Positions 1 through 62,431 of a DNA stretch of 62,431 bases are shown piece by piece. The notes under the pieces are model-generated. The model did no database searches. It was not told the DNA's origin and saw nothing but the letters and a program-made list of their open reading frames with translations. The stretch's first letter is position 1. Every line of letters begins with the position of its first letter. The translations under genes were made by a program, and so were the position numbers. Source of the DNA: an uncultured Candidatus Woesearchaeota archaeon (GTDB lineage Archaea > Nanobdellota > Nanobdellia > Woesearchaeales > UBA525). The DNA lies in the NCBI GenBank assembly GCA_963724455.1, contig CAVRUV010000013.1:1-62431 (forward strand). Direction: 5' to 3'.

Positions 1-117
1 GCTTAGTCTTAACAACTTGAATAATATAGGAAGAAATTCTGCTTCATTATATGCAGGAATTATAATAGATAATGCAGGAACTTTTGATGATCTTTTCACG
101 AATAGAAAATCACTCAT
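1..117 (-). CDS. Glycosyltransferase family 2, N-terminal fragment (gene continues beyond window start)
   Basis: Own minus-strand translation from ATG at 117-115: MSDFLFVKRSSKVPALSIIIPAYNEAEFLPILFKLLRLS; 'SIIIPAYNE' is the typical GT2 N-terminal motif. Confidence 0.5.
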   Translation of the reverse strand, partial: MSDFLFVKRSSKVPALSIIIPAYNEAEFLPILFKLLRLS

Positions 118-157
118 ACATATTTAAACATTACGCACTTTATACAGTTTAATACCT

Positions 158-766
158 TTATAATTTTACTTTTTTAAATAATACCACAATATATTTCACT
201 ATTAAAAATATCAATAAATAAATAATGATAATACTCACTAAGAATAATATTATCCAATAGTTTGCTAAATTGAAGTAATCCATTATCTTTCCAGCAAAGA
301 ACCCAAAGAAGAATCCTATACAAACTAGAATAGTAGTTCTAATGAGAGACCCTAGAAATGCATAGAACCAAAATGTCTTGAATGGAACTTTAAATGTTCC
401 AGATAGTACCATGCCTGGTTGTGCAAGCGGCGGAGTTAATTTTAGAAGAAATAATGTACGTCCAGGATATTTTTTGAATTGTGTATCAAGATTATCCGGA
501 AGTTTTCCAATCCCGAAAAATGAACTAAACTTCTGCACAGTAGACCTCTTAAGAAATCTTCCTATGCCGTAATGAATTACATCACTAATATTATCCCCAA
601 GAAGAGATAATAAAAATACTAACCAAATATTGAGCCACCCAAGTGATGCTGCATACGCTGCTGCAGCAGTAATTACCGGACCTTCAATAATCATAATAAG
701 AAATATAATACCGTATCCGTGCGTCTGCAAAAAAGGCATGACTACATCAAAATTACCCAAATCCAT
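158..766 (-). CDS. DedA / SNARE-associated (VTT domain) family membrane protein
   Basis: 202-aa multi-TM ORF; 'GYGIIFLIMIIEGPVITAAAAYAASLG' and 'GDNISDVIHYGIGR' resemble the DedA signature. Confidence 0.7.
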   Translation of the reverse strand: MDLGNFDVVMPFLQTHGYGIIFLIMIIEGPVITAAAAYAASLGWLNIWLVFLLSLLGDNISDVIHYGIGRFLKRSTVQKFSSFFGIGKLPDNLDTQFKKYPGRTLFLLKLTPPLAQPGMVLSGTFKVPFKTFWFYAFLGSLIRTTILVCIGFFFGFFAGKIMDYFNLANYWIILFLVSIIIIYLLIFLIVKYIVVLFKKVKL

Positions 767-841
767 ACTAGCTCAGAAATAATTGTCTTGATAAATGTTT
801 AGGTTAAGATCATAACATGCTCACAAATACACCCACAGATA

Positions 842-1126
842 TCACAATTCAAGTGCACTAATAAATCCTTGAATCTTCTCGTATTTTTCTAAATACCTGA
901 ATCCCTTATCCGTCAATGTGACATACTTTTTGTTGTCAGCGCCGCTCATCTCTTTGATGAACTCTTTAGCAAGCAACTCGTTATAATACTCATAAAAGCT
1001 ATTTGAAGATATATTTGATAAACGCAGCAAGGGTGTGGGTTTTATAGAATTATGATGATCGCAGATAATCTTCAAAATATCGTATATTACCTCAAGTCGA
1101 TCTCTTTTTTTCATTATTTTACCCAT
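842..1126 (-). CDS. Small winged-helix DNA-binding protein (archaeal HTH_45-like)
   Basis: 94-aa ORF; 'DRLEVIYDILKI...' N-terminus and 'KYVTLTDKGFRYLEKYEKI' wing/helix pattern. Alternative start ATG at 1114 overlaps the upstream stop by 1 nt (TAATG). Confidence 0.5.
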   Translation of the reverse strand: MGKIMKKRDRLEVIYDILKIICDHHNSIKPTPLLRLSNISSNSFYEYYNELLAKEFIKEMSGADNKKYVTLTDKGFRYLEKYEKIQGFISALEL

Positions 1127-1806
1127 TTCAATATTTTATAATAAATATACCCAAATACGCTTAATGAAGCTATCCTTAAGAAAATACTCCACTCAAAATC
1201 ATGAGGCCCACGTCTTCCTAAAATAAACAGATTTAGAATCCACAATACTGCGACTAATAAATATAATAATTTCATCTGTGATAGAGATTTATGTTTCGTA
1301 TCATTCTTCTTGTTACTAAATAAAATAAGCAATACTGCAACTATCAATAATAATAATTGTACTACAAATATTATAATGTGTGATCGTGTAATAAATGCAA
1401 TTACTGCTAGTGAAATTGCAACAACGTGCCCGAGAATAAGCATGTGCTTGTTGTTGAAACGCTTCCAAATTGAACTAAATATGAGATATAATATCGCCAT
1501 TGTACTAATATAACTAATAACAACTAGAAATGGTGCAATAAACTCCCTAGGTATGTGATAATCTAATGTAGCTGATGAGAAAAATAATAATCCTAAAATA
1601 AAACTAATAACATATGATATTCCGAAGAATAAAAATGCTCCTCGAAAATATCTTATTCCTTGATATTTAGTAAGATCATAAATGTCTTTGGTCTTAAAAT
1701 ATATTAATGAACAAAAGATTACTGCAATAATGCAAAAAACCATTTCACTAATCAATATAAATGGTTCAAATACAGGAATTGAAGGAGGTATTGCCACAAA
1801 TATCAC
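1114..1806 (-). CDS. Polytopic membrane protein, unknown function
   Basis: 230-aa ORF with about 7 hydrophobic segments; coupled to the downstream wHTH gene. Confidence 0.5.
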   Translation of the reverse strand: MIFVAIPPSIPVFEPFILISEMVFCIIAVIFCSLIYFKTKDIYDLTKYQGIRYFRGAFLFFGISYVISFILGLLFFSSATLDYHIPREFIAPFLVVISYISTMAILYLIFSSIWKRFNNKHMLILGHVVAISLAVIAFITRSHIIIFVVQLLLLIVAVLLILFSNKKNDTKHKSLSQMKLLYLLVAVLWILNLFILGRRGPHDFEWSIFLRIASLSVFGYIYYKILKWVK

Positions 1807-1929
1807 CGAGTCTAACTCATATTTAATCTTATAGTAGACTTTCTCTGACTATATAACTGAAATGGATAATGAATCCATCTTACTTATAAACGAACAGCTC
1901 ATATACAATCATAATAGTAACAGTAACGT

Positions 1930-2703
1930 GTGACCACTATGAATAAAATATCTACTATTCCCACACATACGCTAACTAAACAATCAAAAGAATCAATAAA
2001 ATCTAAAGAACCAATTATTTCTTTACGTGATGTTTGGAAAATCTACAAGATGGGAGAAGTTGATGTCCCTGCACTAAAAGGAGTGACTGTTGACATTGAA
2101 CAGGGAGACTTTGTTGCAATAATTGGTGCCTCCGGCAGTGGAAAAAGCACCATGATGAATCAAGTCGGGTGTCTAGATATACCAACGCAAGGAACAATAC
2201 TTCTCAAAGGGCACGACATAACCAAACTTAGCGAAAGCGAACTTGCAATGCTGCGCGGAAAAACAATTGGATTCATTTTTCAACAATACAATCTTATCCC
2301 CAACTTAAACGCATTCGAAAACGTCCTTTTGGTATTAGAACTTCAAGATGTTCCTGATGCTGAGGCTAAAAAAAGAGTTGAAGATGTATTAGCCCTAGTT
2401 GGGCTTAGCGATAAAATGCACCACCGTCCAGCACAACTTAGCGGCGGACAGCAACAACGTGTTTCGATTGCGAGATCTCTTGTAGGTAACCCTGAAATCA
2501 TTCTAGCCGACGAGCCAACCGGAGCACTTGATAGTGTAACTGGCAGAGAAGTTATTGAAACACTGCAAAGATTATGGAAGAACGGCAAGACAATAATCAT
2601 GGTAACACACGATCTTAATCTTGCACAATATGCACACACTCATATTGAACTTAAAGACGGAAAAGTCTTGCGAAAAGAAAAAAACCTAAAGGTGAAAACA
2701 TGA
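1930..2703 (+). CDS. ABC transporter ATP-binding protein (MacB/LolD type)
   Basis: Walker A GASGSGKST, signature LSGGQQQRV, Walker B ILADEPT, H-loop VTHD. Stop overlaps the next start (ATGA 2700-2703). Track start is GTG; ATG at 1939 is an alternative. Confidence 0.9.
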   Translation: MTTMNKISTIPTHTLTKQSKESIKSKEPIISLRDVWKIYKMGEVDVPALKGVTVDIEQGDFVAIIGASGSGKSTMMNQVGCLDIPTQGTILLKGHDITKLSESELAMLRGKTIGFIFQQYNLIPNLNAFENVLLVLELQDVPDAEAKKRVEDVLALVGLSDKMHHRPAQLSGGQQQRVSIARSLVGNPEIILADEPTGALDSVTGREVIETLQRLWKNGKTIIMVTHDLNLAQYAHTHIELKDGKVLRKEKNLKVKT

Positions 2704-4034
2704 AGCGAGAAAAAATGAACAGTCCGAGAATAAACATTTCAAAAATAAATATTTCAAACATAAATATTTCAGAAAAAATCATATTACTAGTTGTAGTAAT
2801 GATGCTAAGCATGCAAACAATACAATTTGCATCTGCAGCAAGCGGTGATATTTCGTCAAACGGACCAGATATACGTATCAGTCTCGTCAATCAAAATCCA
2901 GATCCTGCGGCAGCAGGAGATGTGGTCGAATTGAGACTTAGCGTAGCAAATCAAGGTAAGACTGCAGTAAACAATCTTGTAGTACAAGCAATACCAAGCT
3001 ATCCATTTGAAGAATTAAACGGCGAGAACCTAACAACCACCATCGGAGTGCTTGGCCAATACCAGATAGGTTCAGATGCACAGACCATAAAAGCAAAACT
3101 ACGAGTAAATGACCAAACAACAGCGGGAACATATAACCTGAAAGTCAGAACATACATGGTCGGTCAAACAAGTACATACACTGAAGTTATGATTCCAGTC
3201 ATTGTTGATACAAGAAAGAACGTACAAGTAATATACGTGGACAAAACTGTAATTGTCCCAGGACAAGAAACACCAATCACATTTACGATAAACAACGTTG
3301 GTAAATCAGAATTAAAAAACATGCAATTCACTTGGGAGAACAAAAATGGCATCTTGCTCCCAGTTAGCGGAACAGCAGGAAGATACATTGATTCTTTAGG
3401 AGTAGGCCAGAGTGTAAATCTTACATACATGGTCATTGCAAGTACTACAGCAAATGCAGATCTTTACCCATTGCAGCTAACGTTGACTTATGACAATCCT
3501 TCAGGAAACACCAGCTCATTTAGTACTGTTGCAGGAATCTATATTGGCGGAGAAACGAACTTCGATGTAAGCTTTGGTGGGAACAACAATGGAATGATAT
3601 CACTCAATATAGCAAATACCGGTAGCAATCCAGCAACTGCAGTTTCAGTCATCATCCCAAAACAAGATTCATGGAAAGTAACTGGTGCAAAAACTGCAAT
3701 GGTTGGCAGCCTCAATAAAGGAGATTATACCATTGCGAGTTTTAGTCTTATACAATCTGGTAAGCCTGCACCTCTTATTGTAAATGTTGATTATACCAGT
3801 ACAAAGGGCGATCGCGTCTCAAAAGAATTTTCTGTAGATGTAAACAGCGATAGTGCAGGCAATGGTACAGGATTTGCTGGACGAGCAGGCGGTGCGGGAG
3901 GTGCAAGATCAGCCGCTACAAGCACCAGTAGCAGTCTATTTTCGACAACCAACATCATCATTGCAATACTTGTAATTATCATTGGAATATTTGTCTACAA
4001 GAAATACACTGCAAAAGATGGCAAGAAAAAGTAA
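2700..4034 (+). CDS. Secreted/surface-anchored beta-rich protein (COG1361/CARDB-like) of the ABC module
   Basis: N-terminal signal/anchor (ILLVVVMMLSMQTIQFASA), repeated beta-rich segments, G/A/S-rich linker, C-terminal TM plus KKK tail. Lies between the ABC ATPase and the FtsX permease. Confidence 0.55.
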   Translation: MKREKMNSPRINISKINISNINISEKIILLVVVMMLSMQTIQFASAASGDISSNGPDIRISLVNQNPDPAAAGDVVELRLSVANQGKTAVNNLVVQAIPSYPFEELNGENLTTTIGVLGQYQIGSDAQTIKAKLRVNDQTTAGTYNLKVRTYMVGQTSTYTEVMIPVIVDTRKNVQVIYVDKTVIVPGQETPITFTINNVGKSELKNMQFTWENKNGILLPVSGTAGRYIDSLGVGQSVNLTYMVIASTTANADLYPLQLTLTYDNPSGNTSSFSTVAGIYIGGETNFDVSFGGNNNGMISLNIANTGSNPATAVSVIIPKQDSWKVTGAKTAMVGSLNKGDYTIASFSLIQSGKPAPLIVNVDYTSTKGDRVSKEFSVDVNSDSAGNGTGFAGRAGGAGGARSAATSTSSSLFSTTNIIIAILVIIIGIFVYKKYTAKDGKKK

Positions 4035-4119
4035 GAATGCAAAAAATTACTAAAGAAAAATATAACTAACAAAAAATATTACTAATGCGAAAATATGACT
4101 AACAACTAACGAGGATACA

Positions 4120-5364
4120 ATGAAAGTACACAAATCGCTCAAGCACGCATTCAATATGGTACTGCATAGTAAATTGCGTAGCTGGCTCACTATCCTCGGC
4201 ATAGTAATAGGTGTTGCAAGTGTTATTGCTATTGTCGCACTAGGTGACGGTATGCAAGCAAGCGTAGAATCACAATTCAACGGCAAAGGTGCAGACCTAT
4301 TGACTGTGACTGCTGGCGCAGCTAGAGGCGGTGGCTTTGGTGGAGGAGGAGGCGGTGGAGATAATGGTGGAGGAGGAGGAGCTAGTACTACTAACGTAAC
4401 CCCCCAGCTCACAGATAGCGATGTACAAACAATCAGAGGAGTTAGTGGTATAGGAAGTATTGATACGCAAATCAGCGGTAGAGTAACAATATATTATCTT
4501 GGCCAAACAGGATCTGTTAATGTAAATGGAGTTGATCAAAGCGTTTGGTCGCAGATGAATCAACCAGTCATTAATCAAGGAAGAACTCTTAGTACTGCAG
4601 ATACTAATGTTGTTCTAATTGGTGGCAGATTAGGTTCTGGATATTTTGATAGACCCGTTGGTATCAGCAGTACAATCACATTAGATGGAAAAGCATTCAG
4701 AGTCATTGGTATAACAAACGATTCTAGTACTACAATATACATGCCAATCAACATGGCCTATCAAGTGCTTAGCGATAAAAACAGAGGAGTATATGATAAA
4801 ATAGTTATCCAAGTAAAAGACCCTACTCTTGTAGCTGAAACTGCAAATGTAACAAGAGAAGCTCTTGCAATAAAACGCCATGTTATTGGAAAAAAGCAGG
4901 ACTTCTCAATTTCAGATCCATCGGCTCAACTTGCAACACGCCAGCAAATGCTCAGTTCGATAACAATGTTCCTAACAGCAATTGCAGCAGTAGCTTTAAT
5001 CGTCGGCGCAGTCGGTATTGCAAATACCATGTTCACTTCCGTTCTTGAGAAAACAAAGCAAATAGGTATCATGAAAGCAATCGGTGCAACAAGACAAGAC
5101 ATTCTTCTCATCTTCCTATTCAATGCAGCACTAATTGGCCTTATTGGCGGGCTGATAGGAGTAATCTTCGGATACTTGCTCGCACAAGTGCTGCCGATGT
5201 TCATAAGCATAGGTCCTGTTAGAGGAACTACTATTGCAATCGTACGATTAAGCACAATACTCATGGCACTAGGAGTAAGCGTTGGCATAGGAGTTATTGC
5301 AGGCGCAGTTCCGGCGTGGAGTGCAAGCAAGCTAAAGCCAGTAGATGCATTAAGATATGAATAG
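4120..5364 (+). CDS. ABC transporter permease, FtsX/MacB family
   Basis: N-terminal TM, large extracytoplasmic domain, C-terminal FtsX-type TM bundle (GIMKAIGATRQDILLIFLFNAALIGLIGGLIG). Poly-Gly insert at aa 70-87. Confidence 0.85.
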   Translation: MKVHKSLKHAFNMVLHSKLRSWLTILGIVIGVASVIAIVALGDGMQASVESQFNGKGADLLTVTAGAARGGGFGGGGGGGDNGGGGGASTTNVTPQLTDSDVQTIRGVSGIGSIDTQISGRVTIYYLGQTGSVNVNGVDQSVWSQMNQPVINQGRTLSTADTNVVLIGGRLGSGYFDRPVGISSTITLDGKAFRVIGITNDSSTTIYMPINMAYQVLSDKNRGVYDKIVIQVKDPTLVAETANVTREALAIKRHVIGKKQDFSISDPSAQLATRQQMLSSITMFLTAIAAVALIVGAVGIANTMFTSVLEKTKQIGIMKAIGATRQDILLIFLFNAALIGLIGGLIGVIFGYLLAQVLPMFISIGPVRGTTIAIVRLSTILMALGVSVGIGVIAGAVPAWSASKLKPVDALRYE

Positions 5365-5403
5365 ACATCTAAAAATAGACATCTTAAAAGTAAAATCCGT
5401 ATT

Positions 5404-5488
5404 GCTGCCTTGGCGTAAACCAGATTGTCGAGATTTGACAGCAGTCCTCGACAATCACAAAATGACGACGTGACAGATACGCCGCAGC
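5404..5488 (+). ncRNA. Structured repeat family, copy I (divergent loop)
   Basis: Outer stem GCTGC-CTT-GGCGT / ACGCC-GCAGC; inner hairpin GATTGTCGAG...CTCGACAATC. Starts 39 nt after the FtsX stop. Confidence 0.5.
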
Positions 5489-5691
5489 AAAGTAATCAAA
5501 AAAGTAATCAATAAAAAAAAAATTAAAAATAAAAACTCCCAAGTTCAAACTTTAAGCCGGAATTCTAAACTGAACTAATTTTAAACTGAACTATAAATTC
5601 CAGTAAATCCTACTAACTGTCTGTTGGAAATAGACATACTAACTAGATATACTAACAATAAACATACTACAAACATCATTAGAACAATATA

Positions 5692-5762
5692 TGCGTCGGC
5701 TGGGAATCGAACCCAGGTCAGTAGCTTGGAAGGCTACGGTCCTACCGTTGAACGACCGACGC
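5692..5762 (-). tRNA. tRNA-Gly (anticodon UCC)
   Basis: Reverse complement GCGTCGG-TC-GTTC..GGAC-C-GTAGC-CTTCCAA-GCTAC-TGAC-CTGGG-TTCGATT-CCCAG-CCGACGC-A folds as a canonical cloverleaf; no encoded CCA. Confidence 0.9.
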
Positions 5763-5786
5763 GTCTTTACTAAGAACATTCTAGGT

Positions 5787-5795
5787 ATTTTTAAA
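5787..5795 (-). promoter_or_regulatory. TATA box (TTTAAAAAT) for tRNA-Gly
   Basis: GTTTAAAAATAC on the minus strand about 33 nt upstream of the tRNA 5' end; the same box and spacing occur at tRNA-Thr. Confidence 0.45.
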
Positions 5796-5820
5796 CATAC
5801 CGCTTGAACTAAGCAAAAAA

Positions 5821-6789
5821 CTAGCTCTTCTTTGGCCGACCACGAGAACGTTTTGGGTCAATATTCAAAGGCGCTAAATTGAGTTTTTTAAGCAATTGCT
5901 CAGTGGCTGCAGTGCCATTTCCTTGCACCAATAGCTTTCCAGTAGTATAACTGATGATAGTAATACCTGCAGCATTCTTCATGCGCACGACTTCATAGGA
6001 GTTTGTCGGTGGAACAAATGCAAACCCGTGTTCTTTTAGCACTTCAAAAGTCTTAATTTGAGCATCGTGCTTTGCAGCAGTATCTTGCTCATTTGCAAAT
6101 GAATCAAGTGATGATTGTGCGGGTTCTTTACTTGCTCTTGCAAGCCTAGCATAGCTCTCCCAACTCTTTCTGAAAAAATCGTGCCCCTCTTGCCAATGCT
6201 TATCCAAATATGATTGAGTGTAAGGATCAGCCGGGTATCCGCTACCGAGAGGGCCGTGTATTTTTACAAGCGAAGCTATTGCCCTATCTCTTGTGACTTT
6301 AGCTAAGATGGATGCTGCGCCAACAATGACATAATTATAATCTGCTTTTATCTCGCATTGCAATTTGATGTGCTTTGTTTTTCCTTGTGGGTCTAAACGC
6401 CCAAGATATGAGCGCACATCATTTTCATGCTTAGAAACAGTCTTTGTTGGCGAATCAATAATTACCTTATCCAGCTCTATTCGTTTTGATAAATTGAAAA
6501 TAAGAAGAGCAGTAGTTCTTGCTTCTAATTGATTGAGGTTGTCGCCGTGCGATTTTCCATTAACTGCAGCGTCAATTTCCTGCGGCGATAGACTGATTAT
6601 CTCATGAGATAGCTCGCTCATAACCTCGAATAGCTCATCTCGCTTTTGTGGCGTAAGAAGCTTGCTATCTTTTACCCCTACGCGTTCAAGGCGAGAGAAC
6701 TCTTCAGTCTTGCACCCCGCAATAGCCATGACCATAGGACCAATTACTGGTCCTCGGCCCGCCTCATCAATTCCTGCAACATAGCCCAT
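5821..6789 (-). CDS. rnhB: Ribonuclease HII with C-terminal RNase HIII-N-like domain and AT-hook
   Basis: GIDEAGRGPVIGPMV, DSKLL, GAASILAKVTRD and SGYPAD match type-2 RNase H (aa 1-215). Extra aa 245-305 contain 'ITIISYTTGKLLVQGNG'. The protein ends in KRSRGRPKKS. Confidence 0.9.
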   Translation of the reverse strand: MGYVAGIDEAGRGPVIGPMVMAIAGCKTEEFSRLERVGVKDSKLLTPQKRDELFEVMSELSHEIISLSPQEIDAAVNGKSHGDNLNQLEARTTALLIFNLSKRIELDKVIIDSPTKTVSKHENDVRSYLGRLDPQGKTKHIKLQCEIKADYNYVIVGAASILAKVTRDRAIASLVKIHGPLGSGYPADPYTQSYLDKHWQEGHDFFRKSWESYARLARASKEPAQSSLDSFANEQDTAAKHDAQIKTFEVLKEHGFAFVPPTNSYEVVRMKNAAGITIISYTTGKLLVQGNGTAATEQLLKKLNLAPLNIDPKRSRGRPKKS

Positions 6790-6856
6790 AGTTCATCTAC
6801 ATATTTCTTATACATGCGTTTCATTCACGTCTAGTCTGCACATTTGCATCTCTAGT

Positions 6857-7690
6857 CTAGTTTGTCTTCACAATATCAGCTATAGTGATATCAAAAACAA
6901 GGTTCTCTCCAGCTAGAGGGTGGTTGAAATCAACAGTAATTGTCCTATCGTTTTGCGAAGTGGTTCTTGCCACTCTACTACCGAAACGATAACTCTGTCC
7001 CATCTCAAAGACAGTGTTCATAATTGCGTGAGTGCTGTTAGTAGTTGAAATATATGGCCCTTCTGACAAAATATATGTCTGATTATTCTTTATATCCTGT
7101 CTAAATACCATATCATCAGCAGTCATATTCACAAAAGTACTATTCCACATAGTCTTATCGAAGACAAAAGTATTCATTAATGGCTTTAGCATGAAAAGCT
7201 CTGCTGAAGTCGAGTTGATTTTTTTGATTGAATAAATGAAATTTTTCGTTGTTATATTTTTTCCAACAGAATCATTTGTTTGCAAATTTGCAGGAATCTC
7301 TGCAATAGGAACCGATACTGTACGTTTGTACACCATTTCTATTGGGTAAACTATTATCTTTTGAACCTTAACTGCGTCATCGGGATTGTAACCGCCATAA
7401 GCATCAACTGCTTTGATAGTAACAGTCTTTAATTCGCCTTTTTTCATATCAACAAGTGCTGCATCAAATCCTGAAATAACCTGTCCTGCGCCGACTTTTA
7501 CCGGAAGAGAAGTAAAGCTCTTTTGAGGAAATTGCGCTTTGTACTGAATATCGTTAGTATCAAAGATAGTGCCGTTTGTGAACTTACCGGTGTAAGTTAT
7601 TAGCACATTGTCGCCGCGTTGTACTTTCTGGGCAGTACAGCCTGCTAGCAACACCATCAGTAGGATTCCGATAATAGCATAGGATTTCAT
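6857..7690 (-). CDS. FKBP-type peptidyl-prolyl isomerase, lipoprotein, with very long insert-in-flap
   Basis: Signal peptide plus lipobox LLAGC; FKBP N-half 'GDNVLITYTGKFTNGTIFDTN', 'GAGQVISGFDAALVDMKKGE'; C-terminal strand 'FNHPLAGENLVFDITI' as in SlyD-type FKBPs. Confidence 0.75.
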   Translation of the reverse strand: MKSYAIIGILLMVLLAGCTAQKVQRGDNVLITYTGKFTNGTIFDTNDIQYKAQFPQKSFTSLPVKVGAGQVISGFDAALVDMKKGELKTVTIKAVDAYGGYNPDDAVKVQKIIVYPIEMVYKRTVSVPIAEIPANLQTNDSVGKNITTKNFIYSIKKINSTSAELFMLKPLMNTFVFDKTMWNSTFVNMTADDMVFRQDIKNNQTYILSEGPYISTTNSTHAIMNTVFEMGQSYRFGSRVARTTSQNDRTITVDFNHPLAGENLVFDITIADIVKTN

Positions 7691-7842
7691 AATAAATGCA
7701 ACTATCCATCCTTTTTATGGTTTGTGGAGGAATGATGCAAAAAACAAGGAACCATACAAGTAAAAAGTAAAAATATGACTAGGAATAAGAAAAGAAAGAC
7801 AATCTATAGAAGATAACTAAAGAATATAAATAGAAAATACGA

Positions 7843-7938
7843 GAGTCGCCACCTTGAAGAAACCCAGAAATTGGGCCGATTCATGCAGGCCCGATTTCGT
7901 AAGTCCTGTTGGCAACAGTAAACGCTTCGTGGCGACTC
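7843..7938 (+). ncRNA. Structured repeat family, copy A
   Basis: GAGTCGCCAC-CTT-GAAG ... CTTC-GTGGCGACTC outer stem; 11-bp hairpin (one T-G wobble) capped by GATTCATGCA; third hairpin CTGTTG-GCA-ACAG. Confidence 0.6.
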
Positions 7939-7955
7939 GCAGCAACAGACAAAGG

Positions 7956-7964
7956 TTTAAAAAT
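7956..7964 (+). promoter_or_regulatory. TATA box (TTTAAAAAT) for tRNA-Thr
   Basis: GGTTTAAAAATC about 34 nt upstream of the tRNA 5' end. Confidence 0.45.
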
Positions 7965-7989
7965 CACTTTCCGCCCCGAGAATATAATC

Positions 7990-8061
7990 GCCCCTGTGGC
8001 TCAGCGGTAGAGCGACGGTTTCGTAAACCGTAGGTCCCCGGTTCAAATCCGGGCAGGGGCT
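7990..8061 (+). tRNA. tRNA-Thr (anticodon CGU)
   Basis: GCCCCTG-TG-GCTC-AGCGGTA-GAGC-G-ACGGT-TTCGTAA-ACCGT-AGGTC-CCCGG-TTCAAAT-CCGGG-CAGGGGC-T cloverleaf. Confidence 0.9.
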
Positions 8062-8106
8062 TGTTTTTAACGTAATATTAATTAACTAACCATTCGAATT
8101 CATAAT

Positions 8107-8610
8107 ATGCTGCTTTTCAAGGATTTAAAATCAATAATATTGCTTCTTGAAAAAAATAAAATAACTTACTATGTATTTGGAGGAATAGCTCTCGAAGGCC
8201 TTCGTGAGACCATGAGCCGCGAGCATGGCGATTTAGACTTGTACATAAAAGATAAGGATTTAGAAAAATTTTGCAAAATAATGAGTGCGAAAAAATATTC
8301 GTGTAAAAAACGAGAAAGAATGTATTTCTTTGAAAAGAATATGATAAAAATAGGCGTTGTAATATTGACAAAAGAAAAAAGAGCATATATCTCTAATGGC
8401 AATAAGACTCGTGCAATCTATCCAGAAAAAATATTCGCCACAAAAAACTATGGCAAAATCAACAAGATTATATTCTGCATAGCGCCTAATGAAGTTCTTG
8501 CTTTTGAATCAAAATACTCACGATATCCTGAAGATAAGAAATATGGAACTAAATTGCCCAAAAACAAAATATTATTCAAAAAAATAAAATACGAAATATT
8601 ACGTAAATAA
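8107..8610 (+). CDS. Nucleotidyltransferase, ANT(2'')/AadB-like family
   Basis: 'YYVFGGIALEGLRETMSREHGDLDLYI' parallels the GGGWAID...RKHDDIDL motif of aminoglycoside 2''-nucleotidyltransferase-type NTases. Gene is more AT-rich than its neighbours by eye. Confidence 0.5.
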   Translation: MLLFKDLKSIILLLEKNKITYYVFGGIALEGLRETMSREHGDLDLYIKDKDLEKFCKIMSAKKYSCKKRERMYFFEKNMIKIGVVILTKEKRAYISNGNKTRAIYPEKIFATKNYGKINKIIFCIAPNEVLAFESKYSRYPEDKKYGTKLPKNKILFKKIKYEILRK

Positions 8611-8677
8611 TGACATACACAAATATATTCTTAAAAATAAATTCTCTTAACATTTTAACAGATATTCAACAGAACAG

Positions 8678-8923
8678 CTATCCTAATGATTTTAGGGCAT
8701 CATCCATTGCGACAAAAGTATCATTTGATGTGTTCAAATTGGTGTATTGTGTTGATGGTTGAACGGCAGTGTTTGCTGTTGGAGGTGGTGTGGGTGGTGA
8801 TTCTACAGGTGGAACATAAGGGGCGCGATTATTTTGCACTGGTTGTGTTGGCGCGCACGCAACAGCAAATACTCCAAGAAGTAACGCGGAAAGCAGGAGG
8901 AATGCTACAACGATTATTCTCAT
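8678..8923 (-). CDS. Small secreted Pro-rich protein
   Basis: Start moved to MRIIVV (ATG 8923-8921): SD GGAGGG upstream and ATGA overlap with the upstream stop. Has a signal peptide and a PPVESPPTPPP tract. Confidence 0.5.
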   Translation of the reverse strand: MRIIVVAFLLLSALLLGVFAVACAPTQPVQNNRAPYVPPVESPPTPPPTANTAVQPSTQYTNLNTSNDTFVAMDDALKSLG

Positions 8924-9516
8924 ATATTCTCCCTCCATTTTTGTTTCACAACAGCAATTGCCGCTTTAGTATCAGCAACAGACTTGCCTTGCAGTATTGT
9001 TTGCTTTGCAACAACGATTGCTGCAATGATGCCTGCAGATTTTTCTGCACTTAACTCGCCATTGTTGTATTTTTCCTCAACTTTATCTTGCAGATCATAC
9101 AATAAGAAGACTAAATACTTTCTAACAGCAGTTTTATCTTGCTCTTGACCAACAGACATCTTTGAGAATCCAGCAGTCTGTTTTAGGCATTGGTCTTTTT
9201 CTCTTCCGGCAATCTTATAGCACGGCTGGACTTTATCATAAAGAATTTGACAGGATTTAGAATCCGGTAATCCTCTGCAAGACTCTTCTACAACATGAGA
9301 TCCGGTTTTTTGTTCAAGACGGCATTGTACGCGCGCGTTCATCATAGGCATTGATTCGCAATCAGGCTTTTCTTGTACCAAAGGAGTGATTGTTGAATTT
9401 GGAGGAGTAGAATTTACTATTTGTTTTGGCGGAGGTGTCCAGCCCGTACTAGTGCCTGCTGCATAAGCTATATTCGCACTCAAGAGAACAAATAATAGAA
9501 TATATGCAATCTTCAT
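8920..9516 (-). CDS. Secreted Cys-rich protein, unknown function
   Basis: 198-aa ORF with signal peptide MKIAYILLFVLLSANIAYA and 8 Cys in the first half. Confidence 0.5.
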   Translation of the reverse strand: MKIAYILLFVLLSANIAYAAGTSTGWTPPPKQIVNSTPPNSTITPLVQEKPDCESMPMMNARVQCRLEQKTGSHVVEESCRGLPDSKSCQILYDKVQPCYKIAGREKDQCLKQTAGFSKMSVGQEQDKTAVRKYLVFLLYDLQDKVEEKYNNGELSAEKSAGIIAAIVVAKQTILQGKSVADTKAAIAVVKQKWRENI

Positions 9517-9706
9517 GATATTTTCAAGAAATTAATGTATTAATAGCTATTCCAAAATTTATCCAAAATTGAGCAAAGAAAATAATATAAAAAACTATTA
9601 AGACGAATTATTAAACTATTAAAAAATAAATAAACTATTAGAATATTAAAAAAATAAATAAACTATTAAAGAATTAAAATTAAAAAATTGAATTAAATAA
9701 AAAAAA

Positions 9707-10045
9707 TTAATCAGTTAATGTTTTTGAATATGCATCTTCACATGCAGCACGAATATAATTTCTATTCGAATCAATTCTTGCAGCGGAATGAAATGCAATA
9801 AGTACTGCTGTTCCCAAAAAGCCTTCGGTTAGTTTTTCCGCATAATAAGAAACAGACTTATTTTTAGATGTATGTTGAACTGCAGCGCTTAATCCTGCTG
9901 CAAGAACAAGGGGTAAAACTCCATATAAAAGCGTCTTAGTTATTGATTTGTCTTCTGCTCTTGCAACAGATTTTGTTTCAGTTCCAAGATTAGAAATATT
10001 ATAACCAAACAGAGTATTTGAAATATTTGTATCATCAGCTCTCAT
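9707..10045 (-). CDS. Membrane-associated hypothetical protein
   Basis: Start moved to MRADD (ATG 10045-10043), preceded by AAAAGGTGAAAATT (SD GGTGA). This removes the overlap with the upstream ORF. One central TM segment. Confidence 0.45.
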   Translation of the reverse strand: MRADDTNISNTLFGYNISNLGTETKSVARAEDKSITKTLLYGVLPLVLAAGLSAAVQHTSKNKSVSYYAEKLTEGFLGTAVLIAFHSAARIDSNRNYIRAACEDAYSKTLTD

Positions 10046-10058
10046 AATTTTCACCTTT

Positions 10059-10373
10059 TCATTTATACAATTTTTCTGCTGCAATAACTGCATCATCAAT
10101 TGATCCTCTTGCAGCATTTGAAGAGAACTCAGGTATCTTTTTCATTTCAAGTGCAGTAAGATATGAACCATTTCTTTGTCCGAATAATGGATAATGTCCT
10201 TCATTAGTCTTAACACATAAATCAGCAATCCCATCTTTATTGAAATCAAATGGTTTTCCTTGCTTATCTGCGGTATAAACAACTATTGGTGTTACTGCAG
10301 CTCTTACTTCTTTTTCACGATTAGGATCTCCAACAAGATCATTTAAAGCACTCATCAGCATTAGCCGGAACAA
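10059..10373 (-). CDS. Hypothetical protein with DxNxDGxxD (Ca-binding/FG-GAP-like) motif
   Basis: 104-aa ORF containing 'DFNKDGIADL'; same operon. Confidence 0.4.
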   Translation of the reverse strand: MFRLMLMSALNDLVGDPNREKEVRAAVTPIVVYTADKQGKPFDFNKDGIADLCVKTNEGHYPLFGQRNGSYLTALEMKKIPEFSSNAARGSIDDAVIAAEKLYK

Positions 10374-10443
10374 AAACCCATCAATGTAGTATAATTCATC
10401 TTATCTCTTAAACTTTCAGTCATATCATTCACCTTTCATTTTT

Positions 10444-10644
10444 TCAGTAATCTAAGAAGAACTCATCCATCTCATGTTTGGATAGTTTCTTCTTGTTTAG
10501 GATATTGACTTGTTTTTGCTTTCGTCCTGTAACAGGATCGACTGCTTTACTGTGGTGCAATCCTTTGAGGACTTGCTGGTCGTCTTCGGAGAGCGCTCCT
10601 TCGTCATCGTAGATAAATCCATCATCGTTTTTCATGATTATCAC
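10444..10644 (-). CDS. Small acidic hypothetical protein
   Basis: 66-aa ORF; start overlaps the upstream stop by 4 nt (10641-10644). Confidence 0.4.
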   Translation of the reverse strand: MIIMKNDDGFIYDDEGALSEDDQQVLKGLHHSKAVDPVTGRKQKQVNILNKKKLSKHEMDEFFLDY

Positions 10645-11048
10645 TCGTATTTTTTTGCAATCTCTTCTAACGTATTCTTGTATGAATCAGAAATGAACGG
10701 AACGCTAAAAGTCTTATTTGCGGCTGGTTGTCCGTTTCTTGTATAATTTCGTTGGTTTCGTGATTTTACCTCTTCACCAAACACTTCAAACTCTACTTCA
10801 GTATGGTATCGAGATAATTTACCATCACTCGCTTTTGATGCAAGAAATTCTAGTCCACGACCAAAGGGTAATTTGATATTATCATTAGGAGCGTTATGAA
10901 GGTACTCTACTGCAGCTGCTCTGCGTTTTTCCATATCACGCGCTTCTTGCTTATGAGTACAAGCAACATATGTACCAATTGAACCAATAACTGCCGTTGC
11001 ACCTGCATAAAGCAATAATTGTTTTGTTAGGTTTTGTGTCATAATCAT
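10641..11048 (-). CDS. N-terminally anchored hypothetical protein (first gene of the small-protein operon)
   Basis: 135-aa ORF with N-terminal TM LLLYAGATAVIGSIGTYVA. Confidence 0.45.
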   Translation of the reverse strand: MIMTQNLTKQLLLYAGATAVIGSIGTYVACTHKQEARDMEKRRAAAVEYLHNAPNDNIKLPFGRGLEFLASKASDGKLSRYHTEVEFEVFGEEVKSRNQRNYTRNGQPAANKTFSVPFISDSYKNTLEEIAKKYE

Positions 11049-11176
11049 ATAGCATACTTTCTCATTTATATATCTTTCGTTTTGATACTACTAACAAGAA
11101 GTAACATTTAGACATGTGTGTTTAAAACGGCTAAAAGCGCTGAATTTGAGGTTTGATCATAAATAACTCATTAACT

Positions 11177-11273
11177 ATGCCACGGAGAATTACTGCTCGA
11201 ATCCCTCGCAGGTTTTATGAAATTCCTCTTGCACCAATCAGAGGAATTTCTTGATTTTATTCCAAGGTGGCAT
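11177..11273 (-). ncRNA. Structured repeat family, copy J
   Basis: Minus-strand reading: ATGCCAC-CTT-GGAA...CTCC-GTGGCAT. Hairpin GAAATTCCTCT / AGAGGAATTTC capped by GATTGGTGCA, followed by ATAAAACCTG. Confidence 0.55.
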
Positions 11274-11358
11274 TAAAATTAGTAGGTTTTCCAGATAATA
11301 TTCACAAATCATTCTCCTCTGCAATACTTTTTTATACACCACACAACTCGTCGATAGT

Positions 11359-12771
11359 ATGGAAAACCCTAAGATGCATCTGTATAACACCATGACAAAG
11401 AGCAAAGTGCCTCTAGTCCCAATCGATGGCAAGACTGTTAAGATGTATACTTGCGGTCCTACCGTCTATAACTACGCTCACATCGGCAATTTAAGAACAT
11501 ACATTTTCGAAGATGTCCTAAAGCGCGCAATAGTATACAACGAATTCCCAATACTGCACGTCATGAATATCACTGACGTAGGACACCTAACTTCAGATGC
11601 AGACAGCGGCGAAGATAAAATGCTAAAAGGTGCAAAGCGCGAAGGAAAAACAGTCTGGCAAGTAGCAGAGTTCTACACCAAAGCATTTCAATCTGATATC
11701 AAAAAACTAAACATACAAGAACCAACTATTTGGTGCAAAGCAACCGATCACATACAAGAACAATTAGATATGATAAAAACTCTCGAAGAAAAAGGTTTTA
11801 CATATATTGCAGGAGGCAATGTATATTTTGATATCAGCAAATTTCCAAATTATGGAAAGCTCGCACGAATAAGCGTAGAAGATCTGCAAGCAGGAGCAAG
11901 AATCGATGTTGATGAGAATAAACGCCACCCTGCAGATTTTGCACTATGGTTTACTAAATCTAAATTCGAAGACCAAGATATGAAATGGGACAGCCCATGG
12001 GGACGAGGATATCCTGGCTGGCACATAGAATGCTCAGCAATGTCAAGAAAATATTTAGGCGACCAATTTGATATACACTGTGGCGGAATCGATCATATTG
12101 CAATACATCACACTAATGAGATTGCACAAACTGAAGCCGCAACTGGAAAAGAACCTTGGGTTCAAATATGGATGCACAGCGAATTCCTAGTCATTGACAA
12201 AGGCAAGATGGCAAAATCAGGAGAGAATTTCTTGACGCTACAAACTTTGATTGACAAAGGATACGACCCAATCATTTACCGTTACTTCTGCCTAACAGCA
12301 CACTACAAACAACAATTACAGTTTAGTTTTGAAGGACTTGATTCAGCCAAAGGAGCATATGAATCATTAAAAAATAAAATCCTGCATTTGCATGAACACA
12401 AGACTGAAGGAAAATCTATAGAAGAAAAAGAGCATAAAATAAAACAAGAATTTGTAGAAGCAATCAATGATGATCTTAACATTCCGCAAGCACTTGCAGT
12501 CATGTGGAACATGCTAAAAGATGACGAGCTTGCAAATGAGAGAAAAATTATACTTGCAGAATTATTCGATAATGTACTTGGTCTTGGAATTAAAGAAATG
12601 GGAATCAAAGACGAGATTCCTGAAGATATAAAAGTTCTTGCGCATAACAGGCATGAAGCAAAGCTTGCAAAAAACTGGGCATTATCCGACGAACTCAGAA
12701 ACAAGATAAATTCCGCAGGCTACACTATCGACGATAAAAAAGATGGAACTTATACGATTAGGAAAAGTTGA
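11359..12771 (+). CDS. cysS: Cysteinyl-tRNA synthetase
   Basis: HIGH-type 'AHIGNLRTY', KMSKS-type 'GKMAKSG', and the CysRS-specific 'GYPGWHIECS'. True start may be the second Met (MHLYNT). Confidence 0.9.
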   Translation: MENPKMHLYNTMTKSKVPLVPIDGKTVKMYTCGPTVYNYAHIGNLRTYIFEDVLKRAIVYNEFPILHVMNITDVGHLTSDADSGEDKMLKGAKREGKTVWQVAEFYTKAFQSDIKKLNIQEPTIWCKATDHIQEQLDMIKTLEEKGFTYIAGGNVYFDISKFPNYGKLARISVEDLQAGARIDVDENKRHPADFALWFTKSKFEDQDMKWDSPWGRGYPGWHIECSAMSRKYLGDQFDIHCGGIDHIAIHHTNEIAQTEAATGKEPWVQIWMHSEFLVIDKGKMAKSGENFLTLQTLIDKGYDPIIYRYFCLTAHYKQQLQFSFEGLDSAKGAYESLKNKILHLHEHKTEGKSIEEKEHKIKQEFVEAINDDLNIPQALAVMWNMLKDDELANERKIILAELFDNVLGLGIKEMGIKDEIPEDIKVLAHNRHEAKLAKNWALSDELRNKINSAGYTIDDKKDGTYTIRKS

Positions 12772-12805
12772 AAAAATAACAACAAATAACTTTACTTAAC
12801 AAATT

Positions 12806-13597
12806 TTAACGAAACAGCCCGGGAATATAAACCCAATTCTTTTCAAGAAGCTTTTGTTTTAGCATTTCATGGTGACGCAGATCATATGATGCAATCTTCT
12901 CAAGTACAGTATCAGCATATAACATCTCTCCATTTTTTTCTCTTAGCATTGCAGAAGCATTTATTCTTGCTACACAAGCATCAAGAGTTGCATCAACAAG
13001 ATCAGGCATCTGTTTGCAGAACTCATCTTGCACTGCTTTTGAGGCATATTCTTTCTTTAAAATAGGTAATGCAACAAAAATAGCACCAAGAGATTCTGGC
13101 ACTGCATCTCTAAAAGAATACCAATCATGGTGAACCAAAAGAAGATTTTTTGTAGACTGGAAACCTGGCCAATATAATGATTGATGACTACTAATATCTC
13201 CCACCAATCTAGGTTCTTGTATTAATTCAACATGATTTTGAGAATAATCGTATCTAAGACTGTTAAGGAAAACCATACATTTTCTAAATGCAACTTCCTT
13301 CATAGTTTTATCAAGAGCAGGATATACAGAACCTACAACGTTAAGAATCTGCGATGTCCAGTCATGATTTGGACCACCCACATATGCTTCATAACTACTG
13401 TCTTGATTGACGTTGCGCATCGCACCCATAAATTCGTCAAACTGCAGTATCGCAGCTTCAGGATTAATAAACATCCGCTCTGCATAAACATTTGCAACTG
13501 CATCTGCAGAATCATCCATATACAACAACTGCTGCGCTATGCGATTTGCTATCTCCACTAAAGATTCTCGCTTATATTGCTTCCAACTATCATTCAT
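12806..13597 (-). CDS. Hypothetical protein
   Basis: 263-aa ORF with no motif I recognise. Confidence 0.45.
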   Translation of the reverse strand: MNDSWKQYKRESLVEIANRIAQQLLYMDDSADAVANVYAERMFINPEAAILQFDEFMGAMRNVNQDSSYEAYVGGPNHDWTSQILNVVGSVYPALDKTMKEVAFRKCMVFLNSLRYDYSQNHVELIQEPRLVGDISSHQSLYWPGFQSTKNLLLVHHDWYSFRDAVPESLGAIFVALPILKKEYASKAVQDEFCKQMPDLVDATLDACVARINASAMLREKNGEMLYADTVLEKIASYDLRHHEMLKQKLLEKNWVYIPGLFR

Positions 13598-13650
13598 ATA
13601 ATTGGGGGTCTATTATCATTTAAAAAATAATATGTAGAATAAGAAACAAT

Positions 13651-14580
13651 TTAATTTTTTACACCGATTAATCCATACTCTCTTGCAAGTTCTGCTTCAG
13701 AATCTTCTTTCTTATCAGAATCACCAGAATCAGATATTAGAAAAATCACACCATTGCCCTTCGGAGTTACTTGATATATAGGATCGTTTGAAATCATAGC
13801 ATAAGTAGAATTTCCAATATAATTATTATTAATATTCAATTTTTCAAATACAGACGCATAAGTTGTTTTTTCAATAAACCCAAACATTAACAATTCATGC
13901 AATGACGAGTGTTTAAACAAAAATGAAACATCTGATGAATTTGCATTAAATTTACTATCCGGAGTTCTCTCGTGTTTCTTTGCAATAACTTCATATAGAG
14001 TGAATGCTGCAAATAATGTTCCTTTTGTTATATTCATATATAACGTATCATTAAATTTTTGTTTTTTAGTAAAACTACAACTCACATATCCACCCGACGA
14101 TGTAGTTAATAATTCTAGATCAGAACAATGTCCCCCAGATGGAATATGTAATGAAGGTGCAAAAATAGTATCTTGTGGTAATCCGCAACCAGCATCTTTT
14201 TTAAAATACATATCAAATAACGATTTAAAATTATCTTTCTCCGCAACATTAAATATGGAATAAATGATACTAGTAGCGTGAATCAAAAAATTTGCCATAC
14301 TTAATACACCATTACATATGACATTAAGAATAGGATGTCGTTTGGTAAGCACAAATTGATTACGTTCTTCAACACTTATTGAGTCCCAATATTCTCTTAA
14401 CAATTTTGATTGTTCTTTTGCAATTTTTTCATCATCGTCAAAATGACTCCTATCTAAAAAATATTTTCCTTGTTTAGAATATAACAAAACACCAGAAAAT
14501 ACTTCTTTCAGAAGAGGAGCATCATTTGACACAATAGATTCTAAAGATTTCTGCCCTTCATCTGAGAGTTTATCATCCAT
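13651..14580 (-). CDS. Hypothetical protein
   Basis: 309-aa ORF with no recognisable motif; visibly more AT-rich than the flanking synthetase genes. Confidence 0.45.
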   Translation of the reverse strand: MDDKLSDEGQKSLESIVSNDAPLLKEVFSGVLLYSKQGKYFLDRSHFDDDEKIAKEQSKLLREYWDSISVEERNQFVLTKRHPILNVICNGVLSMANFLIHATSIIYSIFNVAEKDNFKSLFDMYFKKDAGCGLPQDTIFAPSLHIPSGGHCSDLELLTTSSGGYVSCSFTKKQKFNDTLYMNITKGTLFAAFTLYEVIAKKHERTPDSKFNANSSDVSFLFKHSSLHELLMFGFIEKTTYASVFEKLNINNNYIGNSTYAMISNDPIYQVTPKGNGVIFLISDSGDSDKKEDSEAELAREYGLIGVKN

Positions 14581-14628
14581 AATATCAGAAATTAATAGTT
14601 ATTTAAAAACAATATGAAAAAAATCAAT

Positions 14629-17046
14629 TCACTCAACTAATTCTTCTATCTCAACTGCAAACTCGCCTTTTTGATGTTCTAGACCTTGCGCTTTAGTTGC
14701 AGACAATAAATCATTCTCAACAAGAGTTAAATCAACATTAGTAGTAATCTTTAATTTTGCAACCGGTTTATTGAGCGCGAGCTTTCTTTCAGACTTATAC
14801 TTTCGTACAACATCAATAATCTTCAAGACTTCAGCCCCGATTATTTCTGCAGTTGTATCTGAAAATTCTGGATTGGCAACCGGCCAAGGCGCTAAATGCA
14901 CGCTTGTTTGACCTTCATGCTTTGCAAATCTCAAACCATAGATTTCTTCTGTAATGAACGGCATGAATGGCGCAAACAATTTTAACAACGTCGACAAAAC
15001 GTGCGATATTGCAAACTGTGCGCTGTGCTTTTGCAAAATATCTTTAGGATCGTACAATCTTCCTTTGACAATTTCCATGTAATTATCACAAAAATCCGTC
15101 CAGAAGAATGAATCGAGTGCCATGCGCGCTCTTGCATGTTCATAATCGTCGAATGCTTGTGTGCACTCAACAATAACCTTATTGAGCTTAGAAAGAAGCC
15201 ACCTATCGATTACTTCAAGCTCATCGAATCTCCCTTGCCAATCATTATTATAGTCCGCAAGATTCATAAGTGCAAACTTGCTTGCATTCCAAATCTTGTT
15301 AACAAGTTTATTTCCAACTTGCATCTCTTTTTCATTAAAGGGAGTGTCATCACCGAGCTTGCAACTAGCTGCCCAGCATCGTATAACATCTGCGCAATAC
15401 TTATCCATCATTATTCTTGGATCGACTACATTTCCCTTGCTTTTGCTCATTTTCTGTCCATGAGGATCAGTAACATATCCTGAAATCACGATATTTTTCC
15501 ACGGAACAACACCATGATGATAGTATGATTTTACAATAGTATAGAACGCCCATGTTCTGATGATATCTTGTCCTTGCGGACGAAGGCTTGTAGGAATTAA
15601 TTTCACTGCAGCATCAGGATTCTTCTGCCAATTAGTAATTATTTGAGGAGTAACCGAGCTTGTTGCCCATGTATCCATAACATCTGCTTCTGGAATAAGG
15701 TGCGCAAGAATATCGGCTGAAACATGCATTGGTTTATCCTTTGCAGGATCTACTGGTAATTGAGACTCATCTGCAACATATGCTTTTCCATCTCGGTTAT
15801 CATACCATACTGGGAACGGAACCCCGAAGAATCGTTGACGGCTAATACACCAATCCCAATTGAGATTTTCTACCCAATGCTTGTATCGTATCTGCATATG
15901 CTCTGGATGCCAATTAATCTCTTCGGCAATTTTAACAAGCTCTTCTTTTTTATCCATGACATTAATGTACCATTGCGGCGTCTTTAGGAATTCTATTTCT
16001 GTACTGCATCTTTCGTGCACATTAACAGGATGTGAAATTGCTTTTTGCCCAACAAGCAACCCTGCTTCTTTAAGATCTTCAATAATTAATTTTCTTGCAT
16101 CCTTAATATTAAGCCCTGCATACTTTCCAGCAAGATCATTGAGCTTACCATCTTTTGTGAGAATAACACGAAGCTCTAGCTTGTGCTTGAACCATTTTTC
16201 AATATCTTCCTTATCACCAAAAGTGCAGACCATCATAAGGCCTGTTCCTTTTTCCAAATCAACTTTATCGTCAAGGATTAATGGAACTTCATAGTTCATC
16301 AACGGAACAGTTACTTTCTTTCCATGATATTGCGTATAACGTTTGTCATCTGAGTGCGCCGCAAGAGCAACGCAAGCAGGTATAAGTTCGGGTCTTGTTG
16401 TTGCAATAGTTACTGGATGCCCTGCAATGTGGAAATGAATATCATTGAAGTGGCTTGATAGCTCAACATTGTCAAATTCTGCTTGTGCAATTGCAGTCTG
16501 GCATTGTACACACCAAGCTGCAGGAGTTTCCTTACGATAAACAAGACCTTTTTTGTATAAATCAATAAAACTTTTTTGACTAGTCGCCATACAATGTAAA
16601 TCAATGGTGCTGTAAGTAGTATCAAAATCACAGCTCATGCCCATACGCTTCCAATCAGAAACAAAATCCGCCTTAATTTCTTGAACAGTTGTATAACATA
16701 ACTGGCGAAATACTGCGCGCTCCATTTTTGTACCTTTAACGCCCTTTAGTTTTTCAACCAATTTTTCAGTAGGTAGACCATTGTCATCAGTACCAAATGG
16801 GAAGAATACTTTACCACCAGTCTTCATGCGCTGATAACGTGCGTAAAAATCCTGTTGTGCATATGAGTATGTATGACCAATATGCATCTTTCCGCTAACA
16901 GTTGGTGGAGGAGTATCAATAATAAAGCTCTCAGAAGTAGGCTCGTGTTTGTAGATTCCTTCGCTTGCCCAACGCGCTTGGATTCTTGCTTCTGCTTCCT
17001 TTGGGTCGTATCGTGCAGGCAAGTCTGATTCTATTACAGCAGTCAT
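14629..17046 (-). CDS. valS: Valyl-tRNA synthetase
   Basis: 'TPPPTVSGKMHIGH' (ValRS-type HIGH region), 'KMSKSKGN', and a large CP1 editing insertion; 805 aa. Confidence 0.85.
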   Translation of the reverse strand: MTAVIESDLPARYDPKEAEARIQARWASEGIYKHEPTSESFIIDTPPPTVSGKMHIGHTYSYAQQDFYARYQRMKTGGKVFFPFGTDDNGLPTEKLVEKLKGVKGTKMERAVFRQLCYTTVQEIKADFVSDWKRMGMSCDFDTTYSTIDLHCMATSQKSFIDLYKKGLVYRKETPAAWCVQCQTAIAQAEFDNVELSSHFNDIHFHIAGHPVTIATTRPELIPACVALAAHSDDKRYTQYHGKKVTVPLMNYEVPLILDDKVDLEKGTGLMMVCTFGDKEDIEKWFKHKLELRVILTKDGKLNDLAGKYAGLNIKDARKLIIEDLKEAGLLVGQKAISHPVNVHERCSTEIEFLKTPQWYINVMDKKEELVKIAEEINWHPEHMQIRYKHWVENLNWDWCISRQRFFGVPFPVWYDNRDGKAYVADESQLPVDPAKDKPMHVSADILAHLIPEADVMDTWATSSVTPQIITNWQKNPDAAVKLIPTSLRPQGQDIIRTWAFYTIVKSYYHHGVVPWKNIVISGYVTDPHGQKMSKSKGNVVDPRIMMDKYCADVIRCWAASCKLGDDTPFNEKEMQVGNKLVNKIWNASKFALMNLADYNNDWQGRFDELEVIDRWLLSKLNKVIVECTQAFDDYEHARARMALDSFFWTDFCDNYMEIVKGRLYDPKDILQKHSAQFAISHVLSTLLKLFAPFMPFITEEIYGLRFAKHEGQTSVHLAPWPVANPEFSDTTAEIIGAEVLKIIDVVRKYKSERKLALNKPVAKLKITTNVDLTLVENDLLSATKAQGLEHQKGEFAVEIEELVE

Positions 17047-17160
17047 ATTAATTGGTGCGAGAGCTTAGCTTTTAAATGTTTATGACTAAAATAATAGAAA
17101 ATAAGAGAGAAAGAGAACTAAAACCCTAAAAAACTAATTAAAAAAATCCTACTCTTGAAT

Positions 17161-17838
17161 TCATGAGCTTTTCTTCGTGCTAATTCTTACGATAGCTTCA
17201 TGCGCCCTGACAAGGTCTTTTTCATCTAAGAATATACTGACTGACGGGCTTACTGAGAATATCATAACGATATTGATACCTTGTGTTGCAAGCTCGTTTG
17301 TGATTCTTGAAAGGACTCCTTTTGTATCCCATCCTTGTGCAGTAAGCTGAATGCTGACCTCGACAAGGCCTTTTCTTGTATCTTCAACTGAGGACTCTGG
17401 GAAAAAACTCTTTGCTTTAGTCAAGCTATCTCTATCTACAACAATTTGTGCTTCGTGGCGTGCTTTAATGAGCCTAAAAACGTCATTTTTTAGGAAATCA
17501 TCATTACTCATCATATTAGTAACATACTTGTAGGTGTTGCTAGTATTGCGAAGTGTTAGAAGGCTAATATTTGTCTTTGTACTAATGACTGCTTCTTGCA
17601 ATGCTCTTGCAATCTTGGCGTAATCGTCTTGAATAGTCTCATCTGCTTTATATCTTCTGACTGCTGAAATAACGCTGTCGAGGCTGCCTTTAATTTGATA
17701 ATTGTCAATAATATGCTGTGCTAGAGCGCTCACGTTAATGATTCCGCGTTCAAGGTCTTTTTTGATAGTAATGTCATTATCTAGGATTTCCCACACTTGT
17801 TTGGTTATACTTGTCATATAATGACCGAAAACGGCCAT
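17161..17838 (-). CDS. ACT-domain protein
   Basis: C-terminal 'LVEVSIQLTAQGWDTKGVLSRITNELATQGINIVMIFS..SVSIFLDEKDLVRAHEAI' has the ACT beta-alpha-beta-beta-alpha-beta pattern seen in aspartokinase-type regulatory domains. Confidence 0.45.
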   Translation of the reverse strand: MAVFGHYMTSITKQVWEILDNDITIKKDLERGIINVSALAQHIIDNYQIKGSLDSVISAVRRYKADETIQDDYAKIARALQEAVISTKTNISLLTLRNTSNTYKYVTNMMSNDDFLKNDVFRLIKARHEAQIVVDRDSLTKAKSFFPESSVEDTRKGLVEVSIQLTAQGWDTKGVLSRITNELATQGINIVMIFSVSPSVSIFLDEKDLVRAHEAIVRISTKKSS

Positions 17839-18000
17839 TTATTTATAAGTGTTGCGTAGAAGTGTCAGAACAGAGTAAACTCATATCAATGACTCTCTTC
17901 AAAACCCCCTCAGATAACTAGATTTAAAAAAGAAAGATTCTATAATAAAAAATTAATAAAAAAAATCATAAAAAGAATAAACAATTTCCGAGGCAAGAAT

Positions 18001-18294
18001 ATGGGCGCAAAAGAACATACAAAAGATGCTAGTGTTTCAGCTAGAGACCTTGAAACACATATGACCAAAGCCGCAAAAGATGCAACTGTTATTATGAGAT
18101 TACTAGAAGATATCCACTCGGATCTAAAAGATGAAAAGATAGAAGCAGCAGTAAAAGATTCAAAGATTTTCAAAGATATAGCATACCAATTGGAAGTAAG
18201 AAGCAGACAAGCTCACATGATGCAAGAAGGCATTGAAAACATGAGAAACAGCATCGAACATCTCAAAAAACAAGTGCATGATATAAAAAAATAA
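18001..18294 (+). CDS. Small coiled-coil hypothetical protein
   Basis: 97-aa charged, heptad-like ORF. Confidence 0.4.
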   Translation: MGAKEHTKDASVSARDLETHMTKAAKDATVIMRLLEDIHSDLKDEKIEAAVKDSKIFKDIAYQLEVRSRQAHMMQEGIENMRNSIEHLKKQVHDIKK

Positions 18295-18410
18295 TAACCA
18301 TACAATGCATATTAGATGCAGTATTCTAGATGTCACGAGAACATTTAAAAAGAAGAGTGACTAATAACAAAATGCGTATTCAAAATATATATTCATAATA
18401 GGTGATTATC

Positions 18411-18878
18411 ATGGGATTATTCGGCTCTGAAGAAACTGAAGGACAGAAGTGGAAAAAATCAGTACGTTCACAATTAAAAGCAATTCTTACAGTATTACAA
18501 AGTGTACAAACACAAATTGATTCAAAGAAAGGATTTGGTGACGGGGATTATCAAGTAATGGTAAGAAATATAGAATATGCTGCACAACAGTTAGTGTTAA
18601 AAATTGAACCAACCACAAGAAATAATCCTGTATTACTGAAAAGATTAGGAATTACTGCCAATGGACAAACTCTGTGTAAAAGCCTCAATACAGATTTACA
18701 AGTATTATGGGACAAAATAGGCAAGAATGATCTATTGCGTTCAATACCGGATATAATGTTCTTCATACTAAATATGCTAGCAAAAATAGACAATAAAATT
18801 AATGCAAAAGCTAAAAATGAAATATACCGCATAGATGTTGCAGCCATCGATAGAATACTCGACATGTTCACCACATAA
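18411..18878 (+). CDS. Hypothetical protein
   Basis: Start moved to ATG 18411 (MGLFGSEE), preceded by AGGTGAT; the track start at 18402 is a GTG lying inside the SD. Confidence 0.45.
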   Translation: MGLFGSEETEGQKWKKSVRSQLKAILTVLQSVQTQIDSKKGFGDGDYQVMVRNIEYAAQQLVLKIEPTTRNNPVLLKRLGITANGQTLCKSLNTDLQVLWDKIGKNDLLRSIPDIMFFILNMLAKIDNKINAKAKNEIYRIDVAAIDRILDMFTT

Positions 18879-18910
18879 GTTTTTAAATAGTCAATGACTA
18901 CCTAGTAGTA

Positions 18911-19408
18911 ATGACTAATACTAGCTTATTTGGAAGAATGCTGCGCAAAACGCAAATAAGAGCACTAGAAAAAACAATTTTCGGTGCAGAATTCTCATTA
19001 GTTGGATCATTTGAAGATTCCAGCAGACAAACACTCAATTTTTTTGCACATACAAAATACCATCACTGGCAAGAACCAATCAAAGTACACTCAGCAGAAT
19101 CAGCAACAAGAGGATATCATCACGATACTGCACCATATATTCTAGGGTTCGAAGAGCTAGATGCATTAAGAGAAAAAACCATATTGCTCCTCCAAGAACA
19201 TGGCTTAACAAAAGGAGTATATCTTTTCTGCAATGAAATAAACCCGGAAGAACTTAAAGAATTTGTAAAATATAGCGCAAAAGATAAAATGCTAATAAAA
19301 CCGCACATCATCCACGAAGAATTCTTAAAACAACACTTCAAAAAACAACTAACAACAGGCAACAGTACATCTGCAATACCTCAATACACATTATTCGATT
19401 ACCGATAA
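18911..19408 (+). CDS. Hypothetical protein
   Basis: 165-aa ORF with no recognised motif. Confidence 0.45.
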   Translation: MTNTSLFGRMLRKTQIRALEKTIFGAEFSLVGSFEDSSRQTLNFFAHTKYHHWQEPIKVHSAESATRGYHHDTAPYILGFEELDALREKTILLLQEHGLTKGVYLFCNEINPEELKEFVKYSAKDKMLIKPHIIHEEFLKQHFKKQLTTGNSTSAIPQYTLFDYR

Positions 19409-19532
19409 AAAAATATAAAAATCTTCTAGTCAAAAAAATAAATAGAATTAACAAAAAACATGTGATAATATTCTTTTCCACAAGACAAACTACAGACAAC
19501 CATAAATACCCCACTCTCTTCACATAAGTTAG

Positions 19533-19679
19533 AACGCGGAGCAAGTATTCTCCCATCCGGTCCGAGGATTTACGAAAAGTCGTCTGCAAACACTCAGCAA
19601 ACAATTTTTGTCTGCTGGTGCGCCAGAAGCGTTGCTTCTGAGCGAATCGACAACTTTTCTGCATTTACTCCAAGGCGTT
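19533..19679 (-). ncRNA. Structured repeat family, copy H (insertion in the loop)
   Basis: Minus-strand reading: AACGC-CTT-GGAGTAAA...CTCC-GCGTT. Hairpin GAAAAGTTGTC / GACGACTTTTC includes a T-G wobble. The loop GATTC[~55 nt]TTTGCAG is interrupted by a self-complementary insert. Confidence 0.5.
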
Positions 19680-19718
19680 TCATAAGTTAAAACGAAAAAT
19701 ACTTACGAGAAAACTACA

Positions 19719-20942
19719 ATGAAATTCACCCATACTGCTGATTGCCACATCGGAGGACACCGAGATCCTAGACTGAAAGCTCTAACAGAACAAGCATTCT
19801 TGCAATACGTTGACCAAACAATAGCAGCAAAAGTTGATTTCACAATTATTGCAGGCGACCTATTCAATACGGCAATTCCAGGAATTGACACGTTAAAGTT
19901 TACAGTAACACAACTAAACAAATTCAAGCAAAACAACATCCCAGTATATGCAATACCGGGAAGCCATGATTTTTCTCCAAGCGGAAAAACAATGCTCGAC
20001 GTACTAGAAGAAGCAGGACTTCTCATCAATGTTTGCCGAGGAACAATAACTGCTGATGGAAAACTCAAACTCGCATTTACCCAAGATAAAAAAACTGGTG
20101 TGAAACTCACAGGAGTTATAGGAAAAAAAGGCATGCTCGATCGCAACATCTACAATGAACTGGATCAAAGCATTTCTAATGAACCTGGACAAAAAATATT
20201 CTTGTTCCACACGTCCATTTCAGAACTAAAACCACAACACTTGCAAGAAATGGAAAGTTATCCAGTAAGCTTCCTTCCCAAAAACTTTGAATATTATGCG
20301 GGTGGTCACGTGCATATTGTTCAACGCTATGAACAGCAAGGCTACAAGAATGTGATCTATCCTGGACCGTTATTTCCAAATAGTTTTTCAGAACTAGAAA
20401 AATTACAACACGGCGGATATTACCTATATGAGAACAGCACCGCGACATATCAACCAATAATCCTTAAACAAGTAGTGCAACTATCAATCGATGCCGATGG
20501 GATAGATGCGCAGAATCTTAGAGTAAGACTAGAAGAAAAATCAAAAACTGCACAAGTAAAAGATGCCATCATCTTATTGCGTTTGCACGGAACGCTTTCG
20601 GCAGGAAATGTTGCTGAAGTTGCACTCGCGGAAGCGATAAGAATACTAGAAGAACGAGGAGCATTCATAGTGCTTAGAAATATCGGACAATTAAACACAA
20701 AAGAATTCCAACAGATTGCCATAGAACAGCAAGATACACCGCATGAACTAGAAGAAAAATTATTGCATGAACACACAAAAGAGCTTGCACTAAAAGGAAA
20801 AAATGGCGCGCAAAGGGACGGCGCTATGCTAGCAAAAAATCTTCTTAAAGCACTTGGACGTGAACCAATAGATGGAGAAAAGGTTACTGAACATCAAGAT
20901 CGCATGATAAAAGATGGTCTGCAAATCATTGATACACAATAA
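19719..20942 (+). CDS. mre11: Mre11-type DNA repair nuclease (calcineurin-like phosphoesterase)
   Basis: Motifs HTADCHIGG, AGDLFN, GSHD and GGHVH in the canonical Mre11/SbcD order. Confidence 0.75.
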   Translation: MKFTHTADCHIGGHRDPRLKALTEQAFLQYVDQTIAAKVDFTIIAGDLFNTAIPGIDTLKFTVTQLNKFKQNNIPVYAIPGSHDFSPSGKTMLDVLEEAGLLINVCRGTITADGKLKLAFTQDKKTGVKLTGVIGKKGMLDRNIYNELDQSISNEPGQKIFLFHTSISELKPQHLQEMESYPVSFLPKNFEYYAGGHVHIVQRYEQQGYKNVIYPGPLFPNSFSELEKLQHGGYYLYENSTATYQPIILKQVVQLSIDADGIDAQNLRVRLEEKSKTAQVKDAIILLRLHGTLSAGNVAEVALAEAIRILEERGAFIVLRNIGQLNTKEFQQIAIEQQDTPHELEEKLLHEHTKELALKGKNGAQRDGAMLAKNLLKALGREPIDGEKVTEHQDRMIKDGLQIIDTQ

Positions 20943-20996
20943 CTATCCCAACACGAAAAAAATACCATACGAGAAAATACCTTATACAATATAATC

Positions 20997-21608
20997 CTAA
21001 ACAACGTTAGTCTGCATTGCAATATTGTTCTGCATTGAATGCACCTTTCTTCTAACAAGTCTGCTTTTCACAAAAGTAGAATGCGGTATAAGAAACAAAT
21101 CACCATTATCACGCAAAATGCGAGTATGAATTATACCTATCTTGCCAACTGTACCCGTAAGCACTCCGTGTGGTGTAAAGACAGTCAATACTTCACCTTC
21201 CTTAACGCGATTTCGCACAGAAAATCTCGAATGTGCATTTGGATAAAATATTAATAAGAACTGTATGAACTTAAAGAGCAATAAGAGAACGATTACACCT
21301 ACTAGCACATACACAACATACAACAAAATCCCCAACTTATACAATGCAAAAGTAATAGTTGATGCATAAATTAAACGAACAATCGTATGCCTTGTTGCGC
21401 GTGCATAATTTCTTTTTGCACGAAATACTGAAGAAATTTTTTCATCAAATTTTATTTCAGAAAAAAATCGACGTAGTATACTATCAACCACTCCACCTAA
21501 AATAATCCCCACGAATACTATTACCACAATAATTATGTAAGGGTCAATATAAGCAGACATCACCCTAAAGCTTTTATCCGCCGAATGAAGTACATCAATT
21601 AATGCCAT
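20997..21608 (-). CDS. Small MscS-like mechanosensitive channel protein
   Basis: 3 TM segments followed by an MscS beta-domain-like 'GEVLTVFTPHGVLTGTVGKIGIIHTRILRDNGDLFLIPHSTF'. Confidence 0.5.
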   Translation of the reverse strand: MALIDVLHSADKSFRVMSAYIDPYIIIVVIVFVGIILGGVVDSILRRFFSEIKFDEKISSVFRAKRNYARATRHTIVRLIYASTITFALYKLGILLYVVYVLVGVIVLLLLFKFIQFLLIFYPNAHSRFSVRNRVKEGEVLTVFTPHGVLTGTVGKIGIIHTRILRDNGDLFLIPHSTFVKSRLVRRKVHSMQNNIAMQTNVV

Positions 21609-21839
21609 GCACTAATGACCGTTTCTTGCTATAAAAAGCTATCGTAGAAAATCGACAGATTATGACTAAAATAATAATAAAATAAAAAACATGAATGGAT
21701 TATGACAATAACTTGATAAAATAATAACTTGCAAAAATAACATGCAATCCTGAATTATGAGAAATATACTTCAAAAAACAAAATAATACAACAAAACAAT
21801 ATTACAAAATAATACAAAAAACGCAAAATAATATTTCTA

Positions 21840-23681
21840 TTAGCGAGTACTGCGAAGTTTAATCTGCAATTCTAAAAGAGTACTAGCGCTCCAAGCTTGC
21901 GCATAACAACCGGCTGCTTCCTGTGATCTTGCACTTGAAAGCTCACTAGAGTGGCCTGCAAATCCTTGCGTAAGCAAATCATCCATGCTTGCAGCACATA
22001 TACGACTAATACATTCCTTATAGGCATCAGGATCTACTGCAAACATCGCTTGAGCAGCCATATTATTCACAAAATACCAGGAATCCCCGCGATGATATGA
22101 AGCAACATTTTCACCAGTATAAATATCATGGAAATTCGAATCATGCACGCTTATACTGGATAATCCGCCCCAAGAAAGCCAAAGCTCTGCTAGCGCGCAA
22201 TCAAATATAATCTTCCACTCCGATTGTGAGAAAAGCTTTGGCGCAACATACCACGCAATAAACATGTTTGGCCGTACAACAGTATCTAAAGATCCGTCTG
22301 CATGCAATCCATCCATAAGCATTCCGCTAACGAATAATTTTGCATGTACCGCATCAAGTACTTCTTTTGCAACACGAGATTTATTCTTATCTACGACAGT
22401 TTTGGTCATCGTGCATAAATGAACATGCGCATCAAACAATGCCAAAAATAATGCTTGAATTTCTACTCTGGCACCGGTTCTTCCATCATCGGCATAACTC
22501 GTATCCATCCAAGTAGTATTATACTCATTCCAAATGAGTCCATCACGCAATCTGCTCATGCAATTATCAATTATACGGCCGGTAGAATCCCGCCAATGAT
22601 TAAGAGCGTCTCGTGGAAGTAGATGCACTAAATTATCGTCGGAGAGCTTTATTATCAAATCTCTCGTGCGTTTTCCGAGCCATCCTGATGCATCCGCACT
22701 AGGCAATCCCTTATCAGGATAAATGGCAGGAAGAGTCCCATCCTTTCTTACAGCACTAAACCATTTATCTAAAATTGAAATTACTTCCGTATAACGTTTT
22801 GCAGCAAGTAATCCTCCGACTGAAATGAGCTCATCACGGCTCCATTCTTGAAAAAACCACGGAAGCCCCGCCATAATACCAGTTCTTGTATGTAATGACT
22901 CGAGCGCTCTCCAAGTTAAAAGTTCTCTAGGGGGTAATGTTGGCAATCCTTTTTGATAAGATGACCTATACTCGTTTACAAGAGAATCTTTTCTTGCAAA
23001 AATTTCTAATGCTGATCTTCGTGCATCTTCAGGAGATTGTGCTGTAGATATTGTCACATGACCTTTTCCGCTTAACACACCTACATCGTACACCCAAGGA
23101 ATGGTGTGTGTCCCCCTACGAACATCATAAGAATAATTAGCTTCTTTCCACAACTCCTTTTGCACAAAATCCATATCTGTTGCAATAGCAAGATATGTAC
23201 GATACTGTTGATTAGAAAGAGAAGAATCTGTATATTTAGTATACGTTACCGTGATTACACTCATTCCATTCAGATTCATTCGTTCAATAGAGTACATTCT
23301 TCCTTGATCAGATTCATCATACAATTTTTTACAATCAAGAGATACTACAAAATTTCCTTCAAGTTCAGATAATATCCCTTGCTCAAAAAGAAATAATTCT
23401 TGTTTTGCACAATCATATCTTCGCTCAACACTCGTACCATCTAATACAAGAGCATGCAATTCTGATTCAGCAGATGCTAGAGGAGCAATATCAAAAAGAA
23501 TCTTATGATAACCATCTTCTTTTTTTACAAAATATCCATTGTAATTACTTGTATTCGGAGAACCTAACGAAAAATAATCACCATGCTTATTTGTTAACAA
23601 AAATATTCCATTTGAGGCATGAGCAGGAATAGATGCATTAGCAATTTTGTGTTTAATCTCGACAGTCATGAAATGCTCCAA
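21840..23681 (-). CDS. Glycogen debranching enzyme (amylo-alpha-1,6-glucosidase, GDE_C type)
   Basis: 'GLPWFFQEWSRDELIS' and the C-terminal (alpha/alpha)6-type region 'YHRGDSWYFVNN...CYAQAWS' are typical of archaeal/bacterial GDE. Confidence 0.8.
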   Translation of the reverse strand: MEHFMTVEIKHKIANASIPAHASNGIFLLTNKHGDYFSLGSPNTSNYNGYFVKKEDGYHKILFDIAPLASAESELHALVLDGTSVERRYDCAKQELFLFEQGILSELEGNFVVSLDCKKLYDESDQGRMYSIERMNLNGMSVITVTYTKYTDSSLSNQQYRTYLAIATDMDFVQKELWKEANYSYDVRRGTHTIPWVYDVGVLSGKGHVTISTAQSPEDARRSALEIFARKDSLVNEYRSSYQKGLPTLPPRELLTWRALESLHTRTGIMAGLPWFFQEWSRDELISVGGLLAAKRYTEVISILDKWFSAVRKDGTLPAIYPDKGLPSADASGWLGKRTRDLIIKLSDDNLVHLLPRDALNHWRDSTGRIIDNCMSRLRDGLIWNEYNTTWMDTSYADDGRTGARVEIQALFLALFDAHVHLCTMTKTVVDKNKSRVAKEVLDAVHAKLFVSGMLMDGLHADGSLDTVVRPNMFIAWYVAPKLFSQSEWKIIFDCALAELWLSWGGLSSISVHDSNFHDIYTGENVASYHRGDSWYFVNNMAAQAMFAVDPDAYKECISRICAASMDDLLTQGFAGHSSELSSARSQEAAGCYAQAWSASTLLELQIKLRSTR

Positions 23682-23760
23682 TAATTAAATAATAAATTTT
23701 TTACGTTAAATTTTTCGGTTATATTTTTTAAGTTATATTTTTTAATTCGTTATTCTTAGT

Positions 23761-25581
23761 TCATGATTTTGTCATGCGTTGCACAGCAAGGTTGTGCGCT
23801 GTGATGTAGTGCTTTACAAAATTACTCCAATCACAAGTATTAGCCATCGCCTTTGAAAAGAATCCTAATTGTACTCGTTCAACATGACCGATGGTAGTAT
23901 ACCAATACAAACTTTCTGTAAGTTTTGCAATAACTTCTTCTTTAGATTTCCCAAGACGTTGTAAAATAAATTTATCTTGCGTAGGAGTTTGTTGTTGAGA
24001 TAACAAATACCTTCCATATCCTGCTAAATCAGTAGTGATTGCAGGAATTCCAACCACAGCATTTTCAAGTGGAGTATACCCCCACGGTTCATACGCACTA
24101 GCGAATACTCCGAGGTGCGTTCCGACGATTGCATCATAATAAGGTATATTCAAAAGACCATCGGAACCATCAAGCGTTCCTGGATACAACAACACTTTTA
24201 CAGTATCCTCTTGCTTATTTGTTAATCCATTTGCAATACATGCGCGAACTATGAGATTATCTTCCCAATTTCCAATATCATGCGTAACTAAAGTTGGAGT
24301 TCCAGTTCTATGCAACATCCTAACTCCAGCATACAAATCTTTGACAAGCGTGCTTGTAAAAATATCATCTTCACCGGGCCTATGTCCGCTCAACATATCA
24401 AGCACGAGTCTTTGTGTAATCTGCTTTCCTTTCCACTCAACGCTGCTTTTGACGTGCTGATAGAAGCTTTTATTCTCAAGCAAATCATCACGTACACCGC
24501 CACGTCCCATAAGAACCCAAAAGAAAACAACTATCGTTTTGTTCGATCCTTCTTGACGCAAGCGTTGGTTTAATCGACCCAAAGACTCAATGAATACATC
24601 CATTCCTTTATTCTGGAATTCATATCGTCCGCTTGTAAAAAAGAATAATGTCTTGTCAAGATCGAACGAATAATGTGGAAAAAAAGTGTATGCTATAAGC
24701 TCTTTTAAAAGTTCCTTACTCTGCAGATGACGAATGCTTGTTTCTTCAAACGTTGGAAAACTATCAATATGAAATCCATTGTACAACAGTATATCTGGTT
24801 TTTTTCCAAGCAGTTTTTCTGCTTCCATACCAGTTATTTCACTAACGGTAGTAAAGACTTCGGCAGCATGAGCGCAAGCAACTTCGGCAGTATGTTTTTC
24901 CTGAACATTTAATTTGTATGCCCACTCCATTGGATTAATAGTATCGATTATATCATACAAAGAATAACCATTACCTGCAATAGAACGTCCGAGCATTGTT
25001 GCGTGCGTCGTGAAAATAGTTGCAACAGGAGCATTTTTTAATTTAAGATACAACAACGCAAATCCAGCAATCCACTCATGGCATTGCGCTACAACTTTTT
25101 GCGGCATCGGTTCTTGCTGTTGTTTTTCATACTCTTCAATCAACATGCCGGCTGCTGTTGCAAAACATAATGGTTCTTCAAACTCCCAGCTTGCGTGTAA
25201 CGAATCAACTTTGAATCGCTCCCAATACTGAAATTTAAATTCATCTTTACGATGTACAAACCCTTTGAAATCGATAAGAATAGTTTCTGGTTCACCGGTA
25301 ATGAGCCATACCCCGTAAGAACAAATTATTCCTCTTGGTGCAAGCACTGCAAAAACTGCTTTTAGATCGTCGGGAACAGGTCTTGGATCAAACTCCTGAT
25401 TCGGGCGATCAAATGCAGGACCTACAACAATATAACGCTTATAATAATTCTGCACAAAAGGAACTTTGCTTTGTACAACAGTATAAATGCCGCCGACTTT
25501 ATTGCAGACCTCCCAAGAGACCTCAAATAATGTATCCCCAAGCGCGCTATCTGCTGGTGCAGTTACCATGTGCTCACTCAC
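23761..25581 (-). CDS. Glycogen synthase, GT3 (eukaryote-type) family
   Basis: 'FEVSWEVCNKVGGIYTVVQSK' closely mirrors the eukaryotic glycogen synthase N-terminus; 606 aa. Start overlaps the upstream stop by 4 nt. Confidence 0.85.
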   Translation of the reverse strand: MSEHMVTAPADSALGDTLFEVSWEVCNKVGGIYTVVQSKVPFVQNYYKRYIVVGPAFDRPNQEFDPRPVPDDLKAVFAVLAPRGIICSYGVWLITGEPETILIDFKGFVHRKDEFKFQYWERFKVDSLHASWEFEEPLCFATAAGMLIEEYEKQQQEPMPQKVVAQCHEWIAGFALLYLKLKNAPVATIFTTHATMLGRSIAGNGYSLYDIIDTINPMEWAYKLNVQEKHTAEVACAHAAEVFTTVSEITGMEAEKLLGKKPDILLYNGFHIDSFPTFEETSIRHLQSKELLKELIAYTFFPHYSFDLDKTLFFFTSGRYEFQNKGMDVFIESLGRLNQRLRQEGSNKTIVVFFWVLMGRGGVRDDLLENKSFYQHVKSSVEWKGKQITQRLVLDMLSGHRPGEDDIFTSTLVKDLYAGVRMLHRTGTPTLVTHDIGNWEDNLIVRACIANGLTNKQEDTVKVLLYPGTLDGSDGLLNIPYYDAIVGTHLGVFASAYEPWGYTPLENAVVGIPAITTDLAGYGRYLLSQQQTPTQDKFILQRLGKSKEEVIAKLTESLYWYTTIGHVERVQLGFFSKAMANTCDWSNFVKHYITAHNLAVQRMTKS

Positions 25582-26330
25582 ATCGATATTATACGTCCGA
25601 TAATCATGCCCAAGATGAGACCGAAAATAAGACCGTAGATGAAATCTTTTACTATGAGACGAGTCATATCGGATTCATCGAATGCACTATGTGTTTTCTT
25701 CTGCGCTGTACCTTGTTCAGATTTATGTTCTGGAGAATCAGAAGAATCAGAAGATTCCACATGTTTTTGTGCATAAAGTTTTTGACGTGCAGCATCTTCA
25801 TGACCAAAAAGCTCTTCACGAATCTTTTTTTCTTCAGCAACAAGAGTTGGAGAATTTGTAGCAAAAGAAGTTGTAGAATGATTGGTTGGTTTTCTAATGC
25901 CTAACTTTTCTTCAATGATTGATAGATCAATCGGTTCTGGATCGTGCGTTGGTGCAAAAACTGGATTTACCGTAGGAACTTCCTCAATAACAGCAGGTTC
26001 ATCGGTATCAGCAGAAAATTTTACATGAAGGTCATCATCTTCGATTCTTGATTGCATATCAGTCCGCGAAGAAAGAACGGGTCTTGGATGTAAACAGTCT
26101 TCGATTATTTCAACAGTTTCAACAATGCTGTTTATGTGTTGCAGATCATCTGCTAATCGTTCATCCTTTAGAACATATTTTATCCAACTAGCAAAATCAT
26201 TCTTATCTGCATTCACATGATGATAAAATTCTTGATAGCTAATTGTTTCTAGTTTTGATTTAAGCTGTTGTAAATTTGCAGCAGTCGCACCATCTCTGAA
26301 GTGAAACTGTTTTTCGTATGGAACGTCCAT
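25578..26330 (-). CDS. Tail-anchored protein with N-terminal 'HHVNADKNDF' domain
   Basis: Start moved to MDVPYEK (ATG 26330-26328), preceded by GGGGGAT. The N-domain is paralogous to that of 26444-26863. Acidic linker, then C-terminal TM IYGLIFGLILGMIIGRII. Confidence 0.55.
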   Translation of the reverse strand: MDVPYEKQFHFRDGATAANLQQLKSKLETISYQEFYHHVNADKNDFASWIKYVLKDERLADDLQHINSIVETVEIIEDCLHPRPVLSSRTDMQSRIEDDDLHVKFSADTDEPAVIEEVPTVNPVFAPTHDPEPIDLSIIEEKLGIRKPTNHSTTSFATNSPTLVAEEKKIREELFGHEDAARQKLYAQKHVESSDSSDSPEHKSEQGTAQKKTHSAFDESDMTRLIVKDFIYGLIFGLILGMIIGRIISM

Positions 26331-26443
26331 GTAATCCCCCCATTGCCCTTCCGGGCGCGATATGTGATATGAAAAATATAACAAAAAAATAATTCAAAAA
26401 AAATGAAGAATGATAATCTACTTCATCATTTCAAATGAAGATA

Positions 26444-26863
26444 TTACTCATGCCCTGCCATATGCCGATAAATGACAAGCTGCAAGTGCTTCTTATCATT
26501 TATACCTGAAATTTTTCGAGCAAGCTCAACATCTTCAAATACATCTTTAACCCAGTTATGGAAATCGTTCCTGTCTGCGTTCACGTGATGATTGAAAACA
26601 TGGTCCTCTAGCTGATCGAGAATTGCTGCAAGTTCAGCGACATTTTTTATAGGCTGGCCATTTGCCAAGATGAAGTGTTTTTCTGTCGGAATATCGCGTG
26701 TCAAATTGTATACGCGCACTCTTGAAACAACTGGTTGTGTTGTCTTTACATTTCTCTTTGGTACTGACTTCTTTGCAGTGCGTTTTACTGCTTTTGGCTT
26801 TACTACTTTCTTAGGAGCCCTAGAACTCTTGACCTTTGAGGATACTGACTTTTTAGATGCCAT
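26444..26863 (-). CDS. Lys-rich protein with C-terminal 'HHVNADRNDF' domain
   Basis: N-terminal 45 aa are K/S/V/P-rich (KKVVKPKAVKRTAKKSVPK). The C-terminal ~80 aa align with the N-domain of 25578-26330. Confidence 0.55.
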   Translation of the reverse strand: MASKKSVSSKVKSSRAPKKVVKPKAVKRTAKKSVPKRNVKTTQPVVSRVRVYNLTRDIPTEKHFILANGQPIKNVAELAAILDQLEDHVFNHHVNADRNDFHNWVKDVFEDVELARKISGINDKKHLQLVIYRHMAGHE

Positions 26864-27066
26864 AATATCTCACCCTTTTAGATATGATTTGCGCACTTCA
26901 TATTTATAAGCATTTGGGTTTTTTAGAGCAATTATCGTCGAGAAATAGGTAAATTAGTTTTCATTATAAAGTAGATACAGATTTCTGAATCAAATAATAA
27001 ACTAGCTAAAAAAAAGAACTAATAAAAAAATAATCATCTACTAAAATCAAGAATTTAATCCTAGAC

Positions 27067-27237
27067 CTAGCAGCGACTACCGCACATACCACAGCATTTT
27101 GTCATCTTCTTCTTTGAAGCAACTGCTGCCTTTTTTGCAACTACTTTCTTTACTGTTGCAGTTTTTACTGCCGCAGTCTTTATTATTACTTTCTTTGGAA
27201 CTGCTTTCTTTACGCTTGTTTTTTTCTTTGCTGCCAT
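27067..27237 (-). CDS. 56-aa Lys/Ala/Val-rich microprotein ending in a Cys cluster
   Basis: Own translation, below the track cutoff: MAAKKKTSVKKAVPKKVIIKTAAVKTATVKKVVAKKAAVASKKKMTKCCGMCGSRC*. SD AGGTGAA lies 5 nt upstream of the ATG. Confidence 0.45.
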   Translation of the reverse strand: MAAKKKTSVKKAVPKKVIIKTAAVKTATVKKVVAKKAAVASKKKMTKCCGMCGSRC

Positions 27238-27289
27238 ATATTCACCTATTGAATTATTTGAATAGAATAATGAAAAATCTACTCCGAAA

Positions 27290-28549
27290 CTACTCTTCTA
27301 AAAGAAACTTCTCTACATGGGAACTAGGACGCATCTGCACAAGTCCCGGCTTTGTTAATCGATTAAGATTCACTTTTGCACGCAGAGCAATATCGTTAAG
27401 TACATTCATAAAACTAATATATCCTTCATATGGAGAATCATAAGGATTGAAGTACTTGTGCACGTCTCCATCTGAAAACCACTTCGTACACATATAATAA
27501 TAATGATCAGAGGTTGTGAGTCTACGCCAGTCTTCAATAAGCTGCAAATCGCCGCTTGCTTTGATTGCTCGTCCAAGTTTATACAACTCCTCAATAGAAT
27601 TAGTCTGCATAGCATTGCCAAGCCATGCTGACAAATCACGTTCAACATCTGCCCAGCTGATAAAATTATGAACATCAATTTCATCTCGTACAGAATATGA
27701 TTCCGAAACTTCACTCACTGTCTTGAAATCGTTATGCGGATGCTTCAATACTTCTCCAGGAAGCGCACGCAGGAAATCAAAGATGCCAGTATCTTCCCAT
27801 TGGTGTTCGCCAAATGTTTCGTAATCCATAAATAAGTTTACGATGTCACCATTGCCATTTACTGACGAAAGCCAATCTGCATATTTTTCTGCAGTAAGCG
27901 GCCAGCTCTCCCAACCGCGATTGCTAAAACGAAATGCTACATCATCAGAAAGACTGTAATTCTTCATAAGAAGCTTAAGGCCAGAAGTGGTTTTTGCATG
28001 ATAAACAAAATTGCTATTGCGCCAACCGAGCACTGCGTCCCACCCTTCAGCAAGAATTGTCTTAAAACCCATCTGCTCAACATACCATGCAAGTTCATTG
28101 TTATAGATGAGTTCAGTATTTCTGAACACTTTAGGAGTCTGCCCAAAAAGATCATGTACTAAAGCCATTTGCTTTGCTACTTGCTCTTTGAACTCATCTT
28201 TGTCATAAATGAAAGATAAGCTGTGATAATATGTTTCAGCAAGAAACTCTACTTGACCGGTTCTTGCAAGTTCTTTAAAACTCTCAAGGACTTCTGGAGC
28301 GTACAACCCCATCTGTTCTAAACAAACTCCAGAGACAGAAAAAGATATTTTGAATTGCCCGGGATAACGATGAATGAGATCAAGCATGACTTTATTTGTT
28401 GGCAAGTAGCACTTTCGCGCAACTTTACGCATAACTTCTGCATTTTTTTCATCATCAAAATAATTGTGATTACGACCGATATCAAAAACCTGATAGCGCC
28501 TCAGTCTAAATGGCTGATGTACTTGGAAGTAGAAACAGATACTGACCAC
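27290..28549 (-). CDS. Glycoside hydrolase family 57 (alpha-amylase / alpha-glucan-active)
   Basis: N-terminal 'ICFYFQVHQPFRLRRY', plus 'FMDYETFGEHQWE' and 'WADVERDLSAWLGN', are GH57-like. Confidence 0.8.
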   Translation of the reverse strand: MVSICFYFQVHQPFRLRRYQVFDIGRNHNYFDDEKNAEVMRKVARKCYLPTNKVMLDLIHRYPGQFKISFSVSGVCLEQMGLYAPEVLESFKELARTGQVEFLAETYYHSLSFIYDKDEFKEQVAKQMALVHDLFGQTPKVFRNTELIYNNELAWYVEQMGFKTILAEGWDAVLGWRNSNFVYHAKTTSGLKLLMKNYSLSDDVAFRFSNRGWESWPLTAEKYADWLSSVNGNGDIVNLFMDYETFGEHQWEDTGIFDFLRALPGEVLKHPHNDFKTVSEVSESYSVRDEIDVHNFISWADVERDLSAWLGNAMQTNSIEELYKLGRAIKASGDLQLIEDWRRLTTSDHYYYMCTKWFSDGDVHKYFNPYDSPYEGYISFMNVLNDIALRAKVNLNRLTKPGLVQMRPSSHVEKFLLEE

Positions 28550-28715
28550 ATAATCACCCTATAGAACATAAAACTTATGTCCCTTCATAAATCTACTGTT
28601 TTTATTGATATTTATTGAGAATATACTTTAAAAATTACTTTAAAAATTAAAAATTTGTTAATAAATATGTGCGGATAATGAGTTCGATAATGATTCCAAC
28701 AGACTCAAACAATAA

Positions 28716-29981
28716 TCATCTTGTTCTTACTAGAATTTGTTGAGAAAGATGATTGTATATGTTGATGCATTCTTGAGCTGGACTCTCCCATGAGAAACTC
28801 TGTATTTCAATCATACCGTGATGAGTGAGCATTTGATGCAAAGGATCGTACGCAAGCGCTGCAACCATCTTATTTGCCAAATCATCTATGTCCCAAAAAT
28901 CTACTTTGAGCGCATTTTTAAGGACTTCAGATACGCCAGATTGCCTGCTCACAATAACAGGAGTTCCCTGCTTCATTGCCTCTAATGGCACAATGCCGAA
29001 TGGTTCGCTAACGCTCGGCATAACGAAAAGGTCTGCCATTCGATACAAGCGATCACCTTCTTCTCTGGTTACGAATCCTGGGAAAATAACACGATGACCA
29101 ATTCCTAATTGTGCTGCGCGTTCAATCATACGCGGCAACATATCGCCTGTTCCTGCAATAACAAACTTGACATTAGGCAGGATTGCTGCAACTTTTGCTG
29201 CAGCTTCAACAAAATAATCAGGGCCTTTTTGCAAAGTAACTCTTCCTAAGAAAAGAACCATCTTCTCGTCTTCACTGATACGTTCCCTAGATACACCCAT
29301 ATCTTGATCGTTGAATTCTACACTGTTGTATACTACTTGGATCTTTGCTGGATCAACATGATAATTATTAATCAAACGTTGTTTGACAAAATTACTTACT
29401 GCAATAACCACATCTGCTTCATGAAATCCTCTATGCTCAACTGAGTATACTTCAGAATCGGCGTGCATTCCGCCAGTCTTATCGAACTCAGTAATATGAC
29501 AATGCAAAATAAGAGGTTTTCCTGTTGCTTTCTTTAGCGCAAGAGCGGCAGGAATTGTAGTCCAATCGTGCGCGTGGATGACATCAAAATCTTCTGTTTG
29601 TGCAATAAGGACTGCTGCTTGTGCAAAACGGGCCATCTCTTCAAGTAGGTTTTGGCCATACAATCCTTTTTGCTTTTTATCTTGTGGCATGATAACTGTG
29701 TTTGAGTATGTCTGTTGCTGCATCCAAGTATACTCTTCTTTTGAAGTATAAGCAGTAAGGGTGCTGGTAATTCTGATTGGCTTAATGCCCATTTGTTCCA
29801 TTTTTCTGCTTGCAACAAGAAGTTTAACATGAGAACTGGTTACATCATCTGGGCCTTTTGGCATGAGATAAGTTATATGAATTCCTTTTTTCGCAAGTGC
29901 TCGCGTAAGTTCAAAACAGACTGTTCCTACGCCTCCTGCAAAATAGGGTGGAAATTCCCAACCTAACATTAAAACTCTCAT
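28716..29981 (-). CDS. Glycosyltransferase, GT-B group 1 (GT4/GT5, glycogen-synthase-like)
   Basis: Start moved to MRVLMLGWEFPP (ATG 29981-29979, SD GAGGGG). Motifs 'GGVGTVCFELTRALAKKG' and the EX7E region 'SEPFGIVPLEAMKQGTPVIVS'. Confidence 0.8.
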   Translation of the reverse strand: MRVLMLGWEFPPYFAGGVGTVCFELTRALAKKGIHITYLMPKGPDDVTSSHVKLLVASRKMEQMGIKPIRITSTLTAYTSKEEYTWMQQQTYSNTVIMPQDKKQKGLYGQNLLEEMARFAQAAVLIAQTEDFDVIHAHDWTTIPAALALKKATGKPLILHCHITEFDKTGGMHADSEVYSVEHRGFHEADVVIAVSNFVKQRLINNYHVDPAKIQVVYNSVEFNDQDMGVSRERISEDEKMVLFLGRVTLQKGPDYFVEAAAKVAAILPNVKFVIAGTGDMLPRMIERAAQLGIGHRVIFPGFVTREEGDRLYRMADLFVMPSVSEPFGIVPLEAMKQGTPVIVSRQSGVSEVLKNALKVDFWDIDDLANKMVAALAYDPLHQMLTHHGMIEIQSFSWESPAQECINIYNHLSQQILVRTR

Positions 29982-30342
29982 ACTTTTCTCCCCTCTTTTG
30001 AACAATAGTATTGACTCGGCATCGATGTGGTATCGACTATATTTCTATAAATCCGATACTTAATCAAATACCTCAGTTTACTATCAATTTTGACAGTTTC
30101 TACTACCTGCGCAACATTGTTAGCGCATTACCTCTACTACCATTCATAAACGCTCTAGTTTAATCGATATATAAATCTATGCCCCCCCTAATTTAATAGA
30201 GATTCGCATAAAACCCCCAAAGGCCTTAAATTGAGTATTCGCCGTTCGTGAGTTCTAAAAGATATGTTAAGTATGTTAAATACTTATTAACTATTATTAG
30301 TATAATACTAACTAAATAACGAACTAAAGGAAAAGTATATTA

Positions 30343-31011
30343 ATGAGTTATGCTTTAAAAACAATAATGCAACAAGACCAACTTCTGACAAACATACGCT
30401 GGGAGATAATAAAATCAATTTCTAGCAATAAAGCATCAGCTACAGAACTTGCAAAGAACATAAAAAGCACCCTTCCTAACGTCAGCCAACAGCTAAAACT
30501 TCTTGAAGCATACGATTTTGTAGAATATGTAAGAGACCAAAAACGATCCCAAGGAAAGCCACGACAAATCTACGCCCTCAAAAAAGAACTCTGTCACATC
30601 ACCTATGCAAGACACGGCTTGGCAGAAAAACGATTGTTCAACCCCGATGTCTTCCATACTATGCTTCTCAACATCTTATTCATCCCAAACCTGCAAGACC
30701 ATCCATACACCATCAAACATCTCTGCAGCAACGATGAACTTGTTACCAAATGCGCGATTGCGTATCTGAAAAGCACAGAAGCAGAACTTCATATCCTGCA
30801 AGTAACAGATGAAGTAGAATACATTCGCAATAAATATAGCAACTTGTTTGTAGAACATAATGGAAAAACTCGCAAGATTGTTGCATGGACTCATAGTATA
30901 AAGGAGATTCAAGAGGGTTTAGCAAGGCATGAACCGTATTTTGAGGGCCTAGTAAAAGACCCTATCATAATACATGATCCAAAAAACTTCATTGAAAAAG
31001 TAAAGAAATAA
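30343..31011 (+). CDS. ArsR-type winged-helix transcription regulator with C-terminal extension
   Basis: 'IRWEIIKSISSNKASATELAKNIKSTLPNVSQQLKLLEAYDFVEY' has the ArsR/SmtB HTH pattern. Confidence 0.65.
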   Translation: MSYALKTIMQQDQLLTNIRWEIIKSISSNKASATELAKNIKSTLPNVSQQLKLLEAYDFVEYVRDQKRSQGKPRQIYALKKELCHITYARHGLAEKRLFNPDVFHTMLLNILFIPNLQDHPYTIKHLCSNDELVTKCAIAYLKSTEAELHILQVTDEVEYIRNKYSNLFVEHNGKTRKIVAWTHSIKEIQEGLARHEPYFEGLVKDPIIIHDPKNFIEKVKK

Positions 31012-31044
31012 AGAAAAGAGAGAAAGGAAATCATTTAGAAAAAA

Positions 31045-31181
31045 TGGCACCTTGGAGTAATTCCAGAAACTGCTCCGATTTATGCAGGAGCAGTTTCGTA
31101 AAATCCCGGACCGTTTCGGTTCGAAGAATCGAAACCGCAGGAACGTAGTGACGAGGTAGGGAGGACAGATACTCCGTGCCA
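31045..31181 (+). ncRNA. Structured repeat family, copy E (expanded third arm)
   Basis: TGGCAC-CTT-GGAGTA ... TACTCC-GTGCCA. Hairpin GAAACTGCTCC / GGAGCAGTTTC capped by GATTTATGCA. Extended arm GGTTTCG..CGAAACC. Confidence 0.6.
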
Positions 31182-31225
31182 AGAAAGATAATAATCATTT
31201 GGGAAAGAGGTGAGGAGCTGACCCA

Positions 31226-31495
31226 ATGAACAAACTCGCATCACTCATCAAAACACTCCCGCCAGAAGACATTCTACTTATCAAAAAAGATATTGAAGAA
31301 GGCAATCTACAACAAGTCATACAAGAAAGACTTGCAGAACTAGAGCTGCCGCAAAAGGTCTGTCCAACCTGCAATGCTCCATTAGATGACGATGCACCAT
31401 ACGTTCTATATTTTGGCGTAGGAATCAGAAAAAAAGCAAGGTTTGATGGAAAAGATTGCTTGAAGACATTTTTGGATGAAACCGATGATTCATAA
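31226..31495 (+). CDS. Small hypothetical protein (possible Zn-binding CPTC motif)
   Basis: 89-aa ORF with SD GAGGTGAGGAG upstream. Confidence 0.45.
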   Translation: MNKLASLIKTLPPEDILLIKKDIEEGNLQQVIQERLAELELPQKVCPTCNAPLDDDAPYVLYFGVGIRKKARFDGKDCLKTFLDETDDS

Positions 31496-32149
31496 CATGC
31501 CGTTTAAATGATCTTGCAATAACTTATATTCTGTAGAAACTTTAGAACTATCAAAGGCTAATGGGACTTTATAGTTATTACTTGCACTCACGAATGTACC
31601 ATTCATTTGAAAATGCCTATAAACTGGATTTTGTTCAACTTGACCCAATGGAGTCGCAGAACTTCCTTCAAGTCTAGCTTCAGAGAGCTTAGGTAATCGT
31701 GATTTAGATGGTTGTGAAGCAAAGTGGGGTGAAAATGATTGTGGTAAGAATAATTGTTGTAAGAATTCTGCAGGTTCCATAAAGAAGAGAGATTCTATAA
31801 TGCATAAAAAACTATCCAAAAATCAGTTTGACCTTCTTAAATCAGGCACATACAATCTTTTTATTGGAGGTAACTCAACTGACACAGTATTAAGTGCAAG
31901 ATTATTGTGTGCAGATAATGACCCTGACATGCGAGAACTATCAATTAATCTTCTAAAACTATCCTGCACCGGATTTTGCCAGGAATCGTGCGGGTTAGCT
32001 GTTGCGTTTTGTTTGCTTTGATTATTTCTATTACCTAGAACATAATCTGGGAAAAGCGATGGCTTTATCGGAGCTAAAGAGCGTATTGCCGAATAACCTG
32101 GTTCATAAGATCCTGGCGTGTAATAGTTGAAATCCATATATGTACCCAT
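31490..32149 (-). pseudogene. Single reading frame split by one in-frame TGA (two track ORFs, 108 + 109 aa)
   Basis: ORFs 31823-32149 and 31490-31819 share a frame; only TGA (31825-31823) plus one codon separates them. The second ORF begins with TTG. Composition is low-complexity S/P/N/Q-rich. Confidence 0.25.
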
Positions 32150-32497
32150 ATCTAGAATATTTAGAAATGGCAGATAGCATAAAAAGATGATGATTTTGTA
32201 ATAGAAAACAAAAAAAACGTCATAACTCTCAGCTTCAGTCTAGGATTTAATTCTAGAAAAATAAATAAAACATGAAAAATTTCAATTCTTAATCATATCA
32301 TCATCAAAACTAATCAAATTGAATTTCTACGACTAAAATCCTCTAATGCATCAAACAATAAAAAATATGCTTTTAGAAAACTAACTAAACTAGATTATTA
32401 GTAAATCCTAAACTACTTTTCTGAGAGAAGAAACATACTATAATTATTAAAAAAATATAAAAAATAAATTAAAAAATAAAAATCACATCTAACGGTT

Positions 32498-33172
32498 TTA
32501 TCGGCCCCTAGTGTTTTTCGTGCCTTTTTGCTTACGCTCATGCATCTTTTTCATATGACCCTTCTTAGCCTTCAAAGACGGTCTTACTCTTGCAGTCTTT
32601 GGAGGCATTGGAGCCATTGGTGCTTCACGCTTCTCGTGAGATTCAATAACTGCTTCGTGACCATTAAGCGCAACATAACCACTAACTGCCTTAACATCAA
32701 GTTCTTGATGTGGGTTCTCGAGCACAAGATGCGGGTGTTGATGTTGAGATGTTTGTTGCGGCTGCATGCGGCGTCGCACTTCTGTCTCAATTTCTGCTCT
32801 AACGCGTGCTTCTTCGCGTTTTCTATCGAAGTAATTTGTAACTGCTTGCTTTGGCTTGTTGTATGCCTTCTTTGCAGTGTTTGGAATGTGCTCAGTAAAG
32901 AGTCTCTTAGTACTCTTTGTGACGTGAGTTACCATTTTATTTGTCTTCTCGACAAATGGACTTGGTTTTTGACGCTCAAGATCAACTTGAATGTTCTTAT
33001 CCTGGTCAACGCCGAGTTGATAATCGATTGTGCGCAAGAAATTCTCAATCTCCTTTATTGCACCATAAATCTGGTGTTGTGTTGCTGGATCAAGTTTTGC
33101 GTTGTTCTGTAATTGTTGCACTAAAGCTGCTCTACGCTCTTCATATTCTCTTTTGAGATTTGCGAGTGACAT
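32498..33172 (-). CDS. Basic coiled-coil hypothetical protein
   Basis: 224-aa ORF with a charged helical N-half and a very basic C-terminus (KAKKGHMKKMHERKQKGTKNTRGR). Confidence 0.45.
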   Translation of the reverse strand: MSLANLKREYEERRAALVQQLQNNAKLDPATQHQIYGAIKEIENFLRTIDYQLGVDQDKNIQVDLERQKPSPFVEKTNKMVTHVTKSTKRLFTEHIPNTAKKAYNKPKQAVTNYFDRKREEARVRAEIETEVRRRMQPQQTSQHQHPHLVLENPHQELDVKAVSGYVALNGHEAVIESHEKREAPMAPMPPKTARVRPSLKAKKGHMKKMHERKQKGTKNTRGR

Positions 33173-33322
33173 GTATAACCACCTATTTGTTTATTGTAAA
33201 CGACTCAAGAGGAGATATATAAAATATACGCAAAAGTAGCTGAAAAAATGTAGTATTTGGTAGAAATGTGCTAGTTATTTAGAAAGTTGAGTATTTGGAA
33301 ATCTTACGGAAAATCCTAAAAA

Positions 33323-33733
33323 ATGTATTTAAACAAAATTGACTTAGTAATATTTATGGTATGTATAGAATGTGGCGGCTTTGACTGTTATGCAATGGGT
33401 AGATGTATTAATCAACCTAATTCTACAGAACGAAGATCAATAAGGTTATGTGCAGAATTTGATGCAAGTGATTCAATAGAAAGAAATAAAAAATATTCTT
33501 TAAAATCACCTAAACCAACTTCTATATGCGATTTAAGAATAGATGAACAATATGGTTGGAAGTCTATTCGAGAAAGAATATATAATGATGCATACAACAG
33601 AGAAATTACTAGAATAAATTTTAGCACACCTATGTCAGATCCATTAGATCAGTTACCTAAACTAAATAAACCTGAAACCAACAACGATAATTTTTTTGGA
33701 ATAGTAAAAATTGACCTATCAAAATACAAATAA
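33323..33733 (+). CDS. Hypothetical protein (Cys cluster CIECGGFDC near the N-terminus)
   Basis: 136-aa AT-rich ORF; no known motif. Confidence 0.3.
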   Translation: MYLNKIDLVIFMVCIECGGFDCYAMGRCINQPNSTERRSIRLCAEFDASDSIERNKKYSLKSPKPTSICDLRIDEQYGWKSIRERIYNDAYNREITRINFSTPMSDPLDQLPKLNKPETNNDNFFGIVKIDLSKYK

Positions 33734-33799
33734 TACAAAGATGATTCTTATTCTAAAACAATTCTATAATACAGATAAGATCAATTCTATATGAATTAT

Positions 33800-33952
33800 T
33801 TATTCAAACTCAAACTTTCTTTTTTTAGCTCGCATGAAAACTAAGCCATCACGCATCTCGATTTGTGTGCGCGTCACAGCATTCTCGCTCAGCGTCGCAA
33901 ACTCGAGGAATCGTGAGCCATTAGCTTCACGCGTCAGTGCTGTTTGCAGCAT
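33800..33952 (-). CDS. 50-aa micro-ORF in a GC-rich island
   Basis: Own translation: MLQTALTREANGSRFLEFATLSENAVTRTQIEMRDGLVFMRAKKRKFEFE*, preceded by AAGGTGAT. Local GC is clearly above background. Confidence 0.3.
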   Translation of the reverse strand: MLQTALTREANGSRFLEFATLSENAVTRTQIEMRDGLVFMRAKKRKFEFE

Positions 33953-34014
33953 GACATATCACCTTACCCAAGATGATACCGGTCTAAAGGATATATAAAA
34001 TATTCTATATTTCA

Positions 34015-34080
34015 ATATTACAACAAAAGTATAACAGATATTACAACAAAGTTATAACAAATATTAGCACAAAATAAATA
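34015..34080. repeat. Three tandem ~23-bp direct repeats (ATATTACAACAAARKTATAACAR)
   Basis: ATATTACAACAAAAGTATAACAG / ATATTACAACAAAGTTATAACAA / ATATTAGCACAAAATAAATAC, in the divergent intergenic region. Confidence 0.6.
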
Positions 34081-34191
34081 CTATTCAAATTCTTAAAGAA
34101 ACATATTTCGTTCAACATCGAGAATAATTTCCAGACGATAAAAAGATTTTCAATATACACATTAGTATACTGCACGAAAACTATATATACT

Positions 34192-34548
34192 ATGGATGAG
34201 AATACACAACTAAGGGGTAAGAGAAAATACGTTCAAGCTTTAAGCGAAAGCTACAATGCTACGTATGTCTCGATGAAAATGTTAGAAGACGTCGATGAAA
34301 TAATGAGTATGCATCGTAAGCTAGCTAGCAGAGTAATACAAGAAAATGAAATGGAGACACAGCTCAAAGTTCTTGAAATCATACAATCATTACAGCCTAA
34401 TCAGAATAAGCAATTGCAGAAAGCAAAAATTCTTACTGTAGCAGAACTTGAAGGCGTTGGTTATGATGATACTATTCGCGCGCTTCGATCTCTTGAAGGA
34501 ATGGGATACATAAAAGAAGTAACGCCGGGATATTTTAAGAGGACGTGA
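34192..34548 (+). CDS. Small putative winged-helix protein
   Basis: 118-aa ORF; the C-terminal 'TVAELEGVGYDDTIRALRSLEGMGYIKEV' is wHTH-like. Confidence 0.4.
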   Translation: MDENTQLRGKRKYVQALSESYNATYVSMKMLEDVDEIMSMHRKLASRVIQENEMETQLKVLEIIQSLQPNQNKQLQKAKILTVAELEGVGYDDTIRALRSLEGMGYIKEVTPGYFKRT

Positions 34549-34552
34549 ATAC

Positions 34553-34915
34553 ATGAAACTCACTAGTGTCCAGCAATTCATGCTGTATGCCCTCGGCACC
34601 TGTTATGCTGAATTAGACGAAAGATTTTCTAATAAACCGGTTGAGATTACAATGAGCAAGGTCGATTTTATCGATCTTATCCATAAAGCAGAGATTGTTG
34701 CAAAAAAAGATCGTGCTGTTTACAAAAATTTAGAGAGCTTAGAAAAACTAAAGCTCATCGGGTATAACAATAAAGTAATCAAGCTTACAACTAAAGGAAA
34801 GAACGAGTACGATAAGATAAAAATCGTAATCAATCCTTACATAATTGTAACAAACACGCTTACTAGCGACGATATTTTAAAATACACTAATCGTGCACAG
34901 ACTGTTTTAAAATAG
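34553..34915 (+). CDS. Small putative winged-helix protein
   Basis: 120-aa ORF starting 4 nt after the previous stop; 'YKNLESLEKLKLIGYNNKVIKLTTKGKNEY' is wHTH-like. Confidence 0.4.
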   Translation: MKLTSVQQFMLYALGTCYAELDERFSNKPVEITMSKVDFIDLIHKAEIVAKKDRAVYKNLESLEKLKLIGYNNKVIKLTTKGKNEYDKIKIVINPYIIVTNTLTSDDILKYTNRAQTVLK

Positions 34916-34924
34916 AACTACACT

Positions 34925-35017
34925 GGCTACGGAGAATTGTTCTTCGTTCCTCAGAAGTTTTATGAAAAATCGTCTGCATGAATCGACGATTTTTCTAGGA
35001 TTTACTCCAAGGTAGCC
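34925..35017 (-). ncRNA. Structured repeat family, copy G
   Basis: Minus-strand reading: GGCTAC-CTT-GGAGTAAATCC...CTCC-GTAGCC. Hairpin GAAAAATCGTC / GACGATTTTTC capped by GATTCATGCA. Starts 59 nt after the ATPase stop on the same strand. Confidence 0.6.
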
Positions 35018-35076
35018 TTAACTAAAAATATTATGATAAAAACTAAATAAAAAAGAAATTATAAAAAATAATGTAT

Positions 35077-37830
35077 TCACGCAATTCTTTTAACAGCGTG
35101 TTTTTTTGCAAATAACCAAACTACGAACTTACTTGCTTCCATAATCAAAAAGCAAATGATTGATATCTCAATTATTTCGAGCCAATCAGCACCAGTTAAA
35201 GGCACTGTCTCGAATACTCTTTGCATCACATCCCAATAGATAACAATCAACTGTATTACAACAGATAATGCAACTGCCGCGAGCAATCGCCAATTCGTAA
35301 AAGGATTTAATTTCTTCAACGATGGATACATTGATCTGCTGCTCATTACTGCAAACATTTGTATTATCACAAGCGTAGAAAACGCCATGGTCTGCGCGTG
35401 ACGTAAATCAATATCTTTGTACTGCAAGAAAACATATATCGCTCCAAGACCCATTACAATGCCAAATACAATTATTGAAAAGAGCATCTGCATATTTACC
35501 GGTTTTTCATTCGGATCACGAGGAGGTCGTTGCATGATTCCTTCATCAGCAGACTCCATACCAAGACCGAGCGATGGGAAATCATCAGTAAGCAAATTCA
35601 TGAGCAATAACTGCAAAGGCAATAATGGAAATGGAAATGCCATTACAAGCGCAATGAATGCCGCAGTAAGTTCGCCTGCGTTGCAAGATAATAGATAACG
35701 CGCTGATTTCAAGATCTTGTCATAGATATTCCTTCCTTCTTCTATTGCATTGACAATGGATGAAAAATTATCATCAACAAGGACTGCTTTTGCAACCTCT
35801 TTAGCAACATCAGTTCCTGAACCCATTGCAATGCCAATATCTGCACGTTTTAGTGCGGGTGCATCATTAACACCGTCCCCCGTCATTGCAACAATATGTC
35901 CATGCACTTTGAGCGCATCTACTATGCGCACTTTCTGTATTGGAAGAGCGCGTGCAACAATACTAACATAATTAATCTTAGACTGCAGCTCAGCATCGCT
36001 CATTTTTTCAAGTTCTTCACCAGTTATAACAATGCTATCTTGCTGCCACAACCCAATCTTTAATGCAATTGCTTTTGCTGTGACTGCATGATCTCCGGTG
36101 ATCATTATGACTTTGATGCCTGCTGCATGGCACTTGTTTACTGCATCAAAAACTTCTCCACGCGCCGGATCAATCATGCCCATAAGACCAACAAAAATAA
36201 GGTTTCGCTCAACTTGGTCTATAGTATATTTATTATTTGCAGATCTCTTCTGCGAATGAGGATTCAATGCAGATATTGCAGGCACTTCACTATACGCAAA
36301 TCCTAAAACGCGAAGCGCATTTTGCGCATAACAAAGATTCGCGTCTAGGATTCTTTCACGATCTTTTGGAGTCAATTTCTTGACTTTGCCATTTTCAAGA
36401 TAACGATCGCATTTCTTGAGCAATAAATCAGGAGCTCCTTTAGTGTAAGCAAATAATTTCTTGCTATTCTTGCTATCTTTACCGTCTTTGACAATGACAC
36501 TCATGCATTTTCTATCAGAATCAAATGGTAGTTGGTAAAGTGCAGGATATTTTTCGCAAAGAGCGCTTTCATGAACATTGCGTTTCCTGCTCACGACAAG
36601 CAATGCACCTTCGGTTGGATCACCAATAATCTCATTATGTTTTGTCTCCAAATTCTCTTTGAGTCTTGCATCATTACAGACTACACCGATGCGCAACAGG
36701 AAATCAATTTTTTTTGCATCAAACGATTTATCATCGCAAGTGAATTCTCCTGTTGTATCATATCCTGAACCGCTTACTTTAATTAATTTCCCATCACAAT
36801 AGATATCAGTCACAGTCATTTCATTTTTTGTGAGAGTTCCTGTTTTATCGGTGCAAATGACGGTTGCAGCACCAAGGCTTTCTGCTGCAGCAAGTTTTTT
36901 GATGAGCATATTCTTTTTTGCAAGGCGGTTTGCACCCGTAGATAATCCTACAGTAACCATGACCGGCAAGGATTCTGGAATGACTGATACAGTAAGAGCT
37001 AATGCAAAGAAAAAGAGCATCTTGTAGTCTACTGTGCCAGTTGCTCGCAAATAACCAATGAGCATGACTAGAGCAACAAGAATGATAACAACAATGCCAA
37101 TTTGCTTTGCCATCATCTCAAATTTATTTTGTAATGGCGTCTGCTCTTCTTTTGTTTGCTGAATTGATGAGGCTATCTTTCCGAATTCAGTTAACTTACC
37201 TGTGCCGATTACAATCGCTCTTGCTTTGCCGTAAGTAACATTCGTTCCGCTAAATACCATGCTTTTCTGGTCAGGCACACGAACACCTGCCTTGCATGCT
37301 AGCAATGATTTTTCTGATGGAACGCTCTCTCCAGTAAGCGATGCTTCCTGTACTTGCAAGCTATCGCAGGATATCAAGCGAGAATCTGCTGGAATGATAT
37401 CTCCTGCTTCAAGAAAGATTATATCTCCGGGAACAAGATTTTTTGCAGGAATTCTCTGATCAATTCCGTCGCGCAGTACTTTTGCAAAAGGTGCTGCGAC
37501 TTTTTCTAATGCCTCCATTGATTGCTCTGCTTTGTATTCTTGGAATGTACCCATGATTGCATTCAAAATTAGCATGAAGAATATCGCGCCGGCTTCAAGA
37601 AATTCTCCTGATAATAATGCAAGAAATCCCGCAAAGATTAAGAGAATGATGAGTGCGTCTGCAAATTGCGAAAAGAAAATATGCCAAACAGTAATTTTTT
37701 TTCCTTTTGGAAGTTGATTGTGCCCATATTGCTGCAAACGCATTGTTGCTTCTTGTGTTGAAAGCCCTTTAGTTGAAGAGTGCAAATCATCTATTACTTG
37801 TTCTGGACGCATTGAATAGTAATCTGACAT
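35077..37830 (-). CDS. P-type cation-transporting ATPase (P2, Ca2+-ATPase-like)
   Basis: Motifs LTGESVP, IPESLP (TM4), ICTDKTGTLT and MTGDGVNDAPALKRADIGIAMG; 917 aa with 10 predicted TM segments. Confidence 0.85.
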   Translation of the reverse strand: MSDYYSMRPEQVIDDLHSSTKGLSTQEATMRLQQYGHNQLPKGKKITVWHIFFSQFADALIILLIFAGFLALLSGEFLEAGAIFFMLILNAIMGTFQEYKAEQSMEALEKVAAPFAKVLRDGIDQRIPAKNLVPGDIIFLEAGDIIPADSRLISCDSLQVQEASLTGESVPSEKSLLACKAGVRVPDQKSMVFSGTNVTYGKARAIVIGTGKLTEFGKIASSIQQTKEEQTPLQNKFEMMAKQIGIVVIILVALVMLIGYLRATGTVDYKMLFFFALALTVSVIPESLPVMVTVGLSTGANRLAKKNMLIKKLAAAESLGAATVICTDKTGTLTKNEMTVTDIYCDGKLIKVSGSGYDTTGEFTCDDKSFDAKKIDFLLRIGVVCNDARLKENLETKHNEIIGDPTEGALLVVSRKRNVHESALCEKYPALYQLPFDSDRKCMSVIVKDGKDSKNSKKLFAYTKGAPDLLLKKCDRYLENGKVKKLTPKDRERILDANLCYAQNALRVLGFAYSEVPAISALNPHSQKRSANNKYTIDQVERNLIFVGLMGMIDPARGEVFDAVNKCHAAGIKVIMITGDHAVTAKAIALKIGLWQQDSIVITGEELEKMSDAELQSKINYVSIVARALPIQKVRIVDALKVHGHIVAMTGDGVNDAPALKRADIGIAMGSGTDVAKEVAKAVLVDDNFSSIVNAIEEGRNIYDKILKSARYLLSCNAGELTAAFIALVMAFPFPLLPLQLLLMNLLTDDFPSLGLGMESADEGIMQRPPRDPNEKPVNMQMLFSIIVFGIVMGLGAIYVFLQYKDIDLRHAQTMAFSTLVIIQMFAVMSSRSMYPSLKKLNPFTNWRLLAAVALSVVIQLIVIYWDVMQRVFETVPLTGADWLEIIEISIICFLIMEASKFVVWLFAKKHAVKRIA

Positions 37831-37912
37831 AGTACACCAACTCTTTTAGCAAAATAGTTCCTTATAAAAGTGCGTTTCCACTTCAATGTAAGAACGAAAA
37901 AATGTCCAAACC

Positions 37913-40306
37913 TCAATAACCAAATAATGTCTTTTGAGAATGACCCTGCATCAAATCATCAAATGACACATCATAAAAGCATAAAATTCCGTCAGCAATT
38001 GGACGTATCTGCTTTTCTATGTAATGATCATATTCTATTGGAGCAGGATTTTTTTGAGTCCTACGTAACTGCAAAGGATCTGGCCCGTCAAGAGTCATAA
38101 CATACTCAATAAGAGTGCTTGTAAGAGGAATGCCGGCTTCTTCTAATTTTCGCGCAGCTTTTACGTGCGGAGGAGTTGTTTTGGTATATCCTTCAAGCTC
38201 TTTTCTAATTGCCTTTCTATACACAAGTTTATTATCGAGTTTTCCATCTTTAAGATCTTTGATGAATTCCTTCACATATTCTGCCGGATCTTTTTTTGCA
38301 AAGACCAGCTCGAGCATTTTCTGCTGGAACCCTTTAGCAAGATCTGTCCAATCTCGACGCACCATCTCAAGACCGGTAACATCAAGAGTCTCTTCACCCT
38401 TTTCGTTTAACAAAATTCCTGCATAGCGTTTCTTTGCACCTTCCTCGCTACCACGCACTCTAGGCATAATAAAATGTACAAATATCTTGTCGACTTCTAA
38501 TTGCATGAAACTTTTTGCACGATATTCGTCTCGAATATGTTTTTCGTAGAACACATTTATGCTGTGCTCAATTTTCTTGCTCAACTCGTCTGCTTGCGCA
38601 TAACTCTTGCATTTTGCATCAATGAACACTGAATCAGTATCTCCGTAGATAACTGTGTAACCCATCTCTCCTATTTTTTGCATAGTGAGCTGTATAAGAT
38701 GGCGGCCGAATCCAGTTATTGCATTAGCAACATCCATCGAGAAGAATCTGCAGTTTGCATTCGCCAGCACTCCGAAAAAACTATTCATGTGCACTTTAAT
38801 TGCAAAGCTTGCAAGATTGTCTTTTCGTTTTTTTGCTGCGTCACGTGCAGCCCATAATCTCTCAATGATATCAGGGAGTATTCCTGCATCGTTTGAAAAA
38901 ACTGCCCCGTTAGGCGCCACGACCCATTTATCCTTATGATGTTCTGGATCTTTTGCATGTTTTCCCTTCGCGAAAGCAAGAGGATCTATATTGAATGTGC
39001 GAATGATGCTCGGGTATAGACTCTTAAAATCAAGAACAATAATATTCTCATAAATTCCGGGTTTGCTCTCCATCACATACCCACCACTAATACCTTCTTC
39101 TTTTTCAGTATATTGCGATGATGATGCAACATAATTTCTTGCGCGTAATTCTCGCAAGTAAAGACTGTCAAAGCTTGCAACACTACCGCGTACACGTTCA
39201 AGGCTCATTCCTGTAAGCATGGTTCTGCTAACAGTAAGTTCTACAGCATTAGTTTTGTCGAGAATATTAAGGACTAGTTCTGCATCTTTAAGATTGTAAT
39301 CTACAAGCTTTTGCGGATGAAGCAAATATGCATTCTCAATTTCTTGTCCCTTATTTTCATCGCCGATCAATTTCTCATCGCCAAGCAATTCGTGCGCCGC
39401 CGTACCAAGCTTGTAATCATCGAGTTTGACGAAATTTGTTTTTAGAAGATGAATACCGTCGAGAATCTGCCTTCCTGGAAAATCTGCTTTGCTATCTTTA
39501 AGAAATGAACTTTCAATACGTAGAGCGCAATCCCAATCCTGCCTTGCCATTCTGAATGGTATTTTGTATTGTTCAAATTTCCTTTTTATATGCGCCAAAT
39601 CAAAATCTATAAGATTCCAGCCCGTAATAATATCGGGATCCAATTTTATTACTGTTGTTCTGAAATGTTCAAGAAGGGTTTTCTCGTCCAGAAATACTAT
39701 CGCACTTGTTAGTTGCATTTGTTTTTGTGTATGTTTTGCATTCTGAACGAACAACACTTCATTAATAGAATGTGCATCATCTCTACAAGAAAGGCTAATG
39801 CAAAACAAGTTTTTCCCATCCATACTAGTCTCAATATCAATTGAGAGCACTCGTAATTTAGGGTACCAATCAGATGCTGAAAGTTTCGGCTCAAGATATA
39901 CTCTACTAACATAAACATCAGTTGTGAATTCGCCAACGATTTCTATACTACGAAGGATATTCTGATCTAGTAAGAATCTTTGAGTCGGCCTAATATCCGC
40001 CTCGTAACTAGGTATTTTTTTTTCATCAAATGCTTTTTTCAATTCAGATGCATCTTTTGGAAGGTTGAAAATAACCTTGACCACAAGCTCGTCATTCATA
40101 TTCTTAAAAGGCGTTTTTTCTATTTTGAATGCAATATTCGTCGATGCTTTTTCTGCGCCTTCAACATCTTCAGCACGAATAAGAAAATATGGATCAAACT
40201 GATTAATTGTCAAAAACGACTCGCCATTCTCTAATCTTCCAAAAAAGTACAAATAGGCCTTGCCACCATCAATCCTATATGTTTCATCGACAATATAACC
40301 ACGCAT
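37913..40306 (-). CDS. polB: DNA polymerase, family B
   Basis: Exo I 'LSIDIET', Pol A 'DFKSLYPSIIRTFNI', 'KKRYAG', and Pol C 'YGDTDSVFI'; 797 aa with no intein-sized insert. Confidence 0.9.
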   Translation of the reverse strand: MRGYIVDETYRIDGGKAYLYFFGRLENGESFLTINQFDPYFLIRAEDVEGAEKASTNIAFKIEKTPFKNMNDELVVKVIFNLPKDASELKKAFDEKKIPSYEADIRPTQRFLLDQNILRSIEIVGEFTTDVYVSRVYLEPKLSASDWYPKLRVLSIDIETSMDGKNLFCISLSCRDDAHSINEVLFVQNAKHTQKQMQLTSAIVFLDEKTLLEHFRTTVIKLDPDIITGWNLIDFDLAHIKRKFEQYKIPFRMARQDWDCALRIESSFLKDSKADFPGRQILDGIHLLKTNFVKLDDYKLGTAAHELLGDEKLIGDENKGQEIENAYLLHPQKLVDYNLKDAELVLNILDKTNAVELTVSRTMLTGMSLERVRGSVASFDSLYLRELRARNYVASSSQYTEKEEGISGGYVMESKPGIYENIIVLDFKSLYPSIIRTFNIDPLAFAKGKHAKDPEHHKDKWVVAPNGAVFSNDAGILPDIIERLWAARDAAKKRKDNLASFAIKVHMNSFFGVLANANCRFFSMDVANAITGFGRHLIQLTMQKIGEMGYTVIYGDTDSVFIDAKCKSYAQADELSKKIEHSINVFYEKHIRDEYRAKSFMQLEVDKIFVHFIMPRVRGSEEGAKKRYAGILLNEKGEETLDVTGLEMVRRDWTDLAKGFQQKMLELVFAKKDPAEYVKEFIKDLKDGKLDNKLVYRKAIRKELEGYTKTTPPHVKAARKLEEAGIPLTSTLIEYVMTLDGPDPLQLRRTQKNPAPIEYDHYIEKQIRPIADGILCFYDVSFDDLMQGHSQKTLFGY

Positions 40307-40471
40307 GCAACTATGAATGTATTGCGATATATAAAAGGATTCTAAGACGACGATACTCCCAAAAAAAATAGTAAACCCCTAGTAAACACTCAATAAACAC
40401 CCAGTACAAGACTGGTAAAAACAGCGTACTTACATTAAGTGCGATAATCTATCCCTCAATCTTTAAATAAC

Positions 40472-40479
40472 CCCTATTC
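40472..40479 (+). promoter_or_regulatory. TATA-like box (TTTAAATA) upstream of ABCE1
   Basis: CTTTAAATAA lies about 20 nt before the ATG, implying a short leader or a leaderless mRNA. Confidence 0.35.
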
Positions 40480-40491
40480 CTCCATGGTGTT

Positions 40492-42243
40492 ATGACAAGA
40501 ATAGCAGTCGTTGAAAAGGATAAATGCAACCAAGAGCGTTGCGGCGGACTCTTGTGCGCCAAGGTGTGCCCTATCAATAAATCAGGTCAAGAGTGCGTCT
40601 ATGAAGGCGACGATAAAAAAGCTCGAATCGATGAACTCACCTGCATCGGCTGCAATATCTGCGTCAAGAAATGCCCTACAGATGCAATCAGCATCATCAA
40701 TTTGCCAGAAGCACTCAAAGAAGAGCCGATTCACCGTTATGGCGACAACCAATTTGCACTCTATAATATTCCAGTGCCGTTATTTGGTAAAGTAGTAGGT
40801 CTCGTCGGAAGAAACGGCATTGGTAAATCTACTGCAGTAAAGATTCTAGCAGGAGTGCTAAAACCAAACCTTGGGAAGATTGGACAAAAAGTAGAAATAG
40901 ACACTCTTATTCAAAGATTCAAAGGCAGCGAAGCGCAAGCATTCTTCGAAAAACTCAAAGGCGGCCAGATTAAGATTGCATACAAGCCGCAGATGATAGA
41001 ACAAATTTCTAAAGCATTCAGGGGAACTGTCGGCGATCTTTTACGCAAGACAAATGAGAAGGGAGATGTTGAACTTGCAAGAATCATGCAGATATTGGAT
41101 CTTACAAAAATAATGGATCGCGATATCACTGTAATTTCAGGTGGAGAACTTCAAAGAACAGCAATTGCAGCAACAGTGCTAAAAGACGCAAATGTATATT
41201 TCTTTGACGAGCCGACAAGCTATCTTGATATCAAGCAGCGCTTGCGCGTAGCTGCATTCATCAAATCGCTTGCAACGCCGCAGACTGCTGTAATGGTAAT
41301 CGAGCACGATTTGATCATTCTAGATTACTTAACTGACCTCGTGCATATTATCTATGGTAAAGAGAATGTATATGGTATTGTAAGCCAACCAAAGATGAGT
41401 AAATCAGGAATCAATACGTATCTATCAGGATATTTACGCGATGAAAATATCAGGTTCCGCGATCATGAAATAATGTTTAGTTCAAAGCCGCCGTTTGATA
41501 TTACTCGCGATACAAAACTCATTGCTTGGCCCGCAATTGACATCATGCAAGGAACATTCCATCTTGTTGCAAAATCCGGCGACATCTACAAGCACGATAT
41601 CATCGGTATTCTCGGAGAAAACGGTACTGGTAAGACGACATTCATCAAACATTTGTCACAGATTCAAGCAACAACAAACGCTGGAGAACTAAGAATATCA
41701 TACAAGCCACAGCAGATTATTGCTACTGATGAACTTGTTTCTGATGTGCTTGCAATGGCAATGCAATATGAATTTCAATTATTAAAGCCACTCGATTTAT
41801 ACCCGCTTTTTGAAAAACCGCTTTCTGAATTATCAGGCGGACAATTGCAAAGAGTAATTATTGCAGCAGCGCTTGCGGCAGAAGCCGATTTGTATCTTCT
41901 AGACGAGCCATCGGCATATCTCGACGTAGAACAGCGCCTCATCATGAGCAAGGTCATTCGCGATATGATGGATGCAAAAGGAAAAGCAGCGCTAATTATC
42001 GATCACGATTTGTTGTTTATTGATTATATTAGCCAGAAGATTGCAGTCTTTGATGGTGTACCCGCACACTCTGGAAGCGTGCACGGCCCTATGAGTATGG
42101 AATCTGGCATGAACATGTTCCTAAAGGATTTGGGCATCACTTTCCGTCGTGATGAGGAGAATCATCGCCCTCGCGCAAACAAGCTTGAATCGCAAATGGA
42201 TCGCGAACAGAAATCATCGGGAAAACTGTATTACACAGGATAG
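40492..42243 (+). CDS. ABCE1 / RNase L inhibitor-type ribosome recycling factor
   Basis: N-terminal 2x[4Fe-4S] region (CGGLLCAKVCP, CIGCNICVKKCP). Two NBDs (GRNGIGKST/LSGGELQR and GENGTGKTT/LSGGQLQR). Confidence 0.9.
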   Translation: MTRIAVVEKDKCNQERCGGLLCAKVCPINKSGQECVYEGDDKKARIDELTCIGCNICVKKCPTDAISIINLPEALKEEPIHRYGDNQFALYNIPVPLFGKVVGLVGRNGIGKSTAVKILAGVLKPNLGKIGQKVEIDTLIQRFKGSEAQAFFEKLKGGQIKIAYKPQMIEQISKAFRGTVGDLLRKTNEKGDVELARIMQILDLTKIMDRDITVISGGELQRTAIAATVLKDANVYFFDEPTSYLDIKQRLRVAAFIKSLATPQTAVMVIEHDLIILDYLTDLVHIIYGKENVYGIVSQPKMSKSGINTYLSGYLRDENIRFRDHEIMFSSKPPFDITRDTKLIAWPAIDIMQGTFHLVAKSGDIYKHDIIGILGENGTGKTTFIKHLSQIQATTNAGELRISYKPQQIIATDELVSDVLAMAMQYEFQLLKPLDLYPLFEKPLSELSGGQLQRVIIAAALAAEADLYLLDEPSAYLDVEQRLIMSKVIRDMMDAKGKAALIIDHDLLFIDYISQKIAVFDGVPAHSGSVHGPMSMESGMNMFLKDLGITFRRDEENHRPRANKLESQMDREQKSSGKLYYTG

Positions 42244-42286
42244 ATAATTAACAAGAAGTAAATAGATATTTCGTTTAACAAGAATA

Positions 42287-42379
42287 AACGCCACCTTGAA
42301 GCACGCCAGAAATTCGAGCGATTCATGCAGCTCGAATTTCATAAAACTTGTCGGCGACAATAAAAACTTCGTGGCGTTT
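42287..42379 (+). ncRNA. Structured repeat family, copy B
   Basis: AAACGCCAC-CTT-GAAG ... CTTC-GTGGCGTTT. Hairpin GAAATTCGAGC / GCTCGAATTTC capped by GATTCATGCA. Starts 43 nt after the ABCE1 stop and ends 13 nt before the next ATG. Confidence 0.6.
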
Positions 42380-42392
42380 GGAAAAGCTGTAA

Positions 42393-43181
42393 ATGACAAA
42401 ACAAAAACATAAACTTGCGCCTGAAGGCAAAACTGATTCTTCAAAGAAATTCAAAATACCATTCATCATCTCTAGACCAAAACCAATAGTTCCAAGACGA
42501 CTTGTTGCTATCTTTACAATATTTCTTACAATCATAATTTTCTACGGCGCAATTACTGCAGTGATGCACCAACAATCACTCTACAAACACATCACTCAAC
42601 CTGCTGAGCAATTGCAGAATAAACAAATCATAGGATATCTTGACAGCCCAATCTTTTCAACAAATAACCTTGATTTCTTGACGGCAGAAGAAAAAGCACA
42701 CATGAGTGATGTAAAATCTCGTCTTGACATACTATTTATTATGTATTTAGTAAGTCTTGGGATAACAATAGGCATCATCGCAGTATTTTTTGTGCAAAAA
42801 TTATGGGCAAGATTCGATGAACTTCTTATGCGCACAATGCGCGCTGTCGGTTGGACGCTACTAGGTATCTGCTTCTTTTTTGGTGCAGCAGCACTCCTTA
42901 GCTTTACAAAACTCTGGTATTTAATCCACGGAGTACTATTCCCCTCAGGAAACTGGATGTTTGCATACAATAGCGCGTTGATTACTCTCTATCCGCAATC
43001 ATTCTTCACGCAATTTGTTGTAAGAATACTACTATTATTGTCCGCGACAGGACTAATCTTTATTCTTATTTCTTGGTTTATGATGAGAATGCGCATTGCC
43101 GACCATCAATTCTCAGAAGTGCATGAGAAGAAAATGCAACGCGCTCAAGAAGAGTTTAAAGAAAAGATAAAGAAAAAATGA
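42393..43181 (+). CDS. Integral membrane protein (possibly DUF1461/TIGR01906-like)
   Basis: 262-aa ORF with an N-terminal TM, an extracytoplasmic segment, 3-4 further TMs and a charged tail. Confidence 0.45.
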   Translation: MTKQKHKLAPEGKTDSSKKFKIPFIISRPKPIVPRRLVAIFTIFLTIIIFYGAITAVMHQQSLYKHITQPAEQLQNKQIIGYLDSPIFSTNNLDFLTAEEKAHMSDVKSRLDILFIMYLVSLGITIGIIAVFFVQKLWARFDELLMRTMRAVGWTLLGICFFFGAAALLSFTKLWYLIHGVLFPSGNWMFAYNSALITLYPQSFFTQFVVRILLLLSATGLIFILISWFMMRMRIADHQFSEVHEKKMQRAQEEFKEKIKKK

Positions 43182-43199
43182 GAAAAAATACGAATCTAA

Positions 43200-43673
43200 T
43201 TATCCATCACAAGGCAATGGAATATGCCAATATTGAACACGATATATAAAATTTTTTGTTGGATCCGCATTTTTATTTTTTTGATTAGGAACTTTTTCTA
43301 CGCTAAAATATTCGAGAGGCGCGTAGTTTACATCTTTAGTAGCAAGAAGCTCAGCAAGAACAGTATTTGCGTCAACCAAATGTTCAGCCATATTCAACTT
43401 GCGCAATATACCAGTCATATTATCATGATCAAAATATACTTCAGTCCTATTGAAGAGATTCATCCCGAATGTTTTTCGCAAGAATCTGCGCTTACCGTAA
43501 GCTAATTGTTCTTTAGCTAATTGTTCTTCAGCTAATTTCTCAGAGAATACCCATGATGAAAAATTCTGTCCTTGGGCAGCTCGTCTGAAATAACTATCAA
43601 GAACAGGACTTTGTTTTGGAAAAACTGATCTTTGTTTATTTTCAATTTGTTCATCTAAACTCATAATTATCAC
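43200..43673 (-). CDS. Hypothetical protein
   Basis: 157-aa ORF with no recognised motif. Confidence 0.4.
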   Translation of the reverse strand: MIIMSLDEQIENKQRSVFPKQSPVLDSYFRRAAQGQNFSSWVFSEKLAEEQLAKEQLAYGKRRFLRKTFGMNLFNRTEVYFDHDNMTGILRKLNMAEHLVDANTVLAELLATKDVNYAPLEYFSVEKVPNQKNKNADPTKNFIYRVQYWHIPLPCDG

Positions 43674-43878
43674 CGTAATATTTGTAAAATATAATAATTA
43701 ACTACTAGATAGTAACTATTATTTATATACATTTCTATAATTCATTTAGTTTCGTCAATAAAAATTCAAAATAATCCTTTAAAATCCTTGATTAAAAGCA
43801 CTCAAGCAGTCTATCGACGGCAACCCGTTACAGCAACCTTTATAAAAGCTCGATTAATCCTTGTAGCTAGGTGTATAT

Positions 43879-44280
43879 ATGGGAGATTTCACACTAAAAA
43901 ACGCAGGTTCGCTCCAGAAGGGCAACTATGTTATCATCGATGACGTCGCATGCATAGTCAGCAGCGTCGATATTAGTAAGCCAGGAAAGCACGGTTCTAC
44001 AAAGGCGCGTGTTGAAGCAGCAGGCATGATTGATGGCAGAAAAAGAACATTATTAGGCCCTGCTTCAGAAAACGTCCAAGTACCAATGATTGGCAAGAAG
44101 AACGCTCAAGTCCTCAGTGTTGTAGGAACTACTGCAAACGTTATGGATATGGAAACATACGAAACATACGATTTGAAGATTCCGGCTGAACTCGATGGGC
44201 AAGTTGTTGCTGGCTGTGTTGTACTCTACTGGCAGATACTTGATGACAGAATTGTCAAGCAAGTAATGAAACAATCTTAA
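43879..44280 (+). CDS. Translation initiation factor 5A (aIF5A)
   Basis: Hypusine loop 'SKPGKHGSTKARV'. SD GGTG lies 7 nt upstream, and TTTATAAAA box at about 43838-43846. Confidence 0.9.
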   Translation: MGDFTLKNAGSLQKGNYVIIDDVACIVSSVDISKPGKHGSTKARVEAAGMIDGRKRTLLGPASENVQVPMIGKKNAQVLSVVGTTANVMDMETYETYDLKIPAELDGQVVAGCVVLYWQILDDRIVKQVMKQS

Positions 44281-44292
44281 ATGTGATCAACT

Positions 44293-44454
44293 ATGGCAAA
44301 ATTCCCAGAAGCAAACGCACGCAAATTCAAGGATGTATTCGTCTGCAGACGCTGCAAGAGCAAGCTCAAAGCACCAGTTTTGAAAGTTCTAGCCGGCAAG
44401 ATTTCATGTAGAAGCTGCTCGACAAAAAAGCTCAGAATCAAGCGTAAGAAGTAA
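44293..44454 (+). CDS. rpl40e: Ribosomal protein L40e
   Basis: Own translation (53 aa, below the track cutoff): MAKFPEANARKFKDVFVCRRCKSKLKAPVLKVLAGKISCRSCSTKKLRIKRKK*. 'FPEA..R' plus the CxxC...CxxC zinc ribbon are typical of archaeal L40e. Confidence 0.8.
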   Translation: MAKFPEANARKFKDVFVCRRCKSKLKAPVLKVLAGKISCRSCSTKKLRIKRKK

Positions 44455-44518
44455 GATTGTTTTCTTTTTTATTTTTACATATATTTTCTTAATTAAAAAA
44501 TAATATTCATAAGACATA

Positions 44519-44613
44519 GTGCTGCCTTGAAGTAAAATCAGGAGAAGGTCTGATTCATGCAAGACCTTCGACGTAAAACCTCGGACCGGAGGGAGAGAAA
44601 TTCTTCGCAGCAC
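44519..44613 (+). ncRNA. Structured repeat family, copy F
   Basis: GTGCTGC-CTT-GAAG ... CTTC-GCAGCAC. Hairpin GAAGGTCT / AGACCTTC capped by GATTCATGCA, then CGTAAAACCTCGGACCGGAGGGAG. Confidence 0.6.
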
Positions 44614-44674
44614 CGTAGCACGAAGTGAAATTAAGATTACAAAATTTAATAAACTAAATTATAAAATCAAACAC

Positions 44675-44905
44675 GTGGTTAAAAAGATAAAACAAGTACC
44701 AGTCTGGCATTATTTATTAGTTCTATTAGCATGGTGGATATTTGAAATAATTATTGGTATCACATTTTATCTATTAAATGCAAAAGAAAAATTCGGTAGT
44801 GCATACAAAATGATAAGCATCATCGTATTACTCATAAGCATAATTCTATTAATAGCACTAATAATATGGGTAACAGAAAGAAAAACCAAAACTAGTAAAT
44901 CCTAA
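44675..44905 (+). CDS. Small two-TM membrane protein
   Basis: 76-aa ORF (GTG start) with two hydrophobic helices. Confidence 0.35.
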   Translation: MVKKIKQVPVWHYLLVLLAWWIFEIIIGITFYLLNAKEKFGSAYKMISIIVLLISIILLIALIIWVTERKTKTSKS

Positions 44906-44982
44906 CTAACTATTTTCTAGACAAATCATCCACTGGTCAGACCCGCGTCAAGAATATAAATCGACGAGAAATTCTTATTATT

Positions 44983-45176
44983 GGAAGAAGGTAGGACCTA
45001 GAGCTCCGTAAGGGACTGGGTCCCAACTTGCCTGAAATTCTTCTAAAAAAAGAACGGAAAGCAAGAAAGTCGCTCCACGACTGATGGGTTCGATTCCGAG
45101 AATTCGCCATATGCTGCGAATTCTGGAACTAGAATTCTTCGAATTCTAATTTCCCATACGGAGCGCACCTTCTTCC
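44983..45176 (+). ncRNA. Unassigned ~194-nt multi-helix RNA candidate
   Basis: 10-bp closing helix GGAAGAAGGT/ACCTTCTTCC. 12-bp helix GCTCCGTAAGGGA/TCCCATACGGAGC. At least 4 internal hairpins. T-loop-like GGGTTCGATTCC. ATATAAAT box about 25-30 nt upstream. GC-rich relative to the flanks. Confidence 0.45.
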
Positions 45177-45339
45177 ATCTATTTAAACTTTGTGCGCAAA
45201 TGACTTATGAAATGAATAATTGAACAAATAACTTAAACTATCACTAAAATAATAAATCCTAACGACCAGTTCTGAGAAAATTACGACAATTACAACAAAT
45301 CTGACAAACCCATATAAACCAACAAACAAAAGCCACGAT

Positions 45340-45663
45340 ATGCCCCTAACTCCAGTACATCTAGCAATAACCATTGGAGGATATTATTTTATTAGTTTAA
45401 TTTTTCCAATTGATTTCACTCTTGCAAACTGCTTGCTTCTTGCATCGGCAGAATTAATTGATTTAGACCATTTATTTGCTAAACCAATCTATGTCAAGAA
45501 ACGAAATTCATTCAAAACCCACTTCTTGCATAAGCAATGGATTATTGTGAGCCTAATTGCACTATTTTTGATATTTACACCTTTAATATTCTTAGGATTA
45601 GGAATTCTACTACACTTTGTCGCAGATTATCTACATATGAAATATTGGTTGAAAATTGACTAA
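45340..45663 (+). CDS. Small membrane protein (possibly DUF457/YdjM-like)
   Basis: 107-aa ORF with 3 TM segments and a conserved-looking 'DLDHL'. Confidence 0.35.
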   Translation: MPLTPVHLAITIGGYYFISLIFPIDFTLANCLLLASAELIDLDHLFAKPIYVKKRNSFKTHFLHKQWIIVSLIALFLIFTPLIFLGLGILLHFVADYLHMKYWLKID

Positions 45664-45774
45664 AAAAATAAATTAGTTATCTATGAGTAGTCATACAAAG
45701 AATGCTTATATACTGCGCAGACTTCCTACTGCTGTAATCATTGAAAAGAGTTATCTTAAAAAAAAGATGAAACA

Positions 45775-48042
45775 ATGCTGACAATACAAGAACAAAAAAA
45801 AGATCTTGTTGACCTAGTAAGAGATGGTTGGCAGAATATACATTGGAAAACCGCAACAGCAGTGCTTTCAATACCTTTTGCAGGATTTGCAGCCGAATAC
45901 TTTCTTAATCTTTCAGATAATAAATCCCTAAATGTAGGAGATTTCATACATTTATCATCAGGACTATTAGGAATTGCAGCAACCGGTTATATGGCAGCAG
46001 TATATGATGCAAGACATAAAAAATTACAAGAAATCAAAGATACAATACTCAACAACCTAAATGACATCGTCATAATTCTAGACCCGAAAACAGGCAATGT
46101 TCTAAGTATGAATAGCACAGGTTATGAAAAATTAGGGTATACTAGCGATGAGATAATCAATCAACCGCTAAAACAGTTTTCAACATTCCTTGATTCTACA
46201 TATGAAGATAGAATCGCGAAAATAGAGAAAGATAAAATAATCACTACAGAATCGGTATTCAAGAGAAAAGACGGCTCAAGAATACCAATAGAAACCAGCA
46301 GCAGGCTAATAACATTAGATGGAAAAAAAGTCGTTATAAGTTTAGCAAGAGATATCACAGAAAGAAAAACGCTTGAGAAAAACCTTGAAAAAAAAGATTT
46401 CTGGATTGAAGAAGCACAGCGTATATCAAACATAGGATCTTATATTCTTGATTTTAAGACTGGAATGTGGACTGCTACAGAGCAATTGCAACGAATTTTC
46501 GGAATATCTAAAGATTATAAAATGGACATACTTGGCTGGTCAGAAATAGTTTCTGAACGCGCAAGAGAAGAAATGATGTCATACTTTGAACGAATAATAA
46601 AAGAGCAACGTCCATTCGACAAAGAATATCCAATCACAAGACTGAACGATGGTGTTGAACGAATTCTGCAAGGGTACGGCAAGATAACATATTCTGCTAA
46701 TGGAACTCCGCTTCGCATGATAGGAAGCATCCAGGATGTTACTGATGCGCATTTGACTGAAGAAAAACTGCGTAAAGCGCAGACTTCAGAACAGCTCAGC
46801 ATTATTGCGAGTGGTGTAGCTCATGATCTTGAAAAAATTTTAGGACCAACAGTTACACTAACAGGAATAGTTGAATTAAACACTGCTGAGATAAAATCTG
46901 TATACTCCGCAACATTAAAACAAATAATGGCGCTAGATCCAAATGCCCCGTCCTCGACAACTATTGACTTATTGAATCAATGCAATGCAGAAATAAATAA
47001 ACGTTTAACAAAAATAAATGATCTAAACAATACTATGCGCCAAAGTGGCACACGTACTGCTGACATAGTAGGAGACTTGATATCTTTAACAAAAAGTAGT
47101 GAGTTCGAAGCGCAAGCAATAGACCTGAATAGAGTAATAAGAAACTTTGGACAAAGCGCTATTTATACCGAGAGAATACTATCAAGAAAAGATATCAAAA
47201 CCACAGTTAATCTAGAATCAGAATTAATGAGCATCATGGGAGACGAAAATCGTCTAGAAAAAGTAATTATAAATATTGCAATAAATGCCTGCGATGCAAT
47301 GAAAGAAGGAGGAATTCTCAACATACACACTTACAATGCAGATTTCAACATAAGCAGCGTTACATCATTTAATGAACTCATCCCTCGAGGAGAGTATGTG
47401 GTTTTAAGCATTGCAGATACAGGGTGTGGAATTCCAATAGGGGACCTTCCTAAAATATGCGACCCGTTCTTTACAAATAAAAAACTCGACGGTAGTTCGG
47501 GAACAGGCCTTGGATTATCGGTAGTTAAAGGAGTGATAACAAGTCACGGGGGAATTCTTGATGTTGTAACAAAAAAAGGTGTTGGCACGAATTTTTTAGT
47601 ATATTTCCCCGCAACAAAAGAACCGATAAAACAACAAACAGAAAACATACACTACAAGGGCAATGGAGAGAGCATCATGATTATTGAAGATAATGGCGTG
47701 CAACGACATGTCGCATCATCGCTGCTCGAAGCGCTAAACTACAAAGTAATGGCTGCAAAAAATGGTCACGATGCATTATCACAACTAGAAACTATGCGTG
47801 GTAATCTTCCAAAACTTCTCATTCTAGATATGATTCTAGAACCAAAATTCGATGGACTTGATACCTATAGAGAAATACATAACCGATTTGGAAAAATACC
47901 AGTGGTTGTTGCTAGCGGATATTCAGAAGATAAACGTGTTAGTGAAGTAATAAGTTTATCAGGTGGACGCTACATGAAAAAGCCATACACCTTAAGCATT
48001 GCATCACTTGTAATAAAAGAAGAATTAGATAAACAAAAATGA
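45775..48042 (+). CDS. Hybrid sensor histidine kinase (TM - PAS - PAS - HisKA/HATPase - receiver)
   Basis: Two PAS-like repeats (..DGSRIPIETSS.., ..PFDKEYPITRLNDG..). H-box 'ASGVAHDLEKIL'. G-boxes 'DTGCGIP' and 'GTGLGLSVVKG'. Receiver 'IMIIEDNG...LLILDMILEPKFDG...KP'. Confidence 0.8.
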   Translation: MLTIQEQKKDLVDLVRDGWQNIHWKTATAVLSIPFAGFAAEYFLNLSDNKSLNVGDFIHLSSGLLGIAATGYMAAVYDARHKKLQEIKDTILNNLNDIVIILDPKTGNVLSMNSTGYEKLGYTSDEIINQPLKQFSTFLDSTYEDRIAKIEKDKIITTESVFKRKDGSRIPIETSSRLITLDGKKVVISLARDITERKTLEKNLEKKDFWIEEAQRISNIGSYILDFKTGMWTATEQLQRIFGISKDYKMDILGWSEIVSERAREEMMSYFERIIKEQRPFDKEYPITRLNDGVERILQGYGKITYSANGTPLRMIGSIQDVTDAHLTEEKLRKAQTSEQLSIIASGVAHDLEKILGPTVTLTGIVELNTAEIKSVYSATLKQIMALDPNAPSSTTIDLLNQCNAEINKRLTKINDLNNTMRQSGTRTADIVGDLISLTKSSEFEAQAIDLNRVIRNFGQSAIYTERILSRKDIKTTVNLESELMSIMGDENRLEKVIINIAINACDAMKEGGILNIHTYNADFNISSVTSFNELIPRGEYVVLSIADTGCGIPIGDLPKICDPFFTNKKLDGSSGTGLGLSVVKGVITSHGGILDVVTKKGVGTNFLVYFPATKEPIKQQTENIHYKGNGESIMIIEDNGVQRHVASSLLEALNYKVMAAKNGHDALSQLETMRGNLPKLLILDMILEPKFDGLDTYREIHNRFGKIPVVVASGYSEDKRVSEVISLSGGRYMKKPYTLSIASLVIKEELDKQK

Positions 48043-48083
48043 ATAAAGAAATCAGATAACCACAGTTCAATAACAAAAAGCCA

Positions 48084-48596
48084 TTACAAAACGGTACCAT
48101 TATGCAATACAGAAGCATATTTGCGCATGACTTTTGTAATTTCTTTCTTGAGTACTGGACTTAATGTTTTTTTATTTTTCTTAATGCTATCCCAGAATTC
48201 ATTAACTTGATTTGCAGGAATACCAATATTCTGAATTAGAAAATCAGTAATCTGTGGTGAATGCCTTGCCAGATTATCCATCCAATCACTAACTGTATTC
48301 TTATTAAGCTCCATTAATCTACTCATTGAACGAATGCCATTTTTCTTGATTAGCAGTTTACATAATTGTTTAAGCTCATACTCAGTAATTCTACGACGAT
48401 ACATCATAGTGCCTTTTGTTTCAACAAGGTACTTATTGCAATGCAAGCAAAGATATCTCTGCGTACCTGCACGATTAAATCCTCGCTTAACTACATCTTT
48501 TCCTTTTTCTTTATGATAGAACAAACAGTCCTCATTCAAGCAAACTGCGGTTATTATTCCTCTAATACGGGCCATACAATGCATTCTCCAAAACAT
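48084..48596 (-). mobile_element. IS1 InsA-like Zn-ribbon + HTH protein only (no DDE domain)
   Basis: 'C..EDC......G....KRG.NRAGTQRYLCLHCNKY' resembles the IS1 ORFA zinc ribbon, and is followed by HTH 'GIRSMSRLMELNKNTVSDW'. I saw no transposase catalytic ORF or inverted repeats. Confidence 0.45.
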
Positions 48597-48687
48597 ATAT
48601 GTTGGTACTCATATATTAAAGTATCTTAACTAATACAATAATAATATTTATATATAACATTATAATTCTAAATTTAGATGATTTAAT

Positions 48688-49104
48688 ATGATGATGACTC
48701 CGATAGAAAAAGATATTAAAGATATATTCTCTAATTCTACAAGAACACAATATCCGTCAGATATAGAGTATTATCAATTACGTTTCTTACAAGAAAGAGC
48801 CTATAAAGAAGGTGTTAAGAATCTCAAAAGAGTAGCGTTAGGATCATTTAGGATGAGTGGAGAGTTCAGTCTAGAAGAGATGACAGAATTATTGGTGAGA
48901 ACAAATATTGCACAAAGTGCTTCACAAGCGGTAGATATACTCCCATTAATCTGCAACACAACTCTTGAATACGGACATTTAAGCGATTTACGAATAAGAA
49001 GATTAAAAGATTCTAAACAAAATACAAGATATGGGATGAATGCATACAATATACTAAAGATAAACCCTAAAGATGCACCATTATTGGCGTTTTTTATGGG
49101 GTAG
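48688..49104 (+). CDS. Hypothetical protein
   Basis: 138-aa AT-rich ORF. Confidence 0.35.
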   Translation: MMMTPIEKDIKDIFSNSTRTQYPSDIEYYQLRFLQERAYKEGVKNLKRVALGSFRMSGEFSLEEMTELLVRTNIAQSASQAVDILPLICNTTLEYGHLSDLRIRRLKDSKQNTRYGMNAYNILKINPKDAPLLAFFMG

Positions 49105-49137
49105 ATAATATATTTATTATTATAATATTATTTTAGA

Positions 49138-50109
49138 TTACTTCGTGCACAAATCAAGTTCATTCTGCCAATATTTCGCATCTATATTCTTTCCTATGAG
49201 AACAATTTTTGTCTTGTGCTCTTCGCCATCTCTCCATGAACGATCAAAGAATGTTTCAATGCGTTTTCCTACTTTGTGAAAAACCATTCGCATATCTTTC
49301 TTAGAAGATGAATCTGCGAGGTTTCCTATGCAAATAATGCCTTTTGCTCTGAAAATATCAACAGGAATTAAACGCGTAAAGTTCGCAAATGCATCAACGC
49401 GTAGTGGTTTATTTGTCTGCAACCCAACAGCGCTAAATCCTGCCGCGTGTTCATGGTCGTGCTCATCACCAAAGCCAGAATCTAGCCATCTATCAATATT
49501 GAATTTTCCAGTAGCAAGCAAAATATTAAGCGGAGCACGACAGTTTTGCGTCCTGAAAATAAATGCTCTAGGACTGAATTCGTGAATTTGTTTTTCGAGC
49601 GCAGTAAGCTCGTTCTCATTAACAAGGTCTGACTTATTGAGCAGTATAACGTCTGCTGCTTTAATCTGTTCAACTACAGTAGGCCCGTGACCAAGTGCAG
49701 TGTGTAGATTTTCTGCATCAACAACAGTTATGATACCGTCGAGCTTTGTATGCAAGCGAAGTTCTCCAGCTAAAAACGTATTTGCAACCGGACTAGGTTC
49801 GGCCATGCCACTTGTTTCAATCAAGATATACTCAACATGTTTTTCAAGCGTTTGCTTTACTGCACCAACCAAATCTCCGCGAATTGTGCAGCAGATACAG
49901 CCGTTTGCAAGCTCTATCATCTCATCAGTACTAGAAACAATCAGTTCAGAATCTATGCCGACATCTCCGAATTCATTGACGATAACGCCAATCTTAATGC
50001 CGTGGTTCTCAGTAAGGATATGATTGAGTAGAGTAGTCTTACCGCTGCCTAAAGCTCCTGTGACAATACTGACTGGAACCAATAAATTTTCAATCATACC
50101 AATAGACAA
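49138..50109 (-). CDS. COG0523 (CobW/YjiA/ZigA-type) metallochaperone GTPase
   Basis: P-loop 'GALGSGKTTLL', metal motif 'GCICCT', 'LNKSD', and a C-terminal CobW_C-like domain. Confidence 0.85.
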   Translation of the reverse strand: MSIGMIENLLVPVSIVTGALGSGKTTLLNHILTENHGIKIGVIVNEFGDVGIDSELIVSSTDEMIELANGCICCTIRGDLVGAVKQTLEKHVEYILIETSGMAEPSPVANTFLAGELRLHTKLDGIITVVDAENLHTALGHGPTVVEQIKAADVILLNKSDLVNENELTALEKQIHEFSPRAFIFRTQNCRAPLNILLATGKFNIDRWLDSGFGDEHDHEHAAGFSAVGLQTNKPLRVDAFANFTRLIPVDIFRAKGIICIGNLADSSSKKDMRMVFHKVGKRIETFFDRSWRDGEEHKTKIVLIGKNIDAKYWQNELDLCTK

Positions 50110-50308
50110 ATCATCTTAGCTTTTAAGGGTTTTCTAGAAATAGTTTAGGAATTACTAATAAACTAACAAAAGAAATAAAATAATTCACTAAAACGCTCTC
50201 TATAACTATAAATAACTAACTTAGAAATAAATCCTACTTACTACAATAATCTTTATTTTTCTACATCCATCTTTCACAATCTACAAAATCTATCATACCC
50301 ATCTATTT

Positions 50309-51085
50309 TCAGTCAAGTCTTTGTTTCTTTTCATTCTTCTCGTTTTTGTCGTTCTTCTCAGTTTTCTCTCGCAATTTCATAGTCAAATTATGAACATTTT
50401 TCATATAGCCCATAACGACCATGCCTTCTTGTTTTGTCAACATGCTCTTTCCAACAAAGTGCGTCCACACTATTTTTTGAGTCTCATTAGATAAGTTAGT
50501 CTTCCACGTCAGGTTATCTATTGTCGAATTTACTGCAAGAATTAATGCATTGTGTTCAGACTTATTCATCGGACGATGAGACAAGGTTATCTTGTTCTGC
50601 CTACCAGTAAGCATCGAAAGCTCGTACAAGAGAACTGTAACGCTCTGCGCAAGATTCATGCTAGGATTATCTCGAGAAGTAGGTATTGAACAAACAATTT
50701 GAGAACGTGAGAGCATCTCCTTAGTTAGTCCTTCTCCTTCGGGGCCGAACAATATTCCTACTTTAATATGCTCGAAATCAAGTTCGCGCAGTTTTTCAGA
50801 TAATTCTCTGGGAGTAATCGGCGCGCGAACAACGTTGAGCGCAGTACTATTCCTGCCGTGCGTTGCTACAATAATATCAAACTCATCAAGAATGCTCGCT
50901 TCAGCAATGCGCATCTTCTCAAGCGTCGGCAGCCCATGCTTAGCAAGCCATCTGCTCTTTTCACTGACCTTGCATTTCGGGTCTATTAGCAAGATATCAT
51001 GAAAGTCAAAATTACTCGCAGCTCGCGCAATACTGCCAAGATTATCTGCATTCTCCACTTGATACAAAATTAAAGTGATTGACAT
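50309..51085 (-). CDS. SpoU/TrmH-family RNA 2'-O-methyltransferase (TrmJ-like)
   Basis: 'ADNLGSIARAASNFDF', 'ILFGPEGEGL' and 'IPTSRDNPSMNLAQSV' are SPOUT motifs 1-3. K/E-rich tail. Confidence 0.7.
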   Translation of the reverse strand: MSITLILYQVENADNLGSIARAASNFDFHDILLIDPKCKVSEKSRWLAKHGLPTLEKMRIAEASILDEFDIIVATHGRNSTALNVVRAPITPRELSEKLRELDFEHIKVGILFGPEGEGLTKEMLSRSQIVCSIPTSRDNPSMNLAQSVTVLLYELSMLTGRQNKITLSHRPMNKSEHNALILAVNSTIDNLTWKTNLSNETQKIVWTHFVGKSMLTKQEGMVVMGYMKNVHNLTMKLREKTEKNDKNEKNEKKQRLD

Positions 51086-51185
51086 GCTATAAAAAACAAT
51101 AATTGCTCTAAAAACCTATCGGAAATTGTAGAATTTAGTCAAAAAAACAAAGAAAAAAAAGAAAAACTAATTATCGACTGCTCGT

Positions 51186-52367
51186 CTAAAGAACTGCTTT
51201 AATAACTGGTATCAAAAGCAATACAATAAGCAAGACAAGCGTTACAATACTAATCTTTGCCCACCACCAATCGCCGCGTTTCTTATCGCCAGTAACCTGT
51301 CTGCAAGAAAGCTGTAGTATTCTTCCGCCATCAACTGGCCCAAGAGGCAAAAGGTTAGCTAGTCCAAGGCCTAAACTGAGCAAGAATAACCAGTATAAGA
51401 GCTCTTTGAACCAAGTAAGAGACGACAGAAGTCCGCTGAAGAGTTCTCCTGAAACTTTCGGATCACGTCGAGGTTTTAAATTCACACCAAGGAATCCTTT
51501 AGTGCTTGCAGCATCCGTTGGGTTCTGCATTGTCTTAATTGAATAATCGCCCTTATCTGTTTTAAGGTTCACCGTATCTCCGGGTTTAACAGAATCTAGT
51601 TGTTTTGAAAATTCTTCATATGTAGTAATAGTAACGCCATTTACAGAATTCACTAATGTGCCTTCTACTACCGATGCGTTTGCTGCAGGATAATTTGGAG
51701 TAACACTTGATACTTCTACACCTGCAGGAATTGTCATATACATCAATAATGGTATTACTAAGAATGCACTAATAACAAAGAATAACATTCCTGTAACGAT
51801 GTTGCTGAATGGTCCAGCGGCATACATCGCGTATTGGACCGTGACATCTTTTTTTACAAGAGCCTTTTCATCCGGCTCAACGAATGCGCCACCGATAGGG
51901 CCAAATATTGCAATGCCTGATGATTTAACAGGCACATCGTTTGCCCGGCAAATTACGCCGTGCATGAATTCATGGATTACTACCACCATAAAGAGTGCAA
52001 TCCATCCGATAATCAATGGAACTTTTAGTGCAGTTCCTGGAACAGAAAATCCTGGAATAACAGGACTTACTACTGCTTGAGCATTAGGATCCACAATTAA
52101 ATTGTATAAACCATATGCAAGATTTGTTACAATAAAAATCATTCCAATAAACGCTATACCGATTCCAATATAGCCAATTATCTGGAACAAGCCTTTGTAT
52201 TTCTTACCGAGCTTATCCATGGTCTTAAGACCGGCTTTTGTCCTGTATAATCCGATACCAAAGACTTGCCACTCGATCTTTCGACGGAGCATGATAATCA
52301 CAAAGACGACAGTTGCGTAAAACAATAAGACCCATTTATAGTCAGTAAAGAATTGTACGAATCCCAT
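51186..52367 (-). CDS. Site-2 protease (M50) with PDZ domain
   Basis: HExxH 'HEFMHG', PDZ-like 'LVNSVNGVTITTYEEFSKQLDSVKPGDTV', and 'NLLPLGPVDGG'. Confidence 0.85.
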   Translation of the reverse strand: MGFVQFFTDYKWVLLFYATVVFVIIMLRRKIEWQVFGIGLYRTKAGLKTMDKLGKKYKGLFQIIGYIGIGIAFIGMIFIVTNLAYGLYNLIVDPNAQAVVSPVIPGFSVPGTALKVPLIIGWIALFMVVVIHEFMHGVICRANDVPVKSSGIAIFGPIGGAFVEPDEKALVKKDVTVQYAMYAAGPFSNIVTGMLFFVISAFLVIPLLMYMTIPAGVEVSSVTPNYPAANASVVEGTLVNSVNGVTITTYEEFSKQLDSVKPGDTVNLKTDKGDYSIKTMQNPTDAASTKGFLGVNLKPRRDPKVSGELFSGLLSSLTWFKELLYWLFLLSLGLGLANLLPLGPVDGGRILQLSCRQVTGDKKRGDWWWAKISIVTLVLLIVLLLIPVIKAVL

Positions 52368-52483
52368 AATGACTATTCACAGCGAGGGATATTTAAACGT
52401 TGTGTCAGAAGAGCTGATGAAGAGCTAGATATTACTAGCTATTACCAACACAAAACTAACCAATTACTAACACAAAAAATAAG

Positions 52484-53431
52484 CTATACGGGGTCATGTT
52501 TAAACAACTCGGCCAAAAACCCATCAGAAAACTCCTTTCTAAAACGTTTCTTTGTCGCAGACCTGTCTTCACCAACATCCACTTCAAAATCAAAAAATGA
52601 ACTGCCTTTATCCTCATAGAATGCACGCATTTTAGGATCATCATATGATTTTGTAATAGCTGCTTGAAACTCTGATGTTTCAAATATAGCGCGATCGTCC
52701 TTATCCTCATGAGTAGATCTATGAGCTAAACGTCTCATGCGCTCTGCAGTTGGTACACGCGGCAAAATAAATACGCTTGGCAAATATGCAAAAGCTTGCT
52801 TATTGCCAGGTAAATCGTGCACAAAAGCTCTGAATTCCCACTCATCAATACCTGCAAAACTCGCTTGCAATGGCTGATAGACATCACTTGTTATAATTCC
52901 GCGATCGGCAACAATGAACATGCCTGCATGCAATGCATCGATAAGCAATCGCTTGTAGAGTACATCACGGTCAATTGCATATGCTACTGCTGTTGCGCGT
53001 GCATCATACGCGCCAAAGCCATGTTTAATATAACGTTCATTAGCATCCTTGTTGATTAATTCTTCACGAAGTAGCTTACCAATACCGACATATGTAGGCT
53101 CTGCAACAAATATTGCTTTACAACCAGGCACTAATTCCTGCACCTCTTCAAGATGAGGCAAACGATCGTGCATTTTCCAATACTCAACACAATCGAAGAA
53201 TGGAATATTTTTTTCAAGCAGAGACTCTTTGAAGACTTCGATTAGCGCACCCTTTCCACCGCCATCGCCAGAATCTACCATTATAAAATTTGAGTAGACA
53301 GTAGGCACAACACTAGGCACACTAGTAGATATAGTCTTAGACAAAATATCAGGCACAGGCTCAGACACAAGCTCAGACACAGGCTCAGACACAGTCTTAA
53401 GAACATCTTTATCTTGTAATATGTTTGTCAT
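52484..53431 (-). CDS. Thymidylate-kinase-fold protein with atypical P-loop
   Basis: 'VDSGDGGGKGAL' sits where Tmk has GxDGxGKTT. 'DRDVLYKRLLIDALHAGMFIVADRGIITSDVYQ' matches the Tmk DR(Y/H) and lid regions. The N-terminus has a 3x12-bp coding repeat (VSEPVSELVSEPV). Confidence 0.45.
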   Translation of the reverse strand: MTNILQDKDVLKTVSEPVSELVSEPVPDILSKTISTSVPSVVPTVYSNFIMVDSGDGGGKGALIEVFKESLLEKNIPFFDCVEYWKMHDRLPHLEEVQELVPGCKAIFVAEPTYVGIGKLLREELINKDANERYIKHGFGAYDARATAVAYAIDRDVLYKRLLIDALHAGMFIVADRGIITSDVYQPLQASFAGIDEWEFRAFVHDLPGNKQAFAYLPSVFILPRVPTAERMRRLAHRSTHEDKDDRAIFETSEFQAAITKSYDDPKMRAFYEDKGSSFFDFEVDVGEDRSATKKRFRKEFSDGFLAELFKHDPV

Positions 53432-53554
53432 ATCTTCCCACGCAACGCAATTTTATTTTCACACCGCTATATAAGAGTTATTACATTTTATTACATCAGT
53501 ATTACACACTCCGCAGCACAATGGTTTTTAAATGAAAAGAGGACTCTTAACAAT

Positions 53555-54556
53555 ATGAACGCTATGAGTACTACAAATACTATGAACGACACTAGTACTA
53601 TTCTTATTGTCGGTTGTGGGAGATTAGGATCAAGAACAGCCATGCTACTGGCCGAATCACTAGCTAAAGAAAATAACGACCAAATCAAAGAAGACAAAAA
53701 CGAATACAACAATCTAATCCTTTGCGATTATGATACAGTAATGCAAGATAATCTTCATGAACAGCCAATATACACCGCAAACGATATTGGAACACTAAAA
53801 GTAGAAGCTCTTGCTAAAAAACTAAAAGAAAAAAATCAAACTATAAAAATCAAAACAATCCCTAAACAATTTTCAGAAGATATTCTGCGAGAAAACAAAA
53901 TAGACAGAACATACAAAATATCTATAATAATTGACGGAACAGATAATTTAGAGACGCGAGCGCAACTTAACAGAGCAGCGTTGCAACACCACATCCCTCT
54001 TATTATTGCTGCAGCAACAGAATCGCGTGCAATGATATTTCCAGTATCCACAAATGATGAGGATTCCTGCTGGGAATGTATTGCTGCAGGAAAACAATCC
54101 GATGCAGACTGTTCAAGTGGCATTGATAATTCTCTTGCTGATACAATTACAAAAACACAAACAGAATTGTGCTTGCAAATACTGCGACATGAACAAGTGC
54201 TTTCAAAATTGCTAATTATTGAAAAAAATCCCGACAATAACAATTATACAACAACAAAGAAAATTGTTGTACGAAAAAATCCTACATGCATATGCATAAC
54301 AAAAAAGTATTCTCAAGAGCAATTCACATTCAAACCTTGCTTAACTGGAAGACGACTCATCGCGCGAACAACAAGCACTGCACCAATTGATTTTGAAAGA
54401 ATAAAAAAACATTACTTAATACAAAAAGAGTATTCTAGTGCAATTCTTGTCGATCTAAAAATAGGCACAGCACTCGTGCATAAATACGGCGCAATAGAAT
54501 TCAACAGTATCCCGGAAGATATTGCGCGAAAATTTGCTGAAGATATAATGAAATAA
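53555..54556 (+). CDS. ThiF/MoeB/UbaA-type E1-like adenylyltransferase
   Basis: Rossmann 'ILIVGCGRLGS', 'DYDTVMQDNLHEQ', 'IIDGTDNLETRAQLN', Cys pairs CWEC...C, and a ~100-aa C-terminal extension. Confidence 0.7.
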   Translation: MNAMSTTNTMNDTSTILIVGCGRLGSRTAMLLAESLAKENNDQIKEDKNEYNNLILCDYDTVMQDNLHEQPIYTANDIGTLKVEALAKKLKEKNQTIKIKTIPKQFSEDILRENKIDRTYKISIIIDGTDNLETRAQLNRAALQHHIPLIIAAATESRAMIFPVSTNDEDSCWECIAAGKQSDADCSSGIDNSLADTITKTQTELCLQILRHEQVLSKLLIIEKNPDNNNYTTTKKIVVRKNPTCICITKKYSQEQFTFKPCLTGRRLIARTTSTAPIDFERIKKHYLIQKEYSSAILVDLKIGTALVHKYGAIEFNSIPEDIARKFAEDIMK

Positions 54557-54682
54557 AAAATAATAACATAATAGAACTAAAGAATATAATAAAAAATTTA
54601 AAAAAATAAACAAGAAATAAATAGAATAATTAAGAAATAAAAAAAAATCAAAATAAGTAATAAAATAAAAAAACAACCGAAA

Positions 54683-55744
54683 TTATTTCTTCATAATCAT
54701 CGTTTGTGTTGGGTATGCAAAGTTTATTTTTGCCTTCTCAAATTGTCCTTTAATCTGCATATTAATATCGTCTTGTATTTGAGGAATACTCTTCAAATCT
54801 ATGATAAAATATACAAATGTTAAATCACAAGAGCTTGAGTTAAATGCACTAAAAAATACTGTGCATTCATCCTTAACACCAGCGTGTTTTTTCACAATAT
54901 CCTTTAATATTTTTTTTGCTTCATCTAACTTTTTTGCACTAGTAGAATATTCTAAACCAAGTGTTAGTGCAACTCTCATTTGTTTTCGGGCAGTTATATT
55001 CTCAACTATACCATCGGTGAATTTTGCATTCGGAATAACAAGTGTCGTGCCATCAAGAGTTTCTACTCTTGTTGTACGCAAGCCAATTTCTCTGATAGTT
55101 CCCTGGCGATTATCGAACTTTATCATATCTTTTATCTTAAATGGCTTGTCGGTAAGAATCGATACTCCGCCAAAGATGTTGCTGATAAGATCCTTTGCAG
55201 CGAGTGCAAATGCCAAACCGCCAATACCTAAACCTGCAATGATACTTGTTACATCATAGCCGAAATTTGATAATACTGTGACACCGGCGATAGTAATGAC
55301 AATCACTTTGATTGCTCCACGCAAAATCGGTAAAAGCATATCATCTAAATCGGATTCTGATTTTTCTGTGTACGGCAACACATAATGCATTACGATACTA
55401 TCTAAGAATCGTATGATAATCCATGCAACGCCGACAGTCATCAGCACTCTTACAACAGCATCATAGCCTGTTGAAAATCCTGAAGACATAACCAGAACAT
55501 TCTCTGCAAAAATAAATGTGATGACAAATATTGCAAAGACAAATGGACCATCCATCACATCAACTAAAACATCGTCCAGTTTTGTCTCAGTGCTTTCTGC
55601 GAATTTACGTATGATATTGCGGATAATCCATGAGAATAACTTGCCTGCTAGCGCGCCAGCAGCAAGAATGCCGATGAAAACTAAATATCCTTGAAGAGTA
55701 TTACCCCATAATACATAGGAAAGATCTACCATATATGCACCCAA
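54683..55744 (-). CDS. MscS-family mechanosensitive channel
   Basis: 'NIFGGVSILTDKPFKIKDMIKFDNRQGTIREIGLRTTRVETLDGTTLVIPNAKF' is the canonical MscS TM3/beta-domain region. Confidence 0.8.
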   Translation of the reverse strand: MGAYMVDLSYVLWGNTLQGYLVFIGILAAGALAGKLFSWIIRNIIRKFAESTETKLDDVLVDVMDGPFVFAIFVITFIFAENVLVMSSGFSTGYDAVVRVLMTVGVAWIIIRFLDSIVMHYVLPYTEKSESDLDDMLLPILRGAIKVIVITIAGVTVLSNFGYDVTSIIAGLGIGGLAFALAAKDLISNIFGGVSILTDKPFKIKDMIKFDNRQGTIREIGLRTTRVETLDGTTLVIPNAKFTDGIVENITARKQMRVALTLGLEYSTSAKKLDEAKKILKDIVKKHAGVKDECTVFFSAFNSSSCDLTFVYFIIDLKSIPQIQDDINMQIKGQFEKAKINFAYPTQTMIMKK

Positions 55745-55863
55745 ACAAACGTGAGAATCTCCTATTTAAAAACCTTAGCGATACTTTAGCAAACTACTAT
55801 TTTGATTTAGCAATACAATTCCCATGCATAAAACGCACTCAATCCACACAAATTAAATAAAAA

Positions 55864-56376
55864 TTACACATCTTTCGACTGCAGCAACATGCCATTCCAA
55901 CTATCACCAAATACAATAATGTGTCTTGCAGAAGATAATATACGAAGCGCTGCATCAAGCACTACGACTTGGGGAGCAATTCTTGGAATGTGCATCAATT
56001 CACTCATCAATTTACTACGCGCTAATGCATCGTTATGAGAAATGGCCAAAGCACACGCACCATTTGCAAACTGCACGCTACCATAAGGTACATTGTGTAT
56101 CACTGTTGTTATATCAGAAATAGATTCTATGTGGCTATTGCGATGCAGAAAATCTATAAGACCTCTAATCGCCTCACGATGAGTCTTATAATGCACAGAT
56201 TCAACATAGGGTTCATCGTCAGTAGTAATTTCAATAAATGCGCTTTTCCCGGCAGGATTTTTTCCAAGAGAAGATATATGTCCATGTGCTAGCACTAGCC
56301 CATCAATTTTATCGCGCAGCTGAAACTGCAAACGAGTAAGTTCTGCTTGAAAAAGTAATGTAACGATAACCCTCAC
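55864..56376 (-). CDS. Hypothetical protein
   Basis: 170-aa ORF, His-rich in places, with no recognised motif. Confidence 0.4.
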   Translation of the reverse strand: MRVIVTLLFQAELTRLQFQLRDKIDGLVLAHGHISSLGKNPAGKSAFIEITTDDEPYVESVHYKTHREAIRGLIDFLHRNSHIESISDITTVIHNVPYGSVQFANGACALAISHNDALARSKLMSELMHIPRIAPQVVVLDAALRILSSARHIIVFGDSWNGMLLQSKDV

Positions 56377-56399
56377 CTCTAATGATTAACTGATTGGAT

Positions 56400-56489
56400 A
56401 ATTGCAATTGATTGAATTGTAATTGATTAAATTGTAGTTGATTGAATTTTAGTTCATTGAATTGTAAATGACTGAATTTTATTTCAGTT
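56400..56489. repeat. Six tandem 15-bp repeats (AATTGTAATTGATTG consensus)
   Basis: aattgcaattgattg / aattgtaattgatta / aattgtagttgattg / aattttagttcattg / aattgtaaatgactg / aattttatttcagtt, read directly from the sequence. Confidence 0.75.
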
Positions 56490-56886
56490 CATTTTTTGGA
56501 TTATGATACTTGAATATCACAAGACATATACAAGTAATAATTATTATGAGTGGTAAGAAGAATCTTGAAAAACTTGGATCTATCGGCGCAGGAGATTCAC
56601 GTATGCTATCTTGATAGACCTCAAGCGTCTGGAATAGTGAGTACTCGCGAATCTTCTCACAATTGGTGTCATAATCGCAAACGCCGCTGTTCCAATGAGT
56701 AAGACAGCACACAGTTCCTTTTTCGCAAACTGGCGTTGCATCAGCCACATCGCATAGTTGTACGCAACCAAGTTTGCCGCAGGTATTGCTTTGTATTACT
56801 TTTCCCGTCAACATGTTATTTGGAAGAAAAAGCGTTACACCTACAAGCAATGCGATTATGCCAAGAATCATGTATGCCGATTTCAT
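56479..56886 (-). CDS. Secreted Cys-rich protein with C-terminal TM anchor
   Basis: Signal/anchor at the N-terminus, 9 Cys in about 60 aa, and C-terminal TM FFLPLIIIITCICLVIF. Confidence 0.45.
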   Translation of the reverse strand: MKSAYMILGIIALLVGVTLFLPNNMLTGKVIQSNTCGKLGCVQLCDVADATPVCEKGTVCCLTHWNSGVCDYDTNCEKIREYSLFQTLEVYQDSIRESPAPIDPSFSRFFLPLIIIITCICLVIFKYHNPKNELK

Positions 56887-56999
56887 ATATTCACAACAAA
56901 TAGTTTTTATGATTAAGTTATTATGTTCATTGATTATGTTTATTAGTTAGTTATTTTATTATTTTTTTGTTAGTTAATTATTGAGTATCTAGTTAACAA

Positions 57000-58259
57000 T
57001 TATTTATTTTTTACCGTCTTTGAGCCCTTACCAGTCTCGTCAGTTTTCTCGTCAGGTTTTCGAACATACAAGGACTCCTTTACAATCTCAAAACCAACAC
57101 GTAAATGATCTTCATCGACTGCTTGAGCCAGTTCTGAACGAGCAATTGCCTTTACAATACGAATAACTCCCACTACTGTACGAGGACCGACTTCCTGCAA
57201 AAACTTACGCTCGTCCACTTTTAATGCTTTGATAAATTCTACAATTTTTGCCTCATGTGTAGAATCAAACTTTACATCAATCTTATCTGCATAGGTAATG
57301 TACTGCTTGATGAAATCTATATCACCTGCGCCGAGTTTTATGCTCGCAGAACCGGTTTCAGTATGAGTCTGTACAATGTGCTTCGTTATCTGCTCAAACT
57401 CTTCGTCAGTTGCTTTTCTGACAATAAAAATTATGTGGAATCTTGATAGCAATGCATCGTCAAACGGTATTTGCTTTCTCAAACTCTCGACAGATTTTCC
57501 AATAAAGGTATCGCCTTGCGGATTTGCTGTTGCAAGAACACGCACTTTGGCAGACAGCTGCTCGTGCTTTCCACCCTTATCGTACGTAACAAATCCTTTT
57601 TCCATTGCATTATACAACGCAGCAGCATCCTTTGATTTCATCAAATTAAGTTCATCAATGCAAGCAATGCCGCCATCGGCCATCGGTAAGAGGCCTTTGA
57701 TGATAGTATCTCCTTTAGCCATAACTGATAATCCTGCACCGCTTGTTCCTGAACCAAGACCCATGCTACCAATCGGTGCAATTTTACTTGCTCCTCGCAA
57801 GATATCGGTCTTTCCCGTTCCAGGATCTCCAATAAGGAGAATATGCATTGGTTCTACTGCAAATAACTGCGCTGTTGCAGCGCGCTTTGCGCCGTCCATA
57901 CCAATAATGTTCGGTGCAATAAGAGATGATATTGAACTAAGAGCTTTTGGTGCGAATTCTAAAAACGCTTCTTCTTTTGCTTTAGAACAAATATCTTTAT
58001 TGATGCGGTCTAAGAATTTCTTAAGATCGTCGTCAGAAATATGCGTCTTGAAAAATACCCATTCCTTGTCTTCAAAAAAATCCTTTGTAGTTGCAAAACT
58101 TTGTGTTTGTGCAAAAGCTCTATCCAACTTCAGATAATACCGCAATTGCTTGATGTCTTGCTCATCCAAATATGGCGTTGCCTGTTTTATTGCTTGACGT
58201 TTTTCTCGTCCCATAGGCAAACTGAGCTTCACTAAATCCCACAATGTTTTTTTTGACAT
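57000..58259 (-). CDS. Mini-MCM: MCM-type AAA+ ATPase lacking the N-terminal OB/Zn domain
   Basis: 'IAPNIIGMDGAKRA', Walker A 'LLIGDPGTGKT', Walker B 'CIDELNLM', sensor 1 'RVLATANP', Arg finger 'LLSRFHIIF', and a C-terminal lid/wH-like region. Only about 105 aa precede the ATPase core. Confidence 0.7.
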   Translation of the reverse strand: MSKKTLWDLVKLSLPMGREKRQAIKQATPYLDEQDIKQLRYYLKLDRAFAQTQSFATTKDFFEDKEWVFFKTHISDDDLKKFLDRINKDICSKAKEEAFLEFAPKALSSISSLIAPNIIGMDGAKRAATAQLFAVEPMHILLIGDPGTGKTDILRGASKIAPIGSMGLGSGTSGAGLSVMAKGDTIIKGLLPMADGGIACIDELNLMKSKDAAALYNAMEKGFVTYDKGGKHEQLSAKVRVLATANPQGDTFIGKSVESLRKQIPFDDALLSRFHIIFIVRKATDEEFEQITKHIVQTHTETGSASIKLGAGDIDFIKQYITYADKIDVKFDSTHEAKIVEFIKALKVDERKFLQEVGPRTVVGVIRIVKAIARSELAQAVDEDHLRVGFEIVKESLYVRKPDEKTDETGKGSKTVKNK

Positions 58260-58280
58260 AATTGTACCACAAATTATTCT

Positions 58281-58333
58281 TTATTTTTATTGCATTCATC
58301 TTATTTTTTATCGTATTTATTTTTTATTGTATT
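58281..58333. repeat. Three imperfect 16-17-bp direct repeats (TTATTTTTTATYGTATT) upstream of mini-MCM
   Basis: TTATTTTTATTGCATT / TTATTTTTTATCGTATT / TTATTTTTTATTGTATT; additionally TTAATCAT occurs 3x at 58377-58414. Confidence 0.55.
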
Positions 58334-58409
58334 TGTTATTATATTTATTATCAACAATTAATTATTTATTGATACTTAATCATTATTTTTAGTTAATCAT
58401 AATACTTAA

Positions 58410-59774
58410 TCATAATTGTTGTTTTTGACTAATAAGCACGAGTATAAAATAAATCGGCATTACAATCGCTAAAAGACCTATTGCAGTTATGCCAAATAAT
58501 ACGGATAGCGGCCAGATATTTGCTATCCAGGCCATGATAGGAATCATGATGAGATAAGGAATCATAACAAAAACAGCTTGGACTTGGAAATAGTCTCTTC
58601 TTGTTTCATCATCCATAAGTTTTTTTGCAAGAAGGCCGTGCCCGAATCCGACAATGGCCGCACCTATTACATAAACGCACAAAGCTACAGTAATTGCGGG
58701 AATATTAGAGTTGAATATCAGAACTAACGGCAGTATTACCATAAGCATTGTACCAAATACCATCGTTGGCGTAAGGCCTATCGATCTATGTATCTTCTGA
58801 GTAAAAAATGGACCAATAAATGCTGCAATAATTGCAATTGCATAGATTCCAGCCAAAGTTAAGAACGGAGTTGTTGTTGTCTTTGCAACAATCTGATAGA
58901 TGGCAATGCCACTATACGCTGCAATTGCTAGCTGGAAAAGACCAGCTAAAAATGATGCAAGCAAAAGATAGCCCACGTATTTATTCTTCCACAAGCCTTT
59001 TGTCTTATAGAAGATTATACGCATATGCTCTCGTAAAAATTGTATAAATGGATAAGATTTCTGTTCGCGTTTATCTTTTGCAAAACTAGTAAGATAACCG
59101 GATATAATGAATACAAATGCAGTAATTTCAAAGATTGCAAGATAACCGTACATGTTCATACTAAATGTTTTGCCGAAAAACGAAAGCGTCCATGGTACCC
59201 CATTCATCGGCGGGAAGATGTCAAGAACAAGACCTGCAATGAGCAAAGCAAGAGCAGTTATGATAACACCCCACTGTGCAAGTGATTGGAATAACCAACC
59301 TGTTCGTTCTTTACGAACAGTATCTCGCACCAACTGATTATACAAGTCTCCATATGCTACAACTGCAAAAATTCCGACGACAAAAGATATTGCAAACAGT
59401 GTAATGCTGCGCAGCAATAAACCAAATGCCATAAACAAGAAACTAAAACCAAAAAGCACTCCTGCTGCAGCTATTGAGTTCTTGCTCACGCGATTAATTT
59501 TTGCGTACTCCTGCAGAATTTCACTCCAGATAACAGAAAATACGGTCTTTATTCCATTAAGCAAGCCAACAATGAACAAAACATAAGGGTTTGACTGGAA
59601 TGCTATCCAGAAGAGGATATTGATGAACTGCGGAGTCGCTGTACCATAACCGATACGATCGAAAAACTCCCTAAACCCGAATATGATAGTGCTACGTTTT
59701 TCTTCCGAAACCTTGCTTTTTGCATCTTGGATAGCTACATCTGCATCCTTTAACGACCTACCCTCTTCTACCAT
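58410..59774 (-). CDS. Polytopic membrane transporter-like protein (MFS-like)
   Basis: 454-aa ORF with about 12 hydrophobic segments in two halves. Confidence 0.4.
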   Translation of the reverse strand: MVEEGRSLKDADVAIQDAKSKVSEEKRSTIIFGFREFFDRIGYGTATPQFINILFWIAFQSNPYVLFIVGLLNGIKTVFSVIWSEILQEYAKINRVSKNSIAAAGVLFGFSFLFMAFGLLLRSITLFAISFVVGIFAVVAYGDLYNQLVRDTVRKERTGWLFQSLAQWGVIITALALLIAGLVLDIFPPMNGVPWTLSFFGKTFSMNMYGYLAIFEITAFVFIISGYLTSFAKDKREQKSYPFIQFLREHMRIIFYKTKGLWKNKYVGYLLLASFLAGLFQLAIAAYSGIAIYQIVAKTTTTPFLTLAGIYAIAIIAAFIGPFFTQKIHRSIGLTPTMVFGTMLMVILPLVLIFNSNIPAITVALCVYVIGAAIVGFGHGLLAKKLMDDETRRDYFQVQAVFVMIPYLIMIPIMAWIANIWPLSVLFGITAIGLLAIVMPIYFILVLISQKQQL

Positions 59775-59990
59775 ACCAAACCTCTCCCCTTGAAATTTAT
59801 AAATGTATCGTGGAGATATACAAGAGAGTTAGAAATAGAGCTAAAGAGAGAGAACTAAAAAGAAAGCTAGAAAAAAATTAGAGAGCTAGAAAGAAAGCTA
59901 GAAAAAAGTTGAAAAGAACTTTTCCGACAGAATATTTATAAACAAACTTGCTGAATAAAGAAAAAGAAGAAGATAAAGAAGAGGCGAGCA

Positions 59991-61247
59991 ATGGTCTTCG
60001 GCATAACAAAGCTTTTCAGCAAACATAATGGCAAGATTATAGAACGCTGGATATTCGATGCTCATTCTCCACTTATTTGCGGCGCAACAGTGGCGCGACT
60101 TTTCAACAATCAAGAGCACCAAGTGCTTTTTGGAACAAAAGACGGAAGAATAATTTGCGTCGATGAAACCGGTAAAGAACTATGGACCTTCATGGGTTTT
60201 GAAAAACTTGCCGGAGTAGATGCATTCTTCATCGACCAAGAGCGAGTGCATAGCGTTAATGCTCCGCCAGTTGTTGCTGATATAAACAATGATGGAAAAC
60301 AAGAGATCCTCTTCGGTAATGAACTCGGAATTCTTTATTGTCTTGATAGTAAAGGAAAACAGCTCTGGAAATTTGAGTGCAAAGGTGGCATCAAAAGCGG
60401 TTGTGTAGTTTCTGATATTAACAGTGATGGAATACCAGAAATTCTCGTCGGCAGTCTTAGCGGCAGTCTTTACGTCCTCAATTCGCAGGGTAAAAAAATA
60501 TTCGAATACGACACTAATGCTCCAATCGAGAGCATACCTGCCGTTCTAAAAAGCGACAAGACCATGATCATTTTCGGGAATAACAATGGAACATTGTTCT
60601 GCATAAATCCTGCTCAAGAGCTTTTATGGAGAGTTGAACTCGGCCACAAAATAACTGCTGCTCCAGTATTTTTCAAGGACCCAGAAGAGCACCGCCTTAT
60701 CGTAGGAAATATGGATGGTGATATTTTCTGCGTATCTGAACATGGAGAAATTGTCTGGAAGTACAAAACAAAGGGCAGCATCTATTCAAGTGCAGCAATT
60801 GCAGATTTAAATAATGACAAACAACCTGCAATTGTAGTTGGCAGCTGCGATAATAATGTTTATGCATTAACTGCTGCGGGCAAGAAAATATGGAGCTTTG
60901 AAACAGATTTCTGGATTACAGCATCTCCAATAATTGCAGATATTGATGGTGATGGAAAACTTGAAGTAATCGTCGGCAGCTTTGATCATAATGTCTACGT
61001 GCTTGATGCACAAGGATCATATATCCTGGATTACATGCCGGGCATTTCAGATATTATCAATCAATCTGGACACTATACAAACATCATGACATCGGATCCT
61101 GGCGAACAGATGGGAAAGAAATTATACCAATACACGACTTCAGGCATTATTGTTGGTTGCAGTCTGCTTGAGCGCGAAAACCAAAAACCAACACTCATCA
61201 TTAATGTCAATAGCGGCAAAGTCGGTGATTTCGAACATCAAGATTAG
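59991..61247 (+). CDS. FG-GAP/PQQ-like beta-propeller repeat protein
   Basis: Repeated 'D(I/L)N(N/S)DG..E(I/V)(L/V)(F/V)G' with 'G.(L/V)Y.(L/V)(D/N)..G' blades, at least 6 times. Confidence 0.65.
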   Translation: MVFGITKLFSKHNGKIIERWIFDAHSPLICGATVARLFNNQEHQVLFGTKDGRIICVDETGKELWTFMGFEKLAGVDAFFIDQERVHSVNAPPVVADINNDGKQEILFGNELGILYCLDSKGKQLWKFECKGGIKSGCVVSDINSDGIPEILVGSLSGSLYVLNSQGKKIFEYDTNAPIESIPAVLKSDKTMIIFGNNNGTLFCINPAQELLWRVELGHKITAAPVFFKDPEEHRLIVGNMDGDIFCVSEHGEIVWKYKTKGSIYSSAAIADLNNDKQPAIVVGSCDNNVYALTAAGKKIWSFETDFWITASPIIADIDGDGKLEVIVGSFDHNVYVLDAQGSYILDYMPGISDIINQSGHYTNIMTSDPGEQMGKKLYQYTTSGIIVGCSLLERENQKPTLIINVNSGKVGDFEHQD

Positions 61248-61305
61248 AATTCTAAAAGAATAATAAAATTAGAATGAAGAATAACATCTGTAGTAGTAAT
61301 AATAC

Positions 61306-61395
61306 GTGTTGCCTTGGAGTAAATTCTATTTTCGTCCGATTTATGCAGGACGAAAATAGTAAATCCTGACGGTGTCAGTAGAAACTCCGCAACAC
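61306..61395 (+). ncRNA. Structured repeat family, copy C
   Basis: GTGTTGC-CTT-GGAG ... CTCC-GCAACAC. Hairpin CTATTTTCGTCC / GGACGAAAATAG capped by GATTTATGCA. Third hairpin CTGAC-GGT-GTCAG. Confidence 0.6.
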
Positions 61396-61480
61396 CAGTG
61401 GGGAGGAGTAGAGGGGGATGGTGGGAGGGAAATTAATTAAAAAAATTATTTAAAAATTAAAATTAAAAAAAATATAAAAA

Positions 61481-62092
61481 TTACAAATCAACGCCGTGTT
61501 TGTGGTACTTCTGCACTTGCTCCCAATTGATCATGTGGAAGAATGCATCAGTAAAATCTGCGCGCTTGTTTTGATACTTCAAATAATACGCGTGCTCCCA
61601 GACATCGATGACTAATAATGGAATGAGTCCATCACTGAGCGGGCAATCTTGGTTCGCAGTCGATATGATTGAAAGCTTACCATGCTTATCCTTAACAAGC
61701 CATGCCCATCCTGAACCAAATCTTGCAAGTGCAGCTTTCTTGAACTGCTCTTTGAAGCCATCAATACTACCGAATGTATGGTTCATCTCTTCTAAAAATT
61801 TTCCTTGAGGCCCGTGTGAATTAAGTTTGAGTATCGACCAGAAGAACGTGTGGTTCCATACGCCGCCACCATGATTTCTGACGGCAGTTCTAATATCTTC
61901 AGGAACTTTTGATACATCAGATAACAACTGATTAAGTGGTTGGTTAAATAGTGCCGGATGCGCTTCAAGCGCTTTGTTCAGATTATCAACATACGCTTGA
62001 TGATGCTTGTCATGATGTATGTGCATTGTCTGCTCGTCCATATATGGCTCAAGCGCTTTGTAATCGTACGGTAATGGAGGTAATTGATGCAT
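61481..62092 (-). CDS. sod: Fe/Mn superoxide dismutase
   Basis: 'LPPLPYDYKALEPYMDEQTMHIHHDKHHQAYV' and 'DVWEHAYYL' carry the metal-ligand motifs. Confidence 0.9.
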   Translation of the reverse strand: MHQLPPLPYDYKALEPYMDEQTMHIHHDKHHQAYVDNLNKALEAHPALFNQPLNQLLSDVSKVPEDIRTAVRNHGGGVWNHTFFWSILKLNSHGPQGKFLEEMNHTFGSIDGFKEQFKKAALARFGSGWAWLVKDKHGKLSIISTANQDCPLSDGLIPLLVIDVWEHAYYLKYQNKRADFTDAFFHMINWEQVQKYHKHGVDL

Positions 62093-62129
62093 AAGTATTC
62101 ACCTTGATATATTCAATAATTATTAGTAA

Positions 62130-62217
62130 TGTCGCCTTGGAGCAAATTCCATTTTTGACCGATTCATGCAGGTCAAAAATGGTAAAACCTCACGGTGTGA
62201 GTGAAAGCTCCGCGACA
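62130..62217 (+). ncRNA. Structured repeat family, copy D
   Basis: TGTCGC-CTT-GGAGC ... GCTCC-GCGACA. Hairpin CCATTTTTGACC / GGTCAAAAATGG capped by GATTCATGCA. Third hairpin CTCAC-GGT-GTGAG. Confidence 0.6.
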
Positions 62218-62259
62218 CAACAGTATAATCGTTTAAACAGTTAAAAAGGTATTCCTGAA

Positions 62260-62431
62260 TTAACTTTTTCTATGTATGAAAATAATATCTTGATCTGTTC
62301 CTTTTGCAGTTCTTGCGACATCAAATAAGTCTCTAGGAATTTCAAAGCAAGGAGTTGGATCAATTGGTCCCGGTTGGTGAACAACAATATTCTTCTCATC
62401 AAAACCAACAATTGGCATGAAATGACCTAAA
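62260..62431 (-). CDS. C-terminal fragment of a hypothetical protein (possible C39/papain-like peptidase His region)
   Basis: Own translation: ..LGHFMPIVGFDEKNIVVHQPGPIDPTPCFEIPRDLFDVARTAKGTDQDIIFIHRKS*. 'GHF..I.G.D' resembles the catalytic His strand of C39-like peptidases. Confidence 0.3.
   Translation of the reverse strand, partial: LGHFMPIVGFDEKNIVVHQPGPIDPTPCFEIPRDLFDVARTAKGTDQDIIFIHRKS

Follow-up and report, generated by a model that had tools for sequence, protein, structure and literature searches.

A dispersed three-way-junction repeat of Woesearchaeota-type archaea with the marks of a structured mobile element

The window analyzed here, a whole stretch of 62,431 nucleotides, holds ten similar intergenic elements that an earlier note had recognized as a covarying RNA-like fold that it could not place in a known RNA class, and had set apart from recent MITE copies. 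The question is whether such a family consists of RNA genes, of pieces of transcripts or of something that moves. Our analysis indicates that the ten elements are genuine copies of an undescribed repeat of about 90 nt of DPANN (Woesearchaeota-type) archaea, and that the family is dispersed across many genomes. Related genomes show movement like that of miniature transposons, so the repeat is best read as a structured mobile element rather than as a set of ordinary small-RNA genes.

Copies in the window and in related genomes

A covariance model (R2) was built from 89 family members and the window was searched with the filters off. The ten copies were recovered where the earlier note had placed them, on the same strands, and none besides (Table 1). 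They scored between 43.8 and 84.6 bits (E <= 2e-9) against 12 bits (E ~1) for the best non-member match. The wider set comprises 80 distinct copies, drawn from three MAGs of Woesearchaeota and from many contigs of metagenomes. The motif CCTTGRAG appears nine times in the window, with 2.3 expected, and eight of these lie inside copies. The pattern used to fish for the fetched loci demanded the loop, CCUUGRAG and RUAA, which partly explains their conservation there; among the window copies this conservation is independent of the pattern. The description of the elements as GC-rich applies to the window (cores 40-52%, window 37%) and not to related high-GC genomes, where they do not exceed the background. 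Host genomes span 32 to 68% GC and the core is retained throughout. Rfam gave no family match at the gathering score or at E <= 10, no phage or plasmid matches to the element were found, and a literature search found no description of this repeat.

Table 1. Copies of the repeat and flanking direct repeats in the window.
Feature	Position	Strand	Evidence	Setting
Copy A, divergent	5404-5488	+	R2 43.8 bits, E 2e-9; fold	39 nt past stop of MacB/FtsX-type permease gene (4120-5364; Pfam); tRNA-Gly opposite, convergent
Copy B, 10-bp P1a	7843-7938	+	R2 84 bits; fold z -5.5; flanks	Divergent: FKBP gene (6857-7690, -) / tRNA-Thr (7990-8061, +)
Copy with loop variant GAUUGGUGCA	11177-11273	-	R2 73.1 bits	Divergent: ORF 10641-11048 (-) / CysRS (11359-12771, +)
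9-bp direct repeat, first copy, TAACTTATG on the strand of copy I	19523-19531		sequence	
Copy I, P2 loop interrupted between GAUUC and UGCA by a structured insert of ~54 nt	19533-19679	-	R2 51.9 bits; fold	Divergent from Mre11-like phosphoesterase gene (19719-20942), 39 nt before its start
9-bp direct repeat, second copy, TAACTTATG	19681-19689		sequence	Flanks copy I
Candidate 8-bp direct repeat AATCATTT	31029-31036 (left), 31193-31200 (right)		sequence	Around the 31045-31181 copy
Copy with expanded P3	31045-31181	+	R2 72.5 bits over 31046-31180; alignment	Between ArsR-type gene (30343-31011, +) and ORF 31226-31495 (+)
Copy	34925-35017	-	R2 84.6 bits	60 nt past stop of P-type ATPase gene (35077-37830, -), convergent
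Copy	42287-42379	+	R2 83.2 bits	Between ABCE1/RLI (40492-42243, +) and Lit-like gene (42393-43181, +) (Pfam)
Copy with tandem G.A variant at P2 base	44519-44613	+	R2 77.7 bits	240 nt past aIF5A (43879-44280)
Copy F	61306-61395	+	R2 82.7 bits	Convergent: beta-propeller gene (59991-61247) / SOD (61481-62092, -)
Copy G	62130-62217	+	R2 83 bits	Divergent from SOD, 38 nt before its start

All copies of the family are intergenic. Eighteen lie in convergent regions, which are over-represented, and ten in divergent ones; in co-directional regions 12 are sense and 8 antisense (p = 0.5), and their orientation is independent of the direction of the neighbouring genes. No gene family recurs beside them. 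Upstream of the elements a promoter weight matrix scored 1.5 (1.3 for random sequence, 8.6-9.4 for tRNA promoters), with no signal in either orientation, and no T-run or terminator was found downstream.

A fold conserved on one strand

The common architecture consists of P1a, a CUU bulge, a 4-bp P1b, a three-way junction, an 11-bp P2 with a GAUUCAUGCA loop, and a variable P3, in agreement with what had been proposed for P1a, the bulge, P1b and P2. P1b has exactly 4 bp, GRAG/CUYC, except in copy A (GGCG/CGCC), and the 3' arm of P2 has 11 nt in the eight window copies with a plain loop. The exact GAUUYAUGCA loop was found in seven of the ten copies and not in the eight claimed: the 11177-11273 copy carries the variant, the loop of copy I is split, and that of copy A is different. 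When each copy was folded alone, nine adopted the three-way junction attributed to all ten, the minimum-free-energy structure of copy E being an alternative without it. The fold z-scores of the window copies against shuffles were between -3.3 and -5.7.

Over the 80 distinct copies, 96.6% of the stem cells were paired, against 68.7% in shuffles and 34-51% with slid partners. The covariation score was 0.64 vs 0.17, and double changes affected 22 of the 25 pairs. The P2 stem pairs listed earlier were all correct, and so was the claim that stems covary around conserved loops and junctions, these unpaired parts being conserved far above the stems. Optional expansions of P2 and P3 are conserved too, each with compensated stems. 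The insert of copy I has a similar counterpart at the same loop position in another metagenome (L061:3527-3665, by alignment). The P3 expansion of the 31045-31181 copy, an additional hairpin with loop UUCGAAGAA plus a segment GNAACGUAGYGAC, was also seen, its stems compensated, in L060:2014-2148 and L108:5243-5376. A mutual-information scan detected no covariation involving the decaloop and none between J1/2 and J3/1.

The stems contain 27 G-U and 7 A-C oppositions, mostly independent events, indicating that one strand is the folded one, as the RNA polarity assigned before required. Besides, there are about 22 tandem G.A/A.G motifs (23 G.A and 21 A.G cells) vs 4 C.T; at the P2 base of the 44519-44613 copy, GGAG / CGAC replaces GAAA / UUUC. 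In this family one particular strand does the folding, and covariation is very strong.

Evidence of insertion

A plain MITE, by the terms of the earlier note, would be recognized by near-identical copies elsewhere with terminal inverted repeats (TIRs) and target-site duplications (TSDs). Such copies are found in related genomes. One lineage has 12-bp TIRs, 7-9 bp TSDs and near-identical copies at unrelated loci. Near-identical units of about 150 nt with the TIR GGTAAAGTCAAC are present in L109, L105 and L083, where the flanks are unrelated and the TSDs, of 7-8 bp, differ; a TIR is likewise present in L038, L021 and L027, there with TSDs of 8-9 bp, and the MAG UBA10207 contains at least five near-identical copies. 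Filled and empty sites were found as well: the intergenic region of L093 orthologous to that of copy F is without the element, and the copy at L036:7592 has an empty orthologous site in L060. In the window, a perfect 9-bp direct repeat brackets copy I; it is a candidate TSD and lies 1 nt away from the P1a base. The repeat around the 31045-31181 copy is less certain, since 8 and 11 nt part it from P1a. Flanking direct repeats of at least 8 nt accompany 14 of 76 copies, with about 5 expected. This data indicate that the family inserts with 7-10 bp TSDs, leaving recent near-identical copies and filled and empty sites.

Some results count against a mobile element. Clear TSDs were seen only in a minority of the copies, the TIR was found solely as pairs around cores, and neither the window ORFs nor the genes beside copies in 70 loci were found to encode a transposase, a reverse transcriptase or an HUH protein. 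The outermost helix differs between lineages and even between copies within the window, where it is a bare P1a; elsewhere there is a GGTAAAGTCAAC shell, a GxGTGTGTCC shell or, in UBA10207, a composite of about 180 nt. The element is still no plain MITE, because loops and junctions far outconserve the stems and the terminal helix varies within one genome.

Nature of the element

We give roughly even odds (about 0.5) to the reading that the ten elements belong to a non-autonomous, MITE-like mobile element family specific to Woesearchaeota-type DPANN archaea, the ~90-nt three-way junction of the core serving in cis in single-stranded form. There are similar situations in bacteria. Correia/NEMIS of Neisseria, BOX and RUP of Streptococcus pneumoniae, ERIC and bcr1 of Bacillus cereus are structured, MITE-like repeats, small, non-coding and intergenic in either orientation, with inverted-repeat ends and TSDs, stable structures when transcribed and a copy number very variable between related genomes. 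The present family resembles them in all these respects. It differs in being archaeal, in conserving an internal three-way junction whose loops and junctions hardly vary while its compensated stems are hypervariable, in terminal repeats that vary between lineages and within a genome, and in lacking any sequence similarity to them. Archaeal MITEs (SM1-4 of Sulfolobus; the haloarchaeal PATEs, derived from IS200/IS605) are likewise non-autonomous and of similar size. Each such family is recognized by the ends of a known IS and its members are alike in sequence, and IS200/IS605 derivatives produce no TSD. Here there are 7-10 bp TSDs, no parent IS came to light, and conservation is stronger in structure than in sequence. 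Integron attC sites, imperfect palindromes of 57-141 nt, also keep structure over sequence, with extrahelical bases, one functional strand and a frequent position right after a gene, and archaeal integrons have been reported in DPANN. In contrast, the present elements have no R-box (RYYYAAC / GTTRRRY), no cassette arrays and no nearby integrase; they are scattered in both orientations among housekeeping genes, at a spacing of about 6 kb, and have TSDs.

The next reading in probability, to which we give clearly less weight, is a domesticated or host-beneficial structured RNA carried by a MITE. The junction would be a protein-binding module in read-through transcripts (stabilizing the 3' UTR, giving a signal for processing or insulation, or acting as a sponge for some RNA-binding protein) and host selection would keep individual insertions. 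Near-invariant loops and junctions with freely varying stems, as in protein-binding RNAs, selection on the sense strand and a core kept over such different GC contents all suggest this, and most copies with a co-oriented upstream gene lie 35-60 nt past its stop. The copy at L093:94-179 is the orthologue of copy G: the flanks are 68% identical and P1a (GUCGC) is shared, with P2 and P3 fully different; the position was kept over deep divergence with the fold intact. The P2 hairpin of this L093 copy is identical to that of the non-orthologous 42287-42379 copy. Copy I and the L016 copy are placed alike with respect to a neighbouring protein that is 61% identical; however, the L016 copy belongs to a recent burst, and the apparent orthology may be a re-insertion and the pair independent. 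The near-equal sense and antisense counts speak against a role in transcripts, as does the lack of an own promoter. Actually, copy B lies between two promoters (the TATA-like box of tRNA-Thr sits between it and the tRNA), covered by no known transcript. Host-level selection on single insertions could explain the orthologue of copy G and the shared position of copy I equally well.

It is unlikely that the family is a plain DNA-level MITE whose hairpins are inverted repeats kept perfect by quasi-palindrome templated repair or by TIR co-evolution with a transposase, the folded strand having no function. TIRs, TSDs, bursts and empty sites fit it, and G-U pairs are rare (27/1840 stem cells, 1.5%), nearer to DNA inverted repeats than to typical RNA stems. 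Yet neutral decay or templated repair would not hold the unpaired decaloop, the CUU bulge and J2/3 almost constant while the stems run through all four pair types, and loop conservation well above that of the stems is already suggested by the ten window copies. Neither would it explain G-U outnumbering A-C about 4:1, the isosteric replacement of two A-U pairs by tandem G.A or structured, compensated expansions, and a terminal helix that varies within a genome is a misfit with a sequence-specific TIR.

Independent small RNA genes, either trans-acting or a new class of self-cleaving ribozyme, are more improbable still. Their size, a junction with conserved nucleotides and the covarying stems do recall small ribozymes and riboswitch aptamers, and in UBA10207 the unit that is repeated has a TATA-like TTATCATAT at about 45 nt upstream, along with a 3' hairpin; against this stand the missing promoter and terminator signals, the lack of Rfam ribozyme or sRNA matches even at E <= 10, the absence of C/D boxes in the copies and a hammerhead core motif in just 1 of 83. 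The variable parts all pair with each other and therefore are not guides.

Least probable of all, by a little, is a substrate of the archaeal splicing endonuclease, half a bulge-helix-bulge or a bulge-helix-loop with a core to be excised from transcripts and circularized: in every copy a 3-nt bulge goes with a P1b of exactly 4 bp, beyond which both strands have unpaired nucleotides, as in the first half of the motif of tRNA and rRNA processing, but the second 3-nt bulge and its flanking helix are missing (only 9 of 79 copies allow even 2 bp past a 3-nt bulge on the 3' strand), J1/2 and J3/1 do not covary, EndA recognizes shape and not sequence, leaving the invariant C-CUU-GGAG unexplained, and intergenic copies offer nothing to splice. 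In favour of such a substrate, splicing endonucleases of broad specificity are known from DPANN (PMC5829648).

For the structured mobile element that we prefer, no known mechanism fits every feature. A classical DDE transposase recognizes conserved end sequences in duplex DNA, for which P2, P3 and the loops would be superfluous. Transposons of the HUH/ssDNA kind produce no TSDs, and we know of no RNA-mediated MITE in prokaryotes. The structure would be read in single-stranded form, as an RNA transcript or as ssDNA of the sense strand, and the ends of the element seem to depend on where the outermost helix has its base rather than on a set terminal sequence. Its invariant unpaired parts, namely the CUU bulge beside the 4-bp GRAG/CUYC helix, GUAAA in J2/3 and the decaloop, with their closing base pairs, may act in cis as the surface by which a trans-encoded protein recognizes the element in order to copy, move or process it. 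Only copy lineages keeping the fold would then multiply further, and hence the stems would be compensatory and the loops constant.

Structure and covariation of the family

All ten elements described in the earlier note are present in the window. A second covariance model, built from 89 family members, matches every one of them with 43.8-84.6 bits, and the next-best match in the window reaches 12 bits; a first model, built from four window copies and run with filters off, had found 9 of the 10. The feature is real and statistically solid. The copies are 85-147 nt long, contain no ORF and are dispersed as expected of a MITE (ten copies in 62 kb, about one per 6 kb), in both orientations and among housekeeping genes. 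Seven lie on the plus strand and three on the minus strand, the GC skew of the window is monotonic, and replication-strand bias is uninformative. The three-way junction proposed for them was recovered in nine copies, which fold into it on their own, while the minimum-free-energy fold of copy E is an alternative structure; the folding z-scores were between -3.3 and -5.7. The decaloop GAUUYAUGCA, attributed before to eight copies, is exact in seven. Of the other three, copy A carries a different loop, in a second copy an insert interrupts the loop, and the third reads GAUUGGUGCA.

Coordinates of the copies and other features (L-numbers are loci with family copies from other MAGs or metagenome contigs)
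Feature	Sequence	Positions	Strand
Copy A	window	5404-5488	+
Copy B	window	7843-7938	+
Copy C	window	31045-31181	+
Copy D	window	42287-42379	+
Copy E	window	44519-44613	+
Copy F	window	61306-61395	+
Copy G	window	62130-62217	+
Further copy	window	11177-11273	-
Copy I	window	19533-19679	-
Further copy	window	34925-35017	-
Glycogen/alpha-glucan cluster	window	21840-30005	-
MCM-like ATPase and 454-aa ORF	window	57000-59774	-
G-run tract	window	61396-61435	
Orthologue of copy G	L093	94-179	
UBA10207 repeat	L016	1530-1725	
UBA10207 repeat	L036	5655-5875	
UBA10207 repeat	L036	7532-7752	
UBA10207 repeat	L008	6649-6869	
UBA10207 repeat	L019	2783-3003	
Methanosarcinales-labelled copy	L023	1427-1516	
Methanosarcinales-labelled copy	L027	7287-7378	
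AT-rich inverted repeat	L036	7400-7445	
AT-rich inverted repeat	L060	3550-3600	

Genomes and metagenomes were first scanned with a sequence pattern and then searched with the model, which provided 89 matches, 80 of them distinct. When species-representative genomes (one per species) were scanned with the pattern, matches appeared almost only in three Candidatus Woesearchaeota MAGs and two contigs labelled as Methanosarcinales, and none of the scattered pattern matches in other taxa fitted the covariance model. The GC content of the element-bearing genomes ranges from 32 to 68%, and the core stems track that of the host (39-70% GC) with constant loops.

Over the 80 distinct copies, 96.6% of the stem cells are paired, against 68.7% after shuffling and 34-51% when the partners were slid by 1-3 columns. 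Changes on both sides were found in 22 of 25 pairs (covariation score 0.64 against 0.17), confirming that covarying stems stand beside conserved loops and junctions. All four Watson-Crick pair types are found in the middle of P2 at similar frequency, the near-fixed pairs being those that close the loop, the bulge and the junction, and in one subfamily the base of P2 has tandem G.A/A.G where other copies have two A-U pairs. G-U pairs, only 1.5% of the cells, outnumber A-C (27 against 7), mostly as independent events, and therefore the strand assigned in the earlier note is the one under selection. Junction lengths are constant (J1/2 7-8 nt, J2/3 7 nt, J3/1 5-6 nt), with GUAAA in J2/3 as the best-conserved junction sequence. 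Among the fetched loci, CCUUGRAG, the loop and RUAA owe part of their conservation to the search pattern, a bias from which the window copies are free. A mutual-information scan for tertiary or pseudoknot pairs gave helices only.

Two optional expansions, each with compensated stems of its own, recur in unrelated genomes, one inside the P2 loop (copy I and L061) and the other inside P3 (copy C, L060 and L108). Besides, copy D and the L093 orthologue of copy G, which lie at non-orthologous loci of different genomes, have the same P2 hairpin over its full length (AGAAAUUCGAGC-GAUUCAUGCA-GCUCGAAUUUC) and differ in P1a and P3, suggesting that parts may be exchanged between copies.

Evidence for mobility

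The earlier note had favoured something other than a mobile element. That reading fails, since related genomes contain near-identical copies, terminal inverted repeats (TIRs), target-site duplications (TSDs) and empty sites. The MAG RIFCSPHIGHO2_02_FULL_36_9 and metagenome contigs related to it carry the core within a unit of ~150 nt with perfect 12-bp inverted-repeat ends, GGTAAAGTCAAC (perfect in L038, L083, L105 and L109), bounded by direct repeats of 7-9 bp that differ in sequence at each locus. Three of these units are near-identical with unrelated flanks. L027 has another inverted repeat, GxGTGTGTCC, and a 9-bp duplication. As in MITEs, direct repeats of 7-9 bp abut the TIRs, in six clear cases. 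In the window the inverted termini are formed by P1, and the terminal sequence is unconserved across the family; copy I has a perfect 9-bp flanking repeat 1 nt from P1a, and copy C a candidate one of 8 bp. Flanking repeats of at least 8 nt were found in 14 of 76 copies, with about 5 expected from mismatched flanks, and for most older copies TSDs were not seen.

In the Woesearchaeota MAG UBA10207 the core forms part of a ~180-nt composite, of which five or more nearly identical copies are present. The outer helix of this composite is extended as GCUCGAG/CUCGAGC, its second hairpin, on the 3' side, has compensated stems that read CCGCGGCC/GGCCGCGG or CCCCGCCC/GGGCGGGG, and the repeat ends are TGAATACC ... 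GGTGATTCA, with a TATA-like TTATCATAT at the left edge.

Presence/absence polymorphism, which like recent near-identical copies is typical of MITEs, was found twice: copy F is absent from the orthologous intergenic region of L093, and the unit at L036:7592 from the syntenic L060. Just upstream of the latter filled/empty site, L036 and L060 both retain a long inverted repeat rich in AT (CTTACATAATAAG ... CTTATTATGTAAG), and a G/T-rich stretch of ~110 nt precedes the L036:7592 unit. Directly 3' of copy F there is a G-run tract (GGGGAGGAGTAGAGGGGGATGGTGGGAGGG) that could form a G-quadruplex.

The two copies from Methanosarcinales-labelled MAGs are model matches of 69 bits (L023) and 43 bits (L027) on contigs of 44 and 151 kb. 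They reflect either mis-binning or spread beyond Woesearchaeota, and the Pfam matches of neighbouring ORFs left the taxonomy unsettled.

As for an autonomous partner, only MITE pairs were found with GGTAAAGTCAAC ends among the collected loci, and no parent IS sharing the ends in the window or 70 loci. No recurrent protein family or transposase adjoins the elements at these 70 loci, and the window itself encodes neither a transposase nor a reverse transcriptase or HUH protein. Its genes include ABCE1/RLI, aIF5A, a family-B DNA polymerase, CysRS, a class I aaRS, an MCM-like ATPase, RNase HII, SOD and a glycogen cluster, the remaining ORFs being housekeeping or of no assigned role. The MCM-like ATPase is short, 419 aa with just the P-loop and lid domains; its neighbour is a 454-aa ORF without Pfam match, and this stretch may be a remnant of an integrated element. 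The glycogen/alpha-glucan cluster (debranching-enzyme C domain, glycogen synthase, GH57, GT4) is found here in a DPANN-type genome. Between the window and UBA10207, the Mre11-like proteins share 61% identity. From its genes the window is chromosomal DNA of an archaeon, and from this identity and the distribution of the family the host is taken to be a DPANN archaeon of Woesearchaeota type.

Genomic context and known RNA classes

According to the main rival explanation, the host benefits from the core as an RNA, and selection preserves it locus by locus. Copy G, retained upstream of SOD in L093 between flanks that are 68% identical, is what this explanation would expect; there P1a is the same and P2 and P3 are different. 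The orientations of the copies and their lack of promoters argue against it. Among 48 copies with two clear neighbours, 18 are flanked by convergent genes, 10 by divergent and 20 by co-directional ones (12 sense, 8 antisense), and this orientation neutrality also weakens the case for a cis-acting 3'-UTR element. Neither do the copies look like independent sRNA genes: with a promoter matrix derived from promoters of the window itself, tRNA upstream regions scored 8.6-9.4 and those of the elements no better than random sequence, and downstream there is no T-run but an A-rich 3' flank. A purely DNA-level MITE, on the other hand, does not explain why unpaired nucleotides are invariant beside hypervariable stems.

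Some copies are close to promoters. A TTTATAAA/TTTATATA box is located 10-15 nt beyond the right TSD in 4 of 5 young MITE copies (L109, L083, L038, L021), and in the window copies G and I sit directly beside promoters, that of SOD and that of the Mre11-like gene, at 38-39 nt from the start codon ATG. These positions may reflect an insertion preference or merely small intergenic regions.

The claim that the elements belong to no known RNA class was upheld: Rfam 15 at gathering score gave two tRNAs only over the whole window, and nothing overlapped copies F and G at E <= 10. BLAST of one copy against phages and plasmids gave no match, and the pattern scan of viral contigs a single chance match, unsupported by the covariance model. 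We found no description of the repeat in the literature on Woesearchaeota/DPANN structured RNA, BHB, MITEs with compensatory changes and motifs, and as far as these tools can tell it is undescribed.

The C and D boxes of C/D box sRNAs (RUGAUGA and CUGA) were found in 0 of 83 copies, and a single one of the 83 has the core motif of the hammerhead. A K-turn/L7Ae site, in which tandem sheared G.A pairs come after a 3-nt bulge, was discarded because the helix after the CUU bulge is Watson-Crick (G-C, R-Y, A-U, G-C); the tandem G.A of P2 has no adjoining bulge. Integron attC sites have R''/R' core sites (RYYYAAC ... GTTRRRY) at the stem base and form cassette arrays, whereas the elements have no R box and termini GYYRC ... 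GYRRC without AAC/GTT, and housekeeping genes separate them at intervals of ~6 kb, with either orientation represented. IS200/IS605-derived PATE and REP-RAYT elements have hairpin ends, no TSD, a fixed target tetra- or pentanucleotide and TnpA/TnpB or RAYT in the genome; here TSDs occur, the 5' flanks share no conserved motif, and Y1/TnpB genes are absent from the vicinity. The idea of a bulge-helix-bulge (BHB) or bulge-helix-loop substrate of the splicing endonuclease, for which two 3-nt bulges would face opposite strands 4 bp apart, fails, in spite of the first 3-nt bulge and 4-bp helix, on the missing second bulge, a 2-bp outer helix being possible in only 9 of 79 copies.

A proposed role of the fold in propagation

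All this is most simply explained by a non-autonomous mobile element that needs its fold in order to propagate. New copies would be seeded only by those that keep the junction, bulge and loops, and the outcome would be intact structures at any landing site and in any orientation, with stems drifting by compensation. The structure would be read on one strand, as RNA or as single-stranded DNA, a form that may be considered because G-U pairs are rare and tandem G.A is stable in DNA. The terminal helix differs from lineage to lineage and also among the window copies, and direct repeats abut its base, suggesting that the element ends are set by structure rather than by sequence.

None of the known transposition chemistries accounts for all the features. 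The duplications would follow from DDE enzymes, which leave the need of an internal fold unexplained, and HUH enzymes account for hairpins but make no duplications. RNA-mediated insertion would cover both the duplications and the fold, although we know of no precedent and of no enzyme here. We regard as unlikely, at perhaps one chance in seven, the bolder proposal that this is a mobile element with ends defined by RNA or single-stranded DNA structure and the junction as handle for a copying or integrating enzyme, for example by way of an RNA intermediate that is cut back to where its outer helix begins, copied and then inserted at a staggered break, or else that the core represents a new class of protein-binding or catalytic RNA, carried through the DPANN genomes by several different transposon shells. 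The repeat belongs to a known kind, the structured MITE-like intergenic repeat; its conservation pattern and its host are unusual.

DPANN archaea are uncultivated and have reduced genomes, and to our knowledge almost nothing is known of their non-coding repertoire and mobile elements. A covariance model made from the listed copies and the structure would allow masking or labelling of the elements in Woesearchaeota MAGs, and they could be used as markers in population and binning studies. Invariant loops and junctions with free stems and modular expansions are the mark of a molecule read by its shape, and yet the behaviour is transposon-like. If the fold is needed for mobility, it would point to an unrecognised transposition mechanism; if it serves the host, to an abundant new archaeal RNA motif. 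A structure-ended mobile element or a new RNA class, if true, would be a kind of element undescribed in archaea.
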